In this document: positions 1 to 64,000 of the stretch, piece after piece
How positions within the stretch are numbered: the first letter of the stretch is position 1
How the letters are laid out: every line of letters starts with the position of its first letter
Virus record (IMG/VR): IMGVR_UViG_3300038443_002533
Coordinates: 32,001 to 96,000 of that record
Strand: one strand, 5' to 3'
Origin: a virus
Lineage: Duplodnaviria; Caudoviricetes
DNA: 64,000 nt
The notes under the pieces: generated by a model
Told to the model about the DNA's origin: nothing
Databases searched by the model: none
The model's input: the letters and a program-made list of their open reading frames with translations, nothing else
Program-made: the position numbers and the translations under genes

Positions 1-11
1 GGACGGAGCAT

Positions 12-1334
12 GTGTTCGATATGCCCAATCCAGAAGCGTTGGAAGAATTCGTGCGTCGCAATGCGGGCGGTAACTTCCAGATCGCGATCATCATGAGCCA
101 CCGCCAACTCGGTTTCACCGATGCCTGGTTGTGGGAAAAGATCCGCGAATCGAAATCCTTCGGCGATGCGGCGGACCGCGATTACTTCAACGTCTGGACC
201 TCGGGTACCGAATCGCATCCACTGTCACCCCAACTCTTGAAACGAATTGTGGCGTCGGCCAACGATTATGTTTACGACCAGGTGTTCCCGCACCAAAAGT
301 ACATGATCCGTTGGAATGTGGATGAGAAGAACTTACCGAACTACTTGGCGCGAGCGAAGTTGATCTTGGGGGTGGACCCGTCGTCTGCCAACAACAACGA
401 CGATATCGCCTTGGTCTGGGTCGATGCAGATACGCTGGATGTGGTGGCGACTGCGGCGATCAATGAAACCAATATCCTGATGTTCGGTAACTGGCTGGCG
501 GTGTATCTGGTCGAGAACAAGAACGTGACCTTGGTGCTCGAAACCAAATCCACCGGTGAAGCGCTGCGTGATATGTTGCTCAGTATCTTGCCGTCGTTCG
601 GGGAAGATCCCTTCAAACGGATCTTCAACACGATTGTGCAAGACAAAGAGGACTTCCCGGAACGCTTTGAATTGGTGCGGTTGCCGGTCTCACGTCGGGA
701 AGACAGCATGTACACGCTGAACAAATCGGCGTTCGGTTTCTGCACCGCGGCGAGTGGTCGTTTTGCCCGGAGTGACTTGTACGGCAACACGCTGCAAAAC
801 GCTGCCAAGCGTAGTGCAGACAAAGTGTACGACAAACGCCTGATCAACCAGATCGCCGGTCTCGTGAAGAAGAATGATCGGGTTGACCACCAAGCCGGTA
901 AGCACGACGACATGGTGGTGGCGTGGTTGCTGTGCCATTGGTTCTTGTCTTACGGTAAGCACATGACGACGTACGGCATCCAAGACGTCATGACGCAAAT
1001 CGACGATGGTAAGAGCATGACCTACGAAGAGCACCTCGCGTTGGAACAGCAACGTGCCCTGCGCGCCACGATCGATGAACTGGGTAAGCAACTCGAAGAG
1101 ACTGCTGATCCGTATCTGGCCAGCAAACTGGAACACCAACTCCGCGTGGTGGCCCAAGGCATCGTGTATCAACAAGGTGACCTCACCAGCATCGATCAGT
1201 TGCTGGCGGATATCAAAGAGCGTAAGAAGAAACGGGTCCAAACTGCTGCGGTGAATTACGAAGCCGAAGCGATTAACGATCACGACTTCTACCGCAAAAT
1301 GATGGGTTACCAAAGCAACGGCTTTTATCGTTGA
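12..1334 (+). CDS. terL: Terminase large subunit, C-terminal part with nuclease domain (gene starts before the window); phiKZ gp25-like
   Basis: RNase H-fold nuclease motifs LILGVDPS and RVDHQAGKHDDMVVAWLL; jumbo-phage context. Confidence 0.85.
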   Translation: MFDMPNPEALEEFVRRNAGGNFQIAIIMSHRQLGFTDAWLWEKIRESKSFGDAADRDYFNVWTSGTESHPLSPQLLKRIVASANDYVYDQVFPHQKYMIRWNVDEKNLPNYLARAKLILGVDPSSANNNDDIALVWVDADTLDVVATAAINETNILMFGNWLAVYLVENKNVTLVLETKSTGEALRDMLLSILPSFGEDPFKRIFNTIVQDKEDFPERFELVRLPVSRREDSMYTLNKSAFGFCTAASGRFARSDLYGNTLQNAAKRSADKVYDKRLINQIAGLVKKNDRVDHQAGKHDDMVVAWLLCHWFLSYGKHMTTYGIQDVMTQIDDGKSMTYEEHLALEQQRALRATIDELGKQLEETADPYLASKLEHQLRVVAQGIVYQQGDLTSIDQLLADIKERKKKRVQTAAVNYEAEAINDHDFYRKMMGYQSNGFYR

Positions 1335-1337
1335 CGG

Positions 1338-1376
1338 CATAGGCTCCTGCTACCCGTTGGGGTAGCAGGAGTTATG
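1338..1376. terminator. Bidirectional hairpin between convergent genes, with CATA/TATG feet
   Basis: CTCCTGCTACCC-GTTG-GGGTAGCAGGAG flanked by GGCATA and TTATG. Confidence 0.75.
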
Positions 1377-1782
1377 TCCATGTGGGTTTGGGGTGGGACG
1401 ACAGACGTTGATCCAGCAAATCCAAATAGGCCATCACTTGGGCTTGCCGAATCTCGCTGTTAAAACTGCGGGTGCTCACCAAAGAAGGGAGTTCGAGATC
1501 CAACTCACACGCTTTCCGTAAAGACAACGGGGCGTCGTTGGTGACCACCGAAAACACTTTGTAGGTGAACAACCAGCGGTCTGGGATATACCAATGCTTG
1601 TACTGTACCCGGTATGTTTTCCGGTGACAGTAAATCGCGATCTCATACCCTTGGATCGTGAATCCTTTCAAACACCCTAAGGCTTGATCGGATTCCCGAA
1701 TCTCGGTCACCCAGCGTGGGCCACGTACTCGCTCAAAAGCCAGTAGCACCAAACCTACCACTGTCCGCCAAGCGTATTTCAT
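1372..1782 (-). CDS. Hypothetical protein
   Basis: 136-aa ORF directly downstream of the 1808..3031 gene, ending in the hairpin. Confidence 0.55.
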   Translation of the reverse strand: MKYAWRTVVGLVLLAFERVRGPRWVTEIRESDQALGCLKGFTIQGYEIAIYCHRKTYRVQYKHWYIPDRWLFTYKVFSVVTNDAPLSLRKACELDLELPSLVSTRSFNSEIRQAQVMAYLDLLDQRLSSHPKPTWT

Positions 1783-1807
1783 GGTCGCCTCTCTCGCGGG
1801 TCATGTT

Positions 1808-3031
1808 TTAAGCGCCAGCATAATGCCGCTTGGCGAGACTACGCAGTACGATGTAAAGCAGCACCCCGGTGCGAATCGGTGGCAGCAGACTCACGTTGCG
1901 GGTACCGGTGGCATCCTTCACCAGTTGCTCGGTGTGTTGGCGGATATCCATCAACACGGGATCGGTCGAGCGGGCGGCGGTGTACACCCCACGCAGACGC
2001 GCCATCAGGCCCGGCAGGTCATGCGGGTTCTTGAGCGAATCGGTGTTGTGGGCCAGGTAATCGAAGCAGTGCACCATGATTTCCTGCACCAAGGCTTGGA
2101 GGCGATGCGCTTGATTGCCTTGGAAGTTATCCGACAGCCATTCGAGCGTACCGCGGAACAGATGCGGCGGCATGGTTTGCACCATCCCTTCCACCACGCT
2201 CAAGAGTTCTTCACGCATGAACGACGACTTGTCCGGAATCACCGATTGGATATACCGGGTGTAGTTCGCCAAAGACTTGGTCTTGTCCTTGAGGATCTCT
2301 TTGCCGTCATGCTCCACCGTTTGCGAGACCGCGATGATGCGTTTGCCCGACGCGTTGATCTGGTAGTGCACCCCAGCGATGAGCTTGAGTGTTTTCCGCA
2401 GACGCGTTTGGATATCGTTGACGATCTTTTCGATCTCGCGATCGTCACCCATCTTTTTGAATTGCTGAAAGCGTGGGGTGTGCGGATCCAGAATGTCTTC
2501 GGCACGTTTACGCAAGTACGCTCCCCAGCTTCCCTCTTGCTTCAAGTCGAACTTCATCGACAGTGATGCATAAGTGGCTTCCGCCACAGCTTTGTCGGCG
2601 GGGTAAACGAAGTGGCGATACAAACGGCTGGTCAGGAACTTGTACTGCATCACGAGGATCACCGAGATCATTGCATCGTGGCGCAATTGCTCGGGGATGT
2701 CGGCGTTGATCAGCAGATGCGTGAGCCAGATGCACGACAGGTTCATCGCGTCGGAGGCGACTTGGTGATCCCGGTGCACAGTTGGCAGTTTGAACAGGGC
2801 TTCTTGCAGCGTGTGTTCATCCACATGCAAGATTTCATCGAACCACACCAGGCGATCGGCGTCCGTGAAGCGCACGATTTGCACACCGGTTAAGTGCCCC
2901 CCAAAGAACTTGACGTGTTCGTCATTCTTCGCAGCAAACGCCAAGGCATACGTGATGACCTTTTTAGCGAGGATTGCGTCGGCAACAACATCAGGACACT
3001 GTTGCTCGAACACATTTCGGATTAGTAACAT
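1808..3031 (-). CDS. Conserved phiKZ-like protein, probably virion-associated
   Basis: Long ORF with phage-like codon usage; start reassigned to ATG 3031 (MLLIRN) behind an AAGGA RBS. Confidence 0.6.
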   Translation of the reverse strand: MLLIRNVFEQQCPDVVADAILAKKVITYALAFAAKNDEHVKFFGGHLTGVQIVRFTDADRLVWFDEILHVDEHTLQEALFKLPTVHRDHQVASDAMNLSCIWLTHLLINADIPEQLRHDAMISVILVMQYKFLTSRLYRHFVYPADKAVAEATYASLSMKFDLKQEGSWGAYLRKRAEDILDPHTPRFQQFKKMGDDREIEKIVNDIQTRLRKTLKLIAGVHYQINASGKRIIAVSQTVEHDGKEILKDKTKSLANYTRYIQSVIPDKSSFMREELLSVVEGMVQTMPPHLFRGTLEWLSDNFQGNQAHRLQALVQEIMVHCFDYLAHNTDSLKNPHDLPGLMARLRGVYTAARSTDPVLMDIRQHTEQLVKDATGTRNVSLLPPIRTGVLLYIVLRSLAKRHYAGA

Positions 3032-3087
3032 GAAAATTCCTTTGGATAAAGGTTTACACAAGATGAGGCCTTGCGGGCTTATCCAAG

Positions 3088-3120
3088 CGGCATAAAACCT
3101 CGCTGGGGTTTCCAGCGAGG
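3088..3120 (-). terminator. Hairpin followed by TTTTATGCC on the minus strand
   Basis: CCTCGCTGG-GGTTT-CCAGCGAGG, just downstream of the 3137..3823 gene. Confidence 0.65.
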
Positions 3121-3136
3121 CAGGGAAGAAAAGCGA

Positions 3137-3823
3137 TTACTTCGCTTGGCGGGCAGCGCGGGCTTTGACGAAGTCGCCGAACGAGTGGACGACTTTACCG
3201 CCCATAGCGACGACGATCGATTCCAGGGCGGCCGACAGATCCTTGGTGTCGGTGACCAGCGGTGCGCTCGGGTCGAGCACGGCGTCCGGCACGACGTTGT
3301 CGATCAGCACCGTCACGTTTTCCGGATGCTCGGCTTCGGCCAGCAGTTCGGTGACGTTCTTGGTTTCGGCCGGGGTGACCTGGGTTTCGTCGATCGCATA
3401 CAGCGTCTCGTAACCATCGTTGCCTTCCGGTACATCGTCGGACAGGGCGCTGGCGATGCTGGAAGCGACGGCGGCGTCGATGGCTTGCGATTCGAGCACG
3501 ATGTTGCCGACTTCGGACACGATCGCAGCTTCCACGGTTTCCTGGGTTTGGCCTTCTGCCGGTTGCAGGTTGGTGGTGTCGACCGAGAAGCCGGTCTCTT
3601 CCGACGGTTTCGGTTCGGCGGCCGGATCGCCTTCTTTCGGCTCTTCGATCGGGGCTTCTTTGTCGTAGACCTTGCCGAGTGCTTCGGAGTACACGTCGGC
3701 CAGCGGGCCTTTCATGACGACCAGGGTGTCTTCGGTGGCCGGGGTTGCAGGAGCGTTGACGTCGTAGTCTTCGAATGCGAGTTGGTGACGGCGACGGGTG
3801 CCAAGCAGATTACGCAGAGACAT
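3137..3823 (-). CDS. Acidic putative head/internal protein with prohead-protease-type sites
   Basis: 228 aa, very acidic; AFE and ALE match the S/A/G-x-E consensus of phiKZ gp175 and VLE is a near match. Confidence 0.55.
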   Translation of the reverse strand: MSLRNLLGTRRRHQLAFEDYDVNAPATPATEDTLVVMKGPLADVYSEALGKVYDKEAPIEEPKEGDPAAEPKPSEETGFSVDTTNLQPAEGQTQETVEAAIVSEVGNIVLESQAIDAAVASSIASALSDDVPEGNDGYETLYAIDETQVTPAETKNVTELLAEAEHPENVTVLIDNVVPDAVLDPSAPLVTDTKDLSAALESIVVAMGGKVVHSFGDFVKARAARQAK

Positions 3824-3829
3824 TTTTGA

Positions 3830-4330
3830 GTTCCTTCATGAAGTAAAAGAGTTCGATGATCGGCATACCCAGTTCGAGAGTATCTGCCTTCACAGTATGG
3901 TTACGCAACTCTGGTGGCTGGGAAAATAACAATGTTAATAAAAATGCAACGGCGCCCTTTACACATCTTCTCTTTGATTTTTAGCGCTACGCTATTTTTA
4001 GTATAGACCATTCTCTGTTGTTAGGTTTGCTTTGCTTTTTTGTACTTTGTTATTGTGGGCAAAAGCGCTCCTCAAGAGCGCGTTTTCTCTACAAATTTTT
4101 TAAAAGATGTAAGCGCCTTCAAGGCGCGTTATTCGATTCGAATTGATTGATATAAAAAAATATTCATCCCCCTGGTATTATGCACCGACGAACAGCGTGA
4201 GGAGAAAAAAGGTAACGAGGATCGCTTTCAGCGAGACGAAGTTAAGTAGGAAAAAGTAGACATGTAATGGGGGAGGGGGGCACTCTCCTAGGCGAGACGG
4301 AGGCGAGCCTCTAAAGGAATGGGGGGATCT
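3830..4330. other. AT-rich intergenic region with clustered inverted repeats
   Basis: Long A/T runs; hairpins at 4061-4086 and 4111-4130; lies between divergent genes. Confidence 0.6.
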
Positions 4331-4335
4331 AGACA

Positions 4336-4608
4336 ATGGGAGAAAAGATGGAAGACGTGAAATTTGATATCTCGGTCGGCGTGAATCGGGAGCCGGTCTG
4401 GGCGGTCGTGCGGATGGAGCAGATGCTGGGTCTGAACGTCAGAAGGTTCGTTCCGATCGGTACCACCGAGTTTACCTTGGAGCAACTGCATGCGTTGCAC
4501 ACCCAAGCCGTAGCCCGCCAACAACCTGATAGCTTGATCGCTTGTATCACTAAAGCCATCGATACCGCCCAACAAGTCGCAGCCCTATCCACCCCTTCTA
4601 CGCTTTAA
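4336..4608 (+). CDS. Hypothetical protein
   Basis: 90-aa ORF followed directly by a terminator-type hairpin. Confidence 0.55.
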   Translation: MGEKMEDVKFDISVGVNREPVWAVVRMEQMLGLNVRRFVPIGTTEFTLEQLHALHTQAVARQQPDSLIACITKAIDTAQQVAALSTPSTL

Positions 4609-4609
4609 G

Positions 4610-4651
4610 CTGGCTCACCCTGCCGACCTTAATGGTCGGTGGGGTTATGCC
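4610..4651 (+). terminator. Hairpin + TTATGCC (near-identical copy at 56619)
   Basis: ACCCTGCCGACC-TTAAT-GGTCGGTGGGGT then TATGCC. Confidence 0.7.
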
Positions 4652-4670
4652 CTCGGAATGAATCGGGTAA

Positions 4671-4694
4671 TAGAAAATTAAAGGCATATATCAC
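4671..4694 (+). promoter_or_regulatory. phiKZ-type early promoter
   Basis: TAGAAAATTA-N6-TATATCAC; the phiKZ early consensus is TATATTAC. Confidence 0.7.
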
Positions 4695-4756
4695 CTAGGT
4701 GAGAGTTAATGGAACTCACTAACCATCTTTCATAACTAACAACGAAAGGAATTCAA

Positions 4757-4996
4757 ATGAGCTACATGTCCGCTAACAACATCGCCGGGATCTTCGACGA
4801 CGTACTGACGTTTCTCCGCGATAACCCCAAAGTGCCAAGAGAAATCCGTGAGGAAATCGAAGGCGCGTCTGAAGTCGTCCTCCAGGTCGGTAAAGGGTTC
4901 TTCTTCATCCAGTACATCACGGCCGACGGTATTCCGAAGAAATACCATCATTACGCAAACGGCATGCTGATGATGACTTCTGGTGTCAACAACTAA
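4757..4996 (+). CDS. Early hypothetical protein
   Basis: 79 aa; AACTAACAAC leader plus AAAGGA RBS. Confidence 0.7.
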   Translation: MSYMSANNIAGIFDDVLTFLRDNPKVPREIREEIEGASEVVLQVGKGFFFIQYITADGIPKKYHHYANGMLMMTSGVNN

Positions 4997-5016
4997 CAAC
5001 GAAAAGGGATCTCGCC

Positions 5017-5424
5017 ATGGCAACCGCAATCGAACTGCATCAAAAGTACCTCGAAATGGTTTCGAAGAATAACGAGCAGTATTGGTTCTTCGAGCTGAGC
5101 ACCATTCGTGTTCAAATCGACGCTGTCCTCCAGTTCGCGAAAGAAGGATTGGAGGAAGTTAAGCAAGAAATCGAAGACTGCGATGAAGCAGAAAAAGCGA
5201 TGCTGACCAGCTCTATGCAAGAATACGAGCGTGACATCGAGCGGATTCAGATTCTCCGTGACAAATACCTGATCCATGAAAATGGCTACATCGTGACCCA
5301 TCAAGTCGATGGTCCGCCCGAATGGTATTCGGGTGACGTCGTGTTCTTCAGCCAAGACGTCTACGAGGCCGCAGATGCCCGTGTGTTCTTCAACGCTCAC
5401 GCTCTCATCACCAATAACCAATAA
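5017..5424 (+). CDS. Early hypothetical protein with coiled-coil-like centre
   Basis: 135 aa; AACTAACAAC leader plus AAGGGA RBS. Confidence 0.7.
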   Translation: MATAIELHQKYLEMVSKNNEQYWFFELSTIRVQIDAVLQFAKEGLEEVKQEIEDCDEAEKAMLTSSMQEYERDIERIQILRDKYLIHENGYIVTHQVDGPPEWYSGDVVFFSQDVYEAADARVFFNAHALITNNQ

Positions 5425-5441
5425 CGAAAGGATACACCCCA

Positions 5442-5777
5442 ATGATCACCCAACTCGATGAACGCCATATCGGTCTCGTCAGATTCGAAGGCAACATCTG
5501 GTACGCTGTGCGCCCCATGGAACCCGAGGATGAAGCGGGACTCTTACTCAACCCTATTCCGTTCAATTGCGCTGATCGTCGCGTGATGCACAACGATAAA
5601 GAAATGGCGGCGGAGTTGGTGCTGGGAGAACTCTCCGAAGCCACCAAGATTCGTTTTCAGATGAGCGAAGAGCGTTTCGATCAGATCAACCGTGAAATCA
5701 CCAAACATCTGCAAGCGGTGCGTGATTTCACCCAAGGTTGCATCATGGCCCAACAAGCCGGCTTCGGCGTGGGGTGA
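5442..5777 (+). CDS. Early hypothetical protein
   Basis: 111 aa; AAAGGA RBS. Confidence 0.65.
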   Translation: MITQLDERHIGLVRFEGNIWYAVRPMEPEDEAGLLLNPIPFNCADRRVMHNDKEMAAELVLGELSEATKIRFQMSEERFDQINREITKHLQAVRDFTQGCIMAQQAGFGVG

Positions 5778-5779
5778 TC

Positions 5780-6109
5780 ATGAACGATGACTTTTATAGC
5801 CACGCGTTGGGCGTCATCGTTGACCTAACACCGGCTGAGATTCAAGCAGGGTTGGCGGCTGTTGAGATTACGGTCACCAATCACCATAGCGGTGAGTTGT
5901 TGTCGGAAGTACCGTTCGAGGAAACTTGGGTGGGCATGGAAGTGCTCGATGCAGCACAGAAATCAGGATCCATTCTGCACCGTATTCCGCTGAAGAACCT
6001 GCATCGTCATTCCATCAATACCGACGATAACTGGATCACGGTGGAATGGAAGAACGGCAAGAAAGTTTGTCTACCACAAAAGGAATTCAACAACGTCAGG
6101 GTGAAGTGA
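5780..6109 (+). CDS. Hypothetical protein, paralogue 1 of a three-gene family
   Basis: LLSEVPFEETWVGM...NWITVEWKNG...NNVRVK; start reassigned to ATG 5780. Confidence 0.65.
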   Translation: MNDDFYSHALGVIVDLTPAEIQAGLAAVEITVTNHHSGELLSEVPFEETWVGMEVLDAAQKSGSILHRIPLKNLHRHSINTDDNWITVEWKNGKKVCLPQKEFNNVRVK

Positions 6110-6348
6110 ACGTGACCAATAATTATTCGGGCCAACTTCTTTCGGAAGTGCCTTACCCAGAGATCCATGTAGGGATGAAACTGATTTCAGAGAAACTCAT
6201 TGTCGGGGAAGTGGTACTCAAAATCGACGAAGCCCAAATTAAACAATACGGCAAGGTCCCGCTGGATAATTGGCTGCGGATCAAATGGAAAAGCGGTCGT
6301 GAGATCGCTCGCCCTCATCGTGAACTTAACAACATCAAGGTGAAGTAA
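6106..6348 (+). CDS. Hypothetical protein, paralogue 2
   Basis: LLSEVPYPEIHVGM...NWLRIKWKSG...NNIKVK; GTG start overlaps the upstream TGA. Confidence 0.65.
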   Translation: MNVTNNYSGQLLSEVPYPEIHVGMKLISEKLIVGEVVLKIDEAQIKQYGKVPLDNWLRIKWKSGREIARPHRELNNIKVK

Positions 6349-6349
6349 C

Positions 6350-6898
6350 ATGCACAACCACTACGTCAATCAACCGCTCGCGCAAGTTCCCTACGACGAT
6401 ATCTTCGTGGGTATGCCCGTTAAAGGCGCCCGCGGCGTACCGGGTAAGGTCGTCCATAAGTCCATCCCGAGTTTCAGTGAAGAGGGGTGGATTCGGATCG
6501 ACTGGACCAACCACCCGCAGCAAGCGAACCATCACAGCTACTTCAAAGACGTCATCGTCCAAGAAGTCGCCCTCGAACCGGTCGTCGAGAAACGTCGTCT
6601 GGTGGTGAAAGCCAAGCTCTTTACCTTCACCCCGATCGCCCGCGGCGCGGTGATGCATCTGATGCTGTACCAACCGTCGCCGGCGACTCGCGCCGCACTC
6701 CCGCGTATCGATCCCAAAACCATCATCACCCAATTGTCGTTGTGGCAAAGAGAAGAGAGCACCGATGGTGACGAGGTGCATGAAGGTCCGTATGAAATCA
6801 TGTCGGTGTTCCGTGATCCCAAGAATGGTGACGAGGTCTGGCACGTGGTGTTCAAACACCTCGATCTGTGCGAGGAAGTGGCGAGGGACGTACCGTGA
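6350..6898 (+). CDS. Hypothetical protein, paralogue 3 with an extra C-terminal domain
   Basis: PLAQVPYDDIFVGM...GWIRIDWTN. Confidence 0.65.
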   Translation: MHNHYVNQPLAQVPYDDIFVGMPVKGARGVPGKVVHKSIPSFSEEGWIRIDWTNHPQQANHHSYFKDVIVQEVALEPVVEKRRLVVKAKLFTFTPIARGAVMHLMLYQPSPATRAALPRIDPKTIITQLSLWQREESTDGDEVHEGPYEIMSVFRDPKNGDEVWHVVFKHLDLCEEVARDVP

Positions 6899-7455
6899 CA
6901 CGGATCGCCATCATCGGTACGGCTGGGCGGGATAAGACTAAGCCCATGACCCCTGGGTTGTGGCGATGGATGCTGCGCGACGCTTATAGCCGTGTCCCGA
7001 AAGGCGCCCATGTGGGGTCCGGGGGTGCGGCATGGGCTGACCATCTGGCGGTCTCGATGTTCTTGTTCGGCCATGCCGGTGAAATCACCCTGTTTCTCCC
7101 CGCCCCTTTCAAGAATGGTCAATTCGTGGAAGATGGTTGGAAAAGTGCAGGAGCCATCGCGAATTACTACCACCGCCAATTCAGCCGCATCATCGACCGT
7201 GATACCTTGGCCCAAATCGGGGAAGTGATCCGGCAACATTGGGAAGTCGAGAACAGCCCGATTCGGATCGAAGAAGAGCCGTCTTCTCCCACCAGCCGCG
7301 GTATGTTTGCACGCAATGCCAAAGTCGCGCAGATGGAAAAAATGTTAGCGTATACCTTCGGGGAAGGCGATGAGCCTGCTGATGGAGGTACGCTCGATAC
7401 CTGGAACAAATGTCAAGGTGAGAAAACCCACATCACCTTGCCGTACATTTACTAA
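6895..7455 (+). CDS. SLOG-superfamily (YspA/DprA-like) nucleotide-binding protein
   Basis: IAIIGTAGR, SGGAAWADHLAV, FARN and DGGT motifs; GTG start overlaps the upstream TGA. Confidence 0.65.
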   Translation: MTRIAIIGTAGRDKTKPMTPGLWRWMLRDAYSRVPKGAHVGSGGAAWADHLAVSMFLFGHAGEITLFLPAPFKNGQFVEDGWKSAGAIANYYHRQFSRIIDRDTLAQIGEVIRQHWEVENSPIRIEEEPSSPTSRGMFARNAKVAQMEKMLAYTFGEGDEPADGGTLDTWNKCQGEKTHITLPYIY

Positions 7456-7469
7456 AGGAAGGATACCCG

Positions 7470-7781
7470 ATGCCTTTGTTTGATGATTTGGTTATTCGCG
7501 CTAAGCATATCGACGTAGAGACATCTGCACATGGCGCCATCAAGACCCTCACGATTCATCTGCCGGATGCGACCACCCGCGAACAACTCGCAACGTGTAA
7601 TCGCAATACGACCATCAACGGCATTAAGTTGGTGGATGAATTCGACGACGGTAGTCTCGATGAACATGAGAATCACGCCACCTTCAGCGTGGTGGCTTGT
7701 TTCACTGAATCGGCGCGTAAGAAGAATACGGTCACGCTGATCCTGATCGACCTCAATGTTGTATGGCGGTTGGAAATGTAA
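7470..7781 (+). CDS. Hypothetical protein
   Basis: 103 aa; AAGGA RBS. Confidence 0.6.
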   Translation: MPLFDDLVIRAKHIDVETSAHGAIKTLTIHLPDATTREQLATCNRNTTINGIKLVDEFDDGSLDEHENHATFSVVACFTESARKKNTVTLILIDLNVVWRLEM

Positions 7782-7787
7782 CAGATT

Positions 7788-7817
7788 CTCAGGTATGGGC
7801 ATCTGCCCATACCTGAG
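7788..7817 (+). terminator. Perfect 13-bp hairpin
   Basis: CTCAGGTATGGGC-ATCT-GCCCATACCTGAG. Confidence 0.6.
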
Positions 7818-7836
7818 GAATGTTTCGATATGGCGC

Positions 7837-7860
7837 TAGAATTTTTCAAAACCATATAAC
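7837..7860 (+). promoter_or_regulatory. Early-type promoter variant heading the membrane-protein array
   Basis: TAGAATTTTT-N6-CATATAAC, same spacing as the other copies. Confidence 0.55.
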
Positions 7861-7929
7861 AGTGGTGAATAGGAAAAGGAATACCTCCTTTATCCCCCTT
7901 GATAACTAACAACTTTAAAAGGATTCATC

Positions 7930-8286
7930 ATGAACTTCATCAAAAATCTGTGGAACAAAGTCAAGTCGTTCTTCTCGAATATGTTCAGCCGCAAAGCTGA
8001 AGCCAAGATCGAGACCGTCACTACCCCGGCAGCAGTGGCTCCGGTTGCCGCTACCCCGGTCGAGTCCGTTACCGCTGAAGTCGCGGCTGACGACAACACT
8101 GCTAAAGAAGCCCGCATCACTGAGCTTTTCAACAGCATCATGGGTCTGGCCAAGTTCCGTAACTATTCGCTGACCGAAGCCTTCCATGCTGCTCGTGAAG
8201 GTGATGAAGCGACCCTGGCGCGCATCGAACACGAAATGAACATCAAGAAGTACAAAGCTCCGAAGCACAACCGCAAAGCTGCTTAA
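7930..8286 (+). CDS. Array member 1: N-terminal amphipathic helix, soluble body
   Basis: MNFIKNLWNKVKSFFSNMF; AACTAACAAC leader; ends in AA. Confidence 0.8.
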   Translation: MNFIKNLWNKVKSFFSNMFSRKAEAKIETVTTPAAVAPVAATPVESVTAEVAADDNTAKEARITELFNSIMGLAKFRNYSLTEAFHAAREGDEATLARIEHEMNIKKYKAPKHNRKAA

Positions 8287-8331
8287 TCTTTCCCCGCCGT
8301 CCAATCCATAACTAACAACAAGGATATCATC

Positions 8332-8733
8332 ATGTTTGCTTTTCTGAAGAATCTGTACAACCGCCTGGTCGATCGCTTGGCTTGGGCTCACACCAAGATC
8401 ACCCGTTACGCGGTCCGCCTCGCCATTCGCGCTAACGGACTCGACTTTGATCGTCGCACCGGAAAAGGTGGGGTGCCTTTCATCGTGACGTTTGCTCAAC
8501 GCGCCGCTGGCTTTCTGTTGTATGTTCTCGGTTTCGTCGTATGTGTGCTGGTCCCCACGTTCTTGATGACTTACGTGGTAACGACTTTGGTGTCGTTGCT
8601 GCTGGGTCAAGTCATCGGTGGCGTGATTGGCTTCCTGATCGGTTCGGCTTTCGGTATCGATCTGGTGTTTGTGACCCAGCGCGTTGAGCGCACCCTGCGT
8701 GAACTGAATGCACAATTCGGCTACGCCGCTTAA
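8332..8733 (+). CDS. Array member 2: multi-pass membrane protein
   Basis: MFAFLKNLYNRL; long hydrophobic stretch; leader motif; ends in YAA. Confidence 0.8.
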   Translation: MFAFLKNLYNRLVDRLAWAHTKITRYAVRLAIRANGLDFDRRTGKGGVPFIVTFAQRAAGFLLYVLGFVVCVLVPTFLMTYVVTTLVSLLLGQVIGGVIGFLIGSAFGIDLVFVTQRVERTLRELNAQFGYAA

Positions 8734-8763
8734 TCTTCTTACAATTAACAACAAGGATCAATC

Positions 8764-9249
8764 ATGAACTACCTCCGCAATCTCTGGGCCGGCATCAAAG
8801 CATTCTTCTCGCGTATCTTCGGCAAGAAAACCCGCCCGGTTGAAGTGTATGAATCGAAAGATGAAGCACCGAAAGAAGTCAAGGTGTTCGATACGACGCT
8901 GGCCTTCGAAGCCGCTTACAACGAGGCCGAAGAAATCGAATACAAGGCTGAGTGGAACAACGGCACCGGTTACTACGACCACGCAGCTGAAGGCAACCAT
9001 GCTCCGAAGCTGGAAGTCGGCCAAATCGTCAAAGCCCATAGCCCGTACCCAAACAACCGCAAGTTGCTGATTGTCGGTACCGAACTGGGTAATGTCGTGA
9101 TCTTCGAACGTTACACGGCCGGCGCCCATGGCGTTTATGTGTGGAATGCAGCCGCTCAGTTCGAACGCGCTTACGGCGATAAGTTGGAGCGTCCGCTGAC
9201 GGCTGGTAACATCCGCTTCATCCTGAGCCTGGCCAAAGTCCCGGCTTAA
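8764..9249 (+). CDS. Array member 3: amphipathic N-terminus plus a globular domain shared with 12991..13728
   Basis: MNYLRNLWAGIKAFFSRIF; LEVGQIVK...LLIVGTELGNVVIFERY. Confidence 0.8.
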   Translation: MNYLRNLWAGIKAFFSRIFGKKTRPVEVYESKDEAPKEVKVFDTTLAFEAAYNEAEEIEYKAEWNNGTGYYDHAAEGNHAPKLEVGQIVKAHSPYPNNRKLLIVGTELGNVVIFERYTAGAHGVYVWNAAAQFERAYGDKLERPLTAGNIRFILSLAKVPA

Positions 9250-9291
9250 TCCATTCGTAGCCCAATCTCGAACTAACAACAAGGAACTATC

Positions 9292-9702
9292 ATGAACCAA
9301 TTCTTCACCCGCATCTGGAACCACATCAAAGACGGCTACTGCTTCGCTCGCGATTACATCGCCAACAAAGTCGCCAAGATCGATCTGTACGGCGATCGTC
9401 TGATCGCACAAGCCGTAGCGGAGGACAGCTTCACCAAGCGTCTGCAAGGCATGCTGTGCAAAGTCGCCGCCTTCGTTCTGGCTTTCTTCACGGCCTTCAC
9501 CGCCGGTTACATCATCGGCATGGTGTTCGGTCTGCTGCTCGGCCCGATCCTGGGCTTGATCGCCATCCCGCTGGCTTACATGGTCGGTGAAGATTTCGGC
9601 AGCGCCATCACCCGCGCTCAGCTGAAGATCCGTATCGCTAATCTGTTCGCCAAAGAAGTGCGCGTGACGGAAGTCGAAGACATCGCTTTCGCGGCCGCCT
9701 AA
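9292..9702 (+). CDS. Array member 4: membrane protein
   Basis: MNQFFTRIWNHIK; two TM-like segments; leader motif; ends in FAAA. Confidence 0.8.
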   Translation: MNQFFTRIWNHIKDGYCFARDYIANKVAKIDLYGDRLIAQAVAEDSFTKRLQGMLCKVAAFVLAFFTAFTAGYIIGMVFGLLLGPILGLIAIPLAYMVGEDFGSAITRAQLKIRIANLFAKEVRVTEVEDIAFAAA

Positions 9703-9746
9703 ACAACACGGGGAACTCCGGTTCCCCATCTTTAAGGAATCTCTTC

Positions 9747-10112
9747 ATGAACTTCATCAAGAAATGGTACAAGCGCATCGTCGGTTGGCTGGCTGCCCCG
9801 ATCGCGCAAGCCATGGATTTGGTTGCCGAGTATACGGCACCGCTCATCGCTGTCACTAACGGCATCAAGATCGACTGGTCCTGGCGTCTGCTCGGTCGTC
9901 TGTGCCTGGCGGGTCTGGTGTTGTTGGGCGCGATGATCTACGTCGCCTTTGGCATTATCCTGTCCATCGCCGGCCTGACTCTGCTGTTCGGCTTACTGCT
10001 GAACCCACTGGTGGCTAACATCCTCGCCCTGATGGGCGTGGGCTATGTGGCGTACGACGTGGTCAAAGCAATCGATGTTCAGCGCGCCGATGTCGCCGCT
10101 GAGCCCACTTAA
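9747..10112 (+). CDS. Array member 5: membrane protein
   Basis: MNFIKKWYKRIVGWL; about three TM-like segments. Confidence 0.8.
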   Translation: MNFIKKWYKRIVGWLAAPIAQAMDLVAEYTAPLIAVTNGIKIDWSWRLLGRLCLAGLVLLGAMIYVAFGIILSIAGLTLLFGLLLNPLVANILALMGVGYVAYDVVKAIDVQRADVAAEPT

Positions 10113-10130
10113 TTCCTCAAGGATAGCAAC

Positions 10131-10493
10131 ATGGACTTCATCAAGAAACTCATCATGGGTGCGGCGAAACTTGCATACGGCATCTTCATCGCTCCGATCG
10201 TCGAACTGAAGAACCTTCTCAAGAAAACCGCTGCCGAGAAAGTGCTGACGGTACTGAACGCTGCGTCGCGGGTGATCATCCTCGCTTCGTGGTTCACCGC
10301 TGTGCCGGCATTGCTGGTCACCCTGGCCTGGGTGTGGTTCTGGATCTCGTTGGTCTTCGCGTTCGTCTGCCTGGGCTTTGCCATCGCCGGCGGTGGTCTG
10401 GGCATGGCGCTGGTCATGGCTGCGATCAAAGCCCGCACCGAACAAGACGTCGAAGCACCCGTGGCTGACATCGCTGAACCGGTCTTCGCCTAA
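10131..10493 (+). CDS. Array member 6: membrane protein
   Basis: MDFIKKLIMGAAKL; hydrophobic core. Confidence 0.8.
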   Translation: MDFIKKLIMGAAKLAYGIFIAPIVELKNLLKKTAAEKVLTVLNAASRVIILASWFTAVPALLVTLAWVWFWISLVFAFVCLGFAIAGGGLGMALVMAAIKARTEQDVEAPVADIAEPVFA

Positions 10494-10499
10494 AGCATC

Positions 10500-10772
10500 A
10501 TGCGGCACTTTCTGAAAACCTTAGCCCAAGCCATCTACCGTCACACGGTGGGTGGCCTGGTGCGGTTATGCCGTCATACGCAGACTGCTTGCGTGGATGA
10601 AGAAGACAAACGGTACGTGGGACGCCTCGTGCTGTACAGTGCTTTCTGCCTCTGCGCGTGGTGGTTTCCCGGCGCGGCAGCGATTCTGCTGACGTTACGC
10701 ATCATGGCTTTCGGTGATTTCCTCACCATCGTCAGTAACATTTATCAACAAACGGCCAACGCCTACACCTGA
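10500..10772 (+). CDS. Array member 7: small membrane protein
   Basis: MRHFLKTLAQAIY; hydrophobic C-terminal half. Confidence 0.7.
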   Translation: MRHFLKTLAQAIYRHTVGGLVRLCRHTQTACVDEEDKRYVGRLVLYSAFCLCAWWFPGAAAILLTLRIMAFGDFLTIVSNIYQQTANAYT

Positions 10773-10811
10773 CTTCAGGGGTGGGCAGTTGTCCACCTTT
10801 CTGGAGTGATC

Positions 10812-11111
10812 ATGCGGAAGCTGTTTGGTTTCATCAAGCATTTGTTCTTCGCAGCGAAAGTCATCGTCGGTGCCGTTGTGGCGCCGGTGGTGTCTCTGGT
10901 TGCGACCACCCTGCAAGCTAAGCCGATCAGCTTAGGTCAGCTGACCTTTGCGTTCTGGCGGCTGTTGGTGTGGCTGTTCTTCGTCCTGTGTGCCACGACC
11001 TCGGTCGGCGTGCCTCCCCTGATCGCCCTGCTGTTCTTGGCAGATCTGGCAATCGTCGGGGTGCAAATCGTCGGTGGCGTGGTACTTCAACTTAAGGAGT
11101 CACCAGCATGA
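10812..11111 (+). CDS. Array member 8: membrane protein
   Basis: MRKLFGFIKHLFF; GGAG RBS favours ATG 10812. Confidence 0.7.
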   Translation: MRKLFGFIKHLFFAAKVIVGAVVAPVVSLVATTLQAKPISLGQLTFAFWRLLVWLFFVLCATTSVGVPPLIALLFLADLAIVGVQIVGGVVLQLKESPA

Positions 11112-11464
11112 ACCAATTCATCGACACCCTCTCGGTGTTCATCGGCAACATCCTGCGCCTGAAGCCCACGGGTTGGCAGGAAGCCCGTCGCGTGGCAGCC
11201 CAGATGCGGCAAACCCGTCTCGAATTCAAACCGTCCAAAGTGGTGATCGACGGCGAAGAAACGGATGTGGTGGCACCGCATTCCCCGCTCGCGTATCTGG
11301 GCGAAGCAGTCCTCGACGCGCTGGGTTTCGTCGGCGTCGTCTGGCTGATCCACAAAATCGTGATGGGGTTCCTCGTCGCATTGCCATGGTTGTTGGTGAT
11401 CGCGGCGCTCGGTCTCATCCTCCGGGCCAGCGGGAGTAAGTCGCCCGAACCCCAGGTATCGTGA
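11108..11464 (+). CDS. Array member 9: membrane protein
   Basis: MNQFIDTLSVFIGNIL; two C-terminal TM-like segments; AAGGAG RBS. Confidence 0.75.
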   Translation: MNQFIDTLSVFIGNILRLKPTGWQEARRVAAQMRQTRLEFKPSKVVIDGEETDVVAPHSPLAYLGEAVLDALGFVGVVWLIHKIVMGFLVALPWLLVIAALGLILRASGSKSPEPQVS

Positions 11465-11517
11465 ATCTCATTCAAGTCAATCAACGTACTTATCAAGTCA
11501 ATAAAAGGAAACGAATC

Positions 11518-12225
11518 ATGCAATCCATCAATCAAGCCAAAGAAGCCACCCGTCAACCGTCGGCCAAGGAACTGAACCACTCGTTCACCGTGGTCAAAAG
11601 CCAGCTCACTGAGCTGCGCAAAAAGCTCCACACCGCCCAAGGTGAAGAGCGCCGCAACATCGAGTGCGAAATCACCACGCTGCTCAAGTCGATCGGCCTG
11701 GAACACGTCGAACTCGAAGTGCGCACCGACGGCGCCCCGGAAGCCGACACCACCAGCATCGGTGCCAAGATCGCCGTGGCGCTCCAGGACGCTACGACGG
11801 AAGCGGCCAAGCACGTCCCCGAGACCGCGTCGAGCGACGCTGCCGCTGCTCAACCCGGCCTGTGGGCCCGCTTCAAGGCCTGGGTCAGTGCGAACAAAAA
11901 GAAGACCATCGCCGGTGGTCTGGCCGTACTCACCGGCGCTGCCGGCCTGTGGCTCTGGCTGCGTGGTAAAAATATCAGCACTGCTGTATCGTCTGTGTCC
12001 GGCATGACGGAAGTGCCGAGCACCGACACGCTCCCGCTCCCAGCGGAAACCAGCGACGCATCGATCTTCGCTCGCGCTGGCGAGTGGATCGTGCACGCCG
12101 CCGGCGTCGTCAAAACCTGGGGGATCTCGGCCTGGAACTGGGTCAAAGGTCTGTTTAACCGCACCACCACCGCAACGGAGGTAACTGTTGAAAGCGCACC
12201 TGAAGCTGTTCCCGCTGGCGCCTAA
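11518..12225 (+). CDS. Array member 10: coiled coil, one TM segment and internal amphipathic helices
   Basis: AAAAGGAA RBS before ATG 11518; LWARFKAWV and WNWVKGLF helices. Confidence 0.75.
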   Translation: MQSINQAKEATRQPSAKELNHSFTVVKSQLTELRKKLHTAQGEERRNIECEITTLLKSIGLEHVELEVRTDGAPEADTTSIGAKIAVALQDATTEAAKHVPETASSDAAAAQPGLWARFKAWVSANKKKTIAGGLAVLTGAAGLWLWLRGKNISTAVSSVSGMTEVPSTDTLPLPAETSDASIFARAGEWIVHAAGVVKTWGISAWNWVKGLFNRTTTATEVTVESAPEAVPAGA

Positions 12226-12325
12226 GGCGATCCAGCATCCGACCGTCGGCCAAGTGCTGGGGTCACTGCTCATCGCGGCTGCTTTGTTTGTTGGCACGAA
12301 CGTGTTGGCGGGCAATTTTAGCTAA
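12188..12325 (+). CDS. 45-aa single-TM peptide absent from the ORF track (TTG start)
   Basis: GGAGG 6 nt before TTG; MKAHLKLFPLAPKAIQHPTVGQVLGSLLIAAALFVGTNVLAGNFS; ends just before the terminator. Confidence 0.6.
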   Translation: MKAHLKLFPLAPKAIQHPTVGQVLGSLLIAAALFVGTNVLAGNFS

Positions 12326-12332
12326 GCTGTCG

Positions 12333-12380
12333 ACCGATAGGGAGTGGGTTATCCCCACTCCCTCCGGTTGTTTGTTTTTT
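12333..12380 (+). terminator. Classical intrinsic terminator closing the array
   Basis: GGGAGTGGG-TTATC-CCCACTCCC followed by a U-rich tail. Confidence 0.75.
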
Positions 12381-12406
12381 GCCCATAAAACACAAAGGGA
12401 TAGTCT

Positions 12407-12634
12407 GTGACTTTTATTAAACTGAAAGAGCAAATCGAGCTGTTACGATTGCGTCGACAAGCATCGCGCATCGCCGTGCGGTTGTATGAGGCGGCGACTG
12501 GCCAGGAAGACATTGACACGATCAATACCTGGTTTGACGTCTGTAATCAAGCCCAGACTGGCGAAGATGTAAAAGCCGGCATTGAAGCGTTAATGGGTTT
12601 GGCTCGCAACAAAGATATCACCATTGATCTGTAG
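12407..12634 (+). CDS. Hypothetical protein
   Basis: 75 aa; GTG start with AAGGGA RBS. Confidence 0.55.
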   Translation: MTFIKLKEQIELLRLRRQASRIAVRLYEAATGQEDIDTINTWFDVCNQAQTGEDVKAGIEALMGLARNKDITIDL

Positions 12635-12653
12635 CGCTTGGCGTTATAGGTAA

Positions 12654-12935
12654 ATGGATGGAATTTACCTATACCACTATTTTGGATCGCTTATGCTGCC
12701 CATCATCATTGCCGGGTTGTTATTGTGGGTGGTGCGTCCCCGTACCAGCCCGGCCGCTACCTCGTCTGCCCCAGTCTCCCCACGGACTTTTCTCAAATCG
12801 CTGATTCCGGTGCGTCTGCGTTCGCGTCCGAAACGCAAAGAGAAATTGATCGATCTGATCGAGTATTACCACCTGTCTCCTTTGATTCATTCCAGAGAGG
12901 ATTCATCCATAAAAAATATTCCTTCCAGGGAATAA
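12654..12935 (+). CDS. Hypothetical protein with N-terminal TM segment
   Basis: 93 aa; hydrophobic N-terminus followed by a basic tail. Confidence 0.5.
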   Translation: MDGIYLYHYFGSLMLPIIIAGLLLWVVRPRTSPAATSSAPVSPRTFLKSLIPVRLRSRPKRKEKLIDLIEYYHLSPLIHSREDSSIKNIPSRE

Positions 12936-12990
12936 GTTGTACAGTAACAACCTTGTCGATAACTCCATACCAACAAAGAAAGGGATCACC

Positions 12991-13728
12991 ATGCAACCGT
13001 CTTACATCAACGAACAGCGCACCATCGAAGGTTTCTTCAATGCGTATGAAAACGCTGAGGTCACGATCGCCTTCCGCACCCACTTCATGGCGCGTGAACG
13101 CATCGGCCGCGAAGCCAACTTCATGCCGATCGTCGACCACCCGGAAGGGCGTGTGGTCCTGAAGCCGGGCGAGATCGCCAAGATCCATGCCAAGCACCCG
13201 GACGAAAACAAGCAGTTCCTGAACAACCTGATCCTGGTGATGGGTACGCCCTACGGGGTGGTGGTGTTCCACGCCACCGAGAAGAACTTCGCCCGTGCCA
13301 AGAACGGCAAAGTCAATGGCGTGCTGCCGCACATGCACACCACGATCAACTTCACCAAGATGGCGATGCGCGTGTTCAAGCGCAAAGGCTGGCGTGGCTT
13401 CCTGGGTGACTTCGACATGAAGAACTGGGTGTTCTCGCCGACCTTCCAAGCCGATATGGATGAGCAGGTCGCCATCGACCGGCAAGCCGAACTGGAACGG
13501 TCGCGGCTGCACTACGAGGAAACCGGCGAAGGCAAATCGTTCGCCGGCACCATCGTGACTGACGGCCTGCCACCGCGTCGCCGCGCCCAGCACCCGACCA
13601 CCAAGTCGACGCAACCGCGCCTGACCTCCCATGATGTGAAGGAGAAGAATCCGTTCTTCAAGAAAAGCGACGTGGCTCCACCGCGCCGCCAACCTGGTCT
13701 GCACGCCGGCGGTTATCCGGCAGACTAA
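12991..13728 (+). CDS. Hypothetical protein, paralogous domain to 8764..9249
   Basis: AAGGGA RBS before ATG 12991; LKPGEIAK...LVMGTPYGVVVF; basic disordered tail. Confidence 0.75.
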   Translation: MQPSYINEQRTIEGFFNAYENAEVTIAFRTHFMARERIGREANFMPIVDHPEGRVVLKPGEIAKIHAKHPDENKQFLNNLILVMGTPYGVVVFHATEKNFARAKNGKVNGVLPHMHTTINFTKMAMRVFKRKGWRGFLGDFDMKNWVFSPTFQADMDEQVAIDRQAELERSRLHYEETGEGKSFAGTIVTDGLPPRRRAQHPTTKSTQPRLTSHDVKEKNPFFKKSDVAPPRRQPGLHAGGYPAD

Positions 13729-13745
13729 CCTCATGAGGAGTTATC

Positions 13746-13967
13746 ATGGCACGCTCTCAGAAACAATCGATTTCCGCTGATTCCATGCGGGATGAAGTTA
13801 ATCTCTACCTCGGTCAAGGGCAGCGTGAACTCGCCATCCGCCACTACCAGGAGAAATGTTCGTGTTCCATCGAGAGTGCTGTGATCTTCGTCAACCAAGT
13901 CTCTTCGGATCGTTTGCGTGCCCAACGTGAACAACTCCAAAAGACGCGTGAGCTGCATCTGGCTTAA
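13746..13967 (+). CDS. Small hypothetical protein
   Basis: 73 aa; GAGGAG RBS. Confidence 0.65.
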   Translation: MARSQKQSISADSMRDEVNLYLGQGQRELAIRHYQEKCSCSIESAVIFVNQVSSDRLRAQREQLQKTRELHLA

Positions 13968-14011
13968 ATAGCTAACCCTCCCTACCCGCGAGGGTAGGGA
14001 GGGCGCTATGC
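13968..14011. terminator. Bidirectional hairpin at a convergent junction
   Basis: CCCTCCCTACCC-GCGA-GGGTAGGGAGGG with ATAGC and GCTATGC feet. Confidence 0.75.
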
Positions 14012-14025
14012 GCTTTCTTTTTTGG

Positions 14026-14835
14026 TTACCGATTACCACCAATCATGAGCGACATGTAACGCCGCATCGATTCCGGATCGTTCATGAACGCGACCTTGGC
14101 CCACTTCTCCGCCAGGTGCTCTTGGTACATCTGTTCTGCGTCAGCGTAGCTGTCGATGATCTCTTTGATCTTACCGACTTGCACACCCGCACGCAGTTCA
14201 CCGATATCGAGCTTGATGACGTAGCTGTTGTAGATGTAGGCTTTGACCGCCAACTCTACCAGACGCGCGAACACCAAATAGCTGCGGGCTTGGATGTTGG
14301 AGAGGTTTTCTTCATTCTCCAGCGAGCAGCGCAGGTACAGGTTATTGGGCAGGATGATCGAGTCTTGCACCATCACCACGTTTTCGCCGATGAGTTCGAC
14401 CTTGGTGGTGCCGACGTGGGGCGTGCGGATCTGGGCTTCCATCGCTGCATTGGCCAGTTGGAGTGCTGGGCTCGTGCGGCTGTAAGAATATACCCCGTAG
14501 CCAGATTGGGTGTTATACAGGTCCCCGTAGGTCACGTCGAAGACGCTCAGGATCGAGCGGCCATCGGTCATGGATTTGGGGATACGAAATACGGTGGTGT
14601 AACCGTCATCAACCGTTTCACTCGGCAAGCCCGACAGATCGATACGGGTCTCGACACCGCTGACCAGATTGCAGTCCACCAATACCCGCGGTTGCAACAC
14701 GAGGCAACGGATGCGTTCTTTGATATCGCTGGGTAGATCGCGGTATTGTTGATACGGTTCGAGAAACACCACCTTCAGGATCTCACGCGGGATTCGGAAC
14801 ATCATCTCGTCGAGAGCTTTGGTGATCGGATTCAT
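14026..14835 (-). CDS. Conserved phiKZ-like protein, possibly virion-associated
   Basis: 269 aa; AGGAG RBS; MNPITKALDEMMFRIPREIL N-terminus. Confidence 0.65.
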   Translation of the reverse strand: MNPITKALDEMMFRIPREILKVVFLEPYQQYRDLPSDIKERIRCLVLQPRVLVDCNLVSGVETRIDLSGLPSETVDDGYTTVFRIPKSMTDGRSILSVFDVTYGDLYNTQSGYGVYSYSRTSPALQLANAAMEAQIRTPHVGTTKVELIGENVVMVQDSIILPNNLYLRCSLENEENLSNIQARSYLVFARLVELAVKAYIYNSYVIKLDIGELRAGVQVGKIKEIIDSYADAEQMYQEHLAEKWAKVAFMNDPESMRRYMSLMIGGNR

Positions 14836-14845
14836 TCAATGCTCC

Positions 14846-14869
14846 TAGAAAATTACAGTGCTATATTAC
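14846..14869 (+). promoter_or_regulatory. phiKZ-type early promoter
   Basis: TAGAAAATTA-N6-TATATTAC, an exact match to the phiKZ early box. Confidence 0.75.
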
Positions 14870-14933
14870 TACATTGACGTTAGTACATAGCATCTTCGCA
14901 TTTTCCTCTAACTAACAACAGAAAGGCAACACC

Positions 14934-17327
14934 ATGACCGATATTCAGAAGGAAGACGCAAAGTCGTTTCAAAACTACTATCGCCATTGCGGCGAACATT
15001 GGGGGCTCGCCGGCGATAGCGCACACAACGACCGCTGCCCGGAATGTAACAAAGAAATTCAACCGTACGAATCCATCGATATCACTAACGGCAAAAACAC
15101 CAACCCGAAAGTGCATCTGTTGTTTTTCGGCGCCAACCCGACGCAGTGGGGTAAAGCTTCCGTGATGGCAACTGCGCGCGCGATCGATCATTTGCAGCGC
15201 ACGGGTTCGTACGTGATTAGCGTTGGCGATAAGGATGATTCGGATGAAGCCGTCGTGAACAAATGGGAATGGTTTAAAGATCTGATTCTGGGGCGGGAAG
15301 AACGTGGCGACACCCAAGACCGCTGGATCGTTGTCGTCGATAGCGGTTCGCCGGGATTCCGGAGAATCGCCACGTTGGGGGTTGGTAACCCGACAGTCAC
15401 CCTCTTCCATCATATTCAGCCTGGCCGCGACACTTATCTTTATCCTGCGGATATTCCCACACATTCGCAACGCCCAGAAAAGCTGCGACAAGTCATTGAG
15501 TATTACCTCAATCGCGGTTTTAACAAACAACTACAAAAGGATATCACCATGGAAACCAAACCGACCATGACCGACGGCAGTCTTCGTAACTTGCTGGTGG
15601 GTGCCCGTCAACTCATCGCTACGTGGGCCAGTGCCCCTCTCCTTGGCGTTGACCACGTTGCTAAACAACAGCAGTCGCTCTTCAGCCCTGAGCATATTGC
15701 CAAGGAGCTGCATAACTTGCGCGATCATCCCAAATACGCGCCGCCGGCGATGATCGATCCACGCATCAATGCGCTGGTCAATGATTTGATTCCCGTGTTT
15801 AACACGGAAGTCGAGCTTAATAAGGAAGAGTCTAATAGCTTCATCTTGCGGCTCGATATGGCAATCGACACGCTCCGCGACGGCGATAAACCGACTGCGG
15901 CGACACCGAAAGAAGAAACCAAGTCAATCAGTCTCGCCGAACTGCACAGCACCGTCGTTAACGCGATCAATCTTCTCAGCGACCCGTCGTCGAATATCGA
16001 TCGGCCTCGAACTATCGAATATCTCACGCATGTGGAAGCTTATTTGCGTGATCGATGCGATCAATCGGCCAGTGACGCATCTAATGGCGGAATACCCGAG
16101 GGAGCGGTGGCTCGGTATCTGGAACAAGCTTTGGGCAGACTGTCGAATGACTTTATTGCGGGACAGCGGGTGTTGGAGAAGAAGTTCGACGAGCTGGCTC
16201 GTACAGCTTACCCGTTCATGCAAAATGCTTTCCTGAGCGCCCCCGCATGGATTTCGCAACCTTACGGTCCGATTCGTCAACCGATGATGGATTCGTTTCC
16301 GAAGATGCCGGATGGCTTCGGCTTCCCCAACCACATCGAGGACCGCGAAAAGTTCGAGTTTTTCCAAGACCCACGTAACCGCGGCCTTCCCCGCCGCGGT
16401 ATTAACAACGGGTTCGGTATGGCTGGCCCGGGAGTACCGGTCGCCCCCAGGGCGGAACCACTGGTAAGTTTCGACGGCATCTTCTTGTTCCACGTCGAAC
16501 ACACGATGGCCCTTGAGACCATCAGATCGACGTATTCGTGGCTCACGCAAACGTATCCAAATGCCAAAAGCATAGTGATTAATTACGATGGCGCCCAAAC
16601 CGACGAGGAAATTGCCGAGCGATACAAGAAAATTTTGACAGAAGTGGTGAGTCGTTATAGCGGGGTCGACGCGTTGCAGGTAAATGTGGTGGTTACGCCC
16701 TCGCTCGCCACCGCGCCCATGGATAAGATAAATCGTATCCGGGATATGTTGAGAACCAGGGTTACTCCCTATACCGCCTTACTGGCTTCCTCTTTCAATA
16801 ATCGCGAAATGCTGATCGTGAGGCTCAATAGTTCGATCAAGTTCGCGCGGAAATGTACCGAAACTAGCTCGTCGAGTTGCGACCCGCAGGGGGCTCAGGT
16901 CAACAACCTGAGTGACTATCGTGGCGTCGTGATGTTCCACGTCAACGATCCGTCCATTGAATTTGCGCTGGGTCAGAATGAAGCGGATATCAACGCAGTG
17001 TTACCGAACGCGCGCCGTTATATGGTCTTTCATCCATCACGGGGAAATCAACCGCTCGATACTTTCTTGCGGGAAGCCATCAGTGATGTGGAACCTCGGT
17101 CCAAGACACAACAAATCCTGCATGTCGTACTCAGTAATGATACGTCAGTGTGGGATGCGCAATTCATGAACGACACGTTGAGTGCATTGATGCAGCTCGA
17201 TCAACCGTGCACGACATTCTACCTTTCCAATGGTAAGTTGGATCGACACAATTTCGCCCACACTTTGACGAACACGCTGCAGCAGTATAGTTTCATGCCG
17301 GGCACACGTGTACAATCGCGTTATTAG
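14934..17327 (+). CDS. Large mosaic early protein, possibly two fused genes (second start at 15549)
   Basis: 797 aa; N-terminal Cys/His cluster (HCGEHW...NDRCPEC); internal leader, RBS and ATG. Confidence 0.6.
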   Translation: MTDIQKEDAKSFQNYYRHCGEHWGLAGDSAHNDRCPECNKEIQPYESIDITNGKNTNPKVHLLFFGANPTQWGKASVMATARAIDHLQRTGSYVISVGDKDDSDEAVVNKWEWFKDLILGREERGDTQDRWIVVVDSGSPGFRRIATLGVGNPTVTLFHHIQPGRDTYLYPADIPTHSQRPEKLRQVIEYYLNRGFNKQLQKDITMETKPTMTDGSLRNLLVGARQLIATWASAPLLGVDHVAKQQQSLFSPEHIAKELHNLRDHPKYAPPAMIDPRINALVNDLIPVFNTEVELNKEESNSFILRLDMAIDTLRDGDKPTAATPKEETKSISLAELHSTVVNAINLLSDPSSNIDRPRTIEYLTHVEAYLRDRCDQSASDASNGGIPEGAVARYLEQALGRLSNDFIAGQRVLEKKFDELARTAYPFMQNAFLSAPAWISQPYGPIRQPMMDSFPKMPDGFGFPNHIEDREKFEFFQDPRNRGLPRRGINNGFGMAGPGVPVAPRAEPLVSFDGIFLFHVEHTMALETIRSTYSWLTQTYPNAKSIVINYDGAQTDEEIAERYKKILTEVVSRYSGVDALQVNVVVTPSLATAPMDKINRIRDMLRTRVTPYTALLASSFNNREMLIVRLNSSIKFARKCTETSSSSCDPQGAQVNNLSDYRGVVMFHVNDPSIEFALGQNEADINAVLPNARRYMVFHPSRGNQPLDTFLREAISDVEPRSKTQQILHVVLSNDTSVWDAQFMNDTLSALMQLDQPCTTFYLSNGKLDRHNFAHTLTNTLQQYSFMPGTRVQSRY

Positions 17328-17405
17328 TAATTTTCTACAATCTTTCCCACATTCAATGTCCAATTGGCGTTGAGCTTTTCATAACCAAAAACACAAGGAT
17401 CTAGC

Positions 17406-18449
17406 ATGACCAACACTAACCCGAACACGATCACCAGCGCACCCAAAGGCCGCATCCGGTTGTACTGCTGCGGTGGCGCTGCCATCAACATCGTCAGCCA
17501 GCTCAACAAGATCCGCATCAACCCGGACATGCTGGCCAGCTTCGAGCCGGTCCAGATCGACACTGCGGTCTCCAACCTGGGCGACCACACGATCGGCATG
17601 GAAACCTACCTGCTGCCCAAGACCAAGGGCTCGGGTAAAGACCGCACCGAAAACCTGGCGCTGGCACGCGAACATACCAAGCCGATCCTCAAGGCCCACC
17701 CGCCGCTCGATCTGAACATCGTGCTGTCCACGGGCGCCGGCGGCTCCGGCTCGGTCCTGGCACCCTCGATCGTCAGCGAACTCCTGGCCGCAGGTCAACA
17801 GACCATCGTCCTGCTGATCGGGGTGACCGCCTCGCGCCGTGAAATCAACAACACCCGCGGCACGATCAAGAACTACCAGGAAATCGCGGCAGCCCGCAAC
17901 GCCCCGGTGGTGATGAGCTACCTGCAAAACTCATCCAACATGCCGCGTGAAAAGGTCAATGCGCACATGCTGTCGACGATCTCGTACCTCGGCCTGCTGT
18001 TCTCGAACCGCAACAGCGAACTCGATCCGATGGACCTGCGCAACTGGCTGTTCTTCACCAAGCAGGGCATCACCTCGGGCCTGAAGCCGCAACTGTTCAG
18101 CCTGAACATCCTGCTGCGCGATGAGAAGGATGCCCAAGCCGACATGGTGTTCGAAAACGATCTGCACAACCTCGGCAACGTGCTGTCGCTCGCAACGCTG
18201 GCGCGTCAAGGTGTGCACACCGATCTGCCCGATGGCTACCTGCCGGAATACCAGGCAGTGGGCTTTGTGCCGAACCTAGCGGGCAGCACGGCGTTCGAGG
18301 GCACTTCGGTGAACTACCTGATCACCGACGGCCTGGTGCCGACCATCATCGCTGAACTGCGCAATGCTGCCCAGCATCCGCAGCCGGATCAGATCGATGC
18401 GACGGACATGGACGATGACGATGAAGTGAACGCGGTGAGCTTCGCGTAA
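17406..18449 (+). CDS. phuZ: PhuZ tubulin/FtsZ-like spindle protein
   Basis: CGGAAINI, GSGKDR and GAGGSGS tubulin-signature loops; acidic C-terminal tail. Confidence 0.92.
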   Translation: MTNTNPNTITSAPKGRIRLYCCGGAAINIVSQLNKIRINPDMLASFEPVQIDTAVSNLGDHTIGMETYLLPKTKGSGKDRTENLALAREHTKPILKAHPPLDLNIVLSTGAGGSGSVLAPSIVSELLAAGQQTIVLLIGVTASRREINNTRGTIKNYQEIAAARNAPVVMSYLQNSSNMPREKVNAHMLSTISYLGLLFSNRNSELDPMDLRNWLFFTKQGITSGLKPQLFSLNILLRDEKDAQADMVFENDLHNLGNVLSLATLARQGVHTDLPDGYLPEYQAVGFVPNLAGSTAFEGTSVNYLITDGLVPTIIAELRNAAQHPQPDQIDATDMDDDDEVNAVSFA

Positions 18450-18719
18450 TGCGCATCGCCGTCATCGGAGGCGGCTCCGACGGACGGCTAGGGGCCGCCA
18501 TGCTGGCACTACTGGGAGGATCTCTGCACTGCGTAGAGATCATGAGTTCGGTGCAAGAACTGGTGGCCTGGATGCCATCGCTGGTTCTCATCGAAGTTCT
18601 CGGTATCCATCATGGCGGCATTTTCGAAGGGGTCCGCCCAGGATCACTCCTCACGTCTAGCGAAACTGTGTGGCCCGCGCTTTGGGTGTGCGGCAGCTAC
18701 ATCTATTTCTCATGACGAA

Positions 18720-19055
18720 GGTCCCCTGGGTTACCGCCATGCTGCGTGCAGGTAACTTCGGAAATAGATCCTCATCTTTCCCCTAGCCATTCGCTGCGAG
18801 CGATATTAGATGCCTGTCCGGTATCTGTCTGAGTCTGCGTCCTCTGTGCCTGCGATGTGAGGTGCACGACGGGATGATCGGACGTTAAATGAAGTACACT
18901 TGGAGGGGAGTGGATTGAACGAAGGGACGCAGTTTTCTGATTCATGAGTCAGAGAACTGGTCAACATTAGTTATCCCAGGCCCCTCCATTTCCTCCACTT
19001 ACCTAAGGGTTCTCTTACGAGAGCGTTTGGGTAAGTGGGTTAATTTCTTATGCCG
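18720..19055 (+). ncRNA. Candidate structured RNA or structured 3-prime UTR of phuZ
   Basis: Several nested and crossing stems with G-U pairs in a gene-free gap; ends in hairpin + TTATGCC. Confidence 0.35.
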
Positions 19056-19090
19056 CCACCTCGTTTCGGCATTAATTTACCCATCACCGT

Positions 19091-19098
19091 TATATTAC
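19091..19098 (+). promoter_or_regulatory. TATATTAC box upstream of the 19122 operon
   Basis: Exact box, but it lacks the upstream TA-A-rich element seen in the other copies. Confidence 0.45.
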
Positions 19099-19121
19099 GT
19101 AGACCCCTTTAAAGGATCGCC

Positions 19122-19550
19122 ATGCCCTCCAAACGTTCGGTATGGATACTGGACATCCATGACTTTTTGAAGTACTTAGAGACGGCGTTTAGCCAGTTAG
19201 GATCGAAATTCCCGTGGTTACTCGACACCCGCGCCATCGACCAGAATTATCCATGGACTGCGACCCAACGGTTTACCGAACACCGCACCCAGCGTGATGA
19301 ATTGATCGACTGGCTGATCCGTAAGTACTTGGCCGAAATGCATTACATCGACCAGGGCTTGGATGAGTACAGTCCAGAATTCAACGAGGTGCTCGACTAT
19401 TTGTGGGAACATCACGATTATCCGCGCCAGGCGCGCCAATACTTCTGGTTCCCTTTCTTGGTAGGTCATTTGCACGCGCATGCAATCTACCGACAATCGA
19501 TTTGGTTGTATGTGGACCTCACATACAACCCTCATGAACAATTACGCTAA
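19122..19550 (+). CDS. Hypothetical protein (paralogue array upstream of the DNA polymerase)
   Basis: 142 aa; AAAGGA RBS; WILDIHDFL N-terminal motif. Confidence 0.7.
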   Translation: MPSKRSVWILDIHDFLKYLETAFSQLGSKFPWLLDTRAIDQNYPWTATQRFTEHRTQRDELIDWLIRKYLAEMHYIDQGLDEYSPEFNEVLDYLWEHHDYPRQARQYFWFPFLVGHLHAHAIYRQSIWLYVDLTYNPHEQLR

Positions 19551-19552
19551 CC

Positions 19553-20485
19553 ATGCACCAATCTTCTCATCAGTTGGATATCCGGCACTCGTATTTCGCC
19601 GACATCCATGACGTCGCTCACGCCATTCAAACCACCTTGGCGACGGTGCTCCGGGAACCGGATAAAGGCGTTTATCTACCCAACCAGTTGGAACCAGTGA
19701 TGCGGGCAGGGTATCCGTATTGGTATCAGGAAACTGTATTCCTGAATAAAGTGCAGCATGTCGAACGCCCCAATCCTGAACCCGGGATGTATCCAGTCAT
19801 GGAGGAATTGCGTCGCCTGAACAACCAGCCGTGGCAGTATTACCGCTACAACTACATCCGGGTGGAAAACTTCGAACAAGTCTTAACCACACCATTCGAT
19901 GTGGTCGATATGGGATTGGGGTTTGTCGCCCCGTATTACAATCCGCATGATGAGTTTCCGGGATCGGATGCCCAGCCCCGTCGCACTGTGTTACCGCATC
20001 ACCGTGCACACGAGGCCACGCTGACCCCGACCCTCCCTTGGGCCGGGATCCGTATCGCGCACCAAATGATCGAAAACGAAATCAGTTCGACTCGTTATTT
20101 TGGTAACTCTCCTGCTAAAACGCTGGAAGAGATCGCGTTACCGTTCGTGAGTGAAGCGTATCTGCCGCCCACGATTCCGGATAGCGCCAAGATCGACCAC
20201 ATGAGGAGCGATCGGTGGTTTCATCAAGCGTTGAACAACATCTTCGAAAACATGTTGCTGGTGCTCACCCCGATCCGCAATGTGTTGCGTAATAACCCGT
20301 ACCAGATGTGCAGCGTCAATTACAACGATGGCTATCAAATCCGCATCGACCAGTTGGGAGACTACCGTATCCATGAATGGGAGCGGATCGTCAACGATCC
20401 TGACTACCAACAATTCCTCCGGGCTAAAGCCAACGGCACGCTCGCGCAACTCTACCCGGCTGACCCTTCTACCCTCTACCGCTAA
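19553..20485 (+). CDS. Hypothetical protein (paralogue array, long member)
   Basis: 310 aa; YFADIHDVA N-terminal motif. Confidence 0.7.
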   Translation: MHQSSHQLDIRHSYFADIHDVAHAIQTTLATVLREPDKGVYLPNQLEPVMRAGYPYWYQETVFLNKVQHVERPNPEPGMYPVMEELRRLNNQPWQYYRYNYIRVENFEQVLTTPFDVVDMGLGFVAPYYNPHDEFPGSDAQPRRTVLPHHRAHEATLTPTLPWAGIRIAHQMIENEISSTRYFGNSPAKTLEEIALPFVSEAYLPPTIPDSAKIDHMRSDRWFHQALNNIFENMLLVLTPIRNVLRNNPYQMCSVNYNDGYQIRIDQLGDYRIHEWERIVNDPDYQQFLRAKANGTLAQLYPADPSTLYR

Positions 20486-20487
20486 TC

Positions 20488-20871
20488 ATGGTTACTGAAG
20501 CACTGTTTTTGCTCCCGTTTGACCCGGTGCTTCAAGTGATTGAGACCGGGATGCCGCGCTTGCCCGCTCAAGCGCGGTACAATATCGTCGTGCGGGAATT
20601 CATTGGACATTTGCTCGATGAACTCAGCGTGAAGATCTGGGACCGAGATGCGACTGCGCACACGGCACCTGCGGTCTGTTACTTGAAGAAGTGTGGGGTG
20701 GAGGAGTGGTTGGCGGAAACGTTCGCGCAAAACGTCTTCAATGCCATCTTCGACACCGTGGTCAGTTACTTCCCCAACCTGACGTTTCAAGAACTGGCTG
20801 CCGGACGGTTTGTGTTGGAGCCCGATAATGTCACCCTGCTGGTTTATTTGAAACAAGCCGCTTATGCATAA
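20488..20871 (+). CDS. Hypothetical protein (paralogue array)
   Basis: 127 aa, tightly coupled to its neighbours. Confidence 0.65.
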   Translation: MVTEALFLLPFDPVLQVIETGMPRLPAQARYNIVVREFIGHLLDELSVKIWDRDATAHTAPAVCYLKKCGVEEWLAETFAQNVFNAIFDTVVSYFPNLTFQELAAGRFVLEPDNVTLLVYLKQAAYA

Positions 20872-21256
20872 ATACATCGTCGATACCTTTGGGGCGTTTG
20901 AAGACTACCGGGGGTTTGATGAGTTGTTCGATTTCTACCCGAATGGGTTGGCGGGTGTCATCGCCGACTATTTCGAACACCATCTGACCCATCCCCACGA
21001 AGATGCCGCGGACCGCGTGTTTGTGGACCGGATCTTCCAGCTTTACCACGATTCGCAACAATTTCATAGCCTGTATGTCAACGATGTCGAACAACATCAT
21101 GTTGAACTGGCCATCACGACCGCGACGTACTTGATCGGTCGGACTGTGGAAGAATTCATCAAACACCACCGAACGTTGTTGCGGGAATTTAAACTGAACA
21201 GCGCAGCAATAGAACTCGGCACCGAGTGGGGGTATCTGTTGCTCGAAAAACAATAA
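20864..21256 (+). CDS. Hypothetical protein (paralogue array)
   Basis: 130 aa, overlaps the upstream stop. Confidence 0.65.
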   Translation: MHKYIVDTFGAFEDYRGFDELFDFYPNGLAGVIADYFEHHLTHPHEDAADRVFVDRIFQLYHDSQQFHSLYVNDVEQHHVELAITTATYLIGRTVEEFIKHHRTLLREFKLNSAAIELGTEWGYLLLEKQ

Positions 21257-21265
21257 GGAGCGAGA

Positions 21266-21676
21266 ATGGCCGTAGGCGATAATTACACCATCGATTTTTC
21301 GGAGGCCATTGCGATCCTGGAAAAGCAACTGGTCAAAGATGATCTGCCCACGATTGACCTCGATCCGGTCAAGTGGCGCGTCATGGAAATGTTTGAGCAT
21401 GTCGACCCCATGGTGCATTTGGAGCGCATCATCCGGGATATTTTGGCCCACGACTGGCTGTATAGTAAGGTCGAGTTTGTCCACACCACCCCCAGCCGGG
21501 CCAAACGTGAAAAGATTTTGCTGGACCAATACCTGCATGCGTGTTTGCGCCAGTTCGGATTGAACATGTATCGCAAACTTCAAGAACTCGGATTGATCGT
21601 TACCGGCACCGAGCGTTATAAAGTCATCATACAGCCGATGGATTATGAAACTTACACCTTACAACGTACCCGGTAA
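21266..21676 (+). CDS. Hypothetical protein (paralogue array)
   Basis: 136 aa; QFGLNMYRKLQELGL. Confidence 0.7.
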   Translation: MAVGDNYTIDFSEAIAILEKQLVKDDLPTIDLDPVKWRVMEMFEHVDPMVHLERIIRDILAHDWLYSKVEFVHTTPSRAKREKILLDQYLHACLRQFGLNMYRKLQELGLIVTGTERYKVIIQPMDYETYTLQRTR

Positions 21677-22286
21677 CGAACGTATCTATCCGGTTCCTGC
21701 GGTCGCGCCTCAGTACCCGGACTATTACATCCTTAGCATCGGCGACTTGGTCGCGCGGTTCGTGGGTGAATGGGATACGATCATCAACTCGGAAATCATG
21801 TCGCATCCGTTCGAGGGGAATATCGTGTTCCCGGAAGTGTATTCGATCGCGGACGACGGCAGCATCTTCAAACAAGTGTATTCGGCCCAACATGTCTCCG
21901 AACGGAGCCGGGCCTGGCATCCCGATATCAGCCTCATCATCGGGGCGGCGATCGAAGCCATCAAAGCCAAAGGCGAAGCCGAGCACGATTTGGACTTGGC
22001 CTTAGGTACGCTGTGGGTGGATGTGGCGTACATGGCTGATATCCAAGTGCGTTCCAACATCCCCAGCCAACATGTGCCCGCGGCGCTCTCCAGCACGCGG
22101 CGCCAAATCGCCGACCTCGCTATGCAATTCGGGAAGCAACTCTATCAGCGTTTGATTGAGTACGGTATGTACAAACATAACCGCTTCCCCTATCACTACG
22201 TGGGGTGGCAAGATGATTGTGCTATTGTCGCGCTCGACGCTGAGGTTCCTGACCCACCCCCCGGGGTCGACTTCACCATGGAGTGA
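21645..22286 (+). CDS. Hypothetical protein (paralogue array)
   Basis: 213 aa; QFGKQLYQRLIEYGM. Confidence 0.7.
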   Translation: MKLTPYNVPGNERIYPVPAVAPQYPDYYILSIGDLVARFVGEWDTIINSEIMSHPFEGNIVFPEVYSIADDGSIFKQVYSAQHVSERSRAWHPDISLIIGAAIEAIKAKGEAEHDLDLALGTLWVDVAYMADIQVRSNIPSQHVPAALSSTRRQIADLAMQFGKQLYQRLIEYGMYKHNRFPYHYVGWQDDCAIVALDAEVPDPPPGVDFTME

Positions 22287-22289
22287 TTC

Positions 22290-22643
22290 ATGTACGACAT
22301 CACCATCATCGATACCATGGAGATGGTGGAAGAGTTTGAGCGGTCCTTGGGTTACCAAATCTGCCAAGAAGATCGCTTACAACTCTTCCAACAACTTTTC
22401 TGGATTCTCGATACCAATACCCCGCTGGACTTAACCGATCGTAATATCCTAGATTACAACAGTCTTGTTTTCGCCAATCATTTGAGTGTGAACCACGAAG
22501 CCGTGGACAAACTGGCCTACCATTTGATGGTGCGCCTGTGGTCTGAGCTGCAAGCACGTGGTTTCTATATCGACGGTAAATTGATGTATATCCCTTTCTC
22601 CATGCAAGGATGGGATTTATGCATACACCGCTGCAAGAATTAA
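22290..22643 (+). CDS. Hypothetical protein (paralogue array)
   Basis: 117 aa; HLMVRLWSELQARGF. Confidence 0.7.
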   Translation: MYDITIIDTMEMVEEFERSLGYQICQEDRLQLFQQLFWILDTNTPLDLTDRNILDYNSLVFANHLSVNHEAVDKLAYHLMVRLWSELQARGFYIDGKLMYIPFSMQGWDLCIHRCKN

Positions 22644-22664
22644 TTCCCTTCAAATGAGGTTTTC

Positions 22665-23069
22665 ATGGATATCCAAGTCGGTGGTTCGTATTCGTTCAGT
22701 GTGTACCCGGTGGCCGTGCTCGGCACCAATTTCAAAAATGTATTGGTTCAGTCGATTTTGGATGCCGACTCGGCGCAAGCGCTGGGCTTGGATATCTTGG
22801 CGCAACACGCGCTGATTTATCCGAGTCTGCCGAACACCACGGTCAACAACCCGCAGAAGTACCGTTATCTGAAAATCAAGCTGCCTACCGGCTTGAGCCA
22901 GATCATCGCCATGGAATGGATCAATCCCGATACGCTCGAAGCAGTGAATCTGGGACGGTTTACCATTGTGATCGAAAACGAATCGAGCAGCAAACAGGCC
23001 AAAATCCTGGAAGCCTTGGCGGGGAATAACTTTACCGTCAAGTCGATCCAATTCGACGCAGCCTCCTAA
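22665..23069 (+). CDS. Conserved phiKZ-like protein (gp49-like position)
   Basis: 134 aa; GAGG RBS; immediately upstream of the polymerase gene as in phiKZ. Confidence 0.65.
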   Translation: MDIQVGGSYSFSVYPVAVLGTNFKNVLVQSILDADSAQALGLDILAQHALIYPSLPNTTVNNPQKYRYLKIKLPTGLSQIIAMEWINPDTLEAVNLGRFTIVIENESSSKQAKILEALAGNNFTVKSIQFDAAS

Positions 23070-23082
23070 TCCTTTTTTATTC

Positions 23083-23366
23083 GGGATCCTTATTGAATGC
23101 AGCGAGGTGCACACGCCTTGATGCTCTCCGCTTGGGACCTGGCCCAAAGGAGTGAATGATCCTGTATGCGGCAGGGTTAGTTTGTGTGAGAGTGACGCTA
23201 CGCCTTCCATCGAGCTTAAGTGAAGGGGTGGCACGAAGTGGGCGCTTGGGCTGTTCGGGGGCTGTTGATCCCGTCGGTTACTTTCCTCTCCGTTGGTTGA
23301 TCCGGCCGTTGAAGAGCTTTGGCCCCACGCCAGCTTACTGAGAGGGCGTGGCGTCACTCGTTTTTT
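23083..23366 (+). ncRNA. Candidate ncRNA with a roughly 170-nt rod-like domain
   Basis: 18-bp stem (23190-23207 with 23342-23359) with two G-U pairs, then a U6 tract; further internal stems. Confidence 0.5.
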
Positions 23367-23410
23367 GTACCCCATTGCGCGTCATGCGTGATATCCCAAG
23401 TTGTAACTTT

Positions 23411-23458
23411 GACCAGGGGCCTTCGGGCTCCTGGTCCTTTTATGCCGTTTCTTTTTTT
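23411..23458 (+). terminator. UUCG hairpin + TTTTATGCCG + U-tract
   Basis: GACCAGGGGCC-TTCG-GGCTCCTGGTC. Confidence 0.75.
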
Positions 23459-23507
23459 GTATTAGCCGACCTCATCATGTAGTCAAGCTTGCACACTAGG
23501 CCACTCC

Positions 23508-25652
23508 ATGTCCAAAAACAGTCCATTTATTTATCCTGCCGAAGAGTACACCCGCGAGATTGCCCCGATCAAACACGGGATCCATCAACACGCGGTGCAC
23601 CTCCAGATCATGGCCGGGATCCCCTACGAAGAAGCGGTACAGTTCGTCAAGCAACAACTTTCTCCCGGTGGTGAGTTCCCGATTCAAGACCCGAACGCGG
23701 TGTTCCTGGAACGCGATTTCGATACCGGTGACCGGGAAGACGGTGTAGTACCGATGTCGCAATACCTGCGCACGATTCTTCAAGAAGAACAGATCTACGC
23801 CCCGACCTTTACCACCTATCACAATCCCAAGGTACGCCTGTCACCCCTGTCGAAGTTCCAGGACGACAACGTCAAGTCACGCGGTAAAGCGAAGAAGGCG
23901 ATGTTCAAAGCCGAGCAAGAAGAAGGCAAGGACAGCTTTAACTACAACTACTACAGTGGTAAACAAACCACCGAGAAGTTGGCAAACAACGCCGTGTCGG
24001 GCGCGATGGTGAGTGAACACAATCCGCTGCACAACAAAACCGGCCACTCGTCGCTGACCTCGTCGTGCCGTCAAACCTCAGCGTACGGCAATGCCAACAA
24101 CGAACGCTTCCTGGCCAGTAACCGCCATTACTGGTCGTATGACACGGCCCGTAACAACATCGTCTCGATCATTGCCCACACCGACTTGGCGGCCGTGGAA
24201 CGGGTGATGACGCGTTATAACCTGCATTATCCGACCGCTGAAGAAACCTTCAATGTTGTGTACCGCTCGGCCAGCTTGTATTGGAACTCCAAGCCAGCGT
24301 ACGCCAAGATCCGTGACTTGATTGATCATCTCACGCCATTGCAACGTGCTGCCTATGTGTACACGGGCGACATGTACCAACTGAAGGAATTCAACGATGA
24401 TTTTCTACGCACTTTTATGGGACGCCTTATTCAACGGGTGGAAGTACCTGATCCCACTCCCGCCGAGACCATTAAGAAGTGGCCCGAAGACTTCTTCAAC
24501 CTAGCCAAACAACTCCAGCCCGAGATCACCAAGGGCAAGTCGATGGATGAGATCAAGAACGGCGATCCAGTCGGTTATGGGATCGTGGCAGCACAAACCG
24601 AAAACATCGCCAACGTCATGTGGGCGTATGCGGATTTGATCCGGACCTTCTGGGCCACGGACAATGTGCCTGCCTCGATCGCCATGTTCCCGCACAGCTT
24701 GCGCCGGGTGGTGCTGGTGTCCGATACTGACTCGACCATCTTCACCACGCAAGATTGGATTATCTGGTATTGCAAACAAGTCAAGTTCGACACGACCTAC
24801 GACGCGGTGTGCGCCACCATGATATTCTTGGCCTCGCAATCGATCATCCACATCCTGGCTAAAATGTCGGCCAACGTGGGGATTGGACGGGACCACGCCT
24901 TCACGATTGAGATGAAGAATGAATACAAGTTCGACGTGTTTGTTCTGACCCAACTCGGTAAGCACTATTTCGCCCAGATCAGCTGTCAAGAAGGCAACAT
25001 CAAAAAGGAACTCAAGAAAGAAATCAAGGGCGTGCACTTGAAGTCCTCGAATGCGCCCAAGCAGATCGTCCAGATGGCGGAAGACATGATGCTCGACATC
25101 ATGAACACCATCATGGCCAAGGGCACCCTGCAAGCGTATAAGTACGTTAAGCAAGTCGCGGACTTGGAACGTTCGATCATCGCGTCGATTCAGAAAGGTG
25201 AATTCAAGTTCTTGAAGCTCAGCACAGTGAAAGACCCGCAGGCGTATAAGAACGGTGAAGAAACCTCGACGTATAAACAGTACGGCATGTGGAACGATGT
25301 GTTCGGTCAGAAGTATGGTCGGGTCGCACCGCCGCCATACAAAGCCATCTACGTGAGTTTGGAATTGGACAGTAAAACCAAAACCAGCAACTGGTTGGAC
25401 AAGATGCCGGACCAAGAAATCGCTCGTGCCATGCGGCGATGGCTGGAAGAGAATAACCGCGATAAGATCACGTCACTGCAATTGCCGTTGCCGATTGTCT
25501 CGGCAAAAGGCATTCCGGATGAGATCATGTCGGCGGTGGATGTGCGTAAGATTGTCCAAAAAGCAACCGCGATGTTTTATCTCATCTTGGAAACCATTGG
25601 ATTCTACTTCAATCATGATGACTTGAGCCAACTGGCCATGGACTATTATTGA
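23508..25652 (+). CDS. Family-B DNA polymerase, C-terminal polymerase half (phiKZ gp50-like)
   Basis: KLANNAVSG (motif B-like), SDTDS (motif C) and KxY-like KHY; motif A lies in the 58104..59906 gene. Confidence 0.88.
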   Translation: MSKNSPFIYPAEEYTREIAPIKHGIHQHAVHLQIMAGIPYEEAVQFVKQQLSPGGEFPIQDPNAVFLERDFDTGDREDGVVPMSQYLRTILQEEQIYAPTFTTYHNPKVRLSPLSKFQDDNVKSRGKAKKAMFKAEQEEGKDSFNYNYYSGKQTTEKLANNAVSGAMVSEHNPLHNKTGHSSLTSSCRQTSAYGNANNERFLASNRHYWSYDTARNNIVSIIAHTDLAAVERVMTRYNLHYPTAEETFNVVYRSASLYWNSKPAYAKIRDLIDHLTPLQRAAYVYTGDMYQLKEFNDDFLRTFMGRLIQRVEVPDPTPAETIKKWPEDFFNLAKQLQPEITKGKSMDEIKNGDPVGYGIVAAQTENIANVMWAYADLIRTFWATDNVPASIAMFPHSLRRVVLVSDTDSTIFTTQDWIIWYCKQVKFDTTYDAVCATMIFLASQSIIHILAKMSANVGIGRDHAFTIEMKNEYKFDVFVLTQLGKHYFAQISCQEGNIKKELKKEIKGVHLKSSNAPKQIVQMAEDMMLDIMNTIMAKGTLQAYKYVKQVADLERSIIASIQKGEFKFLKLSTVKDPQAYKNGEETSTYKQYGMWNDVFGQKYGRVAPPPYKAIYVSLELDSKTKTSNWLDKMPDQEIARAMRRWLEENNRDKITSLQLPLPIVSAKGIPDEIMSAVDVRKIVQKATAMFYLILETIGFYFNHDDLSQLAMDYY

Positions 25653-25700
25653 CGGCATACCTACCCTCTACCCGCAAGGGTAGGGGGCAGGGATGTCATG
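25653..25700. terminator. Bidirectional hairpin at a convergent junction
   Basis: ACGGCATA foot; CCCTCTACCC-GCAA-GGGTAGGGGG. Confidence 0.7.
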
Positions 25701-25706
25701 CGGGAC

Positions 25707-27008
25707 TTATGCTTCGTGGAAGTTGTTGGTGGCCATTTCGAACAGCGACAGCCAGAACTTGTTGTGGCGTGCCGCCACGTTCAGCAGCTTGCCGGTGGGT
25801 TGGGTTGCCCACTGGGCGTAAGCCGTGGTGAGCGGCATCATCCGTTTGGCGAAAGACGTGCCTTCTTTGTTGTCTTCCTTGATACGTTTGAGCATCGCGT
25901 CACAGGCGTTTTGCACAGCGCCGGCCTTGTCTTCCAGCGCCTTGAACTGATCCGCCTTGAACTTGATCAGTTCGTTGATGAACGCCAGGCGCTCCTTGAC
26001 GTACTCCAGCAGCTTGTCCGGCGTCACGTCCAGTTTCATGCTGACGATCTTGTTGCTGCCGAAGCTGGTGTCTTGGTCGACCGAGAAACGGATCTTCGAG
26101 AGCATGGCGATCTTGGTTTCGACCGATTGGGCTGGATCGGTGATCTTGTCGCTGTAACCGGCGGCCGTGACTTTCATCTGGGCGATTGCTTTGGTTTCCC
26201 ATTTGTCACCCTTGCCCGGATGCAGATCCAGGCGTTTCATGTAATCGGCGAAGTGACGGCTCAGCACATCCACCACTTGACCGATGTCCGACATCTCGTC
26301 ACCGTTGTAGGCGCCGTAGGCTTGAGCCAGGCCATCGCCGATCGGAATCATCAGACCGTGTTGGTTCTTGGTGGTTTCCAGCACGTAGTTGTTGAAGTCT
26401 TGTTCCTGACGCCCCGCGGTATTGAACAGGTCGAGGAAACTTTTGCCACTGTAGTGGAAGATGTCGGTCATCGAGCTGGTGACCATGGCACCGTCGTTGG
26501 CCAGATAACCTTTCATGCCGGACAGCCGTTCGATCAGCTTCTCGGCATGCTTTTTGTTTTGCTCCAGCGTCGAGAAGTACGTGGTCATCCAGTGTTTGAA
26601 GCCGACCCACATGTTCTTGATCGCCGTGACGATCGCGTCCCAGATCGACTTCAGCGTGCTGGCGATACCTTCCACGCTCAGGCCTTCCGGGGTCGGTTCA
26701 CCGCCCTCGGCTGGCATCGGCAGCGAGATCACGTCAGCCGGATCGGCATCGGAGCCGGCCACGGCCATGTCGCCCACGGCTTCGACCAGTTCGGCTTCGA
26801 CTTGACCGCATTGCGGGGTGATGTCCACCACTTGCACGGCGTCGTTGGCCACGTCCGCCACGTCGGTGATGTGATCGGCTGCCGCCGTGGCTTGGTCGAG
26901 CGCTTGGCTGGCTTCGCTGTGTTCGTCCGCCAGGATCGCTTCCTCTTCGACCGACAGGGTCGGGATCGGGGCGGGTTGCGGTGCCGGGGCTTTCAGATGT
27001 CGTTGCAT
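25707..27008 (-). CDS. Internal head / inner-body protein of the phiKZ gp93/gp162-like paralogue family
   Basis: Acidic propeptide with LSVE sites, followed by IASTLKSIWDAIVTAIKNMW; start reassigned to ATG 27008. Confidence 0.7.
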   Translation of the reverse strand: MQRHLKAPAPQPAPIPTLSVEEEAILADEHSEASQALDQATAAADHITDVADVANDAVQVVDITPQCGQVEAELVEAVGDMAVAGSDADPADVISLPMPAEGGEPTPEGLSVEGIASTLKSIWDAIVTAIKNMWVGFKHWMTTYFSTLEQNKKHAEKLIERLSGMKGYLANDGAMVTSSMTDIFHYSGKSFLDLFNTAGRQEQDFNNYVLETTKNQHGLMIPIGDGLAQAYGAYNGDEMSDIGQVVDVLSRHFADYMKRLDLHPGKGDKWETKAIAQMKVTAAGYSDKITDPAQSVETKIAMLSKIRFSVDQDTSFGSNKIVSMKLDVTPDKLLEYVKERLAFINELIKFKADQFKALEDKAGAVQNACDAMLKRIKEDNKEGTSFAKRMMPLTTAYAQWATQPTGKLLNVAARHNKFWLSLFEMATNNFHEA

Positions 27009-27027
27009 GTTGTTCTTCCAGGAGAAA

Positions 27028-28122
27028 TTAAAGAGAGCCAAGAATCTCGTTGATCGCATTCATGGCGGGGGTGTGTAACGGCTTGGGTAAGGTCGCATCC
27101 AATACCCGTTGATTCTTCAAGCGGATCAACAGGGTGGAGACATCGGCCAAACCAGCTTGATTGCGGATGCGCCCTGTCTTTTTGGCAATGCGTGTCATGA
27201 ATAACAACATCGGCAACCGCGCCAAAATCACGGACCATAGAATTTGTCGGGTCGGCGCCACATCCGGCACATACATCACTTCCCGCATGTCGGGGAAGGT
27301 CACGGCAGGGATAGCGGCGAGCAGTTGCCTAGCGTTATAATCCGAGTTCTCCAAGATGGTGAGCAAACGCTTGAGGACCGTGTCCACTTGGCGGGTGTAG
27401 TTCGGCAGGTGCACCACATCACGCGTGGGCAACATCATCATCGGAGTTTGGTTGAACAGATGGTCGATTCGGTTAAACACTGCGTAGTCCAGATAACTCT
27501 CCAGCATATTCGGTAACACGAACATGTGGATGAATTGCATGGTGTTGCGCTGCACGTAATCGGGATTGGCAGTTTGCTTTCGCTGTTCACTCAAACGAAA
27601 TGCCCGGTGTTGCACGGCCAACAAACTCACGTTCACAGCGATCACAGCCACCCCATGGTGCGGGCTGACAAACCGACCGTTGGGCACTTGCAAGGTTACG
27701 TGGGGAAACGGATGACGGACCACCCGTACCGGCGTAGCATCGGCCCAATGGTCTTCGACATGCTGATAGTCAAAGTCTTCATCGAAGGCAATCACCACTT
27801 CGGCGGTGTGCTTATTAAAGAACACCCCTTTAAAGAGTTGTCCTTCGCCAAACGGGGTGGTGAACTGCAAACTGTTGGCCACACTCAAGGCATTGATACT
27901 GACGTTGCTGTAATAGCGATCACTGGGTAAGCTTAACGGTACGCTTAACGACTGCAAGAATTTGACGAGCAGATGGTCACTGGCCACGCTATAGCTGGCG
28001 TGACGATAGTGTTGCAGCAAGGTGATGAGATTTCGCTTCAAGCCATCTTGCACCGCTTTCCATTCAGGCAGTCGCGCTACGCCGTATTCTTTCTTGGGGT
28101 CGACATTCACGAGGCTATACAT
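27028..28122 (-). CDS. Conserved phiKZ-like virion protein (gp52-like position)
   Basis: 364 aa, divergent from chimallin as in phiKZ-like genomes. Confidence 0.6.
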   Translation of the reverse strand: MYSLVNVDPKKEYGVARLPEWKAVQDGLKRNLITLLQHYRHASYSVASDHLLVKFLQSLSVPLSLPSDRYYSNVSINALSVANSLQFTTPFGEGQLFKGVFFNKHTAEVVIAFDEDFDYQHVEDHWADATPVRVVRHPFPHVTLQVPNGRFVSPHHGVAVIAVNVSLLAVQHRAFRLSEQRKQTANPDYVQRNTMQFIHMFVLPNMLESYLDYAVFNRIDHLFNQTPMMMLPTRDVVHLPNYTRQVDTVLKRLLTILENSDYNARQLLAAIPAVTFPDMREVMYVPDVAPTRQILWSVILARLPMLLFMTRIAKKTGRIRNQAGLADVSTLLIRLKNQRVLDATLPKPLHTPAMNAINEILGSL

Positions 28123-28363
28123 AGGCGAGACTCATCGTGGAAATAGGAAAGAGAGGGTGGAGGTGACATACGATTGCCATCCGGATTCGCATTACAAAAA
28201 TACTTCGAGATGGTATCGCTTGAGCGAGGGATGTAAACTCGGGACGATGTGAAAGGGATAACATGCAAAAGTAAAAAAATACGTCACGTACCCCATTGTA
28301 TAGTGGAAAACGCGAACAGCGTCCCACAGTTCGTATTGCAGTATGCTCTCAGAAATCTGGCGC

Positions 28364-28387
28364 TAAAACATTTTAGCACTATATCAC
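28364..28387 (+). promoter_or_regulatory. Early-type promoter of chimallin
   Basis: TAAAACATTT-N6-TATATCAC followed by TAAA. Confidence 0.7.
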
Positions 28388-28472
28388 TAAACTGATCACC
28401 CAGGAAAGTGGTCAATAAACAGTTTGTTTGCGCAAACAAATTACAACAACTTGTACAAAAAAGGAAATAAGC

Positions 28473-30482
28473 ATGAAAGGTACTCAAGTCACGGGCTCCA
28501 CCAACACCCAGCAAACCGCAGGTCAGCCGAACGATCTGTACGGTGGCGCAGCGCAAGCTTCGCAGGGTCAAGGTCAAGCCAACTACCAGACGCCGCCGCA
28601 ACCGCAAGGTGCACCGGTCGGCGGTCAACGTCAAGCCGGCGCCGGCCTGCTGTTCCGCGGCGGCGCACTCAACCAGGGCCGTGACAACAACGGCCGCGAC
28701 CTGGGCGAGCTGACCAAGAAGATGCAGGACTTCTACGAAAAGGAGAAGGACAACGAACTGGTGGGCTGGAACGTCCGCGTGGTGCCGATGGCGCGTGATG
28801 CCATCAACACGGCACAGAGCGGCTACAGCAACAAGATCGCGATGATCCTGGTGATCGCCGACCGCGGCGACAACCGCGCAGCGTACCACACGCTGCTGCT
28901 GGCTTCCGACATGGCACCGGCCCCGGCCACCCGCGGCAACGACCTGTACGGCAGCTACGGCCAAGACCGCGTCACCGCACCGCGCACCCCGGCCACCCTG
29001 GCCGACGATGCCCTGGCCACGGTGATCCGTCAACGCGTCGGTCAGCTGATGCCGCAAGCCGAGATCTTCTCGGCCGACTGGAGCCAAGTCCCGACCAACT
29101 TCAAGATCGACGATCCGTACAAGGTCGCCAGCATCTTCATGAACGCGATCCGTGCCTGCGCCTGCGAACTGGAAACCAAAACGCCGGGCTTCAAGTTCAG
29201 CCGTCTGGCCGACGTCGCTGCCGACAGCTCCTCGCTGCTGGTCGACTCGATTCACCTGAACCAAGACCAAGCCAACCCGCCGGTCGAAGCGTTCGACGCC
29301 GCTGGCCTGCCGATCCGTGCTGAAATCGTGTCGGACTTCCGTTCGGAACAGCAACGCCAGGGCGGCGCCCAGCAGGACAAGACCGAGAACACCGCGGGCG
29401 TGATGGAAATCGGTCGCGTGCTGGCCTACACCTCGCTCAACATCGATCCGGTCGCCGGCCGTCGCAACCGCTACGTCGTGGGTGGCAACCAAGGCAACTC
29501 GAACGACACCCAGGAATACTCGGGCGAGATCACCATCTCGGGCTTCGACGCCGGCGTCCTGCCGGACCTGGGCAACGTGCTGCTGCTGATCTCGACGATG
29601 CTGCCGCTGTTCGACCAACAGAAGTACGGTCCGCAGTGGTTGCGCAGCTTCCTGCCGGCGCATCTGCAACTGCATGGCGGCCCGGGCCGTTCGAACTTCC
29701 GTCCGCGTGACCTGGGCGCGACCAACTTCGACTACGGTGCCAAGATCGGCGACGCCGTGGGTCCGTTCCCGACCCACGAAGCCAGCTTCGGCAATGACGA
29801 GTTCTACCGCCTGGTGAACTTCATCATGCAGCCGTATCCGGCCTTCTCGATCGACGTGCCGGTGGCAGGTGCCGATACCTGGTTCCTGCGCGTGTTCGCC
29901 GAAGCCACCGAAGTCGACGGCGCTCGCCAAGCCATCATCAACGCGATGGATGCGATGACCGAGAACCGCTTCAGCGCGATCTTCAACCAGACGGCGTCGC
30001 GCCAGATCGTCCTGCCGCGCACCGAGCGCGTGCTGAACGGTTACTACACCGACGACCAGGGCCGCGTGCGTGACCTGCGCGAAATCGATATGCTGTACCT
30101 GCTCAACGCCAAAGGCCACGAGCAGCCGGATATCGCCAAGCGCTGGGCCAACACCTTCGGTGGCAGCAACGACTACCAGCTGGCCGAGCGTCTCAAGCTG
30201 ATCGAAATGGTGGTGCACCCGACGGTCACCGGCATCTCGATCCACAAGACGTTCCACCCGGACTTCCTGGTGGCGATGGACCAATCCATCGCGCAGTCGC
30301 AGTTCCAGCCGAAGATCGTGATCCCGGACTCGGACGACCGCATGACCGTGCGTCAATCGGCCGGCCTGGCACAAGCCGGTGCCCTGGTGGCGAACTTCCA
30401 CACCACCATGTTCACCAGCGCGCCGAGCTACACCGGCAATACCGCAGGTTACCGCGGTATGGCCCACACGCGCGTGTACTGA
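28473..30482 (+). CDS. chmA: Chimallin, major phage nuclear-shell protein (phiKZ gp54-like)
   Basis: About 669 aa; strong codon bias; disordered Q/G-rich N-terminus; directly upstream of the nvRNAP beta-prime gene; AAGGAA RBS before ATG 28473. Confidence 0.8.
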   Translation: MKGTQVTGSTNTQQTAGQPNDLYGGAAQASQGQGQANYQTPPQPQGAPVGGQRQAGAGLLFRGGALNQGRDNNGRDLGELTKKMQDFYEKEKDNELVGWNVRVVPMARDAINTAQSGYSNKIAMILVIADRGDNRAAYHTLLLASDMAPAPATRGNDLYGSYGQDRVTAPRTPATLADDALATVIRQRVGQLMPQAEIFSADWSQVPTNFKIDDPYKVASIFMNAIRACACELETKTPGFKFSRLADVAADSSSLLVDSIHLNQDQANPPVEAFDAAGLPIRAEIVSDFRSEQQRQGGAQQDKTENTAGVMEIGRVLAYTSLNIDPVAGRRNRYVVGGNQGNSNDTQEYSGEITISGFDAGVLPDLGNVLLLISTMLPLFDQQKYGPQWLRSFLPAHLQLHGGPGRSNFRPRDLGATNFDYGAKIGDAVGPFPTHEASFGNDEFYRLVNFIMQPYPAFSIDVPVAGADTWFLRVFAEATEVDGARQAIINAMDAMTENRFSAIFNQTASRQIVLPRTERVLNGYYTDDQGRVRDLREIDMLYLLNAKGHEQPDIAKRWANTFGGSNDYQLAERLKLIEMVVHPTVTGISIHKTFHPDFLVAMDQSIAQSQFQPKIVIPDSDDRMTVRQSAGLAQAGALVANFHTTMFTSAPSYTGNTAGYRGMAHTRVY

Positions 30483-30504
30483 TCGAGCAGCACTGTACTA
30501 AGAG

Positions 30505-30539
30505 AAAAAGTGAGGCCCTTGCGGGTCTCACTTTTTTTT
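30505..30539 (+). terminator. Classical intrinsic terminator after chmA
   Basis: AAAAAGTGAGGCCC-TTGC-GGGTCTCACTTTTTTTT. Confidence 0.85.
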
Positions 30540-30602
30540 CTTTAGGCAGACAAACCAGGGCTGTCAGTCATTATTTATTCTCTTGATTAAAAGAGGTGTA
30601 TC

Positions 30603-31886
30603 ATCGGTACTTATCTGCGTCTCGTCAGCCATGACGAATTGTGGAACCAACGCTCGCACCGTGATCCGATCATCATCAATGAATTCCAAGAGTGTTCGCA
30701 CGACGCACTCAAGGCGTTCAAAGAAAAGATCTTCACCCGGTACCAGCCCAACGACGTATTGACCAATACCCCCCGCTGCGATTGTCCGGAAGGGCCCCGT
30801 GGCAAGAAGTACCTCGGCGTGATCTGCGAGCACTGTAACAAACCGGTGGTGAACGTGCGCGATCAGAAGCTCGAATCGATCGTGTGGTTGCGGCAACCCA
30901 CCAATGTCGCCCCGTTGATCAACCCACGGGTGTGGACGATTCTCTCCAATCACTTCAAGAAAGGACGATTCAACATCATCCAGTGGTTGTGTGATACCAA
31001 GTACCCGGTGCCGGACAAACCACCCAAGATCTTCGCCCAGTTGATTGCCATGGGCTTGGACAAAGAGCGCGGGTATAACAACTTCGTGCGCAAGTTCGAC
31101 GAGATCATCAGTAAGCTGCTCACGATCAGTGACTTCCGGAAGAAGAAACAAGACAACCCGAATGAAGTGCACCACATCGTCAAGTTCTTGCAGATGAACC
31201 GCGGCAAGATCTTCTCCAAGTACATGGCGTTGCCGAACAAAACCTTGTTGGTGGTGGAAGACACTGACATGGCGGTGTACGTCGATTCGAACGTGCCGAT
31301 TGCGATCGACGCGATTGAATCCTTGATCGGCTTGGATGATCCGCTGAATGGCTACACCGATTCGGTGAAGCAGAACCGGGTGGTGCGGGCCATTGCCAAC
31401 ATGGCCACGTATTACGAGGAATTCAACAAGAAGTCGTTCTCGTCGAAGGAGGGCATCTCACGGAAACACTTGGCGGCTACGCGTTGCGACTGGTCGGCCC
31501 GTGCGGTGATCACCAAGCTGCCGGTGCAGCACTACCACCGCGAGTTGCACATCCCGTGGGGCGTCGGGGTGGGGCTGCTGCGTTTGCACTTGGCCCGCAA
31601 GCTGAAAGACCGTGGCTGGTTGCCGAATGAAATCTGGCGCTTCCTCAACCGCTATGCCAGCGAGTACAATCCGCTGCTGGATCAGTTGTTCCAGGAACTG
31701 ATCAGTGAATCGCGGCACGAACTGATCGAAGGTTCGGGTCTGCGTGGCCTGCCAGCGATCTTCCAGCGTAATCCGTCGCTCGGCCTGGGTTCGATGCAGA
31801 TGCTGTTCATCACCCGTGTCAAGCCGGATCCGGCCGATCAAACGATCTCGTTGTCTGACTTGATCGTTCGTGGCTTCAATGCTGAT
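30603..31886 (+). CDS. Non-virion RNAP beta-prime N-terminal subunit, exon 1 (phiKZ gp55-like)
   Basis: Zn-finger PRCDC...CEHC, RCDWSARAVI and FQRNPSL motifs; ends in GFNAD; start inferred at ATC 30603 behind AAGAGG. Confidence 0.88.
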
Positions 31887-33097
31887 TGCCCAATAAGCAA
31901 CAATTTCTGTAATACATCGCCCTTCGTAAAGAAAGGATATGCATGGAGTATAAAGGCGATGTTGAAAGTAAAGAATACCCTGGATTCTATTTGGTTCCAA
32001 GTTTTTCGCACACCTACATTAACGTTGATGGCAAAGTAATCGATCAGGATAAGCAACTCTGTCGATTACCGCTCTTGGTGGATTGGGGCTATCTGCAAAT
32101 ATACGCAGAGAAACGAACGATCTTTGTTCACCGATTGCTCGCCATGACATTTTTGGAAACTCCAGATTCTATCGAAGGATTGCAAGTTAATCACATCGAC
32201 GGTGTGAAAGCGAACAATGCGATTTCGAATTTGGAATGGGTTACGAGAAGTGAGAACTGTCTGCACGCGTATCAAACAGGCTTGCGTGATGAAAACACGC
32301 CAGTTCTGGTAAAGGATTTGTACGATGGATCAGTTACCAGGTACTATAGCCTACACGCATGCGCCAGAGCGTTCAACGTGTTGCCAGAAGTAGTGTTCAA
32401 CCACCTGAGAGACTACAACTACGGTAAGATCTCGTGGAAACATTACGTTCTTATTCGAGAAGGTCAGGAATGGCCAACGATCGATGAAGATTTAATTGGT
32501 TCACATCGGAACGGTTACCCCAAATGCATTGGTGCTGTGCACCAAGAGCATAAGAAGATCATGATCTTCGATAGCATCGGTGATGCGTCGGAGTATTTTG
32601 GTTGGAAAAACAATACGCTAGGAATGCACATGCGTCGCTATGGTTCAAGACCGCGCGATGGATGGACGTTCTGGTTTATTGAAGGGGAAAAATGGTACAA
32701 CAAACAGGGTGAAGTATTTACAGGAATTGTTGAATAAACAGTCCTACTCGCTAGAAATGGCGAGCTAGTATCTCCTTAATTGCTGGAAACTCTCGTTAGA
32801 CCAATGAGCTACAACGTAACTGGAAACAGTAAGCGTGAATGCTTGAGAATCATTGGGTAGAGACAATCAGCAGCGAAGTTCCTAATGGATTTACGTAACC
32901 AATCGTAGTGATATCCTAAGGAAAACGTTCAACGACTAACCCGTAGCGGGGTGTAGGGTCTCAAGCGAGATTCGAAATAGGAGACACCTAAACTCAAAAA
33001 AGAGTAGGTGAAGATATAGTCTGCTCCCCATGGAGACATGGGGCGGGTGTCTGAGCACACCGAGTGAGGAGATAAAGCGACCTCACTGGACACTAGG
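31887..33097 (+). mobile_element. Group I self-splicing intron with homing endonuclease
   Basis: P AATTGCTGGAAAC (32778), Q AATCAGCAGC (32865), R GTTCAACGACTA (32927), S AAGATATAGTCT (33011); exon 1 ends in U and the intron ends in G; splicing restores NADYDGD. Confidence 0.9.
31943..32737 (+). CDS. Intron-encoded HNH homing endonuclease (I-HmuI/NUMOD-like)
   Basis: VHRLLAMTF...VNHIDGVKANNAISNLEWVT..EN; own AAAGGA RBS; visibly more AT-rich than the flanking exons. Confidence 0.9.
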   Translation: MEYKGDVESKEYPGFYLVPSFSHTYINVDGKVIDQDKQLCRLPLLVDWGYLQIYAEKRTIFVHRLLAMTFLETPDSIEGLQVNHIDGVKANNAISNLEWVTRSENCLHAYQTGLRDENTPVLVKDLYDGSVTRYYSLHACARAFNVLPEVVFNHLRDYNYGKISWKHYVLIREGQEWPTIDEDLIGSHRNGYPKCIGAVHQEHKKIMIFDSIGDASEYFGWKNNTLGMHMRRYGSRPRDGWTFWFIEGEKWYNKQGEVFTGIVE

Positions 33098-33337
33098 TAT
33101 GACGGCGATGAGATGAATCTCACGTTGTTGTTGGACGACTACATGGCCAGCCGCTTCGAAGCCATGGCACCGTACCGCAGCACGATGTCCACTGCACGCC
33201 CCCGTGAAATTTCGGGTAATCTGTCCAAAACCAAACCATGGATTTCAACCGCAGCGAATTTCATTGAGGCAGCCCCCAACCTGCCCGTGGATCCGGAAAT
33301 CTATCAGCGGATGATGGCTTTGCCCGATGCAGCGTAA
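33098..33337 (+). CDS. nvRNAP beta-prime subunit, exon 2 (phiKZ gp56.1-like)
   Basis: Begins YDGDEMN, completing the catalytic triad; the ORF track captured only its internal ATG at 33113. Confidence 0.88.
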   Translation, partial: YDGDEMNLTLLLDDYMASRFEAMAPYRSTMSTARPREISGNLSKTKPWISTAANFIEAAPNLPVDPEIYQRMMALPDAA

Positions 33338-33368
33338 CGTGTAACACTTAAAAGGAAAGGAGTTTCAC

Positions 33369-33590
33369 ATGAGTCAAGAAGTGCAAGAGGACGGCATCGT
33401 GAAGAAGAACCAACTCAAGCAGTTCGAGGTGAAGACCTTCGAAAAGCGTACGGTGGAATTCGGCACGAGCGCGTTTCCGCTCGATCTGTATGGCGGGGAC
33501 TCCCCGTCACCGGTCGGGTACAAAATCACCGACGTGTTCGGTGGTATGGGAGTAGTTTGCAAAATCCATCCGGATGACAAGGAGCAGTAA
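33369..33590 (+). CDS. Hypothetical protein
   Basis: 73 aa; AAGGAG RBS. Confidence 0.6.
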   Translation: MSQEVQEDGIVKKNQLKQFEVKTFEKRTVEFGTSAFPLDLYGGDSPSPVGYKITDVFGGMGVVCKIHPDDKEQ

Positions 33591-34219
33591 TGGCAAGCTT
33601 GATTTACGGCGGGGAAGCAGAACTCAATCTGTTTATCGCCGGCGAGCCCCACCCAGCGATGCTGCGGTACGCCCAGGAGCAAGCCACAGCTATCGGGAGC
33701 TATATCCAACGGACCGGCAACAAATTCGCCCAAGGCGTTGTCGATGCGTACCACTCGCTGTACAGCGATGAGGCGTTGCACCGGGCTCGGGTCGGTGTGG
33801 CGCGCGTCAAGAGCTACTTCCAGGATGACCGCATTCGCCAAATCACCTCGATCTACGAGATGCAACAAGCCCAACCCATGATGCAGCGTTTCATCATGGC
33901 TGAGCCGACCATCGGGAAGATGTACGATCAAGGCCGCTGCGAAGGTTATGGTTACCCTGCCCCGTTCCCAGGACAGTACGGGGAAGACAACTATAACTGG
34001 CGTCGCGTCATGGATGGCGTGATCCAAACCCAGGAACCGACGGAAGACAACCCGCACGGTGGCTGGGAAGCGGTGACGTATCTGGAGGAACTGATGGAAG
34101 GCGACCGGAACTTGATTCTGATCGAGCAAAAATCTATCGTCAACACGTGGGAGTCGCTGAAATACTCGCTCGCACGTTCGATGGTGGACCCAGTCTCGAA
34201 GACGGGCGAAAGTCTGTAA
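33590..34219 (+). CDS. Conserved phiKZ-like protein
   Basis: 209 aa; TAATG coupling; located in the core block after the nvRNAP gene. Confidence 0.7.
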   Translation: MASLIYGGEAELNLFIAGEPHPAMLRYAQEQATAIGSYIQRTGNKFAQGVVDAYHSLYSDEALHRARVGVARVKSYFQDDRIRQITSIYEMQQAQPMMQRFIMAEPTIGKMYDQGRCEGYGYPAPFPGQYGEDNYNWRRVMDGVIQTQEPTEDNPHGGWEAVTYLEELMEGDRNLILIEQKSIVNTWESLKYSLARSMVDPVSKTGESL

Positions 34220-34225
34220 ACGTAC

Positions 34226-34264
34226 CACCCTGCCCGCTACCCAGTTGGGTAGCGGGCAGCGGTG
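34226..34264 (+). terminator. GC hairpin with CTACCC core
   Basis: CTGCCCGCTACCC-AGTT-GGGTAGCGGGCAG. Confidence 0.6.
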
Positions 34265-34307
34265 ATCGTATGAATTCTTTTTTTGTTTTCGACCCCCTGG
34301 AGGCCGT

Positions 34308-34730
34308 ATGTCGAGCATCAAACCTTATGCCAGCCTGTCGTCCAAAGGCTATATCTACAACATCGTCGAGAAGACTGACCGCTTGATGGCGGTATTCTTC
34401 GCGTCGGACGCCAATCAAGACCACCAGTTCAAAGGCACCATCGCCAACCTCTCGATCCTGCTGAAAGAATGCGGCAACGATATGCTGCGCCTGCGGGAAC
34501 GGCTGCAAGCGACCCTGGAGAACTATCTGGGCCGGATGTATGAAAACGTCGTGGTACAAGTCGATGATGATACCACCACCAACTATTCCAACCGGGTGAA
34601 TATGACCATCAAGATCATGGTCACCGAGGCGGGACAGCGTTACGATGTCGGACAAATCCTGACGCTTATAGACGGCAAATTTGAAAAAATTACGACTCTT
34701 AATAATACAGGCAAAGCCAACTATCTGTAA
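34308..34730 (+). CDS. Conserved phiKZ-like protein
   Basis: 140 aa; GGAGG RBS. Confidence 0.7.
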   Translation: MSSIKPYASLSSKGYIYNIVEKTDRLMAVFFASDANQDHQFKGTIANLSILLKECGNDMLRLRERLQATLENYLGRMYENVVVQVDDDTTTNYSNRVNMTIKIMVTEAGQRYDVGQILTLIDGKFEKITTLNNTGKANYL

Positions 34731-34742
34731 AGGAAACCCGCC

Positions 34743-35324
34743 ATGCACCTCGATCCGGTTACCCGAGATTTGACCCGCCTCATCGACGACATCGATCAAA
34801 ACTTCACCCGCGCCAGCATCAACAACGCAGTGGTGCTCGAATCGTTTTTCGTTGAAGTGTTCCTGCCGATGTTCGCCGGTGACGCCAATCCGCCGCACAA
34901 AGTCACCCCGGAAATGTGGATGAACGTCGCGCGTGGGCCGTTCAACGAAGTTACGGTGGTCAATGCCGCCAACGAAGTGTTGTTCACGGTTCCCGCCTTG
35001 TGCAGCCAAGAAGCCATCAAGCCGCTCGACGGTACGCGCCAAGACGCCCACATGCCGTCGCTATCGGGTCCGCTGCAAGCGGCCAGCATGTACGCGGGTC
35101 ATGGTCAAAACGCCGTCCAGAACTTCATCGCCCGTGAACTCACCAGCCGTGCGTTCATGTTCCGTACCAACACCATGTCGCAGCCGAACATCGAACGGTG
35201 GAACGCGATCTTCACGCGTTATAACCGCCCTCTTTTACCCACAACCGCCACTGCGGCGGCTGCCGCCACCTCCAGCCATGCCGACCATCTATCCCGAGAC
35301 AGCGACGAATTCGACCCCCTCTGA
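34743..35324 (+). CDS. Conserved phiKZ-like protein
   Basis: 193 aa; AAAGGA RBS. Confidence 0.7.
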   Translation: MHLDPVTRDLTRLIDDIDQNFTRASINNAVVLESFFVEVFLPMFAGDANPPHKVTPEMWMNVARGPFNEVTVVNAANEVLFTVPALCSQEAIKPLDGTRQDAHMPSLSGPLQAASMYAGHGQNAVQNFIARELTSRAFMFRTNTMSQPNIERWNAIFTRYNRPLLPTTATAAAAATSSHADHLSRDSDEFDPL

Positions 35325-36552
35325 CACCGCCCCGCTGCAACTGCGCCGTTTTAAAACCGGCGGGTTCTATTACGCGGTCTTCAGTGACATTCACTTTGGC
35401 CATAACCGTAATCCCGCCTCCCGTATTGCTGCCAACTGGATGTTGGCTTTACCCGATGATGCTGAGACCGCCAGCCTGGATGTGATCTTTATCGCCGGGG
35501 ATTTGTTTGATAACCTGATGATGTTCAACGACGCCGATATCTTCGAAGTCAAACTCTTCATCAGCTATCTGCTCAAACTGTGCAAAAAGCACAACATCAA
35601 GTTACGCATCCTGGAAGGCACGCCGCTGCACGATCGAGCCCAGTCCAAGTACGTGCCGATGGAAAACCAGATCAACGAGATCGGCGCGGATTTGAAGTAC
35701 ATCGACACCATCGATATCGAATACATCGAGGACCTCGGGATCCATGTGTTGTATATCCCGGATGAACCACCGGGTGGCTCGGGTCCGACGCTGCACACGG
35801 TGAAAGACTTGCTGCGCGCCCGAGGCATCGAACAAGTTGATATCGCGATCATGCACGGGTTGTTCCGCTTCCAGATCGAATACGTCGACAGTTCGATCAC
35901 CCACGACGAGCAAGAGTATCTGAAAATCGTCAAGCACAACATCAGCATCGGGCATGACCACACCGCCAAGAGCTTTGAGCAAGACGGCCATGGGATCTAT
36001 GTCCAAGGTTCGTTCGACCGCTTGGGGCATGGCTACGAAACCCCCAAAGGGCATATGCGCTTTAAGTGGATGCCGGATGGCTCGTGGCAAGTGCGCTTTA
36101 TCGAGAACACCCGCGCCATGCGCTTCGATACGCTCGATTGTACCGGCCTGTCGTTGGAAGACACGTATGCGTTGATCAACCAACGCGTCGGGGAATTACC
36201 TGACTTTTCCCATATCCGCATCAAAGCCGAAGCCGGGCATCCGGTGTTCAGTAACATGGAAGTGTTGCTGCGCATGGCGCCGCTGTTGAATTGGAAAAAG
36301 GAACCGGTACGGGACAAGACCAAAGCGATTGCGCCCGTGGCCGAAACCGATACACGTTTTGTGCCGATCCGCATCACTCCGGACAACATCGCCAGTTTGA
36401 TCTTGGAAAAGATCGCCAGCGAAGGCGCCTCTGGTGCGATTATGGACGCCTCGGTGGAGTTGCTGCAAGATCTGTTTGGCGCACCCCCAGCCCCAACTCG
36501 ACCGGCCCTCCAACCCGCTTGGGGTGATGAAGAAGATGACCTAAGGAGGTAA
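35278..36552 (+). CDS. Mre11/SbcD-like metallophosphoesterase nuclease
   Basis: SDIHFG, IAGDLFD, EGTPLHD, MHG and GHDH motifs; start reassigned to ATG 35278 because the track's 34933 start overlaps the upstream gene. Confidence 0.85.
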   Translation: MPTIYPETATNSTPSDTAPLQLRRFKTGGFYYAVFSDIHFGHNRNPASRIAANWMLALPDDAETASLDVIFIAGDLFDNLMMFNDADIFEVKLFISYLLKLCKKHNIKLRILEGTPLHDRAQSKYVPMENQINEIGADLKYIDTIDIEYIEDLGIHVLYIPDEPPGGSGPTLHTVKDLLRARGIEQVDIAIMHGLFRFQIEYVDSSITHDEQEYLKIVKHNISIGHDHTAKSFEQDGHGIYVQGSFDRLGHGYETPKGHMRFKWMPDGSWQVRFIENTRAMRFDTLDCTGLSLEDTYALINQRVGELPDFSHIRIKAEAGHPVFSNMEVLLRMAPLLNWKKEPVRDKTKAIAPVAETDTRFVPIRITPDNIASLILEKIASEGASGAIMDASVELLQDLFGAPPAPTRPALQPAWGDEEDDLRR

Positions 36553-36553
36553 G

Positions 36554-37423
36554 ATGGCGATAGAATACCAAACACAGGTGGCCAACAGCGCTGACCACCG
36601 GACCTTGGGTGTGCTCCCCTTGTCCGTCCCAACAGCGTTGGCGATCGAGCGCTTGTGTGGAATTCATCCGGATTTCCCGAACGAGTTTCACCAACCGCCG
36701 GTCAAAGCTTACAAAGAACTGTGGGTGAACCTGCGCACGCTGTACCGTAATTGCCTCGGTTCGATGTCGAAAGATATCGCGGACCGCATCTCATCCACGG
36801 AAATCGCTCAGATCGTGTATGAAGAGATGGCGATCATCCCGGACATGCTCCAGCACCATGTGGGCTACCCCGTCAAGGTCACGTATTACTTTAGCAAACT
36901 TAACCAATTGGAGCGCAAATACCCAGAAGCCGAACTACGGAAAGACAGCACCCCGAAACAACACCACAACCACCAGCGCTTGCTGGAGGTCATGAAAATC
37001 CTGGTGGCGGAGTGTCGCGACCAGTTTTTGGTGTTCGACGATCTGCCCCCAGGGGTCGCTGTCAAAACATTAATTTTAACGCACGTCGCTTATGATCTGT
37101 TGGCCGAAAAACATTTCGGTGAGTTGCACCTGATCGAGTCGCACACGGGTAAGATAAAGAACCGCGCCTTGTGGTACACCAAAATGTACGAAGGTAAGCT
37201 CTTGGCCCAGATTCCCTTTACGGAAGAACTGCTGCAAATCTTTGGTGATCTTGAAACCTTCTCCCCCCTGGATCACCGGATGCGCAAAGCGATTTTGCAA
37301 ATCGCGGAGAAACGTAACTGGAATGCCATGACCACCCGCGCTCGTATCTTGGACAATCTCAACGAATTGCCCAATCCAGCACATCTGCTCAAAGTCAAGA
37401 AAATTTTCAAGGTACTCATCTAA
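36554..37423 (+). CDS. Conserved phiKZ-like protein (gp66-like), possibly a 5-prime nuclease/PIN-like fold
   Basis: 289 aa; AGGAGG RBS; the fold is a low-confidence guess. Confidence 0.6.
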   Translation: MAIEYQTQVANSADHRTLGVLPLSVPTALAIERLCGIHPDFPNEFHQPPVKAYKELWVNLRTLYRNCLGSMSKDIADRISSTEIAQIVYEEMAIIPDMLQHHVGYPVKVTYYFSKLNQLERKYPEAELRKDSTPKQHHNHQRLLEVMKILVAECRDQFLVFDDLPPGVAVKTLILTHVAYDLLAEKHFGELHLIESHTGKIKNRALWYTKMYEGKLLAQIPFTEELLQIFGDLETFSPLDHRMRKAILQIAEKRNWNAMTTRARILDNLNELPNPAHLLKVKKIFKVLI

Positions 37424-37496
37424 AACGTAATGGAAAAATATCCATATACGCTATTGAATGTAGACCGCAACCCCTACCTCTTTTTAGGATGACAAC

Positions 37497-38285
37497 ATGG
37501 CTTATAACAACCAAGAGAAGGACAACCGTCCTGCCGCCCCCTTCGATCTGTTCGTGATGACGCTGTGGGCGCCGTCGACGGCTCCGGGCAAACGCGCAAT
37601 GTTCAAGGTCGAAGTCGACGCTGCTGGCCGCGTGACGTTCATGGTGCGTACGGGCGACCCGGCCGACAAAGAGAAAGCCAAAGACGGCGACGTCATCCGC
37701 ATGAAGCTGAACTTCTGGGATTTCGAGAAGGTCGTCAACCTGTTCGGCGACGTGGTGCGTGCCAAGGGCGAGATGAAGGTGGCGGTGGTCGAACAACAGT
37801 TCTTCCGCTTCAACAAGGAAACCAAACAACGCGAGCGTGTCGATACGCCGCGCGATGGCAACAAGCTGTTCTTCGTCAAGGATTCGGAAGGCAAGATCGC
37901 CGTCTCGCTGGTCCAGTACAACCGTCCGCAGATCGAATTCGGCTTCCTGGCCGAGCGTCCGGAATTCGTGTTCGCGCACGCCGACGGCACCAAGTTCAGC
38001 GATGCCGAGATGAGCCAATCGGGCGCCCGCGCCTACCACAAGCTGCTGGGCGAACTGCAATCGCGCATCCAATCCTCGCTGATCCGCCAACACCAGGTGC
38101 CGGACCAGTACAAACCGCCGTACGTGCCGCAGCAACAAGGTGGCGGCGGTAACGGCTACCAGAACCAAAACCGCGGTGGCGGCCAGGGCGGCGGTAGCGG
38201 TTACAACAACGGTGGCGGTCAAGCACGTCCGCAGCAAGCCGCGGTCGTGGCCGTCGATGACATGGACGACGATATCCCGTATTGA
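37497..38285 (+). CDS. Probable ChmC-type nucleus-associated nucleic-acid-binding protein (gp67-like) with SSB-like acidic tip
   Basis: Beta-rich core, G/N/Q-rich disordered tail, ends DDMDDDIPY; directly upstream of the gp68-like gene. Confidence 0.6.
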   Translation: MAYNNQEKDNRPAAPFDLFVMTLWAPSTAPGKRAMFKVEVDAAGRVTFMVRTGDPADKEKAKDGDVIRMKLNFWDFEKVVNLFGDVVRAKGEMKVAVVEQQFFRFNKETKQRERVDTPRDGNKLFFVKDSEGKIAVSLVQYNRPQIEFGFLAERPEFVFAHADGTKFSDAEMSQSGARAYHKLLGELQSRIQSSLIRQHQVPDQYKPPYVPQQQGGGGNGYQNQNRGGGQGGGSGYNNGGGQARPQQAAVVAVDDMDDDIPY

Positions 38286-38301
38286 TGTGATCTAATTAGT
38301 A

Positions 38302-38333
38302 CCGCGCGGCTTTCGGGCCGCGTGGGCTATGCC
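38302..38333 (+). terminator. Hairpin + CTATGCC
   Basis: CGCGGC-TTTCGG-GCCGCG then GGCTATGCC. Confidence 0.6.
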
Positions 38334-38345
38334 TTCATGGGGCCC

Positions 38346-38369
38346 TAAAAGAATTGAAGCATATATAAC
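38346..38369 (+). promoter_or_regulatory. Early-type promoter
   Basis: TAAAAGAATT-N6-TATATAAC followed by TAAACT, as at chmA. Confidence 0.65.
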
Positions 38370-38430
38370 TAAACTGCATAACTAAGAATAGTGGTGCCCA
38401 GGATATCACCCATCAATAAGGAGTTCAACC

Positions 38431-40119
38431 GTGCGATTTCGAAAAGAGTATGCGCCGAAATCCTCCACAATCGTCATCGAACATGCTGGCCAAGAGCTGG
38501 TGTGGGATGTGAAGATTCTGGAACGCAGCAACAAAAAACCGCAGCGTGGGAAAGCGGAAGAGGATGACGGCATCGAGCGTTTGCCGTTTGATCCGTTCTT
38601 CCACGTCAACCAGTACCTCAACCAACTCCCCTTACAAAAACAAAACGATCTCTTCGAAGCCTATCGCAACATCCGCGAGATCTTGGAACCGTATGCGCAT
38701 GATTCGATCAAGGATCTGCGTAAGCGCATTCCGCCGTACCTGCAAAAGATCTTCCTGATCTGCCCGCCGGACGACGTGGCCAAGTGGGTGCACCTGACCC
38801 CGACCATCGTGTTCCCCAACGGCATCAGAGTGTACGACACGTACGAAGAATCGGCCGAACATGGCGAAGGCTTTGGCCTCCGCAACCGTCCCGCTGACGC
38901 CACCTACATCAAGGGGGATTACTGGGGCTTGGTGGTGCTGGTGATGTTGGCACGGTTGTTGGTGCCAGTTTGGGGCCAGTTCCTGGAAAACATCAACGAA
39001 GAAGTCAACAATCAGTTCAAGGAGATCTACGCGCTGCGTCTGGCCTCGAACACGGCGTTGACCATGACCGACGGCTACGCCCGCCTCGAAGCATACATCG
39101 GTCGGTATCTGACGCCGGAGAAATTCAAGAACTCGGCCATGGAAGGTTCGGTACCGCGTGAAGATGCACCGTTCCAAACCTTGGCGATCTTGATCGTGCG
39201 GCGTTTGGCCTGGGTGGACTTCTCCGGTAGCGATCCGAGCTTCTCGCTGATTGGTCGGGTCTACTCGTTCATCGAGCAGCATCTGGAAGGTGCCGATCGT
39301 CAGTTCAACGAACGGGTCAAACCGAAGATCCCGGAAAGCGGTGCTGGCGGGAGCGACCAAGAAAACCGGGCCTCGGTGTCGGAACTGATCAAGATCCGCG
39401 AACCGTATTCGGCCGGCGACTTAACCTTGCCGGAAGCCTGTGCCCGCAGCCCCGAGATGTTCTTGCCGCGTATGCATCCCGAGATGGATGAAACCTGGTT
39501 GCAACTCGGCCTCAAAGCCGTGGAACCGCTCAAGCGTCATCGGCCGCAGCAAGTCCAGTTTACCATCCTGCAAAACGTTCTGGGCGCCGAATGCCGGCAA
39601 CTCGATGGCCAGTGGGAAGTCGATCCCAAGTTCCGTGAACGCTGGGATGCATTGTTCCCGCCACGCGCTATCGACGAGATGAATCTGGTGGAAGACTTGA
39701 ACATGATGGCAGTCGGTACCGCGTTGCTGTGCTACAACGGCTTCTACGATATCGCTGCGATCATGACCGGCACCCCGGCCAAAGACCGTGAAGGCAATCC
39801 CCTGGGCAGCAGCCCACCCCCTGCTGAACTGACGGACGCCAACCTGGCGGCACTCGCCGCACAATTCCCTTACACCCAACGCAAGGAAGGAAAACGCCGC
39901 ACCGACAACCCGACCAGCCCCAAGCTGCCGAATGTCGCGGTGCGTTTGATCAATAACATCACCCAAGACGTGGCAAAATACCAGTGGCTCTTGAATCTCC
40001 CGCCGCAGTGGCTCAAACAACTGCCGGGACATGATGGTAGCCGCCGCTATGTTGTCAAGCCCGATTTTCGCAACCGCTTTGCGGAACTCGCAACCCGCAT
40101 CGCTACCCGTGCTCTTTAA
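38431..40119 (+). CDS. nvRNAP promoter-specificity subunit (phiKZ gp68-like)
   Basis: 562 aa; AAGGAG RBS and GTG start; position in the nvRNAP block; DYWGLVVLVMLARLLVPVWGQF helix. Confidence 0.7.
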   Translation: MRFRKEYAPKSSTIVIEHAGQELVWDVKILERSNKKPQRGKAEEDDGIERLPFDPFFHVNQYLNQLPLQKQNDLFEAYRNIREILEPYAHDSIKDLRKRIPPYLQKIFLICPPDDVAKWVHLTPTIVFPNGIRVYDTYEESAEHGEGFGLRNRPADATYIKGDYWGLVVLVMLARLLVPVWGQFLENINEEVNNQFKEIYALRLASNTALTMTDGYARLEAYIGRYLTPEKFKNSAMEGSVPREDAPFQTLAILIVRRLAWVDFSGSDPSFSLIGRVYSFIEQHLEGADRQFNERVKPKIPESGAGGSDQENRASVSELIKIREPYSAGDLTLPEACARSPEMFLPRMHPEMDETWLQLGLKAVEPLKRHRPQQVQFTILQNVLGAECRQLDGQWEVDPKFRERWDALFPPRAIDEMNLVEDLNMMAVGTALLCYNGFYDIAAIMTGTPAKDREGNPLGSSPPPAELTDANLAALAAQFPYTQRKEGKRRTDNPTSPKLPNVAVRLINNITQDVAKYQWLLNLPPQWLKQLPGHDGSRRYVVKPDFRNRFAELATRIATRAL

Positions 40120-40142
40120 TAGATCGACCAGGAGATTTCACC

Positions 40143-41807
40143 ATGTCGTACAACGATCCGTACAACCACCAGCCGTTCAACCCGCATCAAGCCTACAGCG
40201 ATCCGCTCGAACAACGCATCCAGCCGACCTTCCCCTCGAAGGCCACGCAGATTCAAGTGGAAGAACTGATGGTGGTTCCAACGGGCACGTACCAGCCGCA
40301 ATTCCGCCGTCCGTTCATCACCGACCTGAACAACGGCAACATGCAGCAAGTGCATGACGTGGTCAGCCACGCTTACCGGGAATTCCGCCAACGCCAGGAA
40401 TTCGGCGCGATTGACCCGATGGCACACTACCAAGTCAATCCGATGGATCTGGCGCCGGTGTCGGCCAACTTCATCGCACCGTCGTCCTGGCAAGAAGCGC
40501 CGGCGCGGCTGAACCTGGCTGCCGGCCTGCACATGCAAACCGCACGCTTCCTCCTGCGTATCGCGGTGTATCGCCATGGCGCGGTGGAACCGCAGCGCTT
40601 CCTCATGACGGGTTACACCAACTTCATGGGGATCATCCAAAAGCAGATGCGTGCTGGCCTGAACAACAGCGACTTCACGCTCGATCCGCAGATGGAACTC
40701 ACCATCAACTCGGTGATGGAAGTGGTGAAGGGTACCGTGAACGGTCCGTATGGGCCGGAAACGACCTGGCACATGGTGAGCGTGCACCAGGTGCTGTTCG
40801 ACACCAACTTCCAGAACGTGGACAACCCGGCGGTGATCCGTATGCGGCCGTACGAAGTGGCAGCGACGCTGTCGCGCATGAACGATCCGGCCCTGAGCAA
40901 GCGCGGTATCAGCACCACCGATACCCGCAACATCCAGACCGGCTCGCCAGTGTTTTCGGATATTCATAACCTCAATCCGAATAACTACATGGCCACGATC
41001 ATCGGCGGCTTGACCACCGGGCGGGATATCGCAGCCAAGTCGGGCGGTAACTCGCTGCTGGAACCGTACACCCAAGCCACGCGGATCGTGCGCGATCCGT
41101 CCACCCAGGACGATCCGTTCCTGAAAGCGTTGGCCTCGTTCGGTAGCGGGTTGGTGTCGCCGACCTTCAAGTTCCGTGACCTGCTGATGCTCGATCCGAA
41201 CGCCGAAAGTGACCAGGTGCTGAAGATCAACCTGCGTGACTACAACGCGTACAAGAATCGCCGTGGTGAAAACATGGCGGTCGGGGAAGACACCTCGGCT
41301 TGGCATGGTCAGGATCTTCAGACCCAGTGGGCGGTGCAGATCAACAACATCCTGTCGCCGCTGATGATGGATCTGGGCCTGCGTCGCCTCGATCTGTTCG
41401 CGTCGAACCTGCACGGTGAAACCATCTGTCGCGCCACCAACGGGCTGCCATTCATGCCGGGTGTGAATCCGGTGCCGCAACTCGAATCACTGAGCCATTT
41501 GTTCTACGAACAGTTCGTGCGTCCGGTGACCGGTGATGGCCGCTGGCATGGTTACAGTATCGACATCGCGGCCGATCTGTATGGCGATATCGTCACCAAC
41601 CTCACCATCGACGACAAGCCCCTGCGTCCGTATGTGTACCCGGCCTTCATGTCGGCGGGTATGCCACCGGTGCTGACCTCGCAACCCGACACGCTCGACC
41701 AGGTCGCGACCCAGTTCTACAATCTGCAACAGGCCGTCACCCCGGCGATCGACCCGCTGATTACGGACCTGGCATACCAAGCCACGCCGTCGGGCACCCG
41801 CTACTAA
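40143..41807 (+). CDS. Probable PicA/Imp1 nuclear-import factor (phiKZ gp69-like)
   Basis: 554 aa; follows the gp68-like gene; assigned by synteny only. Confidence 0.55.
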   Translation: MSYNDPYNHQPFNPHQAYSDPLEQRIQPTFPSKATQIQVEELMVVPTGTYQPQFRRPFITDLNNGNMQQVHDVVSHAYREFRQRQEFGAIDPMAHYQVNPMDLAPVSANFIAPSSWQEAPARLNLAAGLHMQTARFLLRIAVYRHGAVEPQRFLMTGYTNFMGIIQKQMRAGLNNSDFTLDPQMELTINSVMEVVKGTVNGPYGPETTWHMVSVHQVLFDTNFQNVDNPAVIRMRPYEVAATLSRMNDPALSKRGISTTDTRNIQTGSPVFSDIHNLNPNNYMATIIGGLTTGRDIAAKSGGNSLLEPYTQATRIVRDPSTQDDPFLKALASFGSGLVSPTFKFRDLLMLDPNAESDQVLKINLRDYNAYKNRRGENMAVGEDTSAWHGQDLQTQWAVQINNILSPLMMDLGLRRLDLFASNLHGETICRATNGLPFMPGVNPVPQLESLSHLFYEQFVRPVTGDGRWHGYSIDIAADLYGDIVTNLTIDDKPLRPYVYPAFMSAGMPPVLTSQPDTLDQVATQFYNLQQAVTPAIDPLITDLAYQATPSGTRY

Positions 41808-41861
41808 ATTCACCAAGGCCCTGGGGTAACCTAGGGCCGCTTATAAGAAAAGGGAAACAAC

Positions 41862-43184
41862 ATGAGTGACAAACATGACATGTTCGATGTCTACCGTTCG
41901 CTGCTGAAGCTGGCGCGGATGGAAACCACCGTCGAAGGCTTCGTGCGGATGGAGATCGAGCCGGGGGAATACATCCCTGTCACCGCCAAGGACCGCAAGC
42001 TGGTGGTACTGCCGCTGGATGAACGGCTGCGTGACATCAAAGTCAGTGACTACGAAGTCTTCCACCTGCTGCGTGAAAACGGCCCGAAGGATTCCGACCT
42101 GCTGTCGCGCTATCGCCACTGGCTGATCAACCGCTTCAACCTGGTGATCGGCGGCCTGGGCACGGTGATCCTGAAGTTCGTCGCCGACAAGGAAATCACC
42201 AAGCGCCTGTCGCCGCATCAGAAAGACTTCCTGGAAATGGTGGTGGATGTCGACAAAGGTTCGCTCGATCGCTGGAACGCCCTGGCCGAAGTGGCAGCCA
42301 AGCCGAACCAAATTCAACAAGTCTTCGTCTCGCTGTACCTGCGCCAAGCGGCAGTGCTGAAGGGTCAAAGCTACCACCGCGTGGCCACGGTCAACTTCCC
42401 GTTCTACGATGAGCTGGTGAAACTGGACGCTGAAGCGCAGGAATACAAGACCGCCCCGAAGACCAAGAAGCCGCCCAAGCCGTCCGATGAAATCTTCGGG
42501 TGCGAAGTCAAGGTCAAGGATCGTGAACCGTTCCTCGGCCTGATGCGCTACCTGGTCCCGAGCCTGGATCTCCCGCATCAGTACGATGTCGGTTCCAACT
42601 CGCCGATCAGCCCGAGCCTGGACGCCATGATGCGCGCATGGTTGCCGCTCGCCAGCCACCTGAATGCGATCATCGAACGGCTCACCAAGGTGGACCCGGA
42701 AGCGGATCGGATCCTGGATGGCCTGATGCTGGATCTGAGCTGGGCGCCGGCGTTCGAAAACCTCGACGCCATGTGGCACCAAATCCGTTCGATCCCGCTG
42801 CAAGCCACGGGCGTCATCAACGAACCGCCACCGGAAGCGCTCGACCCGCGTAAGCGTGTTCAAGCACAGCCTGCGGCGCCCGTCACGGCCAGCTACCCGG
42901 CCAACAGCGCACCGTGGGATCCGCAACCGGCACCGGCCTACCAGCCGGCACCGAGCTACGGCGTGCCGTATGGCGGCCAACCGGCACCGAGTGGCGGCAG
43001 TGGTCAGATGTCGGTGAATGACCTGAACCGCATGCTGGGTGGTGGTCGTTCGGCTGCACCGTACCAAGCACCGCCGCAGCAAGCGTACTACCCGGGCCAA
43101 CCGGCCTACAGCACCGGCTACTCGCAACCGAGTTATCCGAACAACGGTGGCTACCCGCCCCCGAACGTACCGCGCCGTTATTGA
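41862..43184 (+). CDS. Conserved phiKZ gp70-like protein with P/Y/Q/G-rich disordered C-terminus
   Basis: 440 aa; AAGGGA RBS; synteny. Confidence 0.65.
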   Translation: MSDKHDMFDVYRSLLKLARMETTVEGFVRMEIEPGEYIPVTAKDRKLVVLPLDERLRDIKVSDYEVFHLLRENGPKDSDLLSRYRHWLINRFNLVIGGLGTVILKFVADKEITKRLSPHQKDFLEMVVDVDKGSLDRWNALAEVAAKPNQIQQVFVSLYLRQAAVLKGQSYHRVATVNFPFYDELVKLDAEAQEYKTAPKTKKPPKPSDEIFGCEVKVKDREPFLGLMRYLVPSLDLPHQYDVGSNSPISPSLDAMMRAWLPLASHLNAIIERLTKVDPEADRILDGLMLDLSWAPAFENLDAMWHQIRSIPLQATGVINEPPPEALDPRKRVQAQPAAPVTASYPANSAPWDPQPAPAYQPAPSYGVPYGGQPAPSGGSGQMSVNDLNRMLGGGRSAAPYQAPPQQAYYPGQPAYSTGYSQPSYPNNGGYPPPNVPRRY

Positions 43185-43192
43185 TCGTTAAC

Positions 43193-43242
43193 ACGGCATA
43201 AGACCAACACAACCTTCGCGGGTTGTGTTGGTTTTTCTTATG
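43193..43242. terminator. Bidirectional hairpin with ACGGCATAAG / CTTATG feet
   Basis: ACCAACACAACC-TTCGCG-GGTTGTGTTGGT at a convergent junction. Confidence 0.8.
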
Positions 43243-43291
43243 GGCTGTTCTTTTTTCTCTGTAAGGCATTAAAAAAGATTCATGACATGTA

Positions 43292-43627
43292 TTAGTTGAT
43301 CTTCGGCAGCACTTGGTTCGCTTGCGCGATTTGATCAATCGTGGTGAAGTTCGGCACCAGAATTGCCAACGTATCTTCGGTGAATTGCACCGGCGAGCTA
43401 TACTGGTTCAAACGCAAAATGATCCAGTGGTACTTGCGCGCATACCCACGTCCATCCAACAACCCAAAGAAATCCCCTCGCCACTGATACGCCTCATCCG
43501 GATTGATAATCACCAAGGTACTGTATTGCTCGCGCAGATACGTCATGTGGTCTTCCAACACATTACGAAATGCCGGGTCGTAAAACTTATCTTCCCCCGC
43601 ATCCACCATCAAGTCTGTCAACGCCAT
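43292..43627 (-). CDS. Small conserved phiKZ-like protein, possibly LysM/baseplate gp53-like
   Basis: 111 aa; GAGGTG RBS; GDFFGLL...HWIILRLN pattern. Confidence 0.55.
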   Translation of the reverse strand: MALTDLMVDAGEDKFYDPAFRNVLEDHMTYLREQYSTLVIINPDEAYQWRGDFFGLLDGRGYARKYHWIILRLNQYSSPVQFTEDTLAILVPNFTTIDQIAQANQVLPKIN

Positions 43628-43645
43628 TTCTCACCTCGTATGCAT

Positions 43646-43669
43646 TAAAAAGTTTCAAGCCTATATCAC
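43646..43669 (+). promoter_or_regulatory. Early-type promoter of the nvRNAP beta gene
   Basis: TAAAAAGTTT-N6-TATATCAC followed by TAAA. Confidence 0.7.
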
Positions 43670-43730
43670 TAAATAGTAGGCCACTCGCCTCATAAGTAAC
43701 AAAAACATTATCCATTAACAAAGGATACGT

Positions 43731-45938
43731 ATGGCTTCATGGGATATTAAACCGTCGTACTACGAACCGAACCAACATTTCCCGCAAGGCGAAAGCATCA
43801 TGGCGATCAATGCGTTTAACGCGGCGATCTCGGCTTCTCGTAAACAAATGTATGGTAACAACCTCGGTCAAATCGTGGTCGTGGATGGGATTCAAGAACG
43901 CATCATTCAAACCGGGTTGGACACCGCACTGGCGAAGACCACGTTCGCACAGCGGATGCCGGTCAAAGGGATTGTCCGCGGGGTGTTTCACCGCTATCCC
44001 AAGAAAGTGGGGGTGGAAGAATTCAAGACCAACCCGCCGGAAACCGTGGTGATCTTCGAAGCCACTGAGCAAGACTCGCCGTACGAATACGGCATGGTCA
44101 GCATCACCGACTACAGCACCTACCACCCGTATCTGGGCTTTAGTTACGTGGATCGCGGCATGGGTAAGATCCGCCTGGGGGAAGAGATCGAACGAAACCA
44201 CGTGTTCCGTGACTCGCCCGGGGTCAAGAAAGACATCGACGACCCATCCCCGCACAGCGATTACGCCTTCAGCGTCACGATCAACGTGGCCATGATGGGC
44301 TTGCCCGATGTGGCTGAGGACGGCATCGTGGTGGCGCGCTCGGCGCTGAAGAAGTTTGGCTTCAGCACGTTCGAGCGTCATGTGGTGGAATTCGGCCAAA
44401 ACAAGTTTCCGCTGAACTTGTACGGCGACGATGAGAACTACAAGATCTGCCCGAACATCGGCGAGCGCATCAATCCCGATGGCGTGCTGATGGCCCTGCG
44501 CACTTACCGCGAAGACTTGGCGATTGCTGAGATGAGCGTGAAGGCGTGCCAACGCATCGACTTCATGTTCGATGAAAAGGTCTGCGCGGATGGCGAAGTG
44601 ATCGACATCAAAGTGCACCACGATTACAACACCGGGATCATGGGCACCCCGGTCCAGATGGAGGAACAACCCAAGCGCTACGACAATGGCCGGCGTGAAT
44701 TCTTGAAAGGGATTTATGACTGGTGGCAAAACATCCGCTACCAGCATCGGCCGCGGGAACCGATCCTGCAACCGAAGCTGCACAACCTGATCATCGAAGC
44801 GATCTCGGTGCTGACCCCGCACCATGACAACAACACGGTGGTGAAAGTCCACAAGAAGACCCGGATTGATGATTACCGCATGGAATTCACGATCAAGAAC
44901 AAGATCATCCCCAACATGGGGAACAAGTTCACGGATCTGTTCGGTGGTAAAGGGGTGGTGGTCTCCATCTGGGAAGATGAAGACATGCCGGTGGATGCCG
45001 ATGGCAATCGGGCCGAGATGATCTTCGACCAAGCGGCGGTGAATAACCGCATGATTCCAGGACGCTTGTACGAACACATCATCAATGGTGCCGCGCGTGA
45101 CATGTATAAACAAGTCGTGCGCATCCTCGGCGTGCAAGACCGGCAACGGCGTGCGCCGATGATGCAAGAACTCATGCGCGTGCAGAAGGAACGGCCGCAG
45201 GATTTGTCGCGGGCTTGGGAATATCTGCTCGGGTTCTACGACATCACGGTGCCAAAACAAGCGGCGGTGTTCCGGGAAGGCCGGTACGACTCGACCCCGA
45301 TCTCGCACCTGTCGTATATCCTGTCCAAAGGCTATACGGTGTTGTACATGCGCTCGGACCATGAACTGGAACTGAAGAACATGGTGGCTGACATCCAGCG
45401 TCAGTATCCGCCGACCTTCGGCCCGGTCACGTACCGCACGACCTCGGGGGAATTCGAGACCACGGTCGAACCGATCCGCATCGCACCGTTGTCGATCATC
45501 ATGCTGGAAAAGATCGCGGACAGCTGGTCAGCAGTGGCGTCGGCACGCCGGCAACACGCGGGGGTGCAAGCGACGCTCTCGAATGCTGACAAGTATTCGG
45601 AACGGATCCGCATGCAACCCACCAAGGCCTATGGTGAATCGGAAATCCGTATCGTGATTTCGTACTCGGGTACCCTCACGGCAGCGGAAATCCTCGACCG
45701 CAACAACAGTGTCGAATCGCATAAAGCCATGTGCTGGAGCATCTTCGAGGCCGAGTCGCCAACCCGCATCATCCAGGCGGTGGATCGCAATGTGATTTCG
45801 CTCGATGGTTCGCGCAGTCTGCAAACGGTCAACCACGTGTGGGCCTGTGCGGGTTACGAGATGGCGTGGGAGCCGTATCGTCCGACCCATCCGGCGAATC
45901 TGAACTACTACATCGACAACCAACCAAAAGCCGCGTAA
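43731..45938 (+). CDS. nvRNAP beta C-terminal subunit (phiKZ gp71-73-like), uninterrupted
   Basis: GNKFTDLFGGKGVVVSIWEDEDMP, EDGIVV and NRMIPG motifs. Confidence 0.9.
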   Translation: MASWDIKPSYYEPNQHFPQGESIMAINAFNAAISASRKQMYGNNLGQIVVVDGIQERIIQTGLDTALAKTTFAQRMPVKGIVRGVFHRYPKKVGVEEFKTNPPETVVIFEATEQDSPYEYGMVSITDYSTYHPYLGFSYVDRGMGKIRLGEEIERNHVFRDSPGVKKDIDDPSPHSDYAFSVTINVAMMGLPDVAEDGIVVARSALKKFGFSTFERHVVEFGQNKFPLNLYGDDENYKICPNIGERINPDGVLMALRTYREDLAIAEMSVKACQRIDFMFDEKVCADGEVIDIKVHHDYNTGIMGTPVQMEEQPKRYDNGRREFLKGIYDWWQNIRYQHRPREPILQPKLHNLIIEAISVLTPHHDNNTVVKVHKKTRIDDYRMEFTIKNKIIPNMGNKFTDLFGGKGVVVSIWEDEDMPVDADGNRAEMIFDQAAVNNRMIPGRLYEHIINGAARDMYKQVVRILGVQDRQRRAPMMQELMRVQKERPQDLSRAWEYLLGFYDITVPKQAAVFREGRYDSTPISHLSYILSKGYTVLYMRSDHELELKNMVADIQRQYPPTFGPVTYRTTSGEFETTVEPIRIAPLSIIMLEKIADSWSAVASARRQHAGVQATLSNADKYSERIRMQPTKAYGESEIRIVISYSGTLTAAEILDRNNSVESHKAMCWSIFEAESPTRIIQAVDRNVISLDGSRSLQTVNHVWACAGYEMAWEPYRPTHPANLNYYIDNQPKAA

Positions 45939-45988
45939 TTAACCCGCCTACCCCGCCCCCTCGGGGTAGGTTTCACTTTGATTAACAC

Positions 45989-48121
45989 ATGACGCAACCC
46001 ATGAAGAGAATCCCCGCCCGTTGTTTGCTTGACTTCAAAGCGGTGGACGTATGGAATGTCCTCGCTGGTGAATTCATTCTGGTGATGGATGACGGCGAAG
46101 AATTTGTAACCAACCATGTGGAGACGTGTTATAGCAGTTATGCTTGGGATTTCCATCGCAAGTACCGCAATACCCCACTGCTGGGGGAACACCACATCCG
46201 GGGCATCTTGAAGTTCGACCCCAAAACCAAGCTGCCTGGCCGGCTGTCGATCAAGTCCGATCTGGATTTGATCGGTAACTGCATGCTGGCCGCTTACGAC
46301 GCGTATCGTGACACCCCCAACCCGATCGACCGGGTGGTGCTGTGGAAGATGGCGTACGACATCGACAACTTCCAGTATTGCGATTTCATCAAACGGGCGG
46401 GCCGCTTCGTGGGCACCATCGATATCCTGCACTTCCATGAAGCCATGGATGATCCGGATATCTACGAAGCCAACCGGGCGGTGCAACGCGGTGAGATCCA
46501 CGTGCGTGAAGTGTACAAGGTCATCGACGATGTGTTCAAGAAGACCACGCGTCTGGCCCACAACCCGCTGGTGCGCGAGTATCGCTCGAAGCTGCTCAAG
46601 GAAACCCAGGTGCACCAAAACATCGGTCCCCGTGGTAACCCCACCGATATGAACTCGCGCATCTTCGGTCACACCATCCGCCGTGGTTACGTGGAAGGTA
46701 TCCGCAGTATCGCAGACTCGGCAATCGAAACCCGCTCGGCGGCACGCGCTTCGTATTACGCGGCCGAGTCGCTACGGATGTCCGAATACTTCTCGCGTAA
46801 GCTGCAATTCGTCTCGCAGAACGTGCGCAATATCCACCAGAACTGCGATTGCGGCTCGACCCGGTATCTGGCCTGGACGCTGCGCGACGCTAAGCGCGAT
46901 GAGTCGGGTGAGAAGGTCAAGGACAGCGATCTGGAGCTGCTCAACGGTAAGTACTATCTGGATGAATCCACCGGCAAGCTGAAGATATTGACCCCGCTGG
47001 ATTACCATCTGCTGGGACAAACCGTGCAGTTACGTACCACGTTGCACTGCGCCCATCCGGATCCGGCCGGCGTGTGCTCGACCTGCTTCGGGGAACTGGC
47101 GTTTAACGTGCCTCCAGAAGCGAATATCGGCCAGTGGTGCGCGACGACGATGGCAGAGCAAGCCACCCAAGCCCTGCTGTCGGCGAAGCACCTGGAGCGT
47201 TCTAGTGCGTTGGAGCGGATCGAGATCGACAAGCGGTACGAGCGGTATATCGCGGGCGGTACGGACAATTCATCGTACGTGCTGTCGAAAGATATCGAAG
47301 ACCACGATGTCAGCCTGATTTTCCTGCGCAACCAAGTGGAAAGTCTGCACGACATCAAGAACGTGGAGGACGTACGGCATCATCCTGAAAATCACTACAG
47401 TGAAATGACGGTGCTCAATATCCGGATCGCGGACTGGGTGCCGACGGACATGTTCGCCAGTTCCGTCAACAGCAAACAAAAGGTCAGCGCAGCTGACTTC
47501 GATGCGGTGGTGCCGGTCGGCGTGCAAGGCAGTCGGGAAGCGAGCTTGTCGTACGAGATGCTGGAATACATCCGGGATCACGGCTACAAGACGCTCCCGT
47601 CGACCTCGAAAGGCCCGAGCGGCAAGCAACGTGGTGAAGATCGTTATGAGGTGGATCTGACCCATTGGAATTGGGACGATCCAGTCTTGGTGATGCCTGC
47701 CAAGCACTTCAATAACTCGGACCACGTCGACGCTGTGGCAAGGATGTTGGAATCGCGGGTAGCTGAAATGAAAGCACGGGCACGGACGGAATCCGCGGAC
47801 ACGATGATCAAGGAACTGTTTGACTTCGTGAACCGGAAACTGAACGTGAACTTGTCGTGTCTGGAAGTGATTCTGTACGCGACGACAATCATCTCGGCTG
47901 AAACCAATGACTATAGCCTGCCCAAGCCTTGGACCACCTCGCAACCTTCGGTGTTGTCCATGACGATGAAAGGCCGTAGTTTGTCGGTGCTGTTCGCCTT
48001 CGAGAAGCAATACGAAGCGCTCAGCGATCCGGCCAGCTTCATCCACACCAACCGCTTTGACCATTTGTTTGACGGGATTTATACCCCGACCCAAGTCTTT
48101 GGTACTCCACAAACAACATGA
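45989..48121 (+). CDS. nvRNAP beta-prime C-terminal subunit (phiKZ gp74-like)
   Basis: Bridge-helix-like SEYFSRKLQ, DCGS and C..P..GVCSTCFG zinc ligands. Confidence 0.88.
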   Translation: MTQPMKRIPARCLLDFKAVDVWNVLAGEFILVMDDGEEFVTNHVETCYSSYAWDFHRKYRNTPLLGEHHIRGILKFDPKTKLPGRLSIKSDLDLIGNCMLAAYDAYRDTPNPIDRVVLWKMAYDIDNFQYCDFIKRAGRFVGTIDILHFHEAMDDPDIYEANRAVQRGEIHVREVYKVIDDVFKKTTRLAHNPLVREYRSKLLKETQVHQNIGPRGNPTDMNSRIFGHTIRRGYVEGIRSIADSAIETRSAARASYYAAESLRMSEYFSRKLQFVSQNVRNIHQNCDCGSTRYLAWTLRDAKRDESGEKVKDSDLELLNGKYYLDESTGKLKILTPLDYHLLGQTVQLRTTLHCAHPDPAGVCSTCFGELAFNVPPEANIGQWCATTMAEQATQALLSAKHLERSSALERIEIDKRYERYIAGGTDNSSYVLSKDIEDHDVSLIFLRNQVESLHDIKNVEDVRHHPENHYSEMTVLNIRIADWVPTDMFASSVNSKQKVSAADFDAVVPVGVQGSREASLSYEMLEYIRDHGYKTLPSTSKGPSGKQRGEDRYEVDLTHWNWDDPVLVMPAKHFNNSDHVDAVARMLESRVAEMKARARTESADTMIKELFDFVNRKLNVNLSCLEVILYATTIISAETNDYSLPKPWTTSQPSVLSMTMKGRSLSVLFAFEKQYEALSDPASFIHTNRFDHLFDGIYTPTQVFGTPQTT

Positions 48122-49698
48122 CATTAGCCATTGTCGTTGCGGCCACGCATCATTTCGTGGTCAGCAACGCTTCCATGGGGATCCGGGTCGCGTGTCAAGA
48201 ATTCTCACGCGGCCTGACCCAATTTGCGCGGACCTTTACCCGCAACGGACGAACGATCAAAAGTGGTGAGGACAAGCATTACGATGCCGCGACCGAGTCG
48301 CGTAATCGGGTTCGTTACCACATCAACCATCTGGAGGCTTTCAAGAAACTGTTATACCGGCATAACCTCGATGCCCCGGGGTTGATCCAATGGGAAACTG
48401 CCAAGCCGTATCTGGCCGACCACATGCACTTGGTGATCCGCTCCCATTTCATCCCAAGCGAACTGCAAGAAGAGGCCATCGCCTACATCTTGAGCGAAGA
48501 CAGCCCGACCACCAAAGCAGTGATCCTGCAAGCGGGTGGCGGCAAGACATTGCTGACGATGATGGCGGCGGCCAAGTACCGGCAACGCATGTGCATCATG
48601 CTGGAGCCGAAGTACATCGACCAGTGGCTCAAGGCGTTTGACGAAAACTGTATCATCGATAAGAAGCGGATCTGTGTGATCGGTGGTGACGTGAAAGGCG
48701 GCACCACCAACGCTCTGCGCTCGTTGCTAGAGATGGCAGAAGACGGCGGGCACATCCCGTACGATGTCATCATTGTCAGCACCGTGACATTCCGCGGGTA
48801 TATCGAAGCTTACGAAGCCTGCGGAAACGCGACCAAGTTGAAAGAAGAACATGGGTTCGTAGTCCCGCCCTATTTGTTTTTTCAACATTTGCGCATTGGC
48901 TTTCGCGTGATCGACGAAGTGCACGAGAACTTCAACCTGATGTTCCGGCTCGATTGCTATACCCACGTCAACAACGCAGTGTCGCTGTCAGCGACCTTGC
49001 AAAGTGACGACGCTTTTATCAACAACATGATGCGGATTGCGTATCCTCCGCACCAGCGCTTCGATAAAGGCGGGTTCAACAAGTACGTGCAAGCGTATTC
49101 GTTGCACTACAGCGTACGGCGGCCGCAAACGATCCGGACCTTGCAAAAGGGCATGGCGGCGTACTCGCACGTGGAGTTTGAAAAGAGCCTCATGAAGTCG
49201 AAGGAAATGCTGAATGCTTATTTCCAGATGACGCGCGATAGCTTGATCTACACGTACGACTTGGATTACCGCCAGGGCGATCGGTGTCTGGTGTATTTTG
49301 CCACCATCGAAATGTGCACGCTGTTCACCGAGTATATCGAGAAGCATTACAAACACCTCGATGTACGGCGGTTTGTCGGGGAAGATCCGTTTGAGAACCT
49401 GGTCACGGCCGATATCATTGTGTCGACTTTGAAGTCCGCCGGCACCGGTAAGGATATTCCCCAACTCACCACGGTCATCATGACCCCAGCGGTGAACAGT
49501 TCCCCCACGAACATCCAAGGCTTCGGGCGTCTGCGGGATTTGAATCGTAAAGATCCAAGTCTGGGGCGCAAGATGTACTTTGTGTATTTCGTGGGCGACG
49601 ACTTCGCCAAGCATCACGAGTACCATCAACGTAAGAAAGAGTTGTTGGCCACTCGCGCCTTGAAGTACGAGCCGCGTTACTACGGCACCATGATCTAA
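48118..49698 (+). CDS. SF2 (UvsW/DExH-like) helicase (phiKZ gp75-like)
   Basis: QAGGGKT, VIDEVH, SAT and QGFGRLR motifs. Confidence 0.88.
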   Translation: MTLAIVVAATHHFVVSNASMGIRVACQEFSRGLTQFARTFTRNGRTIKSGEDKHYDAATESRNRVRYHINHLEAFKKLLYRHNLDAPGLIQWETAKPYLADHMHLVIRSHFIPSELQEEAIAYILSEDSPTTKAVILQAGGGKTLLTMMAAAKYRQRMCIMLEPKYIDQWLKAFDENCIIDKKRICVIGGDVKGGTTNALRSLLEMAEDGGHIPYDVIIVSTVTFRGYIEAYEACGNATKLKEEHGFVVPPYLFFQHLRIGFRVIDEVHENFNLMFRLDCYTHVNNAVSLSATLQSDDAFINNMMRIAYPPHQRFDKGGFNKYVQAYSLHYSVRRPQTIRTLQKGMAAYSHVEFEKSLMKSKEMLNAYFQMTRDSLIYTYDLDYRQGDRCLVYFATIEMCTLFTEYIEKHYKHLDVRRFVGEDPFENLVTADIIVSTLKSAGTGKDIPQLTTVIMTPAVNSSPTNIQGFGRLRDLNRKDPSLGRKMYFVYFVGDDFAKHHEYHQRKKELLATRALKYEPRYYGTMI

Positions 49699-49699
49699 C

Positions 49700-49730
49700 A
49701 GGGAGACACCTTCGGGTGTCTCTCTATGCT
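49700..49730 (+). terminator. UUCG hairpin + TATGC
   Basis: GGGAGACACC-TTCG-GGTGTCTCTC then TATGCT. Confidence 0.75.
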
Positions 49731-49795
49731 GTGTAGGTTTTTATGGCTGTTCACGCGATTATTTATACATACAAGTATCCTAGAGGTGTGGTGGT

Positions 49796-50248
49796 ATGGC
49801 GCTTATTCAAACAACTCCAAAGCAATCCGGCACGGAAGGGCTACTGAAGATTTTACAAGTCATCACCGACGGCATTAAGCTGATGCAAGGCAATGTGTTG
49901 GTGGGACAATTCGCAGCGCGTAATGCGTTGTTCACCAAGTTGAGTTTATACCTGACCGACAACACCCATGACGCGATGGGAGAACGCAACGTCTTCATTC
50001 AAGATGTCCGCGGTCAAGTGTTGGTGGCGATCGGGCGTAACTGGTTGGACCGGTTTCCCTCCAATCAATGTCGCTCGTACCCCTTGACCAAGCTCGACCA
50101 AGCGGCCATGGACATTCGTGACTATTTGTTGTTTGGCCAACTGTTCGATCACGCACCCCGCTCTAACGATCTGTTGATTACCGCCTCCCGAATGGATGGC
50201 AAATATGCAGTCTTTGATATCCTCGCCACTTTCACGCCCACCGACTGA
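49796..50248 (+). CDS. Hypothetical protein
   Basis: 150 aa; GAGG RBS; ends at a hairpin. Confidence 0.6.
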   Translation: MALIQTTPKQSGTEGLLKILQVITDGIKLMQGNVLVGQFAARNALFTKLSLYLTDNTHDAMGERNVFIQDVRGQVLVAIGRNWLDRFPSNQCRSYPLTKLDQAAMDIRDYLLFGQLFDHAPRSNDLLITASRMDGKYAVFDILATFTPTD

Positions 50249-50250
50249 GC

Positions 50251-50299
50251 GCATAGCCTCCCTACCCTTGCGGGTAGGGAGGGCGTATGCTGTCTTTTT
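50251..50299. terminator. Bidirectional hairpin with GCATAG / GTATGC feet
   Basis: CCTCCCTACCC-TTGC-GGGTAGGGAGG; same stem as at 13968. Confidence 0.8.
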
Positions 50300-50311
50300 T
50301 TCTTTGGTTTG

Positions 50312-50761
50312 TTACGAGCAATAAATCGTGATATTCATGCTCGACTCTTTCAGGAGTTCTTGCAGAACCGGTTTTACATCCCGATAGAAGTCCAGTCCTC
50401 CTTTACCACAACCCAACGCCGGTATCGCGACCGACTCGACCTGTGTCTGTTCACACCACGCGATGAACTTGAGTAAACCATCACGCACAATTGCCGTGGA
50501 AGAATCTTCCCACCAACGGCGCTTGGTGTGTAAACAATACACGGTGAAATCTTTCGTGGGAAATACAAACGGAACCATCTGTGCCGGTTCATGCTTCGCA
50601 CAGTGGCGACGGTAAGCGCTGAACAGTCCCGCTACCCGGTTACGAAAATAACGGGCCAAGCCATTGCCCATCACACCGGCAGCGTTGGTGGGACACACCA
50701 ACACCGCGGCGCCACTGGTGAACAAGTCACCCTTTTCGATATATCGGATTCCCACGGTCAT
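50312..50761 (-). CDS. Stand-alone macrodomain (Poa1p/DarG-like ADP-ribose-processing protein)
   Basis: GDLF, VCPTNAAGVMGNGLA, LHTK and IPALGCGKGGL motifs. Confidence 0.88.
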   Translation of the reverse strand: MTVGIRYIEKGDLFTSGAAVLVCPTNAAGVMGNGLARYFRNRVAGLFSAYRRHCAKHEPAQMVPFVFPTKDFTVYCLHTKRRWWEDSSTAIVRDGLLKFIAWCEQTQVESVAIPALGCGKGGLDFYRDVKPVLQELLKESSMNITIYCS

Positions 50762-51192
50762 CCTCCCCTTGTGCCCAGTTGACGTGCCAATGCTTCGGCT
50801 TCTTTCAGAGTATTGTCCGCTGCGCTATTTTTTAGCTTACGGCGTCGCTCTGCGACACGTCGGATCATTTGCATCTCATGGCGCGGGAGCGTGATGTAAT
50901 ACTCCCAGGTCATGTATTCAAAGATCTCTAGGTCCAGGAAATGCTCGAAGTGCTCCTCCAATTGGGTGCCCAAATAAGGATCTTCAGCATCGCGCATCTT
51001 ACACAACGACGCGGGGTTATGGTCTAACTCGGCTTCGGTGGCTAACCCGTAGCGCAGCAAGTACGCACGGTGCAGCAACAACGAAGCTTCGACAGCCGAT
51101 AACTTGCCAGGACGCGCTAGATACGGTTGGAGGGTCGCGATAAAGAATTCCACCATCCGGGTCGGTTCCTCGTTGAACTCGGCGCCGAACAT
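50758..51192 (-). CDS. Conserved phiKZ-like protein (gp76-like position)
   Basis: 144 aa, coupled to its neighbours. Confidence 0.6.
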   Translation of the reverse strand: MFGAEFNEEPTRMVEFFIATLQPYLARPGKLSAVEASLLLHRAYLLRYGLATEAELDHNPASLCKMRDAEDPYLGTQLEEHFEHFLDLEIFEYMTWEYYITLPRHEMQMIRRVAERRRKLKNSAADNTLKEAEALARQLGTRGG

Positions 51193-51218
51193 CGGATGGA
51201 GGACATGGCTGATGACGT

Positions 51219-52853
51219 CTAAGGACGCTGTTGGATTTGCTGGGTCTTTTGGTAAAGGAGGTTGGTAAAAACCGAGACCGGATCGAGCGGGATGATGTTC
51301 TCGAACCGCGGCTTGACTTGGTCGGCTTCTTCCGGATGGACTTGCGGCACGCCGATCAACGCGACCACGGCATCGTTGATGTAACCTTGCACCGTCTCGT
51401 AATACTTGGCACGGGTGGCATCGTCACCCGACAGACTGCTGATCGTATTTTCGATGGTGGTCACATCGCGGATCGCCTGATCCTTACCTTGTTGCTTCGG
51501 ATCGGGCAGGTCGATCGATTCGATCCAGTGCACGTACTGGCGCATCGAGGTGGCCTTGGCGCGGTCGAAGATCATGTCGTTGCGTTGCTTTTCCGACAGG
51601 TCTTGGGTGAAGGCTTGGTTGACCGCGAAGACCAGTTCGTCGACCCAGCGCTGACCAGCGTTCAGGTACTCGTCCACGGTCGGCACACGCATGGTGACAC
51701 CGACCTTGGCGTTGAGCATGATCGACTTGGGTTTACCACGGGTGAAATGCTCGCGGTAAATCTTCAGCGATTCCGGACTCATCGATGCTGTGCGACGCTG
51801 ACTCATGTGCTTGATTTGCCAGTCGTTCAAGCTGCTGCTGTCCACACGCAGGCAGGTGCCGACGTTGAGCAGTTCTTGCACGACTTTGCTCTGGGTGCCG
51901 TTGGCGTCGAGCAGGGCCCGTTTGAACTGGAAGCCACGCGGGTACAGGGCGCACGCCAGACCCCACGCGATGATCGGGATATCCAGCGCACTGATGTTAG
52001 CACGGATGACTTCGACGGTATTGAAACCGTTGACCGACGTCTCGTACAGATTGCGCATGGCCAGATCGAACACTGCGCCTTGGCTGACCACGGTGTGGTT
52101 GGCGAATGCCAGGCCGTTGCTGGAGCGACCGAACACGATCTTGTTTTCGCTGATGGTTTGCAGCGTGTCGAGCAGATCGATCTCGCCCGGCTTTTTCAGG
52201 GTGAGCCAGAACCCGGAATGCCAGAGCGGAATCGACATGATCGAACCACGTCCCATCAGCGCATTGACGCGCAGCATCGCACGTTCGCCCGTCAGGAGCG
52301 GGCCGTTGTCTTCACCCAGACGTGGCTCCGCGATTGAGAGCGGACGCTGGGCGTCGGACATGATCTGTTGTTGCCACTGGGCGCCTTCGCGCTTGGTGGC
52401 CGCCAGCAGGCTGTCGTGGAACGAACCATTGTCCAGACCTTCGGAAATGGTGTCTGCCCATTCGATACCTTTGTCAGTGGTGACCAGGTCTTGGCCGTGG
52501 GGGTTGGTGGCACCGTAATTCATGGTGCGCGCCCCCGTGTCGGGCGGCAGCGCGATGATGGTCGCCAGGTCATCCCACTTGTCTTCCGCGATCGGCGTGA
52601 AGTATTCCTTGTCGGTGGTGGCGTTGTTCAGGGGCGTCGGTGCCGGCCACGTGAACTTGTCATCCACGTCCGCGCTATCGGTCGGTGCAGCGGTAGCGGG
52701 TGTGGTTTCCGCGACAGGTTCCGCCGATGCTGCCGGGGTGTCGACGGGATCCGGGGTGGCCACTTGGGTCGTATCCGTGATCGAAGTGGCGCCGACGGCT
52801 TCGTCGATTTGTTCGATACCGCTATCGGGCGGCGTATTGGTGATGTCGGTCAT
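51219..52853 (-). CDS. Conserved phiKZ gp77-like protein
   Basis: 544 aa; T/P/D-rich N-terminus; synteny. Confidence 0.65.
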   Translation of the reverse strand: MTDITNTPPDSGIEQIDEAVGATSITDTTQVATPDPVDTPAASAEPVAETTPATAAPTDSADVDDKFTWPAPTPLNNATTDKEYFTPIAEDKWDDLATIIALPPDTGARTMNYGATNPHGQDLVTTDKGIEWADTISEGLDNGSFHDSLLAATKREGAQWQQQIMSDAQRPLSIAEPRLGEDNGPLLTGERAMLRVNALMGRGSIMSIPLWHSGFWLTLKKPGEIDLLDTLQTISENKIVFGRSSNGLAFANHTVVSQGAVFDLAMRNLYETSVNGFNTVEVIRANISALDIPIIAWGLACALYPRGFQFKRALLDANGTQSKVVQELLNVGTCLRVDSSSLNDWQIKHMSQRRTASMSPESLKIYREHFTRGKPKSIMLNAKVGVTMRVPTVDEYLNAGQRWVDELVFAVNQAFTQDLSEKQRNDMIFDRAKATSMRQYVHWIESIDLPDPKQQGKDQAIRDVTTIENTISSLSGDDATRAKYYETVQGYINDAVVALIGVPQVHPEEADQVKPRFENIIPLDPVSVFTNLLYQKTQQIQQRP

Positions 52854-52859
52854 GGCGGT

Positions 52860-53447
52860 TTAAACGTTGATGGCCGGTTGTTCGTACGGATTGGCGGCCG
52901 CGATAGCGGTCTCGGTCACCGGGGCTTCTGCCGGCACTTGGGCCAGCGGTTGTTGATCCAGCGCGTTGGCGGTCGCGAGCGCTTGCGCGTGCGCGGCTTG
53001 CTTGGCGGCGACGGCGCGATTCAGGTGGTCGTCGAGTTCCAGCATCATCGGCAGCAGGACTTGCTGGTGCACGCCCATGAACACCATGTAATTCTGTTGG
53101 ATCTGCATGGTGTGGAAATACTCGTCTTCGTCCTCCGGATTGCCGTAGCCGGTCTTGCCTTCGTGCAGCTTCTTGTTGGCGGCCACCTTGTCCATCAGAT
53201 CGCCGAGGTCGACGTCGAGACCGCGCATCAGCAGATTGACGCGCTCGATGTCGGCATAGAACGGGATGATTTCTTTGTTCGTGAGCAGTTCCACCAGGTT
53301 GCGGTATTGCTCGAACAAGCTCATCTGGTTACGATGCATGACGTTGAGGGAATCGTAGATCCCTTCGATCCCTTGGTGTTTGGCCTCGGCCTTTACTTGC
53401 GCTTTCGCGGCGTCGCGTTGTACGCGCCCTTGACTTTTCTTGGTCAT
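52860..53447 (-). CDS. Conserved phiKZ-like helical protein
   Basis: 195 aa, upstream of the gp77-like gene. Confidence 0.65.
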   Translation of the reverse strand: MTKKSQGRVQRDAAKAQVKAEAKHQGIEGIYDSLNVMHRNQMSLFEQYRNLVELLTNKEIIPFYADIERVNLLMRGLDVDLGDLMDKVAANKKLHEGKTGYGNPEDEDEYFHTMQIQQNYMVFMGVHQQVLLPMMLELDDHLNRAVAAKQAAHAQALATANALDQQPLAQVPAEAPVTETAIAAANPYEQPAINV

Positions 53448-53657
53448 GTCCCTAGCTCCGAAACTTCATGTGTAATAAACTGCCATGAAAGACACTATGT
53501 CTTTCGCATAAAAGCCTTGATTTAAGGCAACTGTCAGACCATGGCAACAGATAAATATTTTTTTACATTAATGAAACACGCGAATGTGTGTCAGAGAATG
53601 GGTGCGCGATCCTCATCATTTGACCCCGCTTTTCCCTTTCTTACAAGGTGAACCATT

Positions 53658-54497
53658 ATGCTAGATTTGTTAAGTGACTTTCTCGCGAGCCAGACCTCGG
53701 CCGAAGAGAAAGCCATGTTGCAAGCTGCGGACGACGTTTTGCAGCGTGCTGAGATTGAATACGAACACATCCTTGAAGAAATCCTGATGACCGCGGAAGA
53801 GCTGGATTCGGGTGCCCCGCTTCTGGAGATTCGGAATGTGTACCAACGTGGTTTGAATTATCTGCTGGCCTTGCATGCCGTGACGTTGGTAGACGCGGCC
53901 ACGCTACCGCAAAAGACTGAGATCGTGGCTGGTTTGCTGACGATCGACAATACCGAAAACCCCCAGCAGTTCTTCAAGATCGCCGATGAAGAAATGCGCG
54001 CGAACGAAAAGCTCGCCGAGATCTTGTCGCGGGTGATGACGTGGTCGGCTGATCAACTGCTGCAACTGATCGATGACGTCTCGGACACGTTCTTCCTGCG
54101 TCTCAAAGACAGCCATCGGGCTGAGCTGGAACAAGAGGACGACGGGGAATTGCATGAACGCCGGGAACGGATTCACGCTTACCGTCTGTTCGAGATATAT
54201 CTGCAAGCGCTGGGGGCGAACATCATCCAAGTGCCGAGCCTGCTCGCCCAAGGGATTCAACCGGGGATGACGTATGAACTCTACGCCAAGCTCATCGATG
54301 GCCGTCAGCCGATCCTCACCATGCCGGGCTACCAAATCGCCCGTGAGTTGTTCGCAGCAGCGTTGATCTCGCGCGACGGCTATGGGAATCCCGGTGAAAC
54401 TGTCAAGGCCAGCCTAGAACAATTCATCCCGGACTTGAAACTGATCTCGGACACCATGATCGAAGTCCGGCAACTCATGACGGGATACGCCAAATGA
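53658..54497 (+). CDS. Conserved phiKZ gp79-like protein
   Basis: 279 aa; AAGGTG RBS; ATGA-coupled to the vRNAP subunit. Confidence 0.65.
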   Translation: MLDLLSDFLASQTSAEEKAMLQAADDVLQRAEIEYEHILEEILMTAEELDSGAPLLEIRNVYQRGLNYLLALHAVTLVDAATLPQKTEIVAGLLTIDNTENPQQFFKIADEEMRANEKLAEILSRVMTWSADQLLQLIDDVSDTFFLRLKDSHRAELEQEDDGELHERRERIHAYRLFEIYLQALGANIIQVPSLLAQGIQPGMTYELYAKLIDGRQPILTMPGYQIARELFAAALISRDGYGNPGETVKASLEQFIPDLKLISDTMIEVRQLMTGYAK

Positions 54498-55825
54498 AAC
54501 GTGAAGACTTTTTCCTAGCCGCGATGCGGGCGGAAATGTATCGCCACAAGAACTGGGTGATCAGTGCATTCGCCGTCATCCAAGAAGGCCCAGACGCCTA
54601 CAAGGCGGATCCTTACGCCTACCGCATCGTCCAACAACCTACCGGGGTGTTCTTCGTCGATCCCGAGAACCCGGGTACCCTGGTCCCGCTGGAAGACACC
54701 CAAGTCGGACAACCGCCGTTTAATAAGGCGGACAAGCTCCGCCTGAAGGCCGGCGATTTGCCGAACGTCTTGAATGATCTGGAAACCAGCTACGGCAACG
54801 TGTTGGCCAATGGGATTTTGCTGGTCTACCCCTTCAAGGACAAGATCCCGTTTATCCAAGGCCGGATGAAACCGGACAAGATCGAAGACTTGATCCTGCC
54901 GCGCCTGCAAGATGATCCGGCCCCGGGTCAAGCCATGACCGCCAGTGGCCGTGCGGCGCCGATCTACGTGCAGGAATACCTGAAGTTCGCCAACGCCATG
55001 ACGTATATCTCGGGCTTTGCGAACCTGTGGGTGACTGCGGGTACCGAGAAAGCGCTGCTGCCGCCACCGGGACTGAAGGAATTTAAAGCGGCGCTGTTTA
55101 AGAAGTACAACATCGACCCGAACAATCCGAATGTCGACCCCGGTGTGGTCGCACAGATCGCCAAAGAACTGCGCGAGTTGGATAAGGAGTGGCTGAAGGA
55201 TGACGACACGCTCAACTTTCTGATCAAGTCCAAGTCGTTCGAGGTGGTGCGTGCCAAGAAGTTCTTGATGGTCGGTGCTGAAGCCGGTCTGGGCGATGGC
55301 CAAGACATGGAACTGGTGCCGAACTCGTTGGATGAAGGTTGGGACATCAACAAGCTCCCGGCTATGGTGAACAACCTGCGCGCCGGTTCGTTTAACCGTG
55401 GCGCTGAAACCATGCGCGGCGGTGAAGCAGTGAAGTGGTTGCAACGCGCTTCGTCCAACATCAACATCCTGCCCGGGGATTGCGGTACCAAACTCGGTAA
55501 GGTGCTGACGCTGACACCGGAGCTGCGTAAGAAGTATCTGAACTTCAGTGCACTGGTCGATGGTAATACCACGGTGCGGCTGACGGAAGAGGTGATTGAC
55601 CAGTACATGGGTAAGAAGCTCATGATGCGCTCACCGATGTATTGCATTCACCCGCACACCGACTACTGCGCGACGTGCGTCGGTCCACGACTGGAAGAGA
55701 ACCCCACGGGGTCGTCCTCCGCGATTGCTGACTTTGGTTCGACCATTATGCTGATGTTCATGAAAGCGAACCACGGTAAAGCACTGCTGTTGAACAAATA
55801 CGACTACAAATTGCGTATTCTCTGA
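54494..55825 (+). CDS. Virion RNAP beta-prime C-terminal subunit (phiKZ gp80-like)
   Basis: GSFNRGAETMRGGE, DCGT and RSPMYC...CATCVG zinc ligands. Confidence 0.88.
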   Translation: MKREDFFLAAMRAEMYRHKNWVISAFAVIQEGPDAYKADPYAYRIVQQPTGVFFVDPENPGTLVPLEDTQVGQPPFNKADKLRLKAGDLPNVLNDLETSYGNVLANGILLVYPFKDKIPFIQGRMKPDKIEDLILPRLQDDPAPGQAMTASGRAAPIYVQEYLKFANAMTYISGFANLWVTAGTEKALLPPPGLKEFKAALFKKYNIDPNNPNVDPGVVAQIAKELRELDKEWLKDDDTLNFLIKSKSFEVVRAKKFLMVGAEAGLGDGQDMELVPNSLDEGWDINKLPAMVNNLRAGSFNRGAETMRGGEAVKWLQRASSNINILPGDCGTKLGKVLTLTPELRKKYLNFSALVDGNTTVRLTEEVIDQYMGKKLMMRSPMYCIHPHTDYCATCVGPRLEENPTGSSSAIADFGSTIMLMFMKANHGKALLLNKYDYKLRIL

Positions 55826-55849
55826 ACCTATTTCAAGATGGAGTAATGT

Positions 55850-56617
55850 ATGGGCAGCAAGTCCAAAAATCGCCAACAAGCCAAAAAGGAAACCAACATG
55901 CAACCGAATCCGTACGAAGACGTGCAACCGATCGTCAGCCCGGCCACGAACGCACCGGGCGACAACGCGGCCGGCGATGCCGGTGACACCAGCGAACCGA
56001 AAGGTGACGGCGCCGAAGGCGTCGAAGGCGTCGAAGGCAACAAGCCGGCCGATACGAGCACGGACGCTGTTGCTGAACAACCGGCTGAACCTGTCGCCGA
56101 AGCAGCACCTGCACCTGCGCCAGTCGAGATCCCGGTCGGCTTCGCCAAAGCCCTGCCGGTGCTGGACGATCCGTATCAACTGCCGCTGTCCTGTGCGCCG
56201 GCTTCGCAGATCGTGATCCAGGAACTGAAGGACTACATCGCCGCGATGTCGGCCAAGATCCGCATGCCGAACGACCAAGGCGGCCAGATCCAGATGAACC
56301 TGTATCACACCCTGATGCAGATCATCAACACCCGCCCCGAAGACTTCGACGCCGTGTTCAGCCTGGCTATGAAACTCATCCACGACAACCTGAAAGGGGT
56401 GTTCAGCGACGAGAACATGCACCGCTATACGCCACACGTCTCGATGCCGTCGAAACTGATGGCGCACTTCCGCTACCTGCTGTCGGCCCTGACCGCCCTG
56501 GCAGCGCCGCAGACGCGTCAACTCGCCCTGCGCCAAGTCAACCTGGCACAAGCGTTCCAGCATCCGCGTATCAAGGAAGACGCACGCCAACGCGTGTTCA
56601 ACTACTTCAACGTGTAA
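55850..56617 (+). CDS. gp81-like protein, paralogue A
   Basis: Acidic disordered N-terminus plus a C-terminal helical domain shared with the next gene. Confidence 0.7.
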   Translation: MGSKSKNRQQAKKETNMQPNPYEDVQPIVSPATNAPGDNAAGDAGDTSEPKGDGAEGVEGVEGNKPADTSTDAVAEQPAEPVAEAAPAPAPVEIPVGFAKALPVLDDPYQLPLSCAPASQIVIQELKDYIAAMSAKIRMPNDQGGQIQMNLYHTLMQIINTRPEDFDAVFSLAMKLIHDNLKGVFSDENMHRYTPHVSMPSKLMAHFRYLLSALTALAAPQTRQLALRQVNLAQAFQHPRIKEDARQRVFNYFNV

Positions 56618-56618
56618 T

Positions 56619-56659
56619 CTGGCCAACCCTGCCGACCTTCGGGTCGGTGGGGTTATGCC
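56619..56659 (+). terminator. Hairpin + TTATGCC (near-identical to 4610)
   Basis: ACCCTGCCGACC-TTCG-GGTCGGTGGGGT then TATGCC. Confidence 0.7.
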
Positions 56660-56758
56660 GTTATTAATTTGGCTAAAATAAAATTTACTTGGATATCCTT
56701 TGAGCCCATGGAGAGGCCGCTCATCCACCATATTCCACAACCCTCAAAAGGAAGTAAC

Positions 56759-58042
56759 ATGAGTGACGAAAACCAAACCCCGGTGTCCGAGACGCCGACC
56801 GACAACACGCCTGCTGCTGAAGACACCACCCCGGCCACCGCCGACACGACCACCCAAGACGCTGCCCCGGCAACGGACAGCACTGCTGCTCCCGAAACCA
56901 CCGACACCGCTCCGGCCCCGGCCGAACAACCGACGGCTGACGCGGCCCCAGCAGCTGAAGAACCGGCCGCCGATCCGGCGCCGACCACGACCGAAGATGC
57001 TCCGGAACCCACGGACGAACAGCACGACGCTCCGGCAGAAGCACCTGTCGTCGCTGAAACCCCGGTGGCTGAATCGGAACCGGCCGCCGAGACGAATGCT
57101 CCCGATGCTGCGCCCGTCGACGTCGTGACCGACACCCCGGTCACCGAAGAAGCCGCTCCTTCCGCCGAACCGGAAGCTGCTCCCGCTGTCGAAGTGGCAA
57201 CGGAACCTGCACCGGTCGAAGTGGCTGACGCTGCACCCCAAGTTGACCCGGCTCCGGTCGAAGTTGCCCCCACGGCAGACGTCCCCGCAGCACCGGCCGA
57301 TGCAGTGGCCAACACTCCAGTGGTCGCTGATCCGGCCCCCGCGCCGGTCGTCGATACCCCGGTCACCCCGGCACCTGCTCCCGAAGCTGAACAGCCTGCT
57401 CCGGCCGTCGATACCCCGGCTGAGCCGGCACCTGTCGTGGAAACCCCCGTCGAAACCACGCCGGTGGCTGACCCGGTACCCGTGACCGATACGCCTGCGG
57501 CACCGGTGGTGGAAGCACCCGCTCCTGTCGAAACCCCTGCTCCGGTCGAAGCTCCGGTGGCAACGCCTGTCGTCGATGCTCCTGTCCCGACGCCGGCACC
57601 GGCCGCCGATGCACCGCTGTCGCCGGCCAACAACATCAGCATCATCGAACTGAACGACTACGTGACGTTCATGAACACGCCGGTCCCGCCGACGGCCGAA
57701 GAAGGTGGTCAATACCAGGCCAGCCTGTACGCGACGCTGCTGCAAGTGCTGCACGCCGAAGAAGCGGAATTCGACGCCGTGTTCGGTGCGATGCTGCGTG
57801 TCCTGCACAAGCACAGCAACCACGTGTTCAACAGCATCAACCTGCATCGTTTCACGCCGCACTCGAACCTGGGTCAAGCCGAATCGACGCACATGACGCA
57901 TCTGCTGTCGGCTCTGGTGGATCTGGCCGATCCGGCTACGCGCGAAGCGAAGAAGCAGTTCGTCAACCTGGAACTGGCGCTGCACGCACAGCACGTGAAA
58001 GAGTTCGCCAAGCAACGCGTGCTGAAGTTCTTCAACCTGTAA
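56759..58042 (+). CDS. gp81-like protein, paralogue B, with about 290 aa of P/A/E/T/V low-complexity N-terminus
   Basis: AAGGAAG RBS before ATG 56759; ELNDY...GGQYQASLY...FDAVF...QRVLKFF aligns with paralogue A. Confidence 0.8.
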   Translation: MSDENQTPVSETPTDNTPAAEDTTPATADTTTQDAAPATDSTAAPETTDTAPAPAEQPTADAAPAAEEPAADPAPTTTEDAPEPTDEQHDAPAEAPVVAETPVAESEPAAETNAPDAAPVDVVTDTPVTEEAAPSAEPEAAPAVEVATEPAPVEVADAAPQVDPAPVEVAPTADVPAAPADAVANTPVVADPAPAPVVDTPVTPAPAPEAEQPAPAVDTPAEPAPVVETPVETTPVADPVPVTDTPAAPVVEAPAPVETPAPVEAPVATPVVDAPVPTPAPAADAPLSPANNISIIELNDYVTFMNTPVPPTAEEGGQYQASLYATLLQVLHAEEAEFDAVFGAMLRVLHKHSNHVFNSINLHRFTPHSNLGQAESTHMTHLLSALVDLADPATREAKKQFVNLELALHAQHVKEFAKQRVLKFFNL

Positions 58043-58053
58043 TCGCCTGACGT

Positions 58054-58100
58054 CATAAACCCCCTCCCTCTACCCCGCTAAGGGTAGAGGGAGGTGTGCC
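58054..58100. terminator. Bidirectional hairpin at a convergent junction
   Basis: CCTCCCTCTACCC-CGCTAA-GGGTAGAGGGAGG with a CATA foot. Confidence 0.75.
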
Positions 58101-58103
58101 GTC

Positions 58104-59906
58104 TTAAGCGGCGAGTCGCTGGTATGAAGTCAGCACTTGATGCTCAGGAATGGTCGGCTGGTTCGGTTGGGTTTTCCGCAAGTACGCGGCGTACATCTGG
58201 TCCAAACGCGGCATCTTAAACAAATCATGTCCCACTTCCAGGGCGTTGACATGACCTCCTGCCAAATTAAAACCAATACGTCGTCGGATGTGGTCAGGAA
58301 TCCCTTCGATATAAAGCAACTCACGGTGGCAAGTGTATTTCGAAATGTTCATGCAGATACCCTCGTTCGGATAGGTACCAGCAATGTCCAAGTCACCCAC
58401 GCCAATGCGAATGTTCGAAGGCACATTGCGCATCTCTTCCAAACACTTCAGACCGTTGTCCATACACAAGTGTGCAGGCAACATCGTGATCCAACCTTTA
58501 CCGATCACGGTGCGATCGTCATTGGCATCTCGCATCGTATCCGAGGTCGAAGACAACACCCGATTCTGCGACAACAAGTCAAAGAAGAACTTGTTGCACA
58601 GCTTCTTCGGCTGTGATGGAAAGATCGCGTAATCAGACGGGCCCGAATACAGCGGGAAGTTCAGGTTCAGGTCACCGGTCTTTTCATCGAGCATCTCCAT
58701 ACCCACGCAGTCAAACACGTTATAGATCACGTATTCGAATTTGTAGAACTCTTGCATGAAGCGGTGCCAATCCCCTTCGATGAACCCATCGGCTTCGCTG
58801 AACTTGAGCTTACCACGCTTGATGTGTTTATCCATCAACGCATCGAGCTTATAGCTGGGTTCTTCTTGTTGGCCTTGACGGATCTGCCGGTAGGCGCACA
58901 TCGCATCGATAAAGTAGAACGACGCTGGTGTGGTGACCACGTGCCACTGTTCGTGAAAGCCCAGCGGTTTATGCACGCCCGATGCTGTCTCTTTGGACGA
59001 AGGGCCGATCTTGAAATTGAAGTGTTTATAATCGTCCGGCAAGGTCGGATGGGAAAACACCATGGCGGGGTCGATCCTGTCCGCTTTCAAGGCTTGGAGC
59101 ATTTTCTCCATGTCGAACTTGATGTTCCAGATCGCCAAGAAGTCAGGGCCCCATTGATGAGCTTTGTCGATAACGGCAGTGACGACCTGGCCTGCGGTAT
59201 CGACCAACTTGATTTCCCAATTGATGCCCCGCGCTTTAGCGACATCACCGAGATGATACGCAAAGCATTCCTGCAAGCGTTCTTCGATGTTGATGTGTTT
59301 CCCAAAGAAGCTGCGCTTAATCGCCGTGAAGACCCGATCCTTCATCGAGATCGTCTGCATGATGATCTCTTGCTCAGCGGAGAACATATTCGTTTCCGTG
59401 TCGGTACAGGCCACCGTGGATTTCGAATTGAGATGCGGGAACAAGTCCATGTACGCCTTTTTCAAGAGCGTGGTGGACGTGACATCGGTGCCGTACAGGT
59501 ACGGGCTACGCGACAGCTTACGTAAGCTATCACGGTCACCCGGCCAAGGCAGACCAAACCGTTTGATCGCTTTGTCCGTCTTTTCGCGCAGCTTACGCCG
59601 CACTTGCTGTTCCAATTCCGACTGGGTGCACGTTACTTCATCCAGATCGTCCATCTCCGCGAATTCGCGCTTTTCTTTGTGATTCTGTCGTCCCGTCTTC
59701 TCGATGTAAAACTTGCGTTTGAAATCTTTCCGGGTCACGACATTGGGGATGTGAATGACGCGTTCACCGTCGCGCACATGGGTCACACGCTTGATCAAAT
59801 GCAAGTCCGGCAGGCCTGGTTCGGGCGGCGGACAATACACGACGTGGCGGCATTCATGCCCAATGATGGCGTCGTTTGGAAAGTCCTTCAGTTTGTGTGA
59901 TAGCAT
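58104..59906 (-). CDS. Family-B DNA polymerase N-terminal half: 3-prime-5-prime exonuclease plus motif A (phiKZ gp82-like)
   Basis: ExoI DTET, ExoII WNIKFD, ExoIII YNVFD and motif A DIAGTYP. Confidence 0.85.
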   Translation of the reverse strand: MLSHKLKDFPNDAIIGHECRHVVYCPPPEPGLPDLHLIKRVTHVRDGERVIHIPNVVTRKDFKRKFYIEKTGRQNHKEKREFAEMDDLDEVTCTQSELEQQVRRKLREKTDKAIKRFGLPWPGDRDSLRKLSRSPYLYGTDVTSTTLLKKAYMDLFPHLNSKSTVACTDTETNMFSAEQEIIMQTISMKDRVFTAIKRSFFGKHINIEERLQECFAYHLGDVAKARGINWEIKLVDTAGQVVTAVIDKAHQWGPDFLAIWNIKFDMEKMLQALKADRIDPAMVFSHPTLPDDYKHFNFKIGPSSKETASGVHKPLGFHEQWHVVTTPASFYFIDAMCAYRQIRQGQQEEPSYKLDALMDKHIKRGKLKFSEADGFIEGDWHRFMQEFYKFEYVIYNVFDCVGMEMLDEKTGDLNLNFPLYSGPSDYAIFPSQPKKLCNKFFFDLLSQNRVLSSTSDTMRDANDDRTVIGKGWITMLPAHLCMDNGLKCLEEMRNVPSNIRIGVGDLDIAGTYPNEGICMNISKYTCHRELLYIEGIPDHIRRRIGFNLAGGHVNALEVGHDLFKMPRLDQMYAAYLRKTQPNQPTIPEHQVLTSYQRLAA

Positions 59907-60060
59907 ACGCTGTGTACTTTATTGTTGATCGGTAATGCTGTGCGATATCAGTATGAATCCCCTGATAGCAGGTGAAATGTGTTGCCTTATCATGCTGAAC
60001 CAGATAATAGCACGCCCTGTTATTTTTATCTCTTCCCCCTAGGTCAACAAGGATACCACC

Positions 60061-61365
60061 ATGCGGCGCAAGCTTTTGCTCTCTACCGAGGCGATCAATT
60101 ATCAGGACACCAAAACCTTCAAAGAACTGGAGCTGGCGTTTCGCGATATCATGTTTCAAAAGTCGAGCGCTTACGAAGAACAAAAGCGCAAGAACGAAGA
60201 ACTGATCGAAGCCATCATCCAGAATTCGTTCAAAGCGAACTGCTCGATTTCGTTCGGTGAAGCGCCGCCGTGCGTGCGCATTTTCGACGAGTACCACAAC
60301 AACGTTCTGATCCGTAACGAATACCGCGAGTTCTTCGCAGCCCAGATGAACTTCACCCGCCGCTTCGTCGGTGGCTCGGGTGGCGTCAAAGCCGGTGTGG
60401 ACATCAATGCCGCGCGTCTGTCGGGTCTGTTCTCCGAACTGCCGTTCACGATCTACCTGCCGGACTGGATGTTGCATAACGGCGGCGAAGCGGGTGGCAT
60501 GCCCAGCAAATACCGCCTGACCTCGGAAGAGATGGCCGCGGTCACGCTGCACGAAGTCGGCCACTTCTTCACCTACTGCGAAACCTTCAACCGCACCGTC
60601 ACCACCAACCAGGCGCTGGCCGCCATGGTCAAGGAACTCGACGGCACCTACGACGTCAGCAAGCGTCATCTGGTCATCGCGCGTACGGTCGACGAACTCA
60701 AGCTCAAAGACGTCGATGTGGACGCACTGGCCAAGATCGACAAGCGCTCGATCCTGGAAACGGCGATCGTCACCGAAGTCACGGAAAAGTCGCGTTCGGA
60801 ACTGGGCGTGAGCATCTACGACTCGACGGCTTCCGAACAACTGGCTGACCAATTCGCCTCGCGCCATGGCGCCGGTCTGCACTTGACCACGGCCCTGCAA
60901 AAGATCCATGCGCTGTACGGTGGCACCAACGCCGAGATGAGCATGCCCTGGTTCATGTTCATGCAGATCATCTCGATCGCCGCCATGTTCATCCCGCCGG
61001 TGTGCTTCCTCCTGATTCCGCTGAACATCATCGGGATCTTGTTCGGCGGCTTCGGGGACGACGGTGACAACACCTACGACACCCCGGAAGTGCGGTTCCG
61101 CCGGATCAAGATGGACACGCTGGCGCGTCTGAAGAACCGCAGCATTTCCGACGCCGAGAAGAAGCGGATCCTGAACGATCTGGAAGGGATGGAGAAAGCC
61201 ATCGGTCATATCGAGGACAAGCGCGAGTGGCGCGAGTACATCGCCACCACGATCATCCCGGTATACCGGAAATACCGTAAGACCAAGTTGCTGCAACAGC
61301 AACTCGAACAACTCGCCAATAACCCATTGTTCGTGCGTGCAGCAGAACTGTCGACGCTGAACTAA
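60061..61365 (+). CDS. Virion/head protein with HExxH zinc-peptidase-like motif and a hydrophobic segment
   Basis: VTLHEVGH and EQLADQFA; N-terminal LSTE site; start of the phiKZ gp83-onward structural block. Confidence 0.65.
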   Translation: MRRKLLLSTEAINYQDTKTFKELELAFRDIMFQKSSAYEEQKRKNEELIEAIIQNSFKANCSISFGEAPPCVRIFDEYHNNVLIRNEYREFFAAQMNFTRRFVGGSGGVKAGVDINAARLSGLFSELPFTIYLPDWMLHNGGEAGGMPSKYRLTSEEMAAVTLHEVGHFFTYCETFNRTVTTNQALAAMVKELDGTYDVSKRHLVIARTVDELKLKDVDVDALAKIDKRSILETAIVTEVTEKSRSELGVSIYDSTASEQLADQFASRHGAGLHLTTALQKIHALYGGTNAEMSMPWFMFMQIISIAAMFIPPVCFLLIPLNIIGILFGGFGDDGDNTYDTPEVRFRRIKMDTLARLKNRSISDAEKKRILNDLEGMEKAIGHIEDKREWREYIATTIIPVYRKYRKTKLLQQQLEQLANNPLFVRAAELSTLN

Positions 61366-61387
61366 TTCAACTACAAGGATCTTCCCC

Positions 61388-61900
61388 ATGAATCCCAAAT
61401 TCTTCGGCCTGAATGAAGCCATCGGCAAACTGATCAAGAACCCGGGCGACCAAAGCCGCATCGTGGCGATCGCCGTGGCCCTGGCCGTCTCCAGCCAAGC
61501 ACAACTGCCGTCGTCATCGGTCGACAACCAACTGGCGTATTACGGCGAGCAAGTCCACCCGTTCGTCTGCGAGAAGATTTCGGAAGTCGGCGAAGCCGTC
61601 GTGTTCGCCTCCAAGTCGGCACTCGAATACGCCCAGCTGTTCTGGAAGATGCGCTACACCGCGGCATTCCCGAATCACATGCTGGTCGACAACGCCCACC
61701 AGATCGACCGCCTGATCGCCACCCGTGGCGGGCATTCGCTCGACATCACCTCGCTCTGGTCCGGCGGCCTAATCCAGCTCTCGGAAGAGATGTCGCAGTT
61801 CATGAACAAATACCGTGCCGAAATCATGGGCGTGGCGTCGCGCGTCGCAGTGCTCCTGCAACCGGCAGCGAGTGGCAGCGATGAGCCGGTGGCGGGGTAA
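61388..61900 (+). CDS. Putative virion protein
   Basis: 170 aa; AAGGA RBS; structural-gene block. Confidence 0.6.
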   Translation: MNPKFFGLNEAIGKLIKNPGDQSRIVAIAVALAVSSQAQLPSSSVDNQLAYYGEQVHPFVCEKISEVGEAVVFASKSALEYAQLFWKMRYTAAFPNHMLVDNAHQIDRLIATRGGHSLDITSLWSGGLIQLSEEMSQFMNKYRAEIMGVASRVAVLLQPAASGSDEPVAG

Positions 61901-61902
61901 CC

Positions 61903-63273
61903 ATGGCTGAGATCAATGCCACTACCACCCTCGCCCAAGCGCACATCCAAGCGATCGATCAAGCAGCCCCGACGGATGAAAGTCTGAATGCGGGCGCTCT
62001 GTTGCCGGATGAACCCACGCCGGACGTCTTGACCACGACGGTGTATGCCGACGCCGAGTCGGTCATGAAGATGCTGCCGGCGCTGCAACAACCCAGCGAA
62101 GTCGCTACCGAATCGCACAGCAACGCCCTGCGTTATCTGCGCGACGATCTGCTGACCCAGCGCGGCATGAACCAGCGCATCGCTAACGAAGCCATGGCGA
62201 TCCTGCCCAACTTCGGCCAAGGGCGTCCGCTGAACTACTACAGTCGCCATCCGAGCGCTACGGGCTACCAGATGGCCCTGGAAGAGATCGACGCCGGGTT
62301 GGAGCAAGATCTGATCGGCCGCCTCAGCAGCGCTGCCATGCAGCTGGAAAACGCGGTCGGCACGCCTGGCATCGTGCAAGTCTTGGAAACGCTCGACTTC
62401 AAGCGTCGTGCTGACCAAGTCTCGATGCAAGCGAGTATCCTGAAAGACTTCATCGGTCTGGCGGTCGAGTACGGTTTCACCTGGGACGATGCTTGCTTCC
62501 AAGGCTGCGCGGTGGATCCCAGCCAGAACGCAGTGGTGCCGGAGATTCTGAAGACCGAGAAGAAGTGGGTGAATTCGCTGGCCAGCATGGATGAGTATTA
62601 TAAAGTCCACCAAGATGCACCGGCCATGATGGAACTCATGACGACCCATCTGAATCAATGGAAGCTGAGTTTTCTGTTCGCCCTGGAAGCGTTGAAAGAC
62701 GACGCCGATGCGATCAAGCCGGAACTGCCCAAGGCCCCGACCGTCTACTTTAACTTCGGTAGCAAAACCACGTCGATCGAGAATATCGCCGACGTGTTCA
62801 CGGCTGCGGAAGAAAAGGCCCAAGAACCGACCGAGACCCGTACCACGTATGACTGGCTGCATTCGGTCGGCAACGCGGCAGAACAAGCCAAGGTCGATGA
62901 CATCATCAACCGGGCCCGTTCGTACGTGAAAGTCGCCAACGAAGTCGCCGGCCTCTTGAAAGAGATCGCTACCCAGTTGACCGACGCGGCCAATACCAAC
63001 GCCGGTGCGGTGAAGGATCTGGAACAGATGGTGACGGCCTTCACCAAAACCGTGGAAGGCACCAACCAAGGCTTCTACCAAATCGTGCGCTGGTGCGTCT
63101 CGGCTGGCATGACCACGTCTTACGTCGGGGTGCTGGCGTATAGCGTGATCGAGCATGCCTGGAAGTCGCTGAACCAATGTCGTGAGACACTGCAAATGCC
63201 GCAAGCGGCTTACGATGCGCTCGCCACCATGGTGACCGACATCCAAGCCCCGGTCAAAACCAACACGCTGTAA
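61903..63273 (+). CDS. Putative internal head protein
   Basis: 456 aa; ATE and ALE sites in an acidic N-terminal region. Confidence 0.6.
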   Translation: MAEINATTTLAQAHIQAIDQAAPTDESLNAGALLPDEPTPDVLTTTVYADAESVMKMLPALQQPSEVATESHSNALRYLRDDLLTQRGMNQRIANEAMAILPNFGQGRPLNYYSRHPSATGYQMALEEIDAGLEQDLIGRLSSAAMQLENAVGTPGIVQVLETLDFKRRADQVSMQASILKDFIGLAVEYGFTWDDACFQGCAVDPSQNAVVPEILKTEKKWVNSLASMDEYYKVHQDAPAMMELMTTHLNQWKLSFLFALEALKDDADAIKPELPKAPTVYFNFGSKTTSIENIADVFTAAEEKAQEPTETRTTYDWLHSVGNAAEQAKVDDIINRARSYVKVANEVAGLLKEIATQLTDAANTNAGAVKDLEQMVTAFTKTVEGTNQGFYQIVRWCVSAGMTTSYVGVLAYSVIEHAWKSLNQCRETLQMPQAAYDALATMVTDIQAPVKTNTL

Positions 63274-63282
63274 TTACGACGT

Positions 63283-63326
63283 GCATAGACTCCCGCCCCC
63301 TCACGGGGAGCGGGAGCTATGATGTC
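63283..63326. terminator. Bidirectional hairpin with GCATAG / CTATG feet
   Basis: CTCCCGCCCCC-TCAC-GGGGAGCGGGAG at a convergent junction. Confidence 0.75.
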
Positions 63327-63327
63327 A

Positions 63328-64000
63328 TTATACGTTTACCAAACGGAATACCGTGTCAACAGCTTCTTGCGCAGCCAGTTGACTATCGGGCAAGGCCACC
63401 AGGCGTTTCTGGATTGACAAGCGATCGGTACCATCGACCACCGTGACCACCGAGTAGTCTTCCGTACCACCCAGACCCGTGATCTGGATATCCACCACGT
63501 CCGAACCGTAGGTGTCTTTCAGCATTTGCACGATCGTCGACATCGAGACCGTGGTTTGCTGCAAGGCCTCGTACAACACCTTGACCGTGGTTTCGTTCAA
63601 ACGCGCGCGCAGACTCGGGTTGTCGTAGACTTGCTTGGTCACCCCGAGCGTGACAGTGAAGGCTTGACCGGCAGCGATGTTGGTCAGGGCTCCATCCAAC
63701 ACATACACCGGAATCACACCCGACGTCGTCTTCGGATAGAAGTACACCCGCGTCTTGTCCAGCAACCCGCCTTTGAAGGCTTCCAGGTCGTTGACGATCC
63801 AGTTCACCAAGACTTGCGTCAGGGTTTGCCGATAAGCCGTGGTCATGGTTTCCGTAGCAAACCAGTACACCCCTTCCAGCAACATCAAGTCCATCTGTCG
63901 CAGCATCCCGCGTGGGTTGGCCAGAATCAGATTGCCCAGCACGTCCCGCTTCAGATCCCCTTGGCGGTGCTCGTACGTGATGTTGCCCTCTTGATCCAGG
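63328..64000 (-). CDS. C-terminal part of a large virion (baseplate-like) protein; gene starts beyond the window
   Basis: Open frame continues to the window edge; gp87-like position. Confidence 0.55.
   Translation of the reverse strand, partial: LDQEGNITYEHRQGDLKRDVLGNLILANPRGMLRQMDLMLLEGVYWFATETMTTAYRQTLTQVLVNWIVNDLEAFKGGLLDKTRVYFYPKTTSGVIPVYVLDGALTNIAAGQAFTVTLGVTKQVYDNPSLRARLNETTVKVLYEALQQTTVSMSTIVQMLKDTYGSDVVDIQITGLGGTEDYSVVTVVDGTDRLSIQKRLVALPDSQLAAQEAVDTVFRLVNV

Follow-up and report, generated by a model that had tools for sequence, protein, structure and literature searches.

The 64,000-nucleotide stretch analysed here (the window, whose own numbering is used for all window coordinates) belongs to a 272-kb phage genome with PHROG matches to PhuZ, to the nuclear shell protein and to four RNAP subunit families (a split RNAP), which places it in the phiKZ-like lineage. 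The original prediction listed 14 sites in the window at which a GC-rich intergenic hairpin is followed by TATG. We read each site, folded both of its strands and then rescanned each strand separately, admitting G-U pairs. Thirteen of the 14 proved to be GC-rich stem-loops with TATG, folding at -16 to -36 kcal/mol over stretches of 53-77 nt; TATG (the foot) starts -1 to +4 nt past the stem on the predicted strand or strands, and the foot usually reads TATGCCGTC. The site at 19038 (19030..19090, plus strand) was rejected as a member, as its hairpin is weak and AT-rich and its TATGCCG lies within the 5' arm.

Six sites carry the foot on one strand only, as had been foreseen for 3088 on the minus strand and for 4610, 23411, 38302, 49700 and 56619 on the plus strand, and both the site reading and the rescan agree on this point. 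The minus-strand element, a putative terminator between two minus-strand genes, spans 3091..3121 (hairpin 3097-3121; foot TTTTATGCCGC, with TATG at 3094-3091). The plus-strand elements span 4617..4649 (hairpin 4617-4645, with two G-U pairs able to form on the plus strand alone; foot TATGCCC, 4646-4649), 23411..23458 (hairpin 23411-23436; foot TATGCCG, 23441-23444; T-run 23448-23458), 38302..38331 (hairpin 38302-38325; foot GCTATGCC, TATG at 38328-38331), 49700..49728, which begins 1 nt past the stop codon of a helicase-like gene (hairpin 49700-49725; foot TATGCTG, 49725-49728), and 56625..56657 (hairpin 56625-56654, with two G-U pairs on the plus strand only; foot TATGCCG, 56654-56657). Early-promoter-like motifs lie at 4687 and 38362, downstream of the elements at 4617..4649 and 38302..38331, respectively.

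Site reading and rescan likewise found feet on both strands at 1338, 43193, 50251 and 63283, where they had been predicted. These putative two-way terminators comprise 1338..1376, between convergent ORFs (hairpin 1344-1371; plus TATG at 1373-1376, minus TATG at 1341-1338, reading CCTATGCCGTC), 43197..43256 (hairpin 43200-43235; plus foot TATGGGC, 43239-43242, with a T-run at 43248-43256; minus foot TATGCCGTG, 43200-43197), 50252..50301 (hairpin 50257-50282; plus foot TATGCTGTC, 50286-50289, with a T-run at 50295-50301; minus foot TATGCGC, 50255-50252) and 63284..63321 (hairpin 63290-63316; plus foot CTATGATGTC, TATG at 63318-63321; minus foot CTATGCACGTC, TATG at 63287-63284). The convergent junctions at 13968, 25653 and 58054 have one intact foot and one degenerate foot, again as expected. 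The first, 13976..14023, faces the plus strand (hairpin 13976-14003; foot TATGCGC, 14007-14010; T-run 14014-14023) and has only CTATTT on its minus side. The second, 25656..25691, faces the minus strand (hairpin 25660-25691, core 25664-25687; foot TATGCCGTC, 25659-25656) and has a degenerate GATG on its plus side; the third, 58054..58096, also faces the minus strand (hairpin 58061-58096; foot TTTATGACGTC, TATG at 58057-58054), and its plus side reads TGTGCCGTCT, in which G replaces A while the extension is kept. One further plus-strand member, absent from the earlier list, occupies 34228..34284 (hairpin 34228-34261, of the CTACCC..GGGTAG type; TATG at 34269-34272; T-run 34275-34284). A minus-strand gene called at 34228 is probably wrong; a plus-strand ORF, 33590-34219, ends just upstream.

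Within the window, TATG falls at -3 to +8 in 16 of the 76 flanks of 38 strong hairpins (1.3 expected). Over the whole genome, 57 intergenic hairpins have 114 flanks, of which 56 carry the foot, where intergenic TATG frequency predicts about 5%; the 65 hairpins that lie in called genes have it on 3 of their 130 flanks. TATG ranks first among all 4-mers at intergenic hairpin flanks (59 against 4.8). Coincidence is excluded by these counts. Orientation with transcription holds as well: by our own crude gene calls, on which all orientation counts rest, the foot occurs on 39 of the 59 flanks into which a gene reads and on 17 of the other 55 (Fisher p = 2e-4). Where a single gene reads into the junction, the foot lies on that strand only in 11 cases, on the other strand only in 1, on both in 9 and on neither in 12; both sides are footed in 7 of the 13 convergent hairpins. 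The 59 reading-in flanks divide into 39 with a foot, which is thus the main type, 8 with a U-tract alone and 12 with neither. These 12, and the 17 footed flanks that lack a reading-in gene, count against a terminator role, though crude gene calling may account for them in part. The stems are themselves asymmetric: G-U pairing is biased towards the foot strand, by 20 to 7 in this genome and 104 to 55 over seven phages, in favour of a strand-specific hairpin at the RNA level, the foot strand folds better at 6 of 6 one-sided window sites, and the 5' arm of the 57 intergenic hairpins (at least 8 pairs) holds more C than G in 38, more G than C in 18 and equal numbers in 1, against a 30 to 27 split for hairpins inside genes. 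Assembled metatranscriptome contigs, which do not resolve RNA ends, contain the phage, and several bridge the hairpin sites, a point against termination there.

The foot extends beyond its first four bases. TATG most often starts 2 nt past the stem; over 56 feet, the five positions behind it favour C (36), C (32), G (32), T (36) and C (27), giving a consensus in this phage of TATG-C-C-G-T-C. In seven phages of 37-56% GC, TATG takes first or second place among the 4-mers enriched after hairpins. Among its twelve one-base variants only TATT is likewise enriched in most of the seven, joined by TATA in phiKZ and 201phi2-1; TTTG, TACG and CATG show no enrichment after hairpins in these phages. The expectation that the feet would often lack an adjacent U-tract was right as to adjacency, in that a U-tract directly past the stem (five or more T in an 8-nt stretch that starts 0-2 nt past it), as in a bacterial intrinsic terminator, is found at 9 of 59 footed flanks, and the 8 nt hold 3.1 T on average. 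It does not extend to the DNA farther out, where a T-run stands 6-22 nt beyond TATG in 19 of the 59, compared with 3.2% of random places. This 55%-GC phage retains TATG though the adjacent U-tract is gone. A consensus scan of the window for hairpin plus T-run found no excess (28 against 19.9, 23 against 21.5 and 14 against 20.1).

Judged by its sequence, the element is one already known. The terminator motif of phiKZ, BCCYCCCCHWWDGGGRRGGBYTTATKYYGT, covers 61 terminators (Putzeys et al., 2024, microLife, PMC10914365), and motif A of 201phi2-1 (n = 59) is reported to be similar to it (Microb Biotechnol 2024, PMC11512511); both papers treat the conserved motif as an intrinsic terminator and speak of a 'TTAT region', and the word TATG, present in their supplementary sequences, has no occurrence in their searched main texts. 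Like the phiKZ motif and motifs A and A/B of 201phi2-1, the elements here combine a GC stem-loop, C-rich in its 5' arm and G-rich in its 3' arm, with (T)TAT(G/T)YYGT close to the stem; they share the position after genes, the paired two-way copies between convergent genes and the upstream ..GGCATA partner (motif B) that extends the stem. They differ in their flanks, which read g..TATGCcgTc rather than ..TTATGtt.Ttt and are not T-rich, so that the published motif's interpretation as a 'U-rich tail' does not hold here. This genome and its GC-rich relatives separate U-richness from TATG, which are entangled in AT-rich phiKZ, and only TATG is conserved.

The coordinate tables of the phiKZ and 201phi2-1 papers, obtained by ONT-cappable-seq, place RNA 3' ends at the same motif. 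The G of TATG lies within 3 nt of 38 of 129 phiKZ termination sites (4.2 expected), with 3' ends at -1, +1 and +2 relative to G, and within 3 nt of 46 of 132 sites in 201phi2-1; the authors give an end resolution of about 2 nt (PMC11512511). Among 94 phiKZ feet, a same-strand 3' end lies within 5 nt of 34 and a 5' end of 1, and among 65 feet of 201phi2-1 the counts are 25 and 1, the lone 5' end in each phage being a start at a second, tandem CTATG. The original prediction would have fallen had 5' rather than 3' ends mapped at the TATG; in both relatives it is 3' ends that map at the hairpin-adjacent word. Hairpins with TATG are the most efficient terminators of 201phi2-1; those with TATG have a median termination efficiency of 0.981, the others one of 0.875 (p = 3e-11), a difference confounded with hairpin strength. 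The mapped 3' ends of the relatives may have arisen by trimming and need not mark the point of release.

The match to the published motif and the 3' ends found there in both relatives support the reading of these elements as a terminator family, and we consider it probable that they are the transcription terminators of this phage, members of the conserved 'GC hairpin + (T)TATG-YYG-T' family found in phiKZ-like nucleus-forming jumbo phages. By analogy, the same termination would take place in this phage. The hairpin would act at the level of the nascent RNA, whose 3' end would fall on the G of TATG or no more than about 2 nt from it, some 4-8 nt beyond the stem, and TATG, possibly read while the active site of the polymerase sits upon it, would stand in for the U-tract as the point of pausing and release. 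Between convergent genes, a single hairpin with a foot on each strand would stop transcription in both directions. If so, the motif would reliably mark where operons end in chimallivirus genomes that lack annotation, a task at which standard terminator scans fail. Candidate readers of the TATG are a pocket of the phage beta-like subunit and pause properties common to multisubunit RNAPs.

For the first of these, the nvRNAP pocket of the beta-like subunit that fixes late starts (GP123 in phiKZ) would read non-template TATG during elongation and, once the nascent hairpin forms, hold the enzyme at G until release, such that one four-base word would serve as both start and stop signal. This proposal is plausible because the 2026 structure has the core subunit GP123 binding non-template T-3 A-2 T-1 G+1 base-specifically (IUCrJ 2026, PMC12809450), and we regard it as tentative, with well under an even chance. 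In its favour, the 3' ends at -1, +1 and +2 of G in phiKZ and 201phi2-1 keep the register of late starts, the foot needs each of T, A and T strictly and prefers G (TACG, TCTG, CATG and TTTG being unenriched), and GC-rich phages without a U-tract still keep TATG. The GP123 homologue here (genome 219834-221528), at 28% overall identity, keeps S144, F151, H185, S330, H331, S334 and Q466 and substitutes K158R, N186Q and Y406F; F151, H331 and Q466, however, are also retained in phages without the foot. Hairpins of phage PBS1 carry no such foot (7 against 7.2 expected), and the late promoter of AR9, a close relative of PBS1, is AACA-N6-TA/G. The proposal is weakened because the host polymerase, too, stops at such terminators, which also seem to lie at the ends of early operons: eight 201phi2-1 terminators, most of them of the TATG type, function in uninfected P. 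chlororaphis, and four of them outperform lambda T0 (PMC11512511), while the footed hairpins of this genome end operons behind 8 of 12 early-promoter-like motifs, and phiKZ early genes are products of the virion RNAP. Moreover, the structure paper calls the TATG pocket 'incomplete in the transcribing complex' (PMC12809450), the foot accepts T for G and is prolonged by a conserved YYGT, two traits that the promoter does not share, and within genes TATG shows the same depletion, to 0.69 of expectation, on the sense and the antisense strand.

Promoter-like or otherwise specific DNA words are known to halt elongating polymerases in sigma-dependent promoter-proximal pausing and at the class II terminator of T7 RNAP, the latter a single-subunit enzyme whose signal requires no hairpin. 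The original prediction likened the elements to sigma-dependent pausing; this analogy appears not to fit, because in phiKZ the TATG pocket belongs to the core beta-like GP123 and not to the sigma-like GP68 (PMC12809450). The main text of the structure paper contains neither 'terminat' nor 'pause'. The broader proposition, that in chimalliviruses TATG is a start and a stop word caught after the hairpin by a beta-lobe pocket of the RNAP, making a U-tract-independent, sequence-specific terminator, strikes us as possible but rather unlikely; if true, the GC-rich lineage (this phage, FLC9 and LucasX) would be a natural experiment in which the U-tract is dispensable. Loss of the U-tract, together with the core-subunit pocket, poses a precise question that existing reagents can address, namely whether the pocket acts in termination by the non-canonical two-barrel RNAPs of jumbo phages.

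Ordinary hairpin-dependent termination by any multisubunit RNAP, in which a weak U-A-U end of the hybrid is combined with a pyrimidine(-1)/G(+1) pause and no phage-specific reader is involved, is likewise somewhat doubtful as a full account. The host RNAP terminates at 201phi2-1 members (PMC11512511), a property that, with the nascent GC hairpin near the RNA 3' end, is shared with bacterial Rho-independent terminators; the present elements differ from these in that 50 of 59 footed flanks lack a U-tract after the stem. Footed hairpins end putative early and other operons alike. In E. coli, a non-template G just past the active centre boosts hairpin-dependent pausing (Petushkov 2015, PMC4499132), and the consensus pause is marked by Y:R at i+1 with G:C downstream (Saba 2019, PMC6336406); the G-rich 3' arm of the stem would supply the G upstream of the hybrid. 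The E. coli core recognition element, however, reads one G (PMC4499132), as compared with the four bases of the phage pocket, which is known only from an initiation complex. Ordinary termination also leaves the strict T-3 and A-2 unexplained, as TACG, TCTG, TGTG, CATG and even the U-richer TTTG are unenriched, and GC-rich versions found here, such as GGAG-TATGCCGTC, offer about 3 T in the 8 nt past the stem.

A binding or processing signal, in which a protein (a termination factor, a nuclease, or an export or stabilising factor) recognises hairpin plus UAUGYYGU and the 3' ends are processing products, is improbable. A conserved 8-9 nt word beside a hairpin does resemble a protein site, and 3' ends just 2-8 nt beyond the stem are also compatible with trimming to the hairpin. 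Most mapped 3' ends in phiKZ and 201phi2-1, however, lie at or before G+2, and the conserved G-T-C and the T-run would therefore be absent from the finished RNA; 201phi2-1 terminators also act between two reporter genes in uninfected cells (PMC11512511).

That the TATG after the hairpin is instead the late promoter of the next gene, in a terminator-promoter cassette, is very improbable. The phiKZ late promoter is indeed TATG with G as +1 (Yakunina 2015, PMC4666361), and the next gene begins 17-140 nt downstream at co-directional junctions; at the 7 convergent window sites, by contrast, a promoter in the foot of each strand would drive antisense transcription of both genes, and RNA ends rather than begins at the feet of the relatives, whose single same-strand starts (1 of 94 and 1 of 65) both fall at the tandem CTATG. 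The foot differs from the late promoter, too, in allowing T as its fourth base and in its added YYGT.

A transcription-unrelated family of DNA palindromes (REP-like, mobile, or a recombination or packaging site) is barely credible, as similar CTACCC..GGGTAG stems at 13976, 25664, 50257 and 58061 and the extension of the palindrome by CATA..TATG on both sides are set against one-sided feet that follow gene direction 11 to 1, G-U pairs that favour the foot strand, elements lying 1-25 nt past stop codons, the lack of equal occurrence at divergent junctions and inside genes, where feet are rare on hairpins, and the RNA 3' ends that map at these elements in the relatives.

Thirteen of the 14 sites in the original prediction proved to be strong GC stem-loops with a TATG, here termed the foot, starting -1 to +4 nt past the stem; each site was read and folded on both strands, and the window was re-scanned per strand with G-U pairs allowed. 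At all 13, the strands that had been named as bearing a foot match the sequence exactly. The remaining site, at 19038, was rejected as a member, being a weak AT-rich hairpin with TATGCCG inside an arm, and the re-scan added a member that had been overlooked (hairpin 34228-34261, foot 34269). Rfam matched no family at the hairpin+TATG sites. A search of the whole genome for Watson-Crick stems of at least 8 pairs (at least 5 of them G-C, at most one mismatch, loops of 3-8 nt) recovered 122 hairpins, 57 intergenic and 65 inside genes as called by a crude gene caller of our own. TATG starts at -3 to +8 from the stem end on 56 of the 114 intergenic flanks vs 3 of the 130 coding flanks, the chance level set by intergenic TATG frequency being ~5% of flanks. 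The proposed enrichment is borne out: TATG is the most enriched of all 4-mers at hairpin flanks of this genome (59 vs 4.8 expected; 16 of 76 flanks vs 1.3 expected in the window alone), and several relatives are enriched as well. The foot is also longer than four bases, with C, C, G, T and C the commonest bases after TATG (36, 32, 32, 36 and 27 of 56). The observation of a hairpin+TATG family is confirmed and extended.

The genome that carries this family belongs to a phiKZ-like nucleus-forming jumbo phage and is a single contig of 272,470 bp and 54.8% GC, of which the window is bases 32001-96000. PHROG scans of 39 ORFs returned the PhuZ tubulin (17406-18449) and the nuclear shell protein (28473-30482), along with four split RNA polymerase (RNAP) subunit genes and split DNA polymerases. 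Among the matches listed, Burkholderia phage FLC9 comes closest, with 41.5% amino-acid identity for a gp71-73-like subunit, with phiKZ-type phages at ~31%. One RNAP subunit gene (phrog_2987, plus strand, 30639-33337) has profile positions 17-418 at 30639-32039 and 424-475 at 33113-33337, and between its two halves lie an HNH endonuclease ORF (31943-32737) and a group I intron (32718-33043; Rfam RF00028, 91.4 bits). A footless hairpin, at 33024-33045, falls inside this intron.

The reading of the footed hairpins as terminators was right, and is already published for the relatives phiKZ and 201phi2-1 as a hairpin followed by TTATKYYGT. Putzeys et al. (2024; PMC10914365) report that 5'-BCCYCCCCHWWDGGGRRGGBYTTATKYYGT-3' is common to most phiKZ terminators predicted to be intrinsic, and describe it as a stem-loop 'followed by a 5'-TTAT-3' region'; motif A of 201phi2-1, found in 59 terminators, is said by its authors to 'strongly resemble' the phiKZ motif (PMC11512511). 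The tail TTATKYYGT (K = G/T) corresponds to TATGCCGT of the present phage, whose hairpin+TATG terminators belong to this published family.

Mapped RNA ends in both relatives place the foot at transcript 3' ends, in a register good to +/-2 nt. For phiKZ, we combined the genome with the coordinates alone from Supplementary Tables S3 and S4 (149 starts; termination sites T001-T129). A hairpin ends just upstream of 91 of the 129 termination sites, and 38 of those 91 have a TATG foot, with 3' ends relative to the foot G at -1 (11), +1 (9), +2 (11), -3 (3) and +3 (1), plus three outliers. Without reference to hairpins, a TATG G lies within 3 nt of 38 of the 129 sites vs 4.2 expected; as a control, it lies at 0 to -3 in 49 of 66 late starts. 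The complete 201phi2-1 tables (132 ends with efficiencies, 67 starts) gave a TATG G within 3 nt of 46 ends, in the register -3 (6), -1 (10), +1 (6) and +2 (24). Median termination efficiency there is 0.981 with TATG vs 0.875 without (p 3e-11), and efficiency reaches at least 0.99 at 19 of 46 ends with TATG vs 2 of 86 without. The contrary possibility, that the word marks RNA 5' rather than 3' ends, fares poorly in both phages: our own hairpin scan of phiKZ found a foot on 94 of 288 flanks, of which 34 have a 3' end on the same strand no more than 5 nt from the G and 1 has a same-strand start, and the 65 feet of 201phi2-1 have a 3' end within 5 nt in 25 and a start in 1. In each phage, the single start near a foot maps a few bases farther downstream, at a tandem second CTATG. 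The arrangement hairpin-TTATG-CTATG(T) recurs (phiKZ 94330 and 145659; 201phi2-1 99521 and 159086, record coordinates), with a late start mapped at the second TATG, ~5-7 nt past the foot, and the foot itself, an identical word, unused as a start. By nearest upstream start, TATG-footed ends in phiKZ divide into 2 early, 8 middle and 17 late, and TTAT[T/A] ends into 5, 4 and 9, all small numbers.

Repeating the hairpin scan on nine more genomes showed how widely the word is shared. Ranked by enrichment after hairpins, TATG comes first among 4-mers in FLC9 (63 of 302 flanks, 4.4 expected), RSL2 (47 of 286, 6.0), Xanthomonas phage LucasX (119 of 438, 9.9) and Erwinia phage Rebecca (55 of 162, 4.9), and second in phiKZ (82 of 230, 12.7) and 201phi2-1 (65 of 212, 8.0). 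Enrichment is weak in EL (16 of 196, 4.9 expected), Vibrio phage Aphrodite1 (12 of 140, 4.4) and the SPN3US-like SPFM16 (9 of 188, 4.4), and PBS1 has no excess after hairpins (7 of 122 vs 7.2). In the seven TATG phages, C-C-G-T is again found as the extension of the foot. When each base of TATG is changed singly, TATT alone among the twelve resulting words shows an excess in most of these seven, and TATA shows one too in phiKZ (44 vs 17) and 201phi2-1 (15 vs 6). TTTG, a better U-tract word, is not enriched (9 vs 12 here), nor are TACG, TCTG and CATG, and T no longer precedes TATG in the GC-rich phages. Together, the retention of TATG, the lack of enrichment of words such as TTTG and the loss of the preceding T indicate that what is conserved is a word rather than U-richness, a distinction that the present genome adds to earlier reports.

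The foot is oriented with transcription. It occurs on 39 of 59 flanks that have a gene reading in, with its stop codon no more than 60 nt away, vs 17 of 55 others (Fisher p 2e-4), and where a gene reads in on one strand only, the foot is on that strand alone at 11 hairpins, the other alone at 1, both at 9 and neither at 12. With a foot on both sides, the element becomes a more extended interrupted palindrome (GACGGCATA...TATGCCGTC), whose two feet pair with each other on folding; the 201phi2-1 authors name this form motif A/B (PMC11512511). In one-footed stems, positions that are not Watson-Crick pairs form G-U on the foot strand in 20 cases vs 7 on the other strand in this phage, and in 104 vs 55 over seven phages (p 1e-4); at each of the six one-sided sites of the window, the foot strand gives the better fold. 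Because of these two biases, the hairpin is seen to act as RNA on the foot strand. A strand bias of tetraloops at large was rejected, as it is confined to GNRA loops (33 to 8 for the foot strand; UUCG, 26 to 23) and as the 'one-footed' class in phiKZ and 201phi2-1 is confounded by TTATT feet.

A standard hairpin-plus-T-run scan of the window gave no excess (28 vs 19.9, 23 vs 21.5 and 14 vs 20.1), and just 9 of 59 footed flanks pass the U-tract rule, in agreement with the original remark that feet often have no adjacent U-tract. A T-run (TTTCTTTTTT) does stand 6-22 nt past the foot TATG in 19 of 59 cases genome-wide vs 3.2% of random places, at 14014-14023, 23448-23458, 34275-34284, 43248-43256 and 50295-50301 in the window and at 14 more positions in the genome, including convergent junctions, where no gene follows. 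This distal run is beyond the 3' ends mapped in relatives. Two gene-end hairpins on the plus strand have no TATG (30505-30536 and 45947-45970), and the first, which follows the shell-protein gene, is a terminator of the classical A-run/hairpin/T-run kind. Since 8 of 59 reading-in flanks genome-wide are of the U-tract-only type, the phage has two terminator types.

The motif CTATATCAC, in fuller form (A/T-rich)..CTATATCAC(TAAAC), resembles the phiKZ early promoter TATATTAC and is probably an early promoter of this phage, used by the virion RNAP, as judged from its sequence. It has 13 hits genome-wide, all on the plus strand and 12 of them intergenic (4687, 28380, 38362 and 43662 in the window), mostly 50-125 nt upstream of genes that include those for the shell protein and an RNAP subunit. 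No late-promoter TATG signal was found within 150 nt upstream of genes (sense 79 vs antisense 78; shuffles 72.6 +/- 7.8).

Judging from the 3'-end register, the active site of the polymerase is positioned on TATG when transcription stops. The majority of mapped ends do not extend past G+2, so that the conserved G-T-C and the distal T-run are absent from the finished RNA; these elements would have to act on read-through complexes or on DNA that the enzyme has yet to reach. As to what reads the word, we infer two candidates that appear about equally likely. The first, in keeping with the original proposal of a phage RNAP, is that a pocket in the core of that enzyme reads TATG during elongation. 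A 2026 cryo-EM study of the phiKZ non-virion RNAP (nvRNAP) attributes base-specific binding of non-template T-3 A-2 T-1 G+1 to a pocket beneath the beta-lobe, in the beta-like core subunit GP123 rather than the sigma-like GP68 (IUCrJ 2026; PMC12809450). A core subunit travels with the elongating enzyme, and every non-template TATG would thus pass the pocket in the 3'-end register. The GP123 homologue of this phage (genome 219834-221528, outside the window) keeps 7 of 16 named residues, with 4 more conservative, at 28% overall identity. In phiKZ, Y406 stacks on T-3/A-2; when the GP123 homologues from 10 phages are aligned, this position holds Y or F in the seven TATG-foot phages and W, H and H in SPFM16, EL and Aphrodite1, where the foot is lacking or TTATT, a comparison that is small and confounded by kinship. 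However, the structure's authors call the pocket incomplete in the transcribing complex (PMC12809450), and eight 201phi2-1 terminators, most of this type, are reported to terminate in uninfected P. chlororaphis, four of them outperforming lambda T0 (PMC11512511). TATG is also not specifically avoided on coding strands (sense 385 vs 557 expected, antisense 173 vs 249, a ratio of 0.69 for both), and operons behind 8 of 12 early-promoter-like motifs end at footed hairpins. Early genes of phiKZ are made by the other, virion RNAP. A profile of 10 orthologues found no virion-RNAP paralogue of GP123.

Function with any polymerase would be accounted for if TAT|G instead acted like certain E. coli pause signals, in which pausing is favoured when the RNA ends in a pyrimidine and the next non-template base is G, and contact of that G with the core 'CRE' pocket strengthens hairpin-dependent pauses (Petushkov, 2015, PMC4499132; Saba, 2019, PMC6336406). 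Such a generic pause, however, leaves the strict T and A of TATG unexplained. That the terminator foot and the late-promoter word are linked can be tested and makes a good hypothesis, though one that we consider less likely than not. The full-text literature searched yielded no paper making this link: 'TATG' does not occur in the searched main text of the phiKZ (PMC10914365) and 201phi2-1 (PMC11512511) transcriptome papers, nor 'terminat' or 'pause' in the main text of the nvRNAP structure paper (PMC12809450).

DNA of the phage is present in a rhizosphere metagenome run, and it also appears in root metatranscriptome runs, three of which cover 20-81% of a 10-kb stretch. Their assembled contigs carry no ends or strands, and some bridge hairpin+TATG sites. 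Contigs from runs X2-X4 match window positions 38201-58200 at 95-100%, with many third-position-like differences (e.g. 54197-54613); the differences also include the loss of one base from the loop of the 38302 hairpin and, in X4, unlike sequence flanking that hairpin on either side. These differences indicate that related strains circulate and that the 38302 terminator region differs between them.

Follow-up and report, generated by a model that had tools for sequence, protein, structure and literature searches.

An early-class operon of a nucleus-forming phage with a common amphipathic leader, a candidate portable membrane anchor

Nine consecutive genes (g1-g9) of one phage operon start with a related cationic amphipathic helix of 18-20 residues, hereafter the leader. 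This leader may well be a portable in-plane membrane anchor carried by an accessory early set of membrane proteins, a reading to which we assign a probability of about 0.5 and in which we infer membrane binding, topology, timing, and purpose. The operon occupies positions 7836-12363 of the window (the whole 64,000-nt stretch of DNA analysed) and forms one unit comprising a phiKZ-type early promoter, 11 plus-strand genes, and a terminator (Table 1). The nine N-termini quoted in the preliminary description were all correct, and all 11 genes were found on the plus strand where it had placed them.

The source is an uncultured, giant, nucleus-forming phage, a rhizosphere chimallivirus from plant roots. 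The nucleus-forming life style had been proposed from the sequence, and a match to chimallin (PF25677, E 2e-20) agrees with it.

Table 1. Features of the operon and of the related internal-head helix (window positions).
Feature	Position	Strand	Description
Hairpin	7790-7816	+	Ends the upstream unit; inverted repeat; kept in L005 and L006
Early promoter	7826-7882 (core 7836-7869)	+	Core CTAGAAT TTTTCAAAAC CATATAAC AGTGGTGAA
g1 (118 aa)	7930-8286	+	Leader; Ala/Val/Glu-rich variable linker; conserved helical C-domain with basic tail; no TM
g2 (133 aa)	8332-8733	+	Leader; cytoplasmic helix; two-TM hairpin; paralogs g4 and g5
g3 (161 aa)	8764-9249	+	Residues 1-47, leader and linker; residues 48-160, fused soluble alpha/beta domain
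g4 (136 aa)	9292-9702	+	42-residue helix begun by the leader; two-TM hairpin; C-terminal helix
g5 (121 aa)	9747-10112	+	Leader; two-TM hairpin; paralog g2
g6 (120 aa)	10131-10493	+	Leader continuous with first hydrophobic segment; about 3-4 TM
g7 (90 aa)	10500-10772	+	Leader; basic cytoplasmic part; short hydrophobic hairpin
g8 (99 aa)	10812-11111	+	Leader merging into TM1; about 3 TM
g9 (118 aa)	11108-11464	+	Leader; 60-residue basic cytoplasmic part; two TM
g10 (235 aa)	11518-12225	+	Helical N-domain; one Gly/Ala-rich TM; ATG with AAGGA ribosome site
g11 (45 aa)	12188-12325	+	Single-TM peptide; start overlaps g10 end; no leader
Intrinsic terminator	12339-12363	+	10-bp stem with 7 GC pairs, then T-run
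Leader-like tandem amphipathic helix	26580-26669	-	In a PF12699 internal-head protein (residues 131-160), immediately following an S-V-E protease-type site

The preliminary description had placed the genes in a single early transcription unit. The unit is bounded by the terminator hairpin on one side, with an equivalent hairpin 3' of g11 in three relatives, and by a promoter of the phage's own early class on the other. The 34-nt weight-matrix match at 7836 scored 34.9 bits, whereas shuffles peaked at 10-21. The matrix has 19 copies in the genome, all on the plus strand and almost all intergenic, including those ahead of chmA (28363) and of an RNA polymerase beta gene (43645). Because the same promoter class precedes these two genes, early expression is likely, as had been suggested. 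The extended 57-nt promoter block has only three copies in the genome, and the block upstream of g1 is kept in five phages. A sigma-70 scan missed the operon promoter, though it matches the phage's early class. It agrees with the published phiKZ and 201phi2-1 consensus (...TTTRARR..TATATTAC...GTG; PMC7058600 Table 2) and thus carries the TATATTAC-type signature of Chimalliviridae early (virion RNA polymerase) units. Additionally, a root-metatranscriptome contig of 4,480 nt corresponds exactly to 7853-12329; the RNA-library contigs over the operon are metatranscriptomic and carry neither time, strand, nor proof against DNA carry-over.

For validation of the leader, a profile was built without the tested member and scored on all 15,941 N-termini possible in the 272-kb genome. 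The resulting ranks for g1 to g9, in order, were 1, 2, 1, 1, 9, 47, 7, 68, and 11, so the profile is significant; the weakest members are therefore g6 (rank 47) and g8 (rank 68). The nine leaders are all amphipathic: their hydrophobic moment (Eisenberg scale) is 0.40-0.57, whereas the background is 0.25 +/- 0.13. They carry a net charge of +1 to +4. Only 2.4% of the N-termini elsewhere in the genome are equally amphipathic and cationic. The Heliquest-type D score falls in the lipid-binding range (1.6-1.9) for the leaders of g1, g3, g5, and g8, and is 0.7-1.3 in the remaining ones, where g4, g7, and g9 reach only the 'possible' lipid-binding range. The N-terminal segments contain 6-10 Lys and Arg, versus 0-5 in the tails, which fits an N-in topology.

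As previously described, two members are soluble (g1 and g3, without any hydrophobic stretch), and g2 and g4-g9 are membrane members with hydrophobic stretches of 27-62 residues. The g1 leader is nearly invariant across 13 database homologs, whereas the linker varies and is of low complexity. In the AlphaFold2 model of g3, the domain (pLDDT >90) is preceded by a helix at residues 3-19 and a disordered stretch at residues 20-43 (pLDDT <55). Homologs of this domain (P0021-P0029), encoded by other jumbo phages, are leaderless; the leader is thus portable, as g3 joins leader and linker to a domain that stands alone elsewhere. The g4 model (pLDDT 83) has helices at residues 3-44, 47-83, and 85-135. 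Since the leader is modelled as part of a long helix packed on the TM hairpin, it could be structural in g4, a protein for which only six cluster representatives were found among 1.84 billion proteins. The best-conserved operon member is g8 (89%), and g7 is 82% identical to its L004 ortholog. The closing TM peptide, g11, starts at TTG/GTG (TTG here) with a GGAGG site ahead of it, and its identity to orthologs (84%, 58%, and 36%) indicates a real conserved gene, kept in L005, L006, and L019.

The view that a common leader sits on diverse cargo was overstated in part. By hhalign, g2, g4, and g5 are full-length paralogs (95-96%; bodies alone 84.5%), and g1 and g3 share leader and linker over residues 1-51 (97%); part of the leader sharing is therefore plain gene duplication. 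What stands is the portability documented by the g3 fusion. These paralogies, together with the large paralog families common in jumbo phages, would also fit a leader with no special role, as the slowest-evolving remnant of one ancestral small membrane protein duplicated in tandem. We consider this quite improbable: the bodies of g6-g9 have no relation to other members detectable by hhalign, the g3 domain has its independent leaderless homologs, and the g1 leader persists while linkers differ. Moreover, leader dS (0.65-1.2) is similar to that of the gene bodies, while leader dN/dS is lower (0.25 versus 0.32-0.44), which shows selection on the leader peptide itself, with purifying selection more stringent than on the bodies.

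The same comparison bears on conservation at the RNA or DNA level, whether as an AT-rich translation-initiation region or as a cassette through which early genes are shuffled by recombination, like the T4 promoter-early stem-loops. The first 45 nt of each gene have a GC fraction of 0.36-0.51 versus 0.55-0.62 in the remainder, and an upstream CTAACAACAAGGA sequence is common to g1-g4. However, all phage genes show a similar dip (0.49 versus 0.545), the CTAACAAC element also lies upstream of leaderless genes, and the N-termini of other genes show no F, I, K, N enrichment of this pattern. Paralog leaders share 44-71% nucleotide identity with no long identical tract, and their synonymous sites are nearly as diverged as elsewhere. 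The genome-wide dip and these last two results largely refute conservation at the nucleic-acid level, which we regard as highly improbable.

The operon is kept in at least four other uncultured phages of about 226-271 kb. It was not found in the relatives of about 220 kb, nor in four cultured chimalliviruses (phiKZ-like, RP12, FLC6, and FLC9 phages). Since it is missing from these relatives and from model phages with the same life cycle, it is unlikely to play a core part at the early infection vesicle. The membrane remodelling, vesicle docking, or superinfection exclusion suggested in the preliminary description would be conjectural roles for the operon. Gene order is fixed at the 3' end (g5-g11), and gene content varies at the 5' end, with gains and losses. 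Because the operon is confined to one clade, with 5' genes gained and lost, we consider it more likely, from distribution, that the set targets the host envelope or competitors (by exclusion, or by blocking membrane-based defence) than that it serves a core step of the life cycle.

Under the membrane-anchor reading, the accessory early operon would supply a set of small inner-membrane proteins, and a cationic in-plane helix of the MinD-anchor type would attach them to the host membrane on its inner face. In the soluble g1 and g3, the leader would be the only anchor; in the seven integral members, it would lie on the cytoplasmic face before the hairpin TMs, with the N-terminus inside. The leader may have spread in two ways, through tandem duplication of genes (g2/g4/g5 and g1/g3) and, in g3, through its joining to a soluble domain that already existed. 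Within minutes of infection, all products would thereby be brought to one and the same membrane surface.

Protein-protein contacts are another role of amphipathic helices, and the closest other helices of the genome occur in a soluble virion family, PF12699, which counts against a membrane anchor. The leader might instead be a docking or oligomerisation peptide, which would either bind a common partner (a host insertase, protease, chaperone, or g10) or bundle the products into one hetero-oligomeric membrane complex. The 11 co-transcribed, partly translationally coupled genes and the fixed g5-g11 order suggest a complex, and a C-terminal Ala (often Ala-Ala) in 26 of 40 orthologs fits common C-terminal recognition, for example by a protease. 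The two invariant Trp/Lys motifs of g10, LWARFKAW and WNWVKGLFNR, also point this way. However, these motifs, noted earlier as similar helices inside g10, reach only an i-E of 1-2 with the leader profile, so that part of the preliminary description finds weak support. As the leader composition is that of an interfacial membrane helix, with a Trp/Phe face and a Lys/Asn/Ser face, a docking function seems rather doubtful.

Outside the operon, the leader profile best matched all four PF12699 paralogs and one neighbour, in each case right after an S/A-x-E protease-type site; the top match lies in the gene at 25710-27059 (minus strand; Pfam 48.5 bits). The four true PF12699 members of the genome scored 45-127 bits, whereas none of the operon proteins matched PF12699 in the Pfam scan (cutoff of 27 bits). 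In profile-profile comparison (hhalign), leader and internal-head helices aligned with a probability of 85.6% (P 5.6e-6), and eight of nine internal-head helices outscored every one of 82 other strongly amphipathic helices in the genome. Hexamers are shared too, such as WNHIK in g4 and in the internal-head protein of a relative. However, the reversed internal-head block scored 21.0 versus 21.5 unreversed; because the two are almost equal, the likeness is one of helix class and residue make-up rather than proven homology, and it may be convergence.

As injected proteins, members of PF12699 co-localise with the vesicle; their function has been termed an unsolved mystery. Given the same helix class and the early-class promoter, the leader could be a dedicated address for the early infection vesicle or for the complex of injected PF12699 proteins and DNA, through the same membrane preference or through helix-helix pairing with the first mature PF12699 helices, with an operon that modifies, tethers, or opens the vesicle. 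Such targeting is possible. As a dedicated function of the leader we find it unlikely, given the reversed-block score and the absence of the operon from relatives and model chimalliviruses that likewise make a vesicle. Additionally, the leaders would be on the cytoplasmic face, but the injected proteins are believed to lie within the vesicle.

Among known systems, a Sec, Tat, or lipoprotein signal peptide was rejected for the leader: by inspection, g1-g5, g7, and g9 have a charged or polar residue every 3-4 positions in place of an unbroken hydrophobic core of 7-15 residues, with no RR and no lipobox Cys, whereas the g6 and g8 leaders appear to be the charged start of a signal-anchor. Holins were likewise rejected, as the sole match was phrog_526 (g2, E 0.045), the promoter is of the early class, and no lysin adjoins. 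T4 Imm and Sp are, like the operon proteins as we read them, small, early, accessory phage inner-membrane proteins acting at the envelope. They differ from this eleven-gene unit with a common leader, and the ten proteins scanned (g1-g10) had no Pfam or PHROG match at E <= 0.01.

The HCV NS5A anchor and helix alpha-0 of PspA/Vipp1 are N-terminal amphipathic helices of membrane-remodelling proteins. HCV NS4B also has an N-terminal amphipathic helix (PMC13537761). Like the leader under the membrane-anchor reading, these are in-plane helices before a TM hairpin or a soluble body, which place the protein on, or bend, a membrane used by the virus. Unlike them, the operon proteins show no homology and no Pfam match to PspA_IM30, and curvature induction by the leader would be pure speculation.

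The g1/g3 leader core, K-V/I-K-S/A-F-F, extended by G in homologs, matches that of the B. subtilis MinD anchor KGMMAKIKSFFG, a proven, transplantable membrane anchor able to bring GFP to the membrane. Leader and MinD anchor alike are short, cationic, and amphipathic, with a helix face rich in Phe, and the occurrence of the leader on unrelated bodies parallels the transplantable MinD helix. The leaders also have the features of MinD/FtsA-type anchors, namely a positive amphipathic helix with a bulky hydrophobic face, and a terminal helix followed by a flexible linker (the disordered stretch of g3 and the variable linker of g1). However, the leader is N-terminal rather than C-terminal, is longer (about 18-20 residues), and has a conserved Trp. 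It occurs on integral as well as soluble proteins of a phage operon with no ATPase switch. The match, a motif of 6-7 residues, could be chance or convergence.

The first post-cleavage helices of PF12699 phiKZ_IP proteins (phiKZ gp93/95/97 and Goslar gp58) share the Trp-x-x-Ile/Val-Lys-x-Phe-Phe type pattern of the leader, and both protein sets would be present as infection begins. Unlike PF12699 proteins, which are virion gene products, the operon proteins have no fold of about 300 residues, no propeptide, and no S/A/G-x-E cleavage sites; their leaders start at Met1, and their genes lie behind an early promoter. A single address system comprising the leader and the initial helices of mature PF12699 proteins, in which a Trp/Phe-Lys helix would hold both the injected and the first new membrane proteins at the vesicle membrane, seems rather improbable. 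If it exists, the operon would be the first phage-encoded membrane-protein set of the early infection vesicle, and the leader would be a pointer to the function of the PF12699 proteins.

Eleven plus-strand genes (g1-g11) occupy positions 7930-12325, most of them with a ribosome site of the AAGGA type 6-9 nt 5' of the start. The preliminary description had called two members soluble and most multi-TM, which agrees with the present prediction. No hydrophobic stretch was found in g1 and g3, whereas g2, g4, g5 and g9 have one of 47-59 residues, equivalent to a two-transmembrane (two-TM) hairpin, g7 has a short hairpin, and g6 and g8 have about 3-4 TMs, the leader continuing into the first of them. 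The closing TM peptide, g11, is conserved and 45 residues long. For g10, the claim of internal leader-like helices has weak support: they are invariant among orthologs, but the leader profile gives them i-E values of just 1-2. In Pfam and PHROG, g1-g10 had chance-level matches only (E of at least 0.004), and ESM Atlas returned no family for g10 or the g3 domain, at scores of 0.78-0.83. The g3 and g4 models had no Foldseek match in the PDB at E <= 0.001, and a BFVD search with the g3 model matched two viral proteins. Table lists the coordinates.

Coordinates of the operon genes and associated features (window positions unless G000, the full 272-kb genome, is named)
Feature	Position	Strand	Remark
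g1	7930-8286	+	
g2	8332-8733	+	
g3	8764-9249	+	
g4	9292-9702	+	
g5	9747-10112	+	
g6	10131-10493	+	
g7	10500-10772	+	
g8	10812-11111	+	
g9	11108-11464	+	
g10	11518-12225	+	
g11	12188-12325	+	
Anchor gene	6895-7452		conserved, upstream of operon
34-nt promoter-like motif	4670, 7836, 14845, 28363, 38345, 43645	+	weight matrix
CTAACAAC element	4736, 4773, 4993		
CTAACAAC element	7906, 8312, 9273, 14912		just 5' of gene starts
PF12699 paralog	25710-27059	-	between DNA polymerase gene and chmA
PF12699 paralogs	G000 102205-103626, 103727-105163, 209739-211115		
Shadow ORF	25698-27053	+	length equal to window PF12699 gene; no family match
Chimallin (chmA)	28428-30479		PF25677

The alanine ends of these proteins were also recorded. 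Across the window operon and contigs L005, L006, L009 and L019, 26 of the 40 operon orthologs end in Ala, which is constant in g1, g2, g3, g4 and g10, and Ala-Ala is frequent (e.g., RKAA, FAAA, PAGA); the remaining phage genes end in Ala in 10% and in Ala-Ala in 3%. The tails might serve, in the manner of ssrA, as a C-terminal signal for degradation or recognition.

For the leader, the nine N-termini quoted earlier were all correct. A profile was made from a hand alignment of the first 20 residues and rebuilt leaving out one member each time, and it was run against 15,941 candidate N-termini (every ATG/GTG/TTG opening of at least 30 codons, both strands, whole genome). The left-out leaders of g1-g9 ranked 1, 2, 1, 1, 9, 47, 7, 68 and 11; the leader gives a significant profile. 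All nine are amphipathic as alpha-helices, with an Eisenberg moment of 0.40-0.57 against 0.25 +/- 0.13 in the other 290 crude genes, and their net charge is +1 to +4; a comparable moment and charge occur together in only 2.4% of other N-termini. A Heliquest-type discriminant assigns four leaders (g1, g3, g5 and g8) to the lipid-binding range and the others to the 'possible' range. A signal peptide was dropped by inspection, and a capsid-targeting or nuclear-import signal was dropped because of the membrane proteins and the early promoter.

Selection acts on the peptide, since among orthologs synonymous divergence in the first 20 codons (0.65-1.21) is near that of the gene bodies (0.90-1.40), dN/dS is lower in the leader (0.25) than in the rest of the genes (0.32-0.44), paralog leaders share only 44-71% of their nucleotides, and genes of the phage in general begin with a GC dip. 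A nucleotide-level or translation-start explanation and a recombination cassette were both dropped on the leader dS and the paralog nucleotide identity. The element CTAACAAC precedes g1, g2 and g4, but also genes without a leader; it has 8 copies against 0.9 expected, seven of them on the plus strand, usually with AAGGA next. Early genes appear to use it as a general translational leader that does not depend on the peptide leader. In the strain of the root metatranscriptome, differences from the window cluster in the Ala/Val-rich linker of g1 (7980-8148), including an in-frame GCA insertion after 8028, and the g1 leader is unchanged.

The preliminary description had proposed a common leader on diverse cargo, and profile-profile comparison upheld this for part of the set. 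Shared ancestry accounts for some members: g2, g4 and g5 are paralogous over their full length (95-96%), the g2 and g4 bodies match without the leader (84.5%, E 7e-6), and residues 1-51 are common to g1 and g3 (97%). The match of g1 to g2 and g5 is confined to 15-21 leader columns, and no relation of g6-g9 to other members was detected. The decisive case is g3, in which residues 48-160 are modelled with confidence as an alpha/beta domain (pLDDT above 90). Nine database homologs begin at the domain itself, without residues 1-45; therefore, leader and linker are a module that was joined to a pre-existing protein. No second copy of the domain was found in the full genome. In two other phiKZ-like jumbo phages, leaderless homologs of the domain (L020 6001-6447 and L021 6001-6399) adjoin the gene of a Peptidase_S80 prohead protease.

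The phage genome is complete in IMG/VR (272,470 bp, terminal repeats) and encodes split multisubunit RNA polymerases. It also encodes chimallin (E 2e-20; 72.9 bits, cut-off 27 bits), and these two features together identify a nucleus-forming chimallivirus, as had been implied. Its closest named relative, Burkholderia phage FLC9, has only 41% identity in an RNA polymerase beta subunit. The hosts of the closest cultured relatives are Burkholderia and Ralstonia. The stretch is contained in DNA and RNA runs of rhizosphere and root metagenomes.

The proposal of one unit between one promoter and one terminator was supported at both ends. The 57 nt preceding g1 are kept upstream of g1 in five phages, and this extended block has only three genome copies (before g1 and at G000 169049 and 233857). 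With a looser 34-nt matrix (CTAGAAnnTTTCAnGnCTATATCACTAAAnTGAT), 19 sites were obtained; every one is on the plus strand, nearly all are intergenic and most stand 57-220 nt 5' of a gene. They score 24-47 bits, against a maximum of 21 bits in shuffled genomes. The motif is consistent with the consensus promoters that PMC7058600 (Table 2) lists for phiKZ (TATATTAC), 201phi2-1, OBP and N1M2. Within the genome it precedes chmA, an RNA polymerase beta gene and the g1 operon. In phiKZ-like phages, chmA and the non-virion polymerase are established early genes; the operon is probably transcribed early as well, judged by the promoter class in common. A scan for sigma-70 promoters gave none on the plus strand, and a sigma-54 promoter for the TGGCGC...N motif was dropped by inspection, with no GC at the -12 spacing. 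Downstream of g11 lies a terminator with a 10-bp GC-rich hairpin and a T-run, and three relatives have an equivalent hairpin after g11.

Additionally, a single 4,480-nt contig from one root metatranscriptome spans 7853-12329, starting inside the promoter box and stopping 10 nt short of the terminator. The DNA run covers the operon bounds continuously. Elsewhere the three RNA runs give broken coverage: depth falls to zero at 15675-16141 and 16609-17075, and the interval between these has hardly any. RNA contigs run unbroken through the next early promoter (14845), and contig ends alone are therefore no map of transcript starts. The contig fits one transcript and is supportive only, as metatranscriptome contigs carry neither strand nor time.

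Relatives were located with the upstream anchor gene, and four further viral contigs, 21-271 kb long, contain the syntenic operon (L004/L005, L006, L009 as a fragment, and L019), with ortholog identity of 42-89%. The 3' part, g5-g11, is fixed, whereas the 5' part varies: g3 is absent from two phages, g2 from two, and the order is altered in L019. Only 13 homologs of g1 were found among 5.8 billion proteins, all with the leader and several on 269-274-kb contigs, and the g4 profile found six cluster representatives among 1.84 billion proteins. Neither megablast of the region nor tblastn with g1 and g8 gave a match in 50,697 phage records, and the metagenome-contig scan with the anchor gene and the viral-contig scan with g3 gave none. 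The leader profile found no array in the phiKZ-like phages KEN49, RP12, FLC6 and FLC9 (one chance-level match, in FLC9), nor in four relatives of about 220 kb, where only the PF12699 gene matched. The operon was thus found neither in cultured phages nor in the ~220-kb relatives that have the anchor gene. The anchor gene itself (186 aa, 83-87% identity in relatives) has homologs in Delftia phage RG-2014 and Erwinia phage UCB24 (38-40% identity) and no Pfam match at E <= 0.001.

The most economical explanation is that the leader would act as an in-plane membrane anchor, to which we give a probability of about one half. This reading draws on the physical chemistry of the leader, its position at the terminus ahead of a flexible linker, the positive-inside pattern and a MinD-like core. 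In g1, g3 and their homologs, the core reads K-V/I-K-S/A-F-F with G or S as the next residue. It matches the MinD anchor of B. subtilis, KGMMAKIKSFFG, which brings GFP to the membrane (PMC13537761).

The best non-operon matches of the leader profile, in this genome and six related ones, were all PF12699 internal-head proteins. All four paralogs, and one neighbouring gene, have a tandem amphipathic helix immediately after an S/A-x-E site of the kind cleaved by the phiKZ prohead protease (...KMWDHIKTFFQNI... and ...EIWKTIKEFFARIF...), and a looser version occurs in PF12699 proteins of FLC6, FLC9, RP12 and a phiKZ-like phage. Leaders and block align over 21 columns (probability 85.6%, P 5.6e-6), a score reached by none of 200 column-shuffled blocks; eight of nine single blocks outscore the best of 82 other strongly amphipathic genome segments, but the reversed block scored almost equally (21.0 vs 21.5). 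These controls place leaders and block in the same special helix class, a likeness that does not prove common descent. PF12699 proteins are high-copy in the virion, and many of them, once injected, co-localise with the early infection vesicle; their role has been called a key unsolved mystery. The likeness keeps alive the earlier idea that the operon is tied to this vesicle, but relatives that share this life cycle lack the operon, which speaks against a core role, and we consider the idea unlikely. An uncontrolled complex prediction for g1 and the mature portion of the window PF12699 protein scored 0.01 and counts neither for nor against the idea.

Although the phage is uncultured, the operon supplies a short peptide of 20 residues that is testable in any Gram-negative host. 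If the helix binds membranes, it would be a compact natural N-terminal membrane tag and an example of one anchor spread by a phage over several bodies, and its likeness to the PF12699 helix gives a concrete hypothesis for those proteins, testable in phiKZ or Goslar. Should the leader prove no more than a general anchor for accessory genes, the operon would be an ordinary, though well-documented, instance of early membrane proteins in a jumbo phage. The literature surveyed on the early phase of nucleus-forming phages describes only host lipids, host membrane proteins and injected proteins, and no phage-encoded membrane protein of that phase. Putative accessory functions in host takeover or exclusion would suit a gene set that is early, directed to the membrane and restricted to one clade, and whose 5' end is fluid. 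In this respect, although there is no family match, the set may be likened to the accessory exclusion function of T4 Imm and Sp.

Follow-up and report, generated by a model that had tools for sequence, protein, structure and literature searches.

Nucleus-forming phages shelter their DNA and need the ribosomes of their host. Little is understood of the ways in which they steer translation or protect it. Structured RNAs such as S. aureus RNAIII and the RsaE/RoxS sRNAs carry C/U-rich loops that can seed pairing to purine-rich ribosome-binding sites (RBSs). Phages also encode large and ornate non-coding RNAs, of which ROOL and GOLLD are examples, with multiple helices and long-range loop pairings. 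The type III antitoxin ToxI is a pseudoknotted RNA found beside the MazF-fold ToxN. Most likely closest in mode of action to the RNA described here are the alpha-r14 or cuckoo sRNAs, of which NfeR1 silences ntrB by means of anti-Shine-Dalgarno (anti-SD) loops (PMC10746234).

Here we describe a structured RNA gene with anti-SD loops, located in the core block of a nucleus-forming phage and overlooked by annotation and by Rfam. The literature searched holds no description of this RNA family. It is a concrete candidate for steering or protecting translation, and it can be tested now, because a related RNA is found at this site in three cultured phages, FLC9 of Burkholderia and RP12 and FLC4-3B of Ralstonia. 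The silence of transcriptome studies on the RNA may be because the usual models, phiKZ, RAY and PCH45, do not have it there.

Genomic context

The window (the whole stretch of DNA analysed, 64,000 nucleotides) is part of a complete phage genome of 272,470 bp. Genes for PhuZ, chimallin and divDNApol are present in this genome, which on that basis is that of a nucleus-forming jumbo phage. The stretch flagged in the initial annotation lies within a 438-bp gap running from the SH3DP gene to the divDNApol gene, in a core block together with the chimallin and polymerase genes, and the element is present as a single copy in the 272-kb genome. The gap and its borders contain the following features.

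22665..23069, plus strand: SH3DP gene (134 aa; PF20287, phrog_3235), homologue of phiKZ gp49, upstream of the RNA
23073..23096, plus strand: promoter-like motif, a T-tract followed at a fixed distance by TAT, in 13/13 homologues
23097..23359, plus strand: structured non-coding RNA core of about 263-265 nt, defined by fold and covariation
23388..23396, plus strand: GTGATATCC, conserved and 3' of the rod; its reverse complement, GGATATCAC, recurs in this phage as an RBS spacer
23411..23441, plus strand: intrinsic terminator with an 11-bp stem and UUCG loop (stem-loop 23411-23436) and a T-run, separating the RNA from the polymerase gene
23452..23479, plus strand: second promoter-like motif, T-tract...CATG, ahead of the polymerase gene and kept in relatives
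23508..25652, plus strand: divDNApol gene (PF20286, phrog_2927), homologue of phiKZ gp50

Because its spacing is fixed in 13/13 homologues, we infer that the upstream motif is a promoter. A comparable T-tract...(C/T)AT motif stands ahead of the RNA in distant phages, and a genome-wide search for the motif gave no strong second copy. From its sequence, the motif ahead of the polymerase gene is a further putative promoter. The transcript may end at the U-run that follows the rod (23366) or at the terminator (about 23440). Provided that it reaches the terminator, GTGATATCC could act as a second anti-RBS element; the matching spacer, followed by CATG, is found ahead of at least six genes in the genome.

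The neighbouring SH3DP is probably not a partner of the RNA. Its homologue phiKZ gp49 is a baseplate ring protein (PMC13250141). Solved structures exist for SH3DP homologues, the phiKZ gp49 baseplate ring being 9xqs, and phiKZ gp49 is also cited as a polymerase interactor. SH3DP was once likened to nucleic-acid-binding toxins (PMC7824862), and was considered here as a MazF-like toxin partner. Its model matches only the baseplate protein phiKZ gp49 at E<0.001, and a toxin-antitoxin-like pair was rejected for this reason. Two divDNApol homologues are longer, P0024 (806 aa) and P0082 (877 aa), and P0082 has PF08719 as an additional domain. A group I intron, presumably in the gene of an RNA polymerase subunit, as in phiKZ, is located downstream of the chimallin gene, at window positions 32718-33043 (Rfam RF00028, 91.4 bits).

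Conservation and coding potential

Searching with the flanking proteins identified 15 phage sequences, 12 full and 3 partial, that have the element in the same SH3DP-divDNApol gap. A covariance model was built on ten full-length homologues; the other two full-length sequences, L299 and L306, are independent of it, and the two score 84.7 and 141.9 bits. RNAalifold gives 63 pairs, 43 of which are changed on both sides. For an 80-pair structure, both-side changes are found in 51/80 pairs and 91.7% of cells are paired, falling to 34-44% once the partners are slid; the alignment behind this count was fitted to the nested structure, and therefore leans towards it.

No conserved ORF was found on either strand. 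The window has ORFs of 61 aa (plus strand) and 241 aa (minus strand) over the stretch, and in three homologues there is an RBS-like motif and ATG on the minus strand, but across the homologues the ORFs are inconsistent in frame, length and sequence, which led us to reject a small protein-coding ORF on both strands. These ORFs, and the adjoining replicative polymerase gene, are what might suggest that there is no RNA here at all, and that the stretch is a DNA cruciform, an origin element or a small protein gene. We regard this as barely credible, given the many G-U pairs, the folding advantage of the plus strand and the covariation of a pseudoknot described below. Covariation in relatives, the strand asymmetry of the G-U pairs and the absence of any conserved ORF strongly support the structured non-coding RNA that the initial annotation put forward as a candidate.

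The RNA does not belong to a described family. No relevant Rfam match was obtained for the window (E<=10), for ten homologue loci or for distant loci, using gathering and E-value thresholds; this covers the 6S, SRP and other Rfam models that had been suggested as a check. SRP RNA, Y RNA/YrlA, tmRNA, RNase P, known riboswitches and ribozymes gave no Rfam or ARAGORN match. A retron or RT-associated RNA was rejected, since PF00078 is not found in the complete genome and the flanks have no consistent pairing. Of some 260 loci picked up by pattern scans in viral and bacterial collections, the covariance model accepted only contigs of phages of the same clade, and no bacterial locus. In blastn searches against cultured phages, matches were limited to the terminator or to chance words.

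Structure of the RNA

The stretch has a minimum free energy (MFE) of -124.2 kcal/mol (z = -3.34), and 0/200 shuffles fold as well. The layout is one of three hairpins (P1, P2 and P3), a linker, and then a rod containing a three-way junction, with the following elements.

23098..23101, plus strand: 5' leader UGCA, candidate partner of the P3 loop (PK3)
23103..23120, plus strand: hairpin P1, with loop CACAC at 23110-23114
23126..23152, plus strand: hairpin P2, with loop ACCUGG at 23137-23142
23159..23177, plus strand: hairpin P3, with a conserved 7-nt loop Y-W-UGC-N-R
23184..23188, plus strand: linker GUGUG, the 3' strand of PK1
23190..23359, plus strand: rod, comprising P4a (18-bp stem), invariant CA/UG pairs, P4b, the three-way junction and a long P6 arm
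23220..23234, plus strand: side hairpin P5, loop RGGUG (GGGU at 23226-23229 in the window, AGGU in relatives)
23261..23306, plus strand: apical module, a GAUC/GAUC helix between two 2-nt bulges, a short stem and a terminal loop
23278..23289, plus strand: pyrimidine loop, anti-Shine-Dalgarno-like, with its UCCU core at 23284-23287

The sequences suggest that the 5' part forms a compact knot, in which as many as three loop pairings would hold the three hairpins together. In PK1, which covaries, the partners are the P1 loop and the linker: the pair is CGCAC/GUGCG in L004 and UCCAC/GUGGA in L299, which is outside the training set of the model and hence independent. Its summed Watson-Crick runs come to 60, against 42 +/- 3.4 for linker shuffles. 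PK2 joins ACCU of the P2 loop to AGGU of the P5 loop (GGGU in the window), with 100% of cells paired and one G-U variant, and PK3 joins the 5' UGCA to the P3 loop, with 98% of cells paired and zero both-side changes. PK2 and PK3 are thus nearly invariant, and so are compatible with the alignment rather than proven by it. The P2 loop is invariant across the first 13 homologues and changed in L299 and L306. The P5 stem, GUG/CAC in the window, is GCG/CGC in most relatives. Invariant motifs are present in internal loops and bulges (CA/UGA and the GAUC double-bulge) as well as in the apical loop.

Most of the rod helices had been proposed in the initial annotation. The 18-bp stem (23190-23207/23342-23359, with two G-U pairs) is borne out by the relatives, with 13/14 pairs changed on both sides and 97.9% of cells paired. 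Helices GTGGG/CCCAC, GGCTG/CGGCC and GCGCTT/AAGAGC (with one mismatch) are likewise present in the rod, as are CTCC/GGAG and TTGGG/CCCAA upstream. The run of six U residues said to follow the rod is found at 23361-23366, after one G, and in most homologues, but it is absent in L004 and L007. The TGGC/GCCA helix proves to be an artefact of folding a single sequence, covariation giving instead the side hairpin P5 at the three-way junction. The GGATC/GATCC helix, thought to enclose the upstream domain, is missing both from the MFE fold and from the relatives, and its 5' arm is part of the promoter-like sequence upstream. The initial annotation did not describe P1 or P3, the pseudoknots, or the apical loop with its UCCU. 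A Y-RNA-type bulged-C pairing and a K-turn were tried for the apical module and rejected, since the homologues back the double-bulge pairing. Likenesses to the 16S decoding site and to three known motifs (SAM-I, TPP and cobalamin) lacked conservation or Rfam support, and were likewise rejected.

Size and shape had led to the proposal of a 6S-like decoy, holding the host sigma70 RNA polymerase. What resembles 6S RNA is the rod, about 170 nt in length and built on a long basal stem, and the phage family possesses RNA polymerases of its own (PMC8244752). However, there is no match to the Rfam 6S model and no two-sided central bubble: the unpaired runs of the rod, of 13 and 5 nt, are on the 5' strand only, apart from the apical loop, and the longer run overlaps the conserved hairpin P5. 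The 5' end of the RNA does not pair with its 3' end, and the rod is preceded by an additional, conserved 90-nt domain of three hairpins. In place of a bubble there are a three-way junction and pseudoknots, and the conserved letters sit in the kissing loops and above all in the UCCU loop, not in a promoter-like bubble. A 6S-like role is therefore highly improbable.

Related RNAs in other chimallin-type phages

A related gap of 400-580 bp is found in many chimallin-type phages, with polymerase identities of 42-57%. The usual order in these distant gaps is a T-tract...(C/T)AT motif, a P1-like hairpin, one or two long arms with pyrimidine loops, and a terminator. For the P1-like loop, a partner able to form 4-6 bp is often located 50-90 nt further on. 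Although the 5' knot is remodelled, the UCCU loops are retained; they are long, U-rich and often two per RNA, with one to three variable loops per RNA as against the one UCCU loop of the window clade. A bridging form is provided by L300/L307 (polymerase identity 57%), which combines a distant-type P1 with the apical GAUC module of the window, and has a loop with CCUCCUU.

In the cultured phages RP12 (L390:708-1144, minus strand) and FLC4-3B (L009:1288-1713), the RNA occupies unannotated gaps of 430 bp, with inserted genes on one or both sides, including extra genes between the RNA and the polymerase. A version of 540-580 nt with two anti-SD loops is found in FLC9 (L008:1955-2491), L309, L311, L314 and L320. 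One loop of the FLC9-type RNA is CCUCCUCCC, as in the cuckoo sRNAs, and between one loop and the polymerase RBS there is a match of up to 8 bp.

Whole-genome covariance-model searches of FLC9, FLC4-3B, Xoo-sp14, phiKZ and RP12 gave no match, although three of these five genomes carry the remodelled RNA at the locus, which shows that the model is clade-specific. As it misses the distant forms, homology is here based on position, shared architecture and the bridging L307. The RNA is absent from the corresponding site in phiKZ, PA1C, RAY, PCH45 and 201phi2-1, and is therefore no universal part of the nucleus or replisome. The gaps of phiKZ (L056:2378-2578) and PA1C (L382:527-707) are short, and have in common a small conserved hairpin that is unrelated to the RNA. 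Short gaps are also found in Vibrio phage pVa-21 (L387:908-1154), L385, L354 and L361, with a minimal element, UCCUCCUU or AUUCCUUAA, right before the terminator. These elements are possibly reduced forms of the RNA.

The pyrimidine loop

Hairpins with a UCCU loop are concentrated on one strand of the gap. In the related phages, those with stems of 7 bp or more occur at 1.02 per kb on the plus strand of the gap, 0 on the minus strand, and 0.033 per kb in the neighbouring, mostly coding DNA. Under a strict rule, 8/16 gaps of 400-600 bp hold such a hairpin. The words enriched in the pyrimidine loops are UCCUC, UCCUU and CCUCC (z 3.9-4.8 against within-loop shuffles), which is the anti-SD core of 16S rRNA. 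The plus strand folds better than the minus strand in 23/24 gaps, and the loops are accordingly read as UCCU and not as the CsrA-type AGGA. The sub-clade of the window conserves only a 4-5-nt core, (U)CCU(U), the fuller CUCCUU/CCUCC being found in distant phages.

The commonest 5-mer ahead of the genes of this genome is AAGGA (89/260), a count that is biased because the starts were chosen by anti-SD pairing. For 19 thinned phages and loops picked by rule, pairing of the loop is -7.9 kcal/mol with the RBS of its own polymerase and -7.1 kcal/mol with those of the others (p = 0.028). Loops picked by hand gave p = 0.0025-0.003, and the rule-picked value is preferred. The cognate signal is modest, and may reflect genome-wide RBS habits. 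For the SH3DP RBS there was no clear signal (hand-picked loops, p = 0.10). Complementarity between the loop and the polymerase RBS extends over 7-10 bp in L306, L309 and L332. The loop of the window pairs with its own polymerase RBS at -1.8 kcal/mol, rank 18/19, and in a rough test against the RBSs of the genome 77% of shuffled loops were as good. Elsewhere in the genome, a gene at G000:C1:238606-238647 has a similar T-tract...TAT motif upstream, and its RBS, AGAGGAAG, is among the best complements of the window loop; it is a candidate target of the RNA.

Possible functions

The reading that we tentatively favour is that of a trans-acting RNA whose loop pairs with ribosome-binding sites. The element would be a stand-alone non-coding RNA gene of chimallin jumbo phages, probably with a promoter of its own, used by a phage RNA polymerase, and with an end ahead of the polymerase gene. 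The long arm would display the single-stranded pyrimidine loop with its anti-SD core, while one loop pairing of the knot would reach the side hairpin of the rod, and the knot would provide stability and a protein-binding surface. The loop would then pair in trans with AGGA/GGAG sites of mRNAs and alter their translation, the target messages being phage replication-phase mRNAs, for example that of the polymerase, or host mRNAs. What is proposed here on transcription and its timing, on pairing, on the targets and on the direction of the effect is all deduced from sequence. Trans action is favoured because the terminator and the second promoter-like motif separate the RNA from the polymerase gene. 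For the same reason it is quite unlikely that the RNA is a cis-acting leader or switch of the polymerase mRNA, in which the loop would, on read-through, pair with the polymerase RBS or an arm of the terminator. A leader would fit the location of the RNA, immediately 5' of the polymerase gene and in the same orientation, in FLC9 and each of the 15 close homologues, and also the loop/RBS complementarity in several distant phages (L306, L309 and L332), but RP12 and FLC4-3B place other genes in between, the loop/RBS pair of the window itself is weak, and inspection revealed no conserved antiterminator. That weak pair, and the lack of any advantage over shuffled loops on the RBSs of the genome, also count against trans-acting pairing, as do the lack of clear recurrence of the promoter motif in the genome, a knot more elaborate than a simple antisense RNA requires, and a kinship with FLC9-type RNAs for which the covariance model gives no match.

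The conserved core of 4-5 nt is short for an antisense seed, and would suit recognition by a protein better. MazF-mt3 cuts U^CCUU, in the 16S anti-SD sequence, and MazF-mt6 cuts UU^CCU (PMC5408214), and since the words of the loop are the sites of such anti-SD nucleases, the words do not distinguish pairing from decoy action. The main rival reading is that the RNA imitates the 3' end of 16S rRNA (or 23S loop 70) as a decoy that soaks up host proteins that bind or cut there, for example MazF-type toxins; its UCCUU/UUCCU loops would counter an abortive defence, and protect ribosomes that a nucleus-forming phage cannot shelter. The long, U-rich loops, often two per RNA, agree with this. On the other hand, both enzymes are mycobacterial and no such enzyme is identified for the hosts of these phages, a decoy is consumed once cut, and even the modest match to the own polymerase RBS would not be expected. 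We consider a decoy unlikely. A broader proposal embracing both modes of action, that these are pseudoknotted mimics of the 16S rRNA 3' end, widespread in nucleus-forming phages, which take RBSs from ribosomes or absorb enzymes that attack the anti-SD, is possible, though we lean against it. Slightly more doubtful than a decoy is a role as scaffold or ligand of some protein, from the phage or from its host (a protein sponge, or mRNA handling at the phage nucleus), for which the knot, the invariant CA/UGA and the GAUC double-bulge would be the binding sites and the loop secondary. It would explain why invariant motifs lie outside the apical loop, and the gene is within the core block, beside chimallin and the polymerase. 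Distant phages, however, remodel the 5' knot and keep the UCCU loops, the neighbouring SH3DP is a baseplate protein, five phages do not have the RNA at the site, and the genome contains no RT, Ro60/TROVE or bS21 gene.

Comparison with known RNAs

The trans-acting anti-SD RNA that we favour can be set beside several described RNAs. From 6S RNA it differs in the bubble, the ends, the junction and the pseudoknots noted above. Type III ToxI is also pseudoknotted, but the phage RNA is a single copy without tandem repeats. Compared with ROOL and GOLLD, it is smaller, has a fixed site in the chimallin core block and an anti-SD loop, and has no Rfam match. RNAIII and RsaE/RoxS differ from it in host range and fold; it has no internal ORF, and again no Rfam match.

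The alpha-r14 sRNAs offer the clearest parallel. In these RNAs, which include NfeR1 of Sinorhizobium meliloti, the loops show an anti-SD motif while the stems drift, and the same is true of the phage RNA; they act in trans, with several loops in some members (PMC10746234), and trans action is what is predicted here. Alpha-r14 consists of three hairpins with identical CCUCCUCCC loops, whereas the RNA of the window clade has one UCCU loop, which in the window has the UCCU core only. The RNA described here is moreover phage-encoded and 265-550 nt long; its 5' domain is pseudoknotted, its rod bears a junction, and neither it nor the distant loci match Rfam. On this comparison, the RNA is not a member of alpha-r14, but most likely works like the known sRNAs with anti-SD loops.
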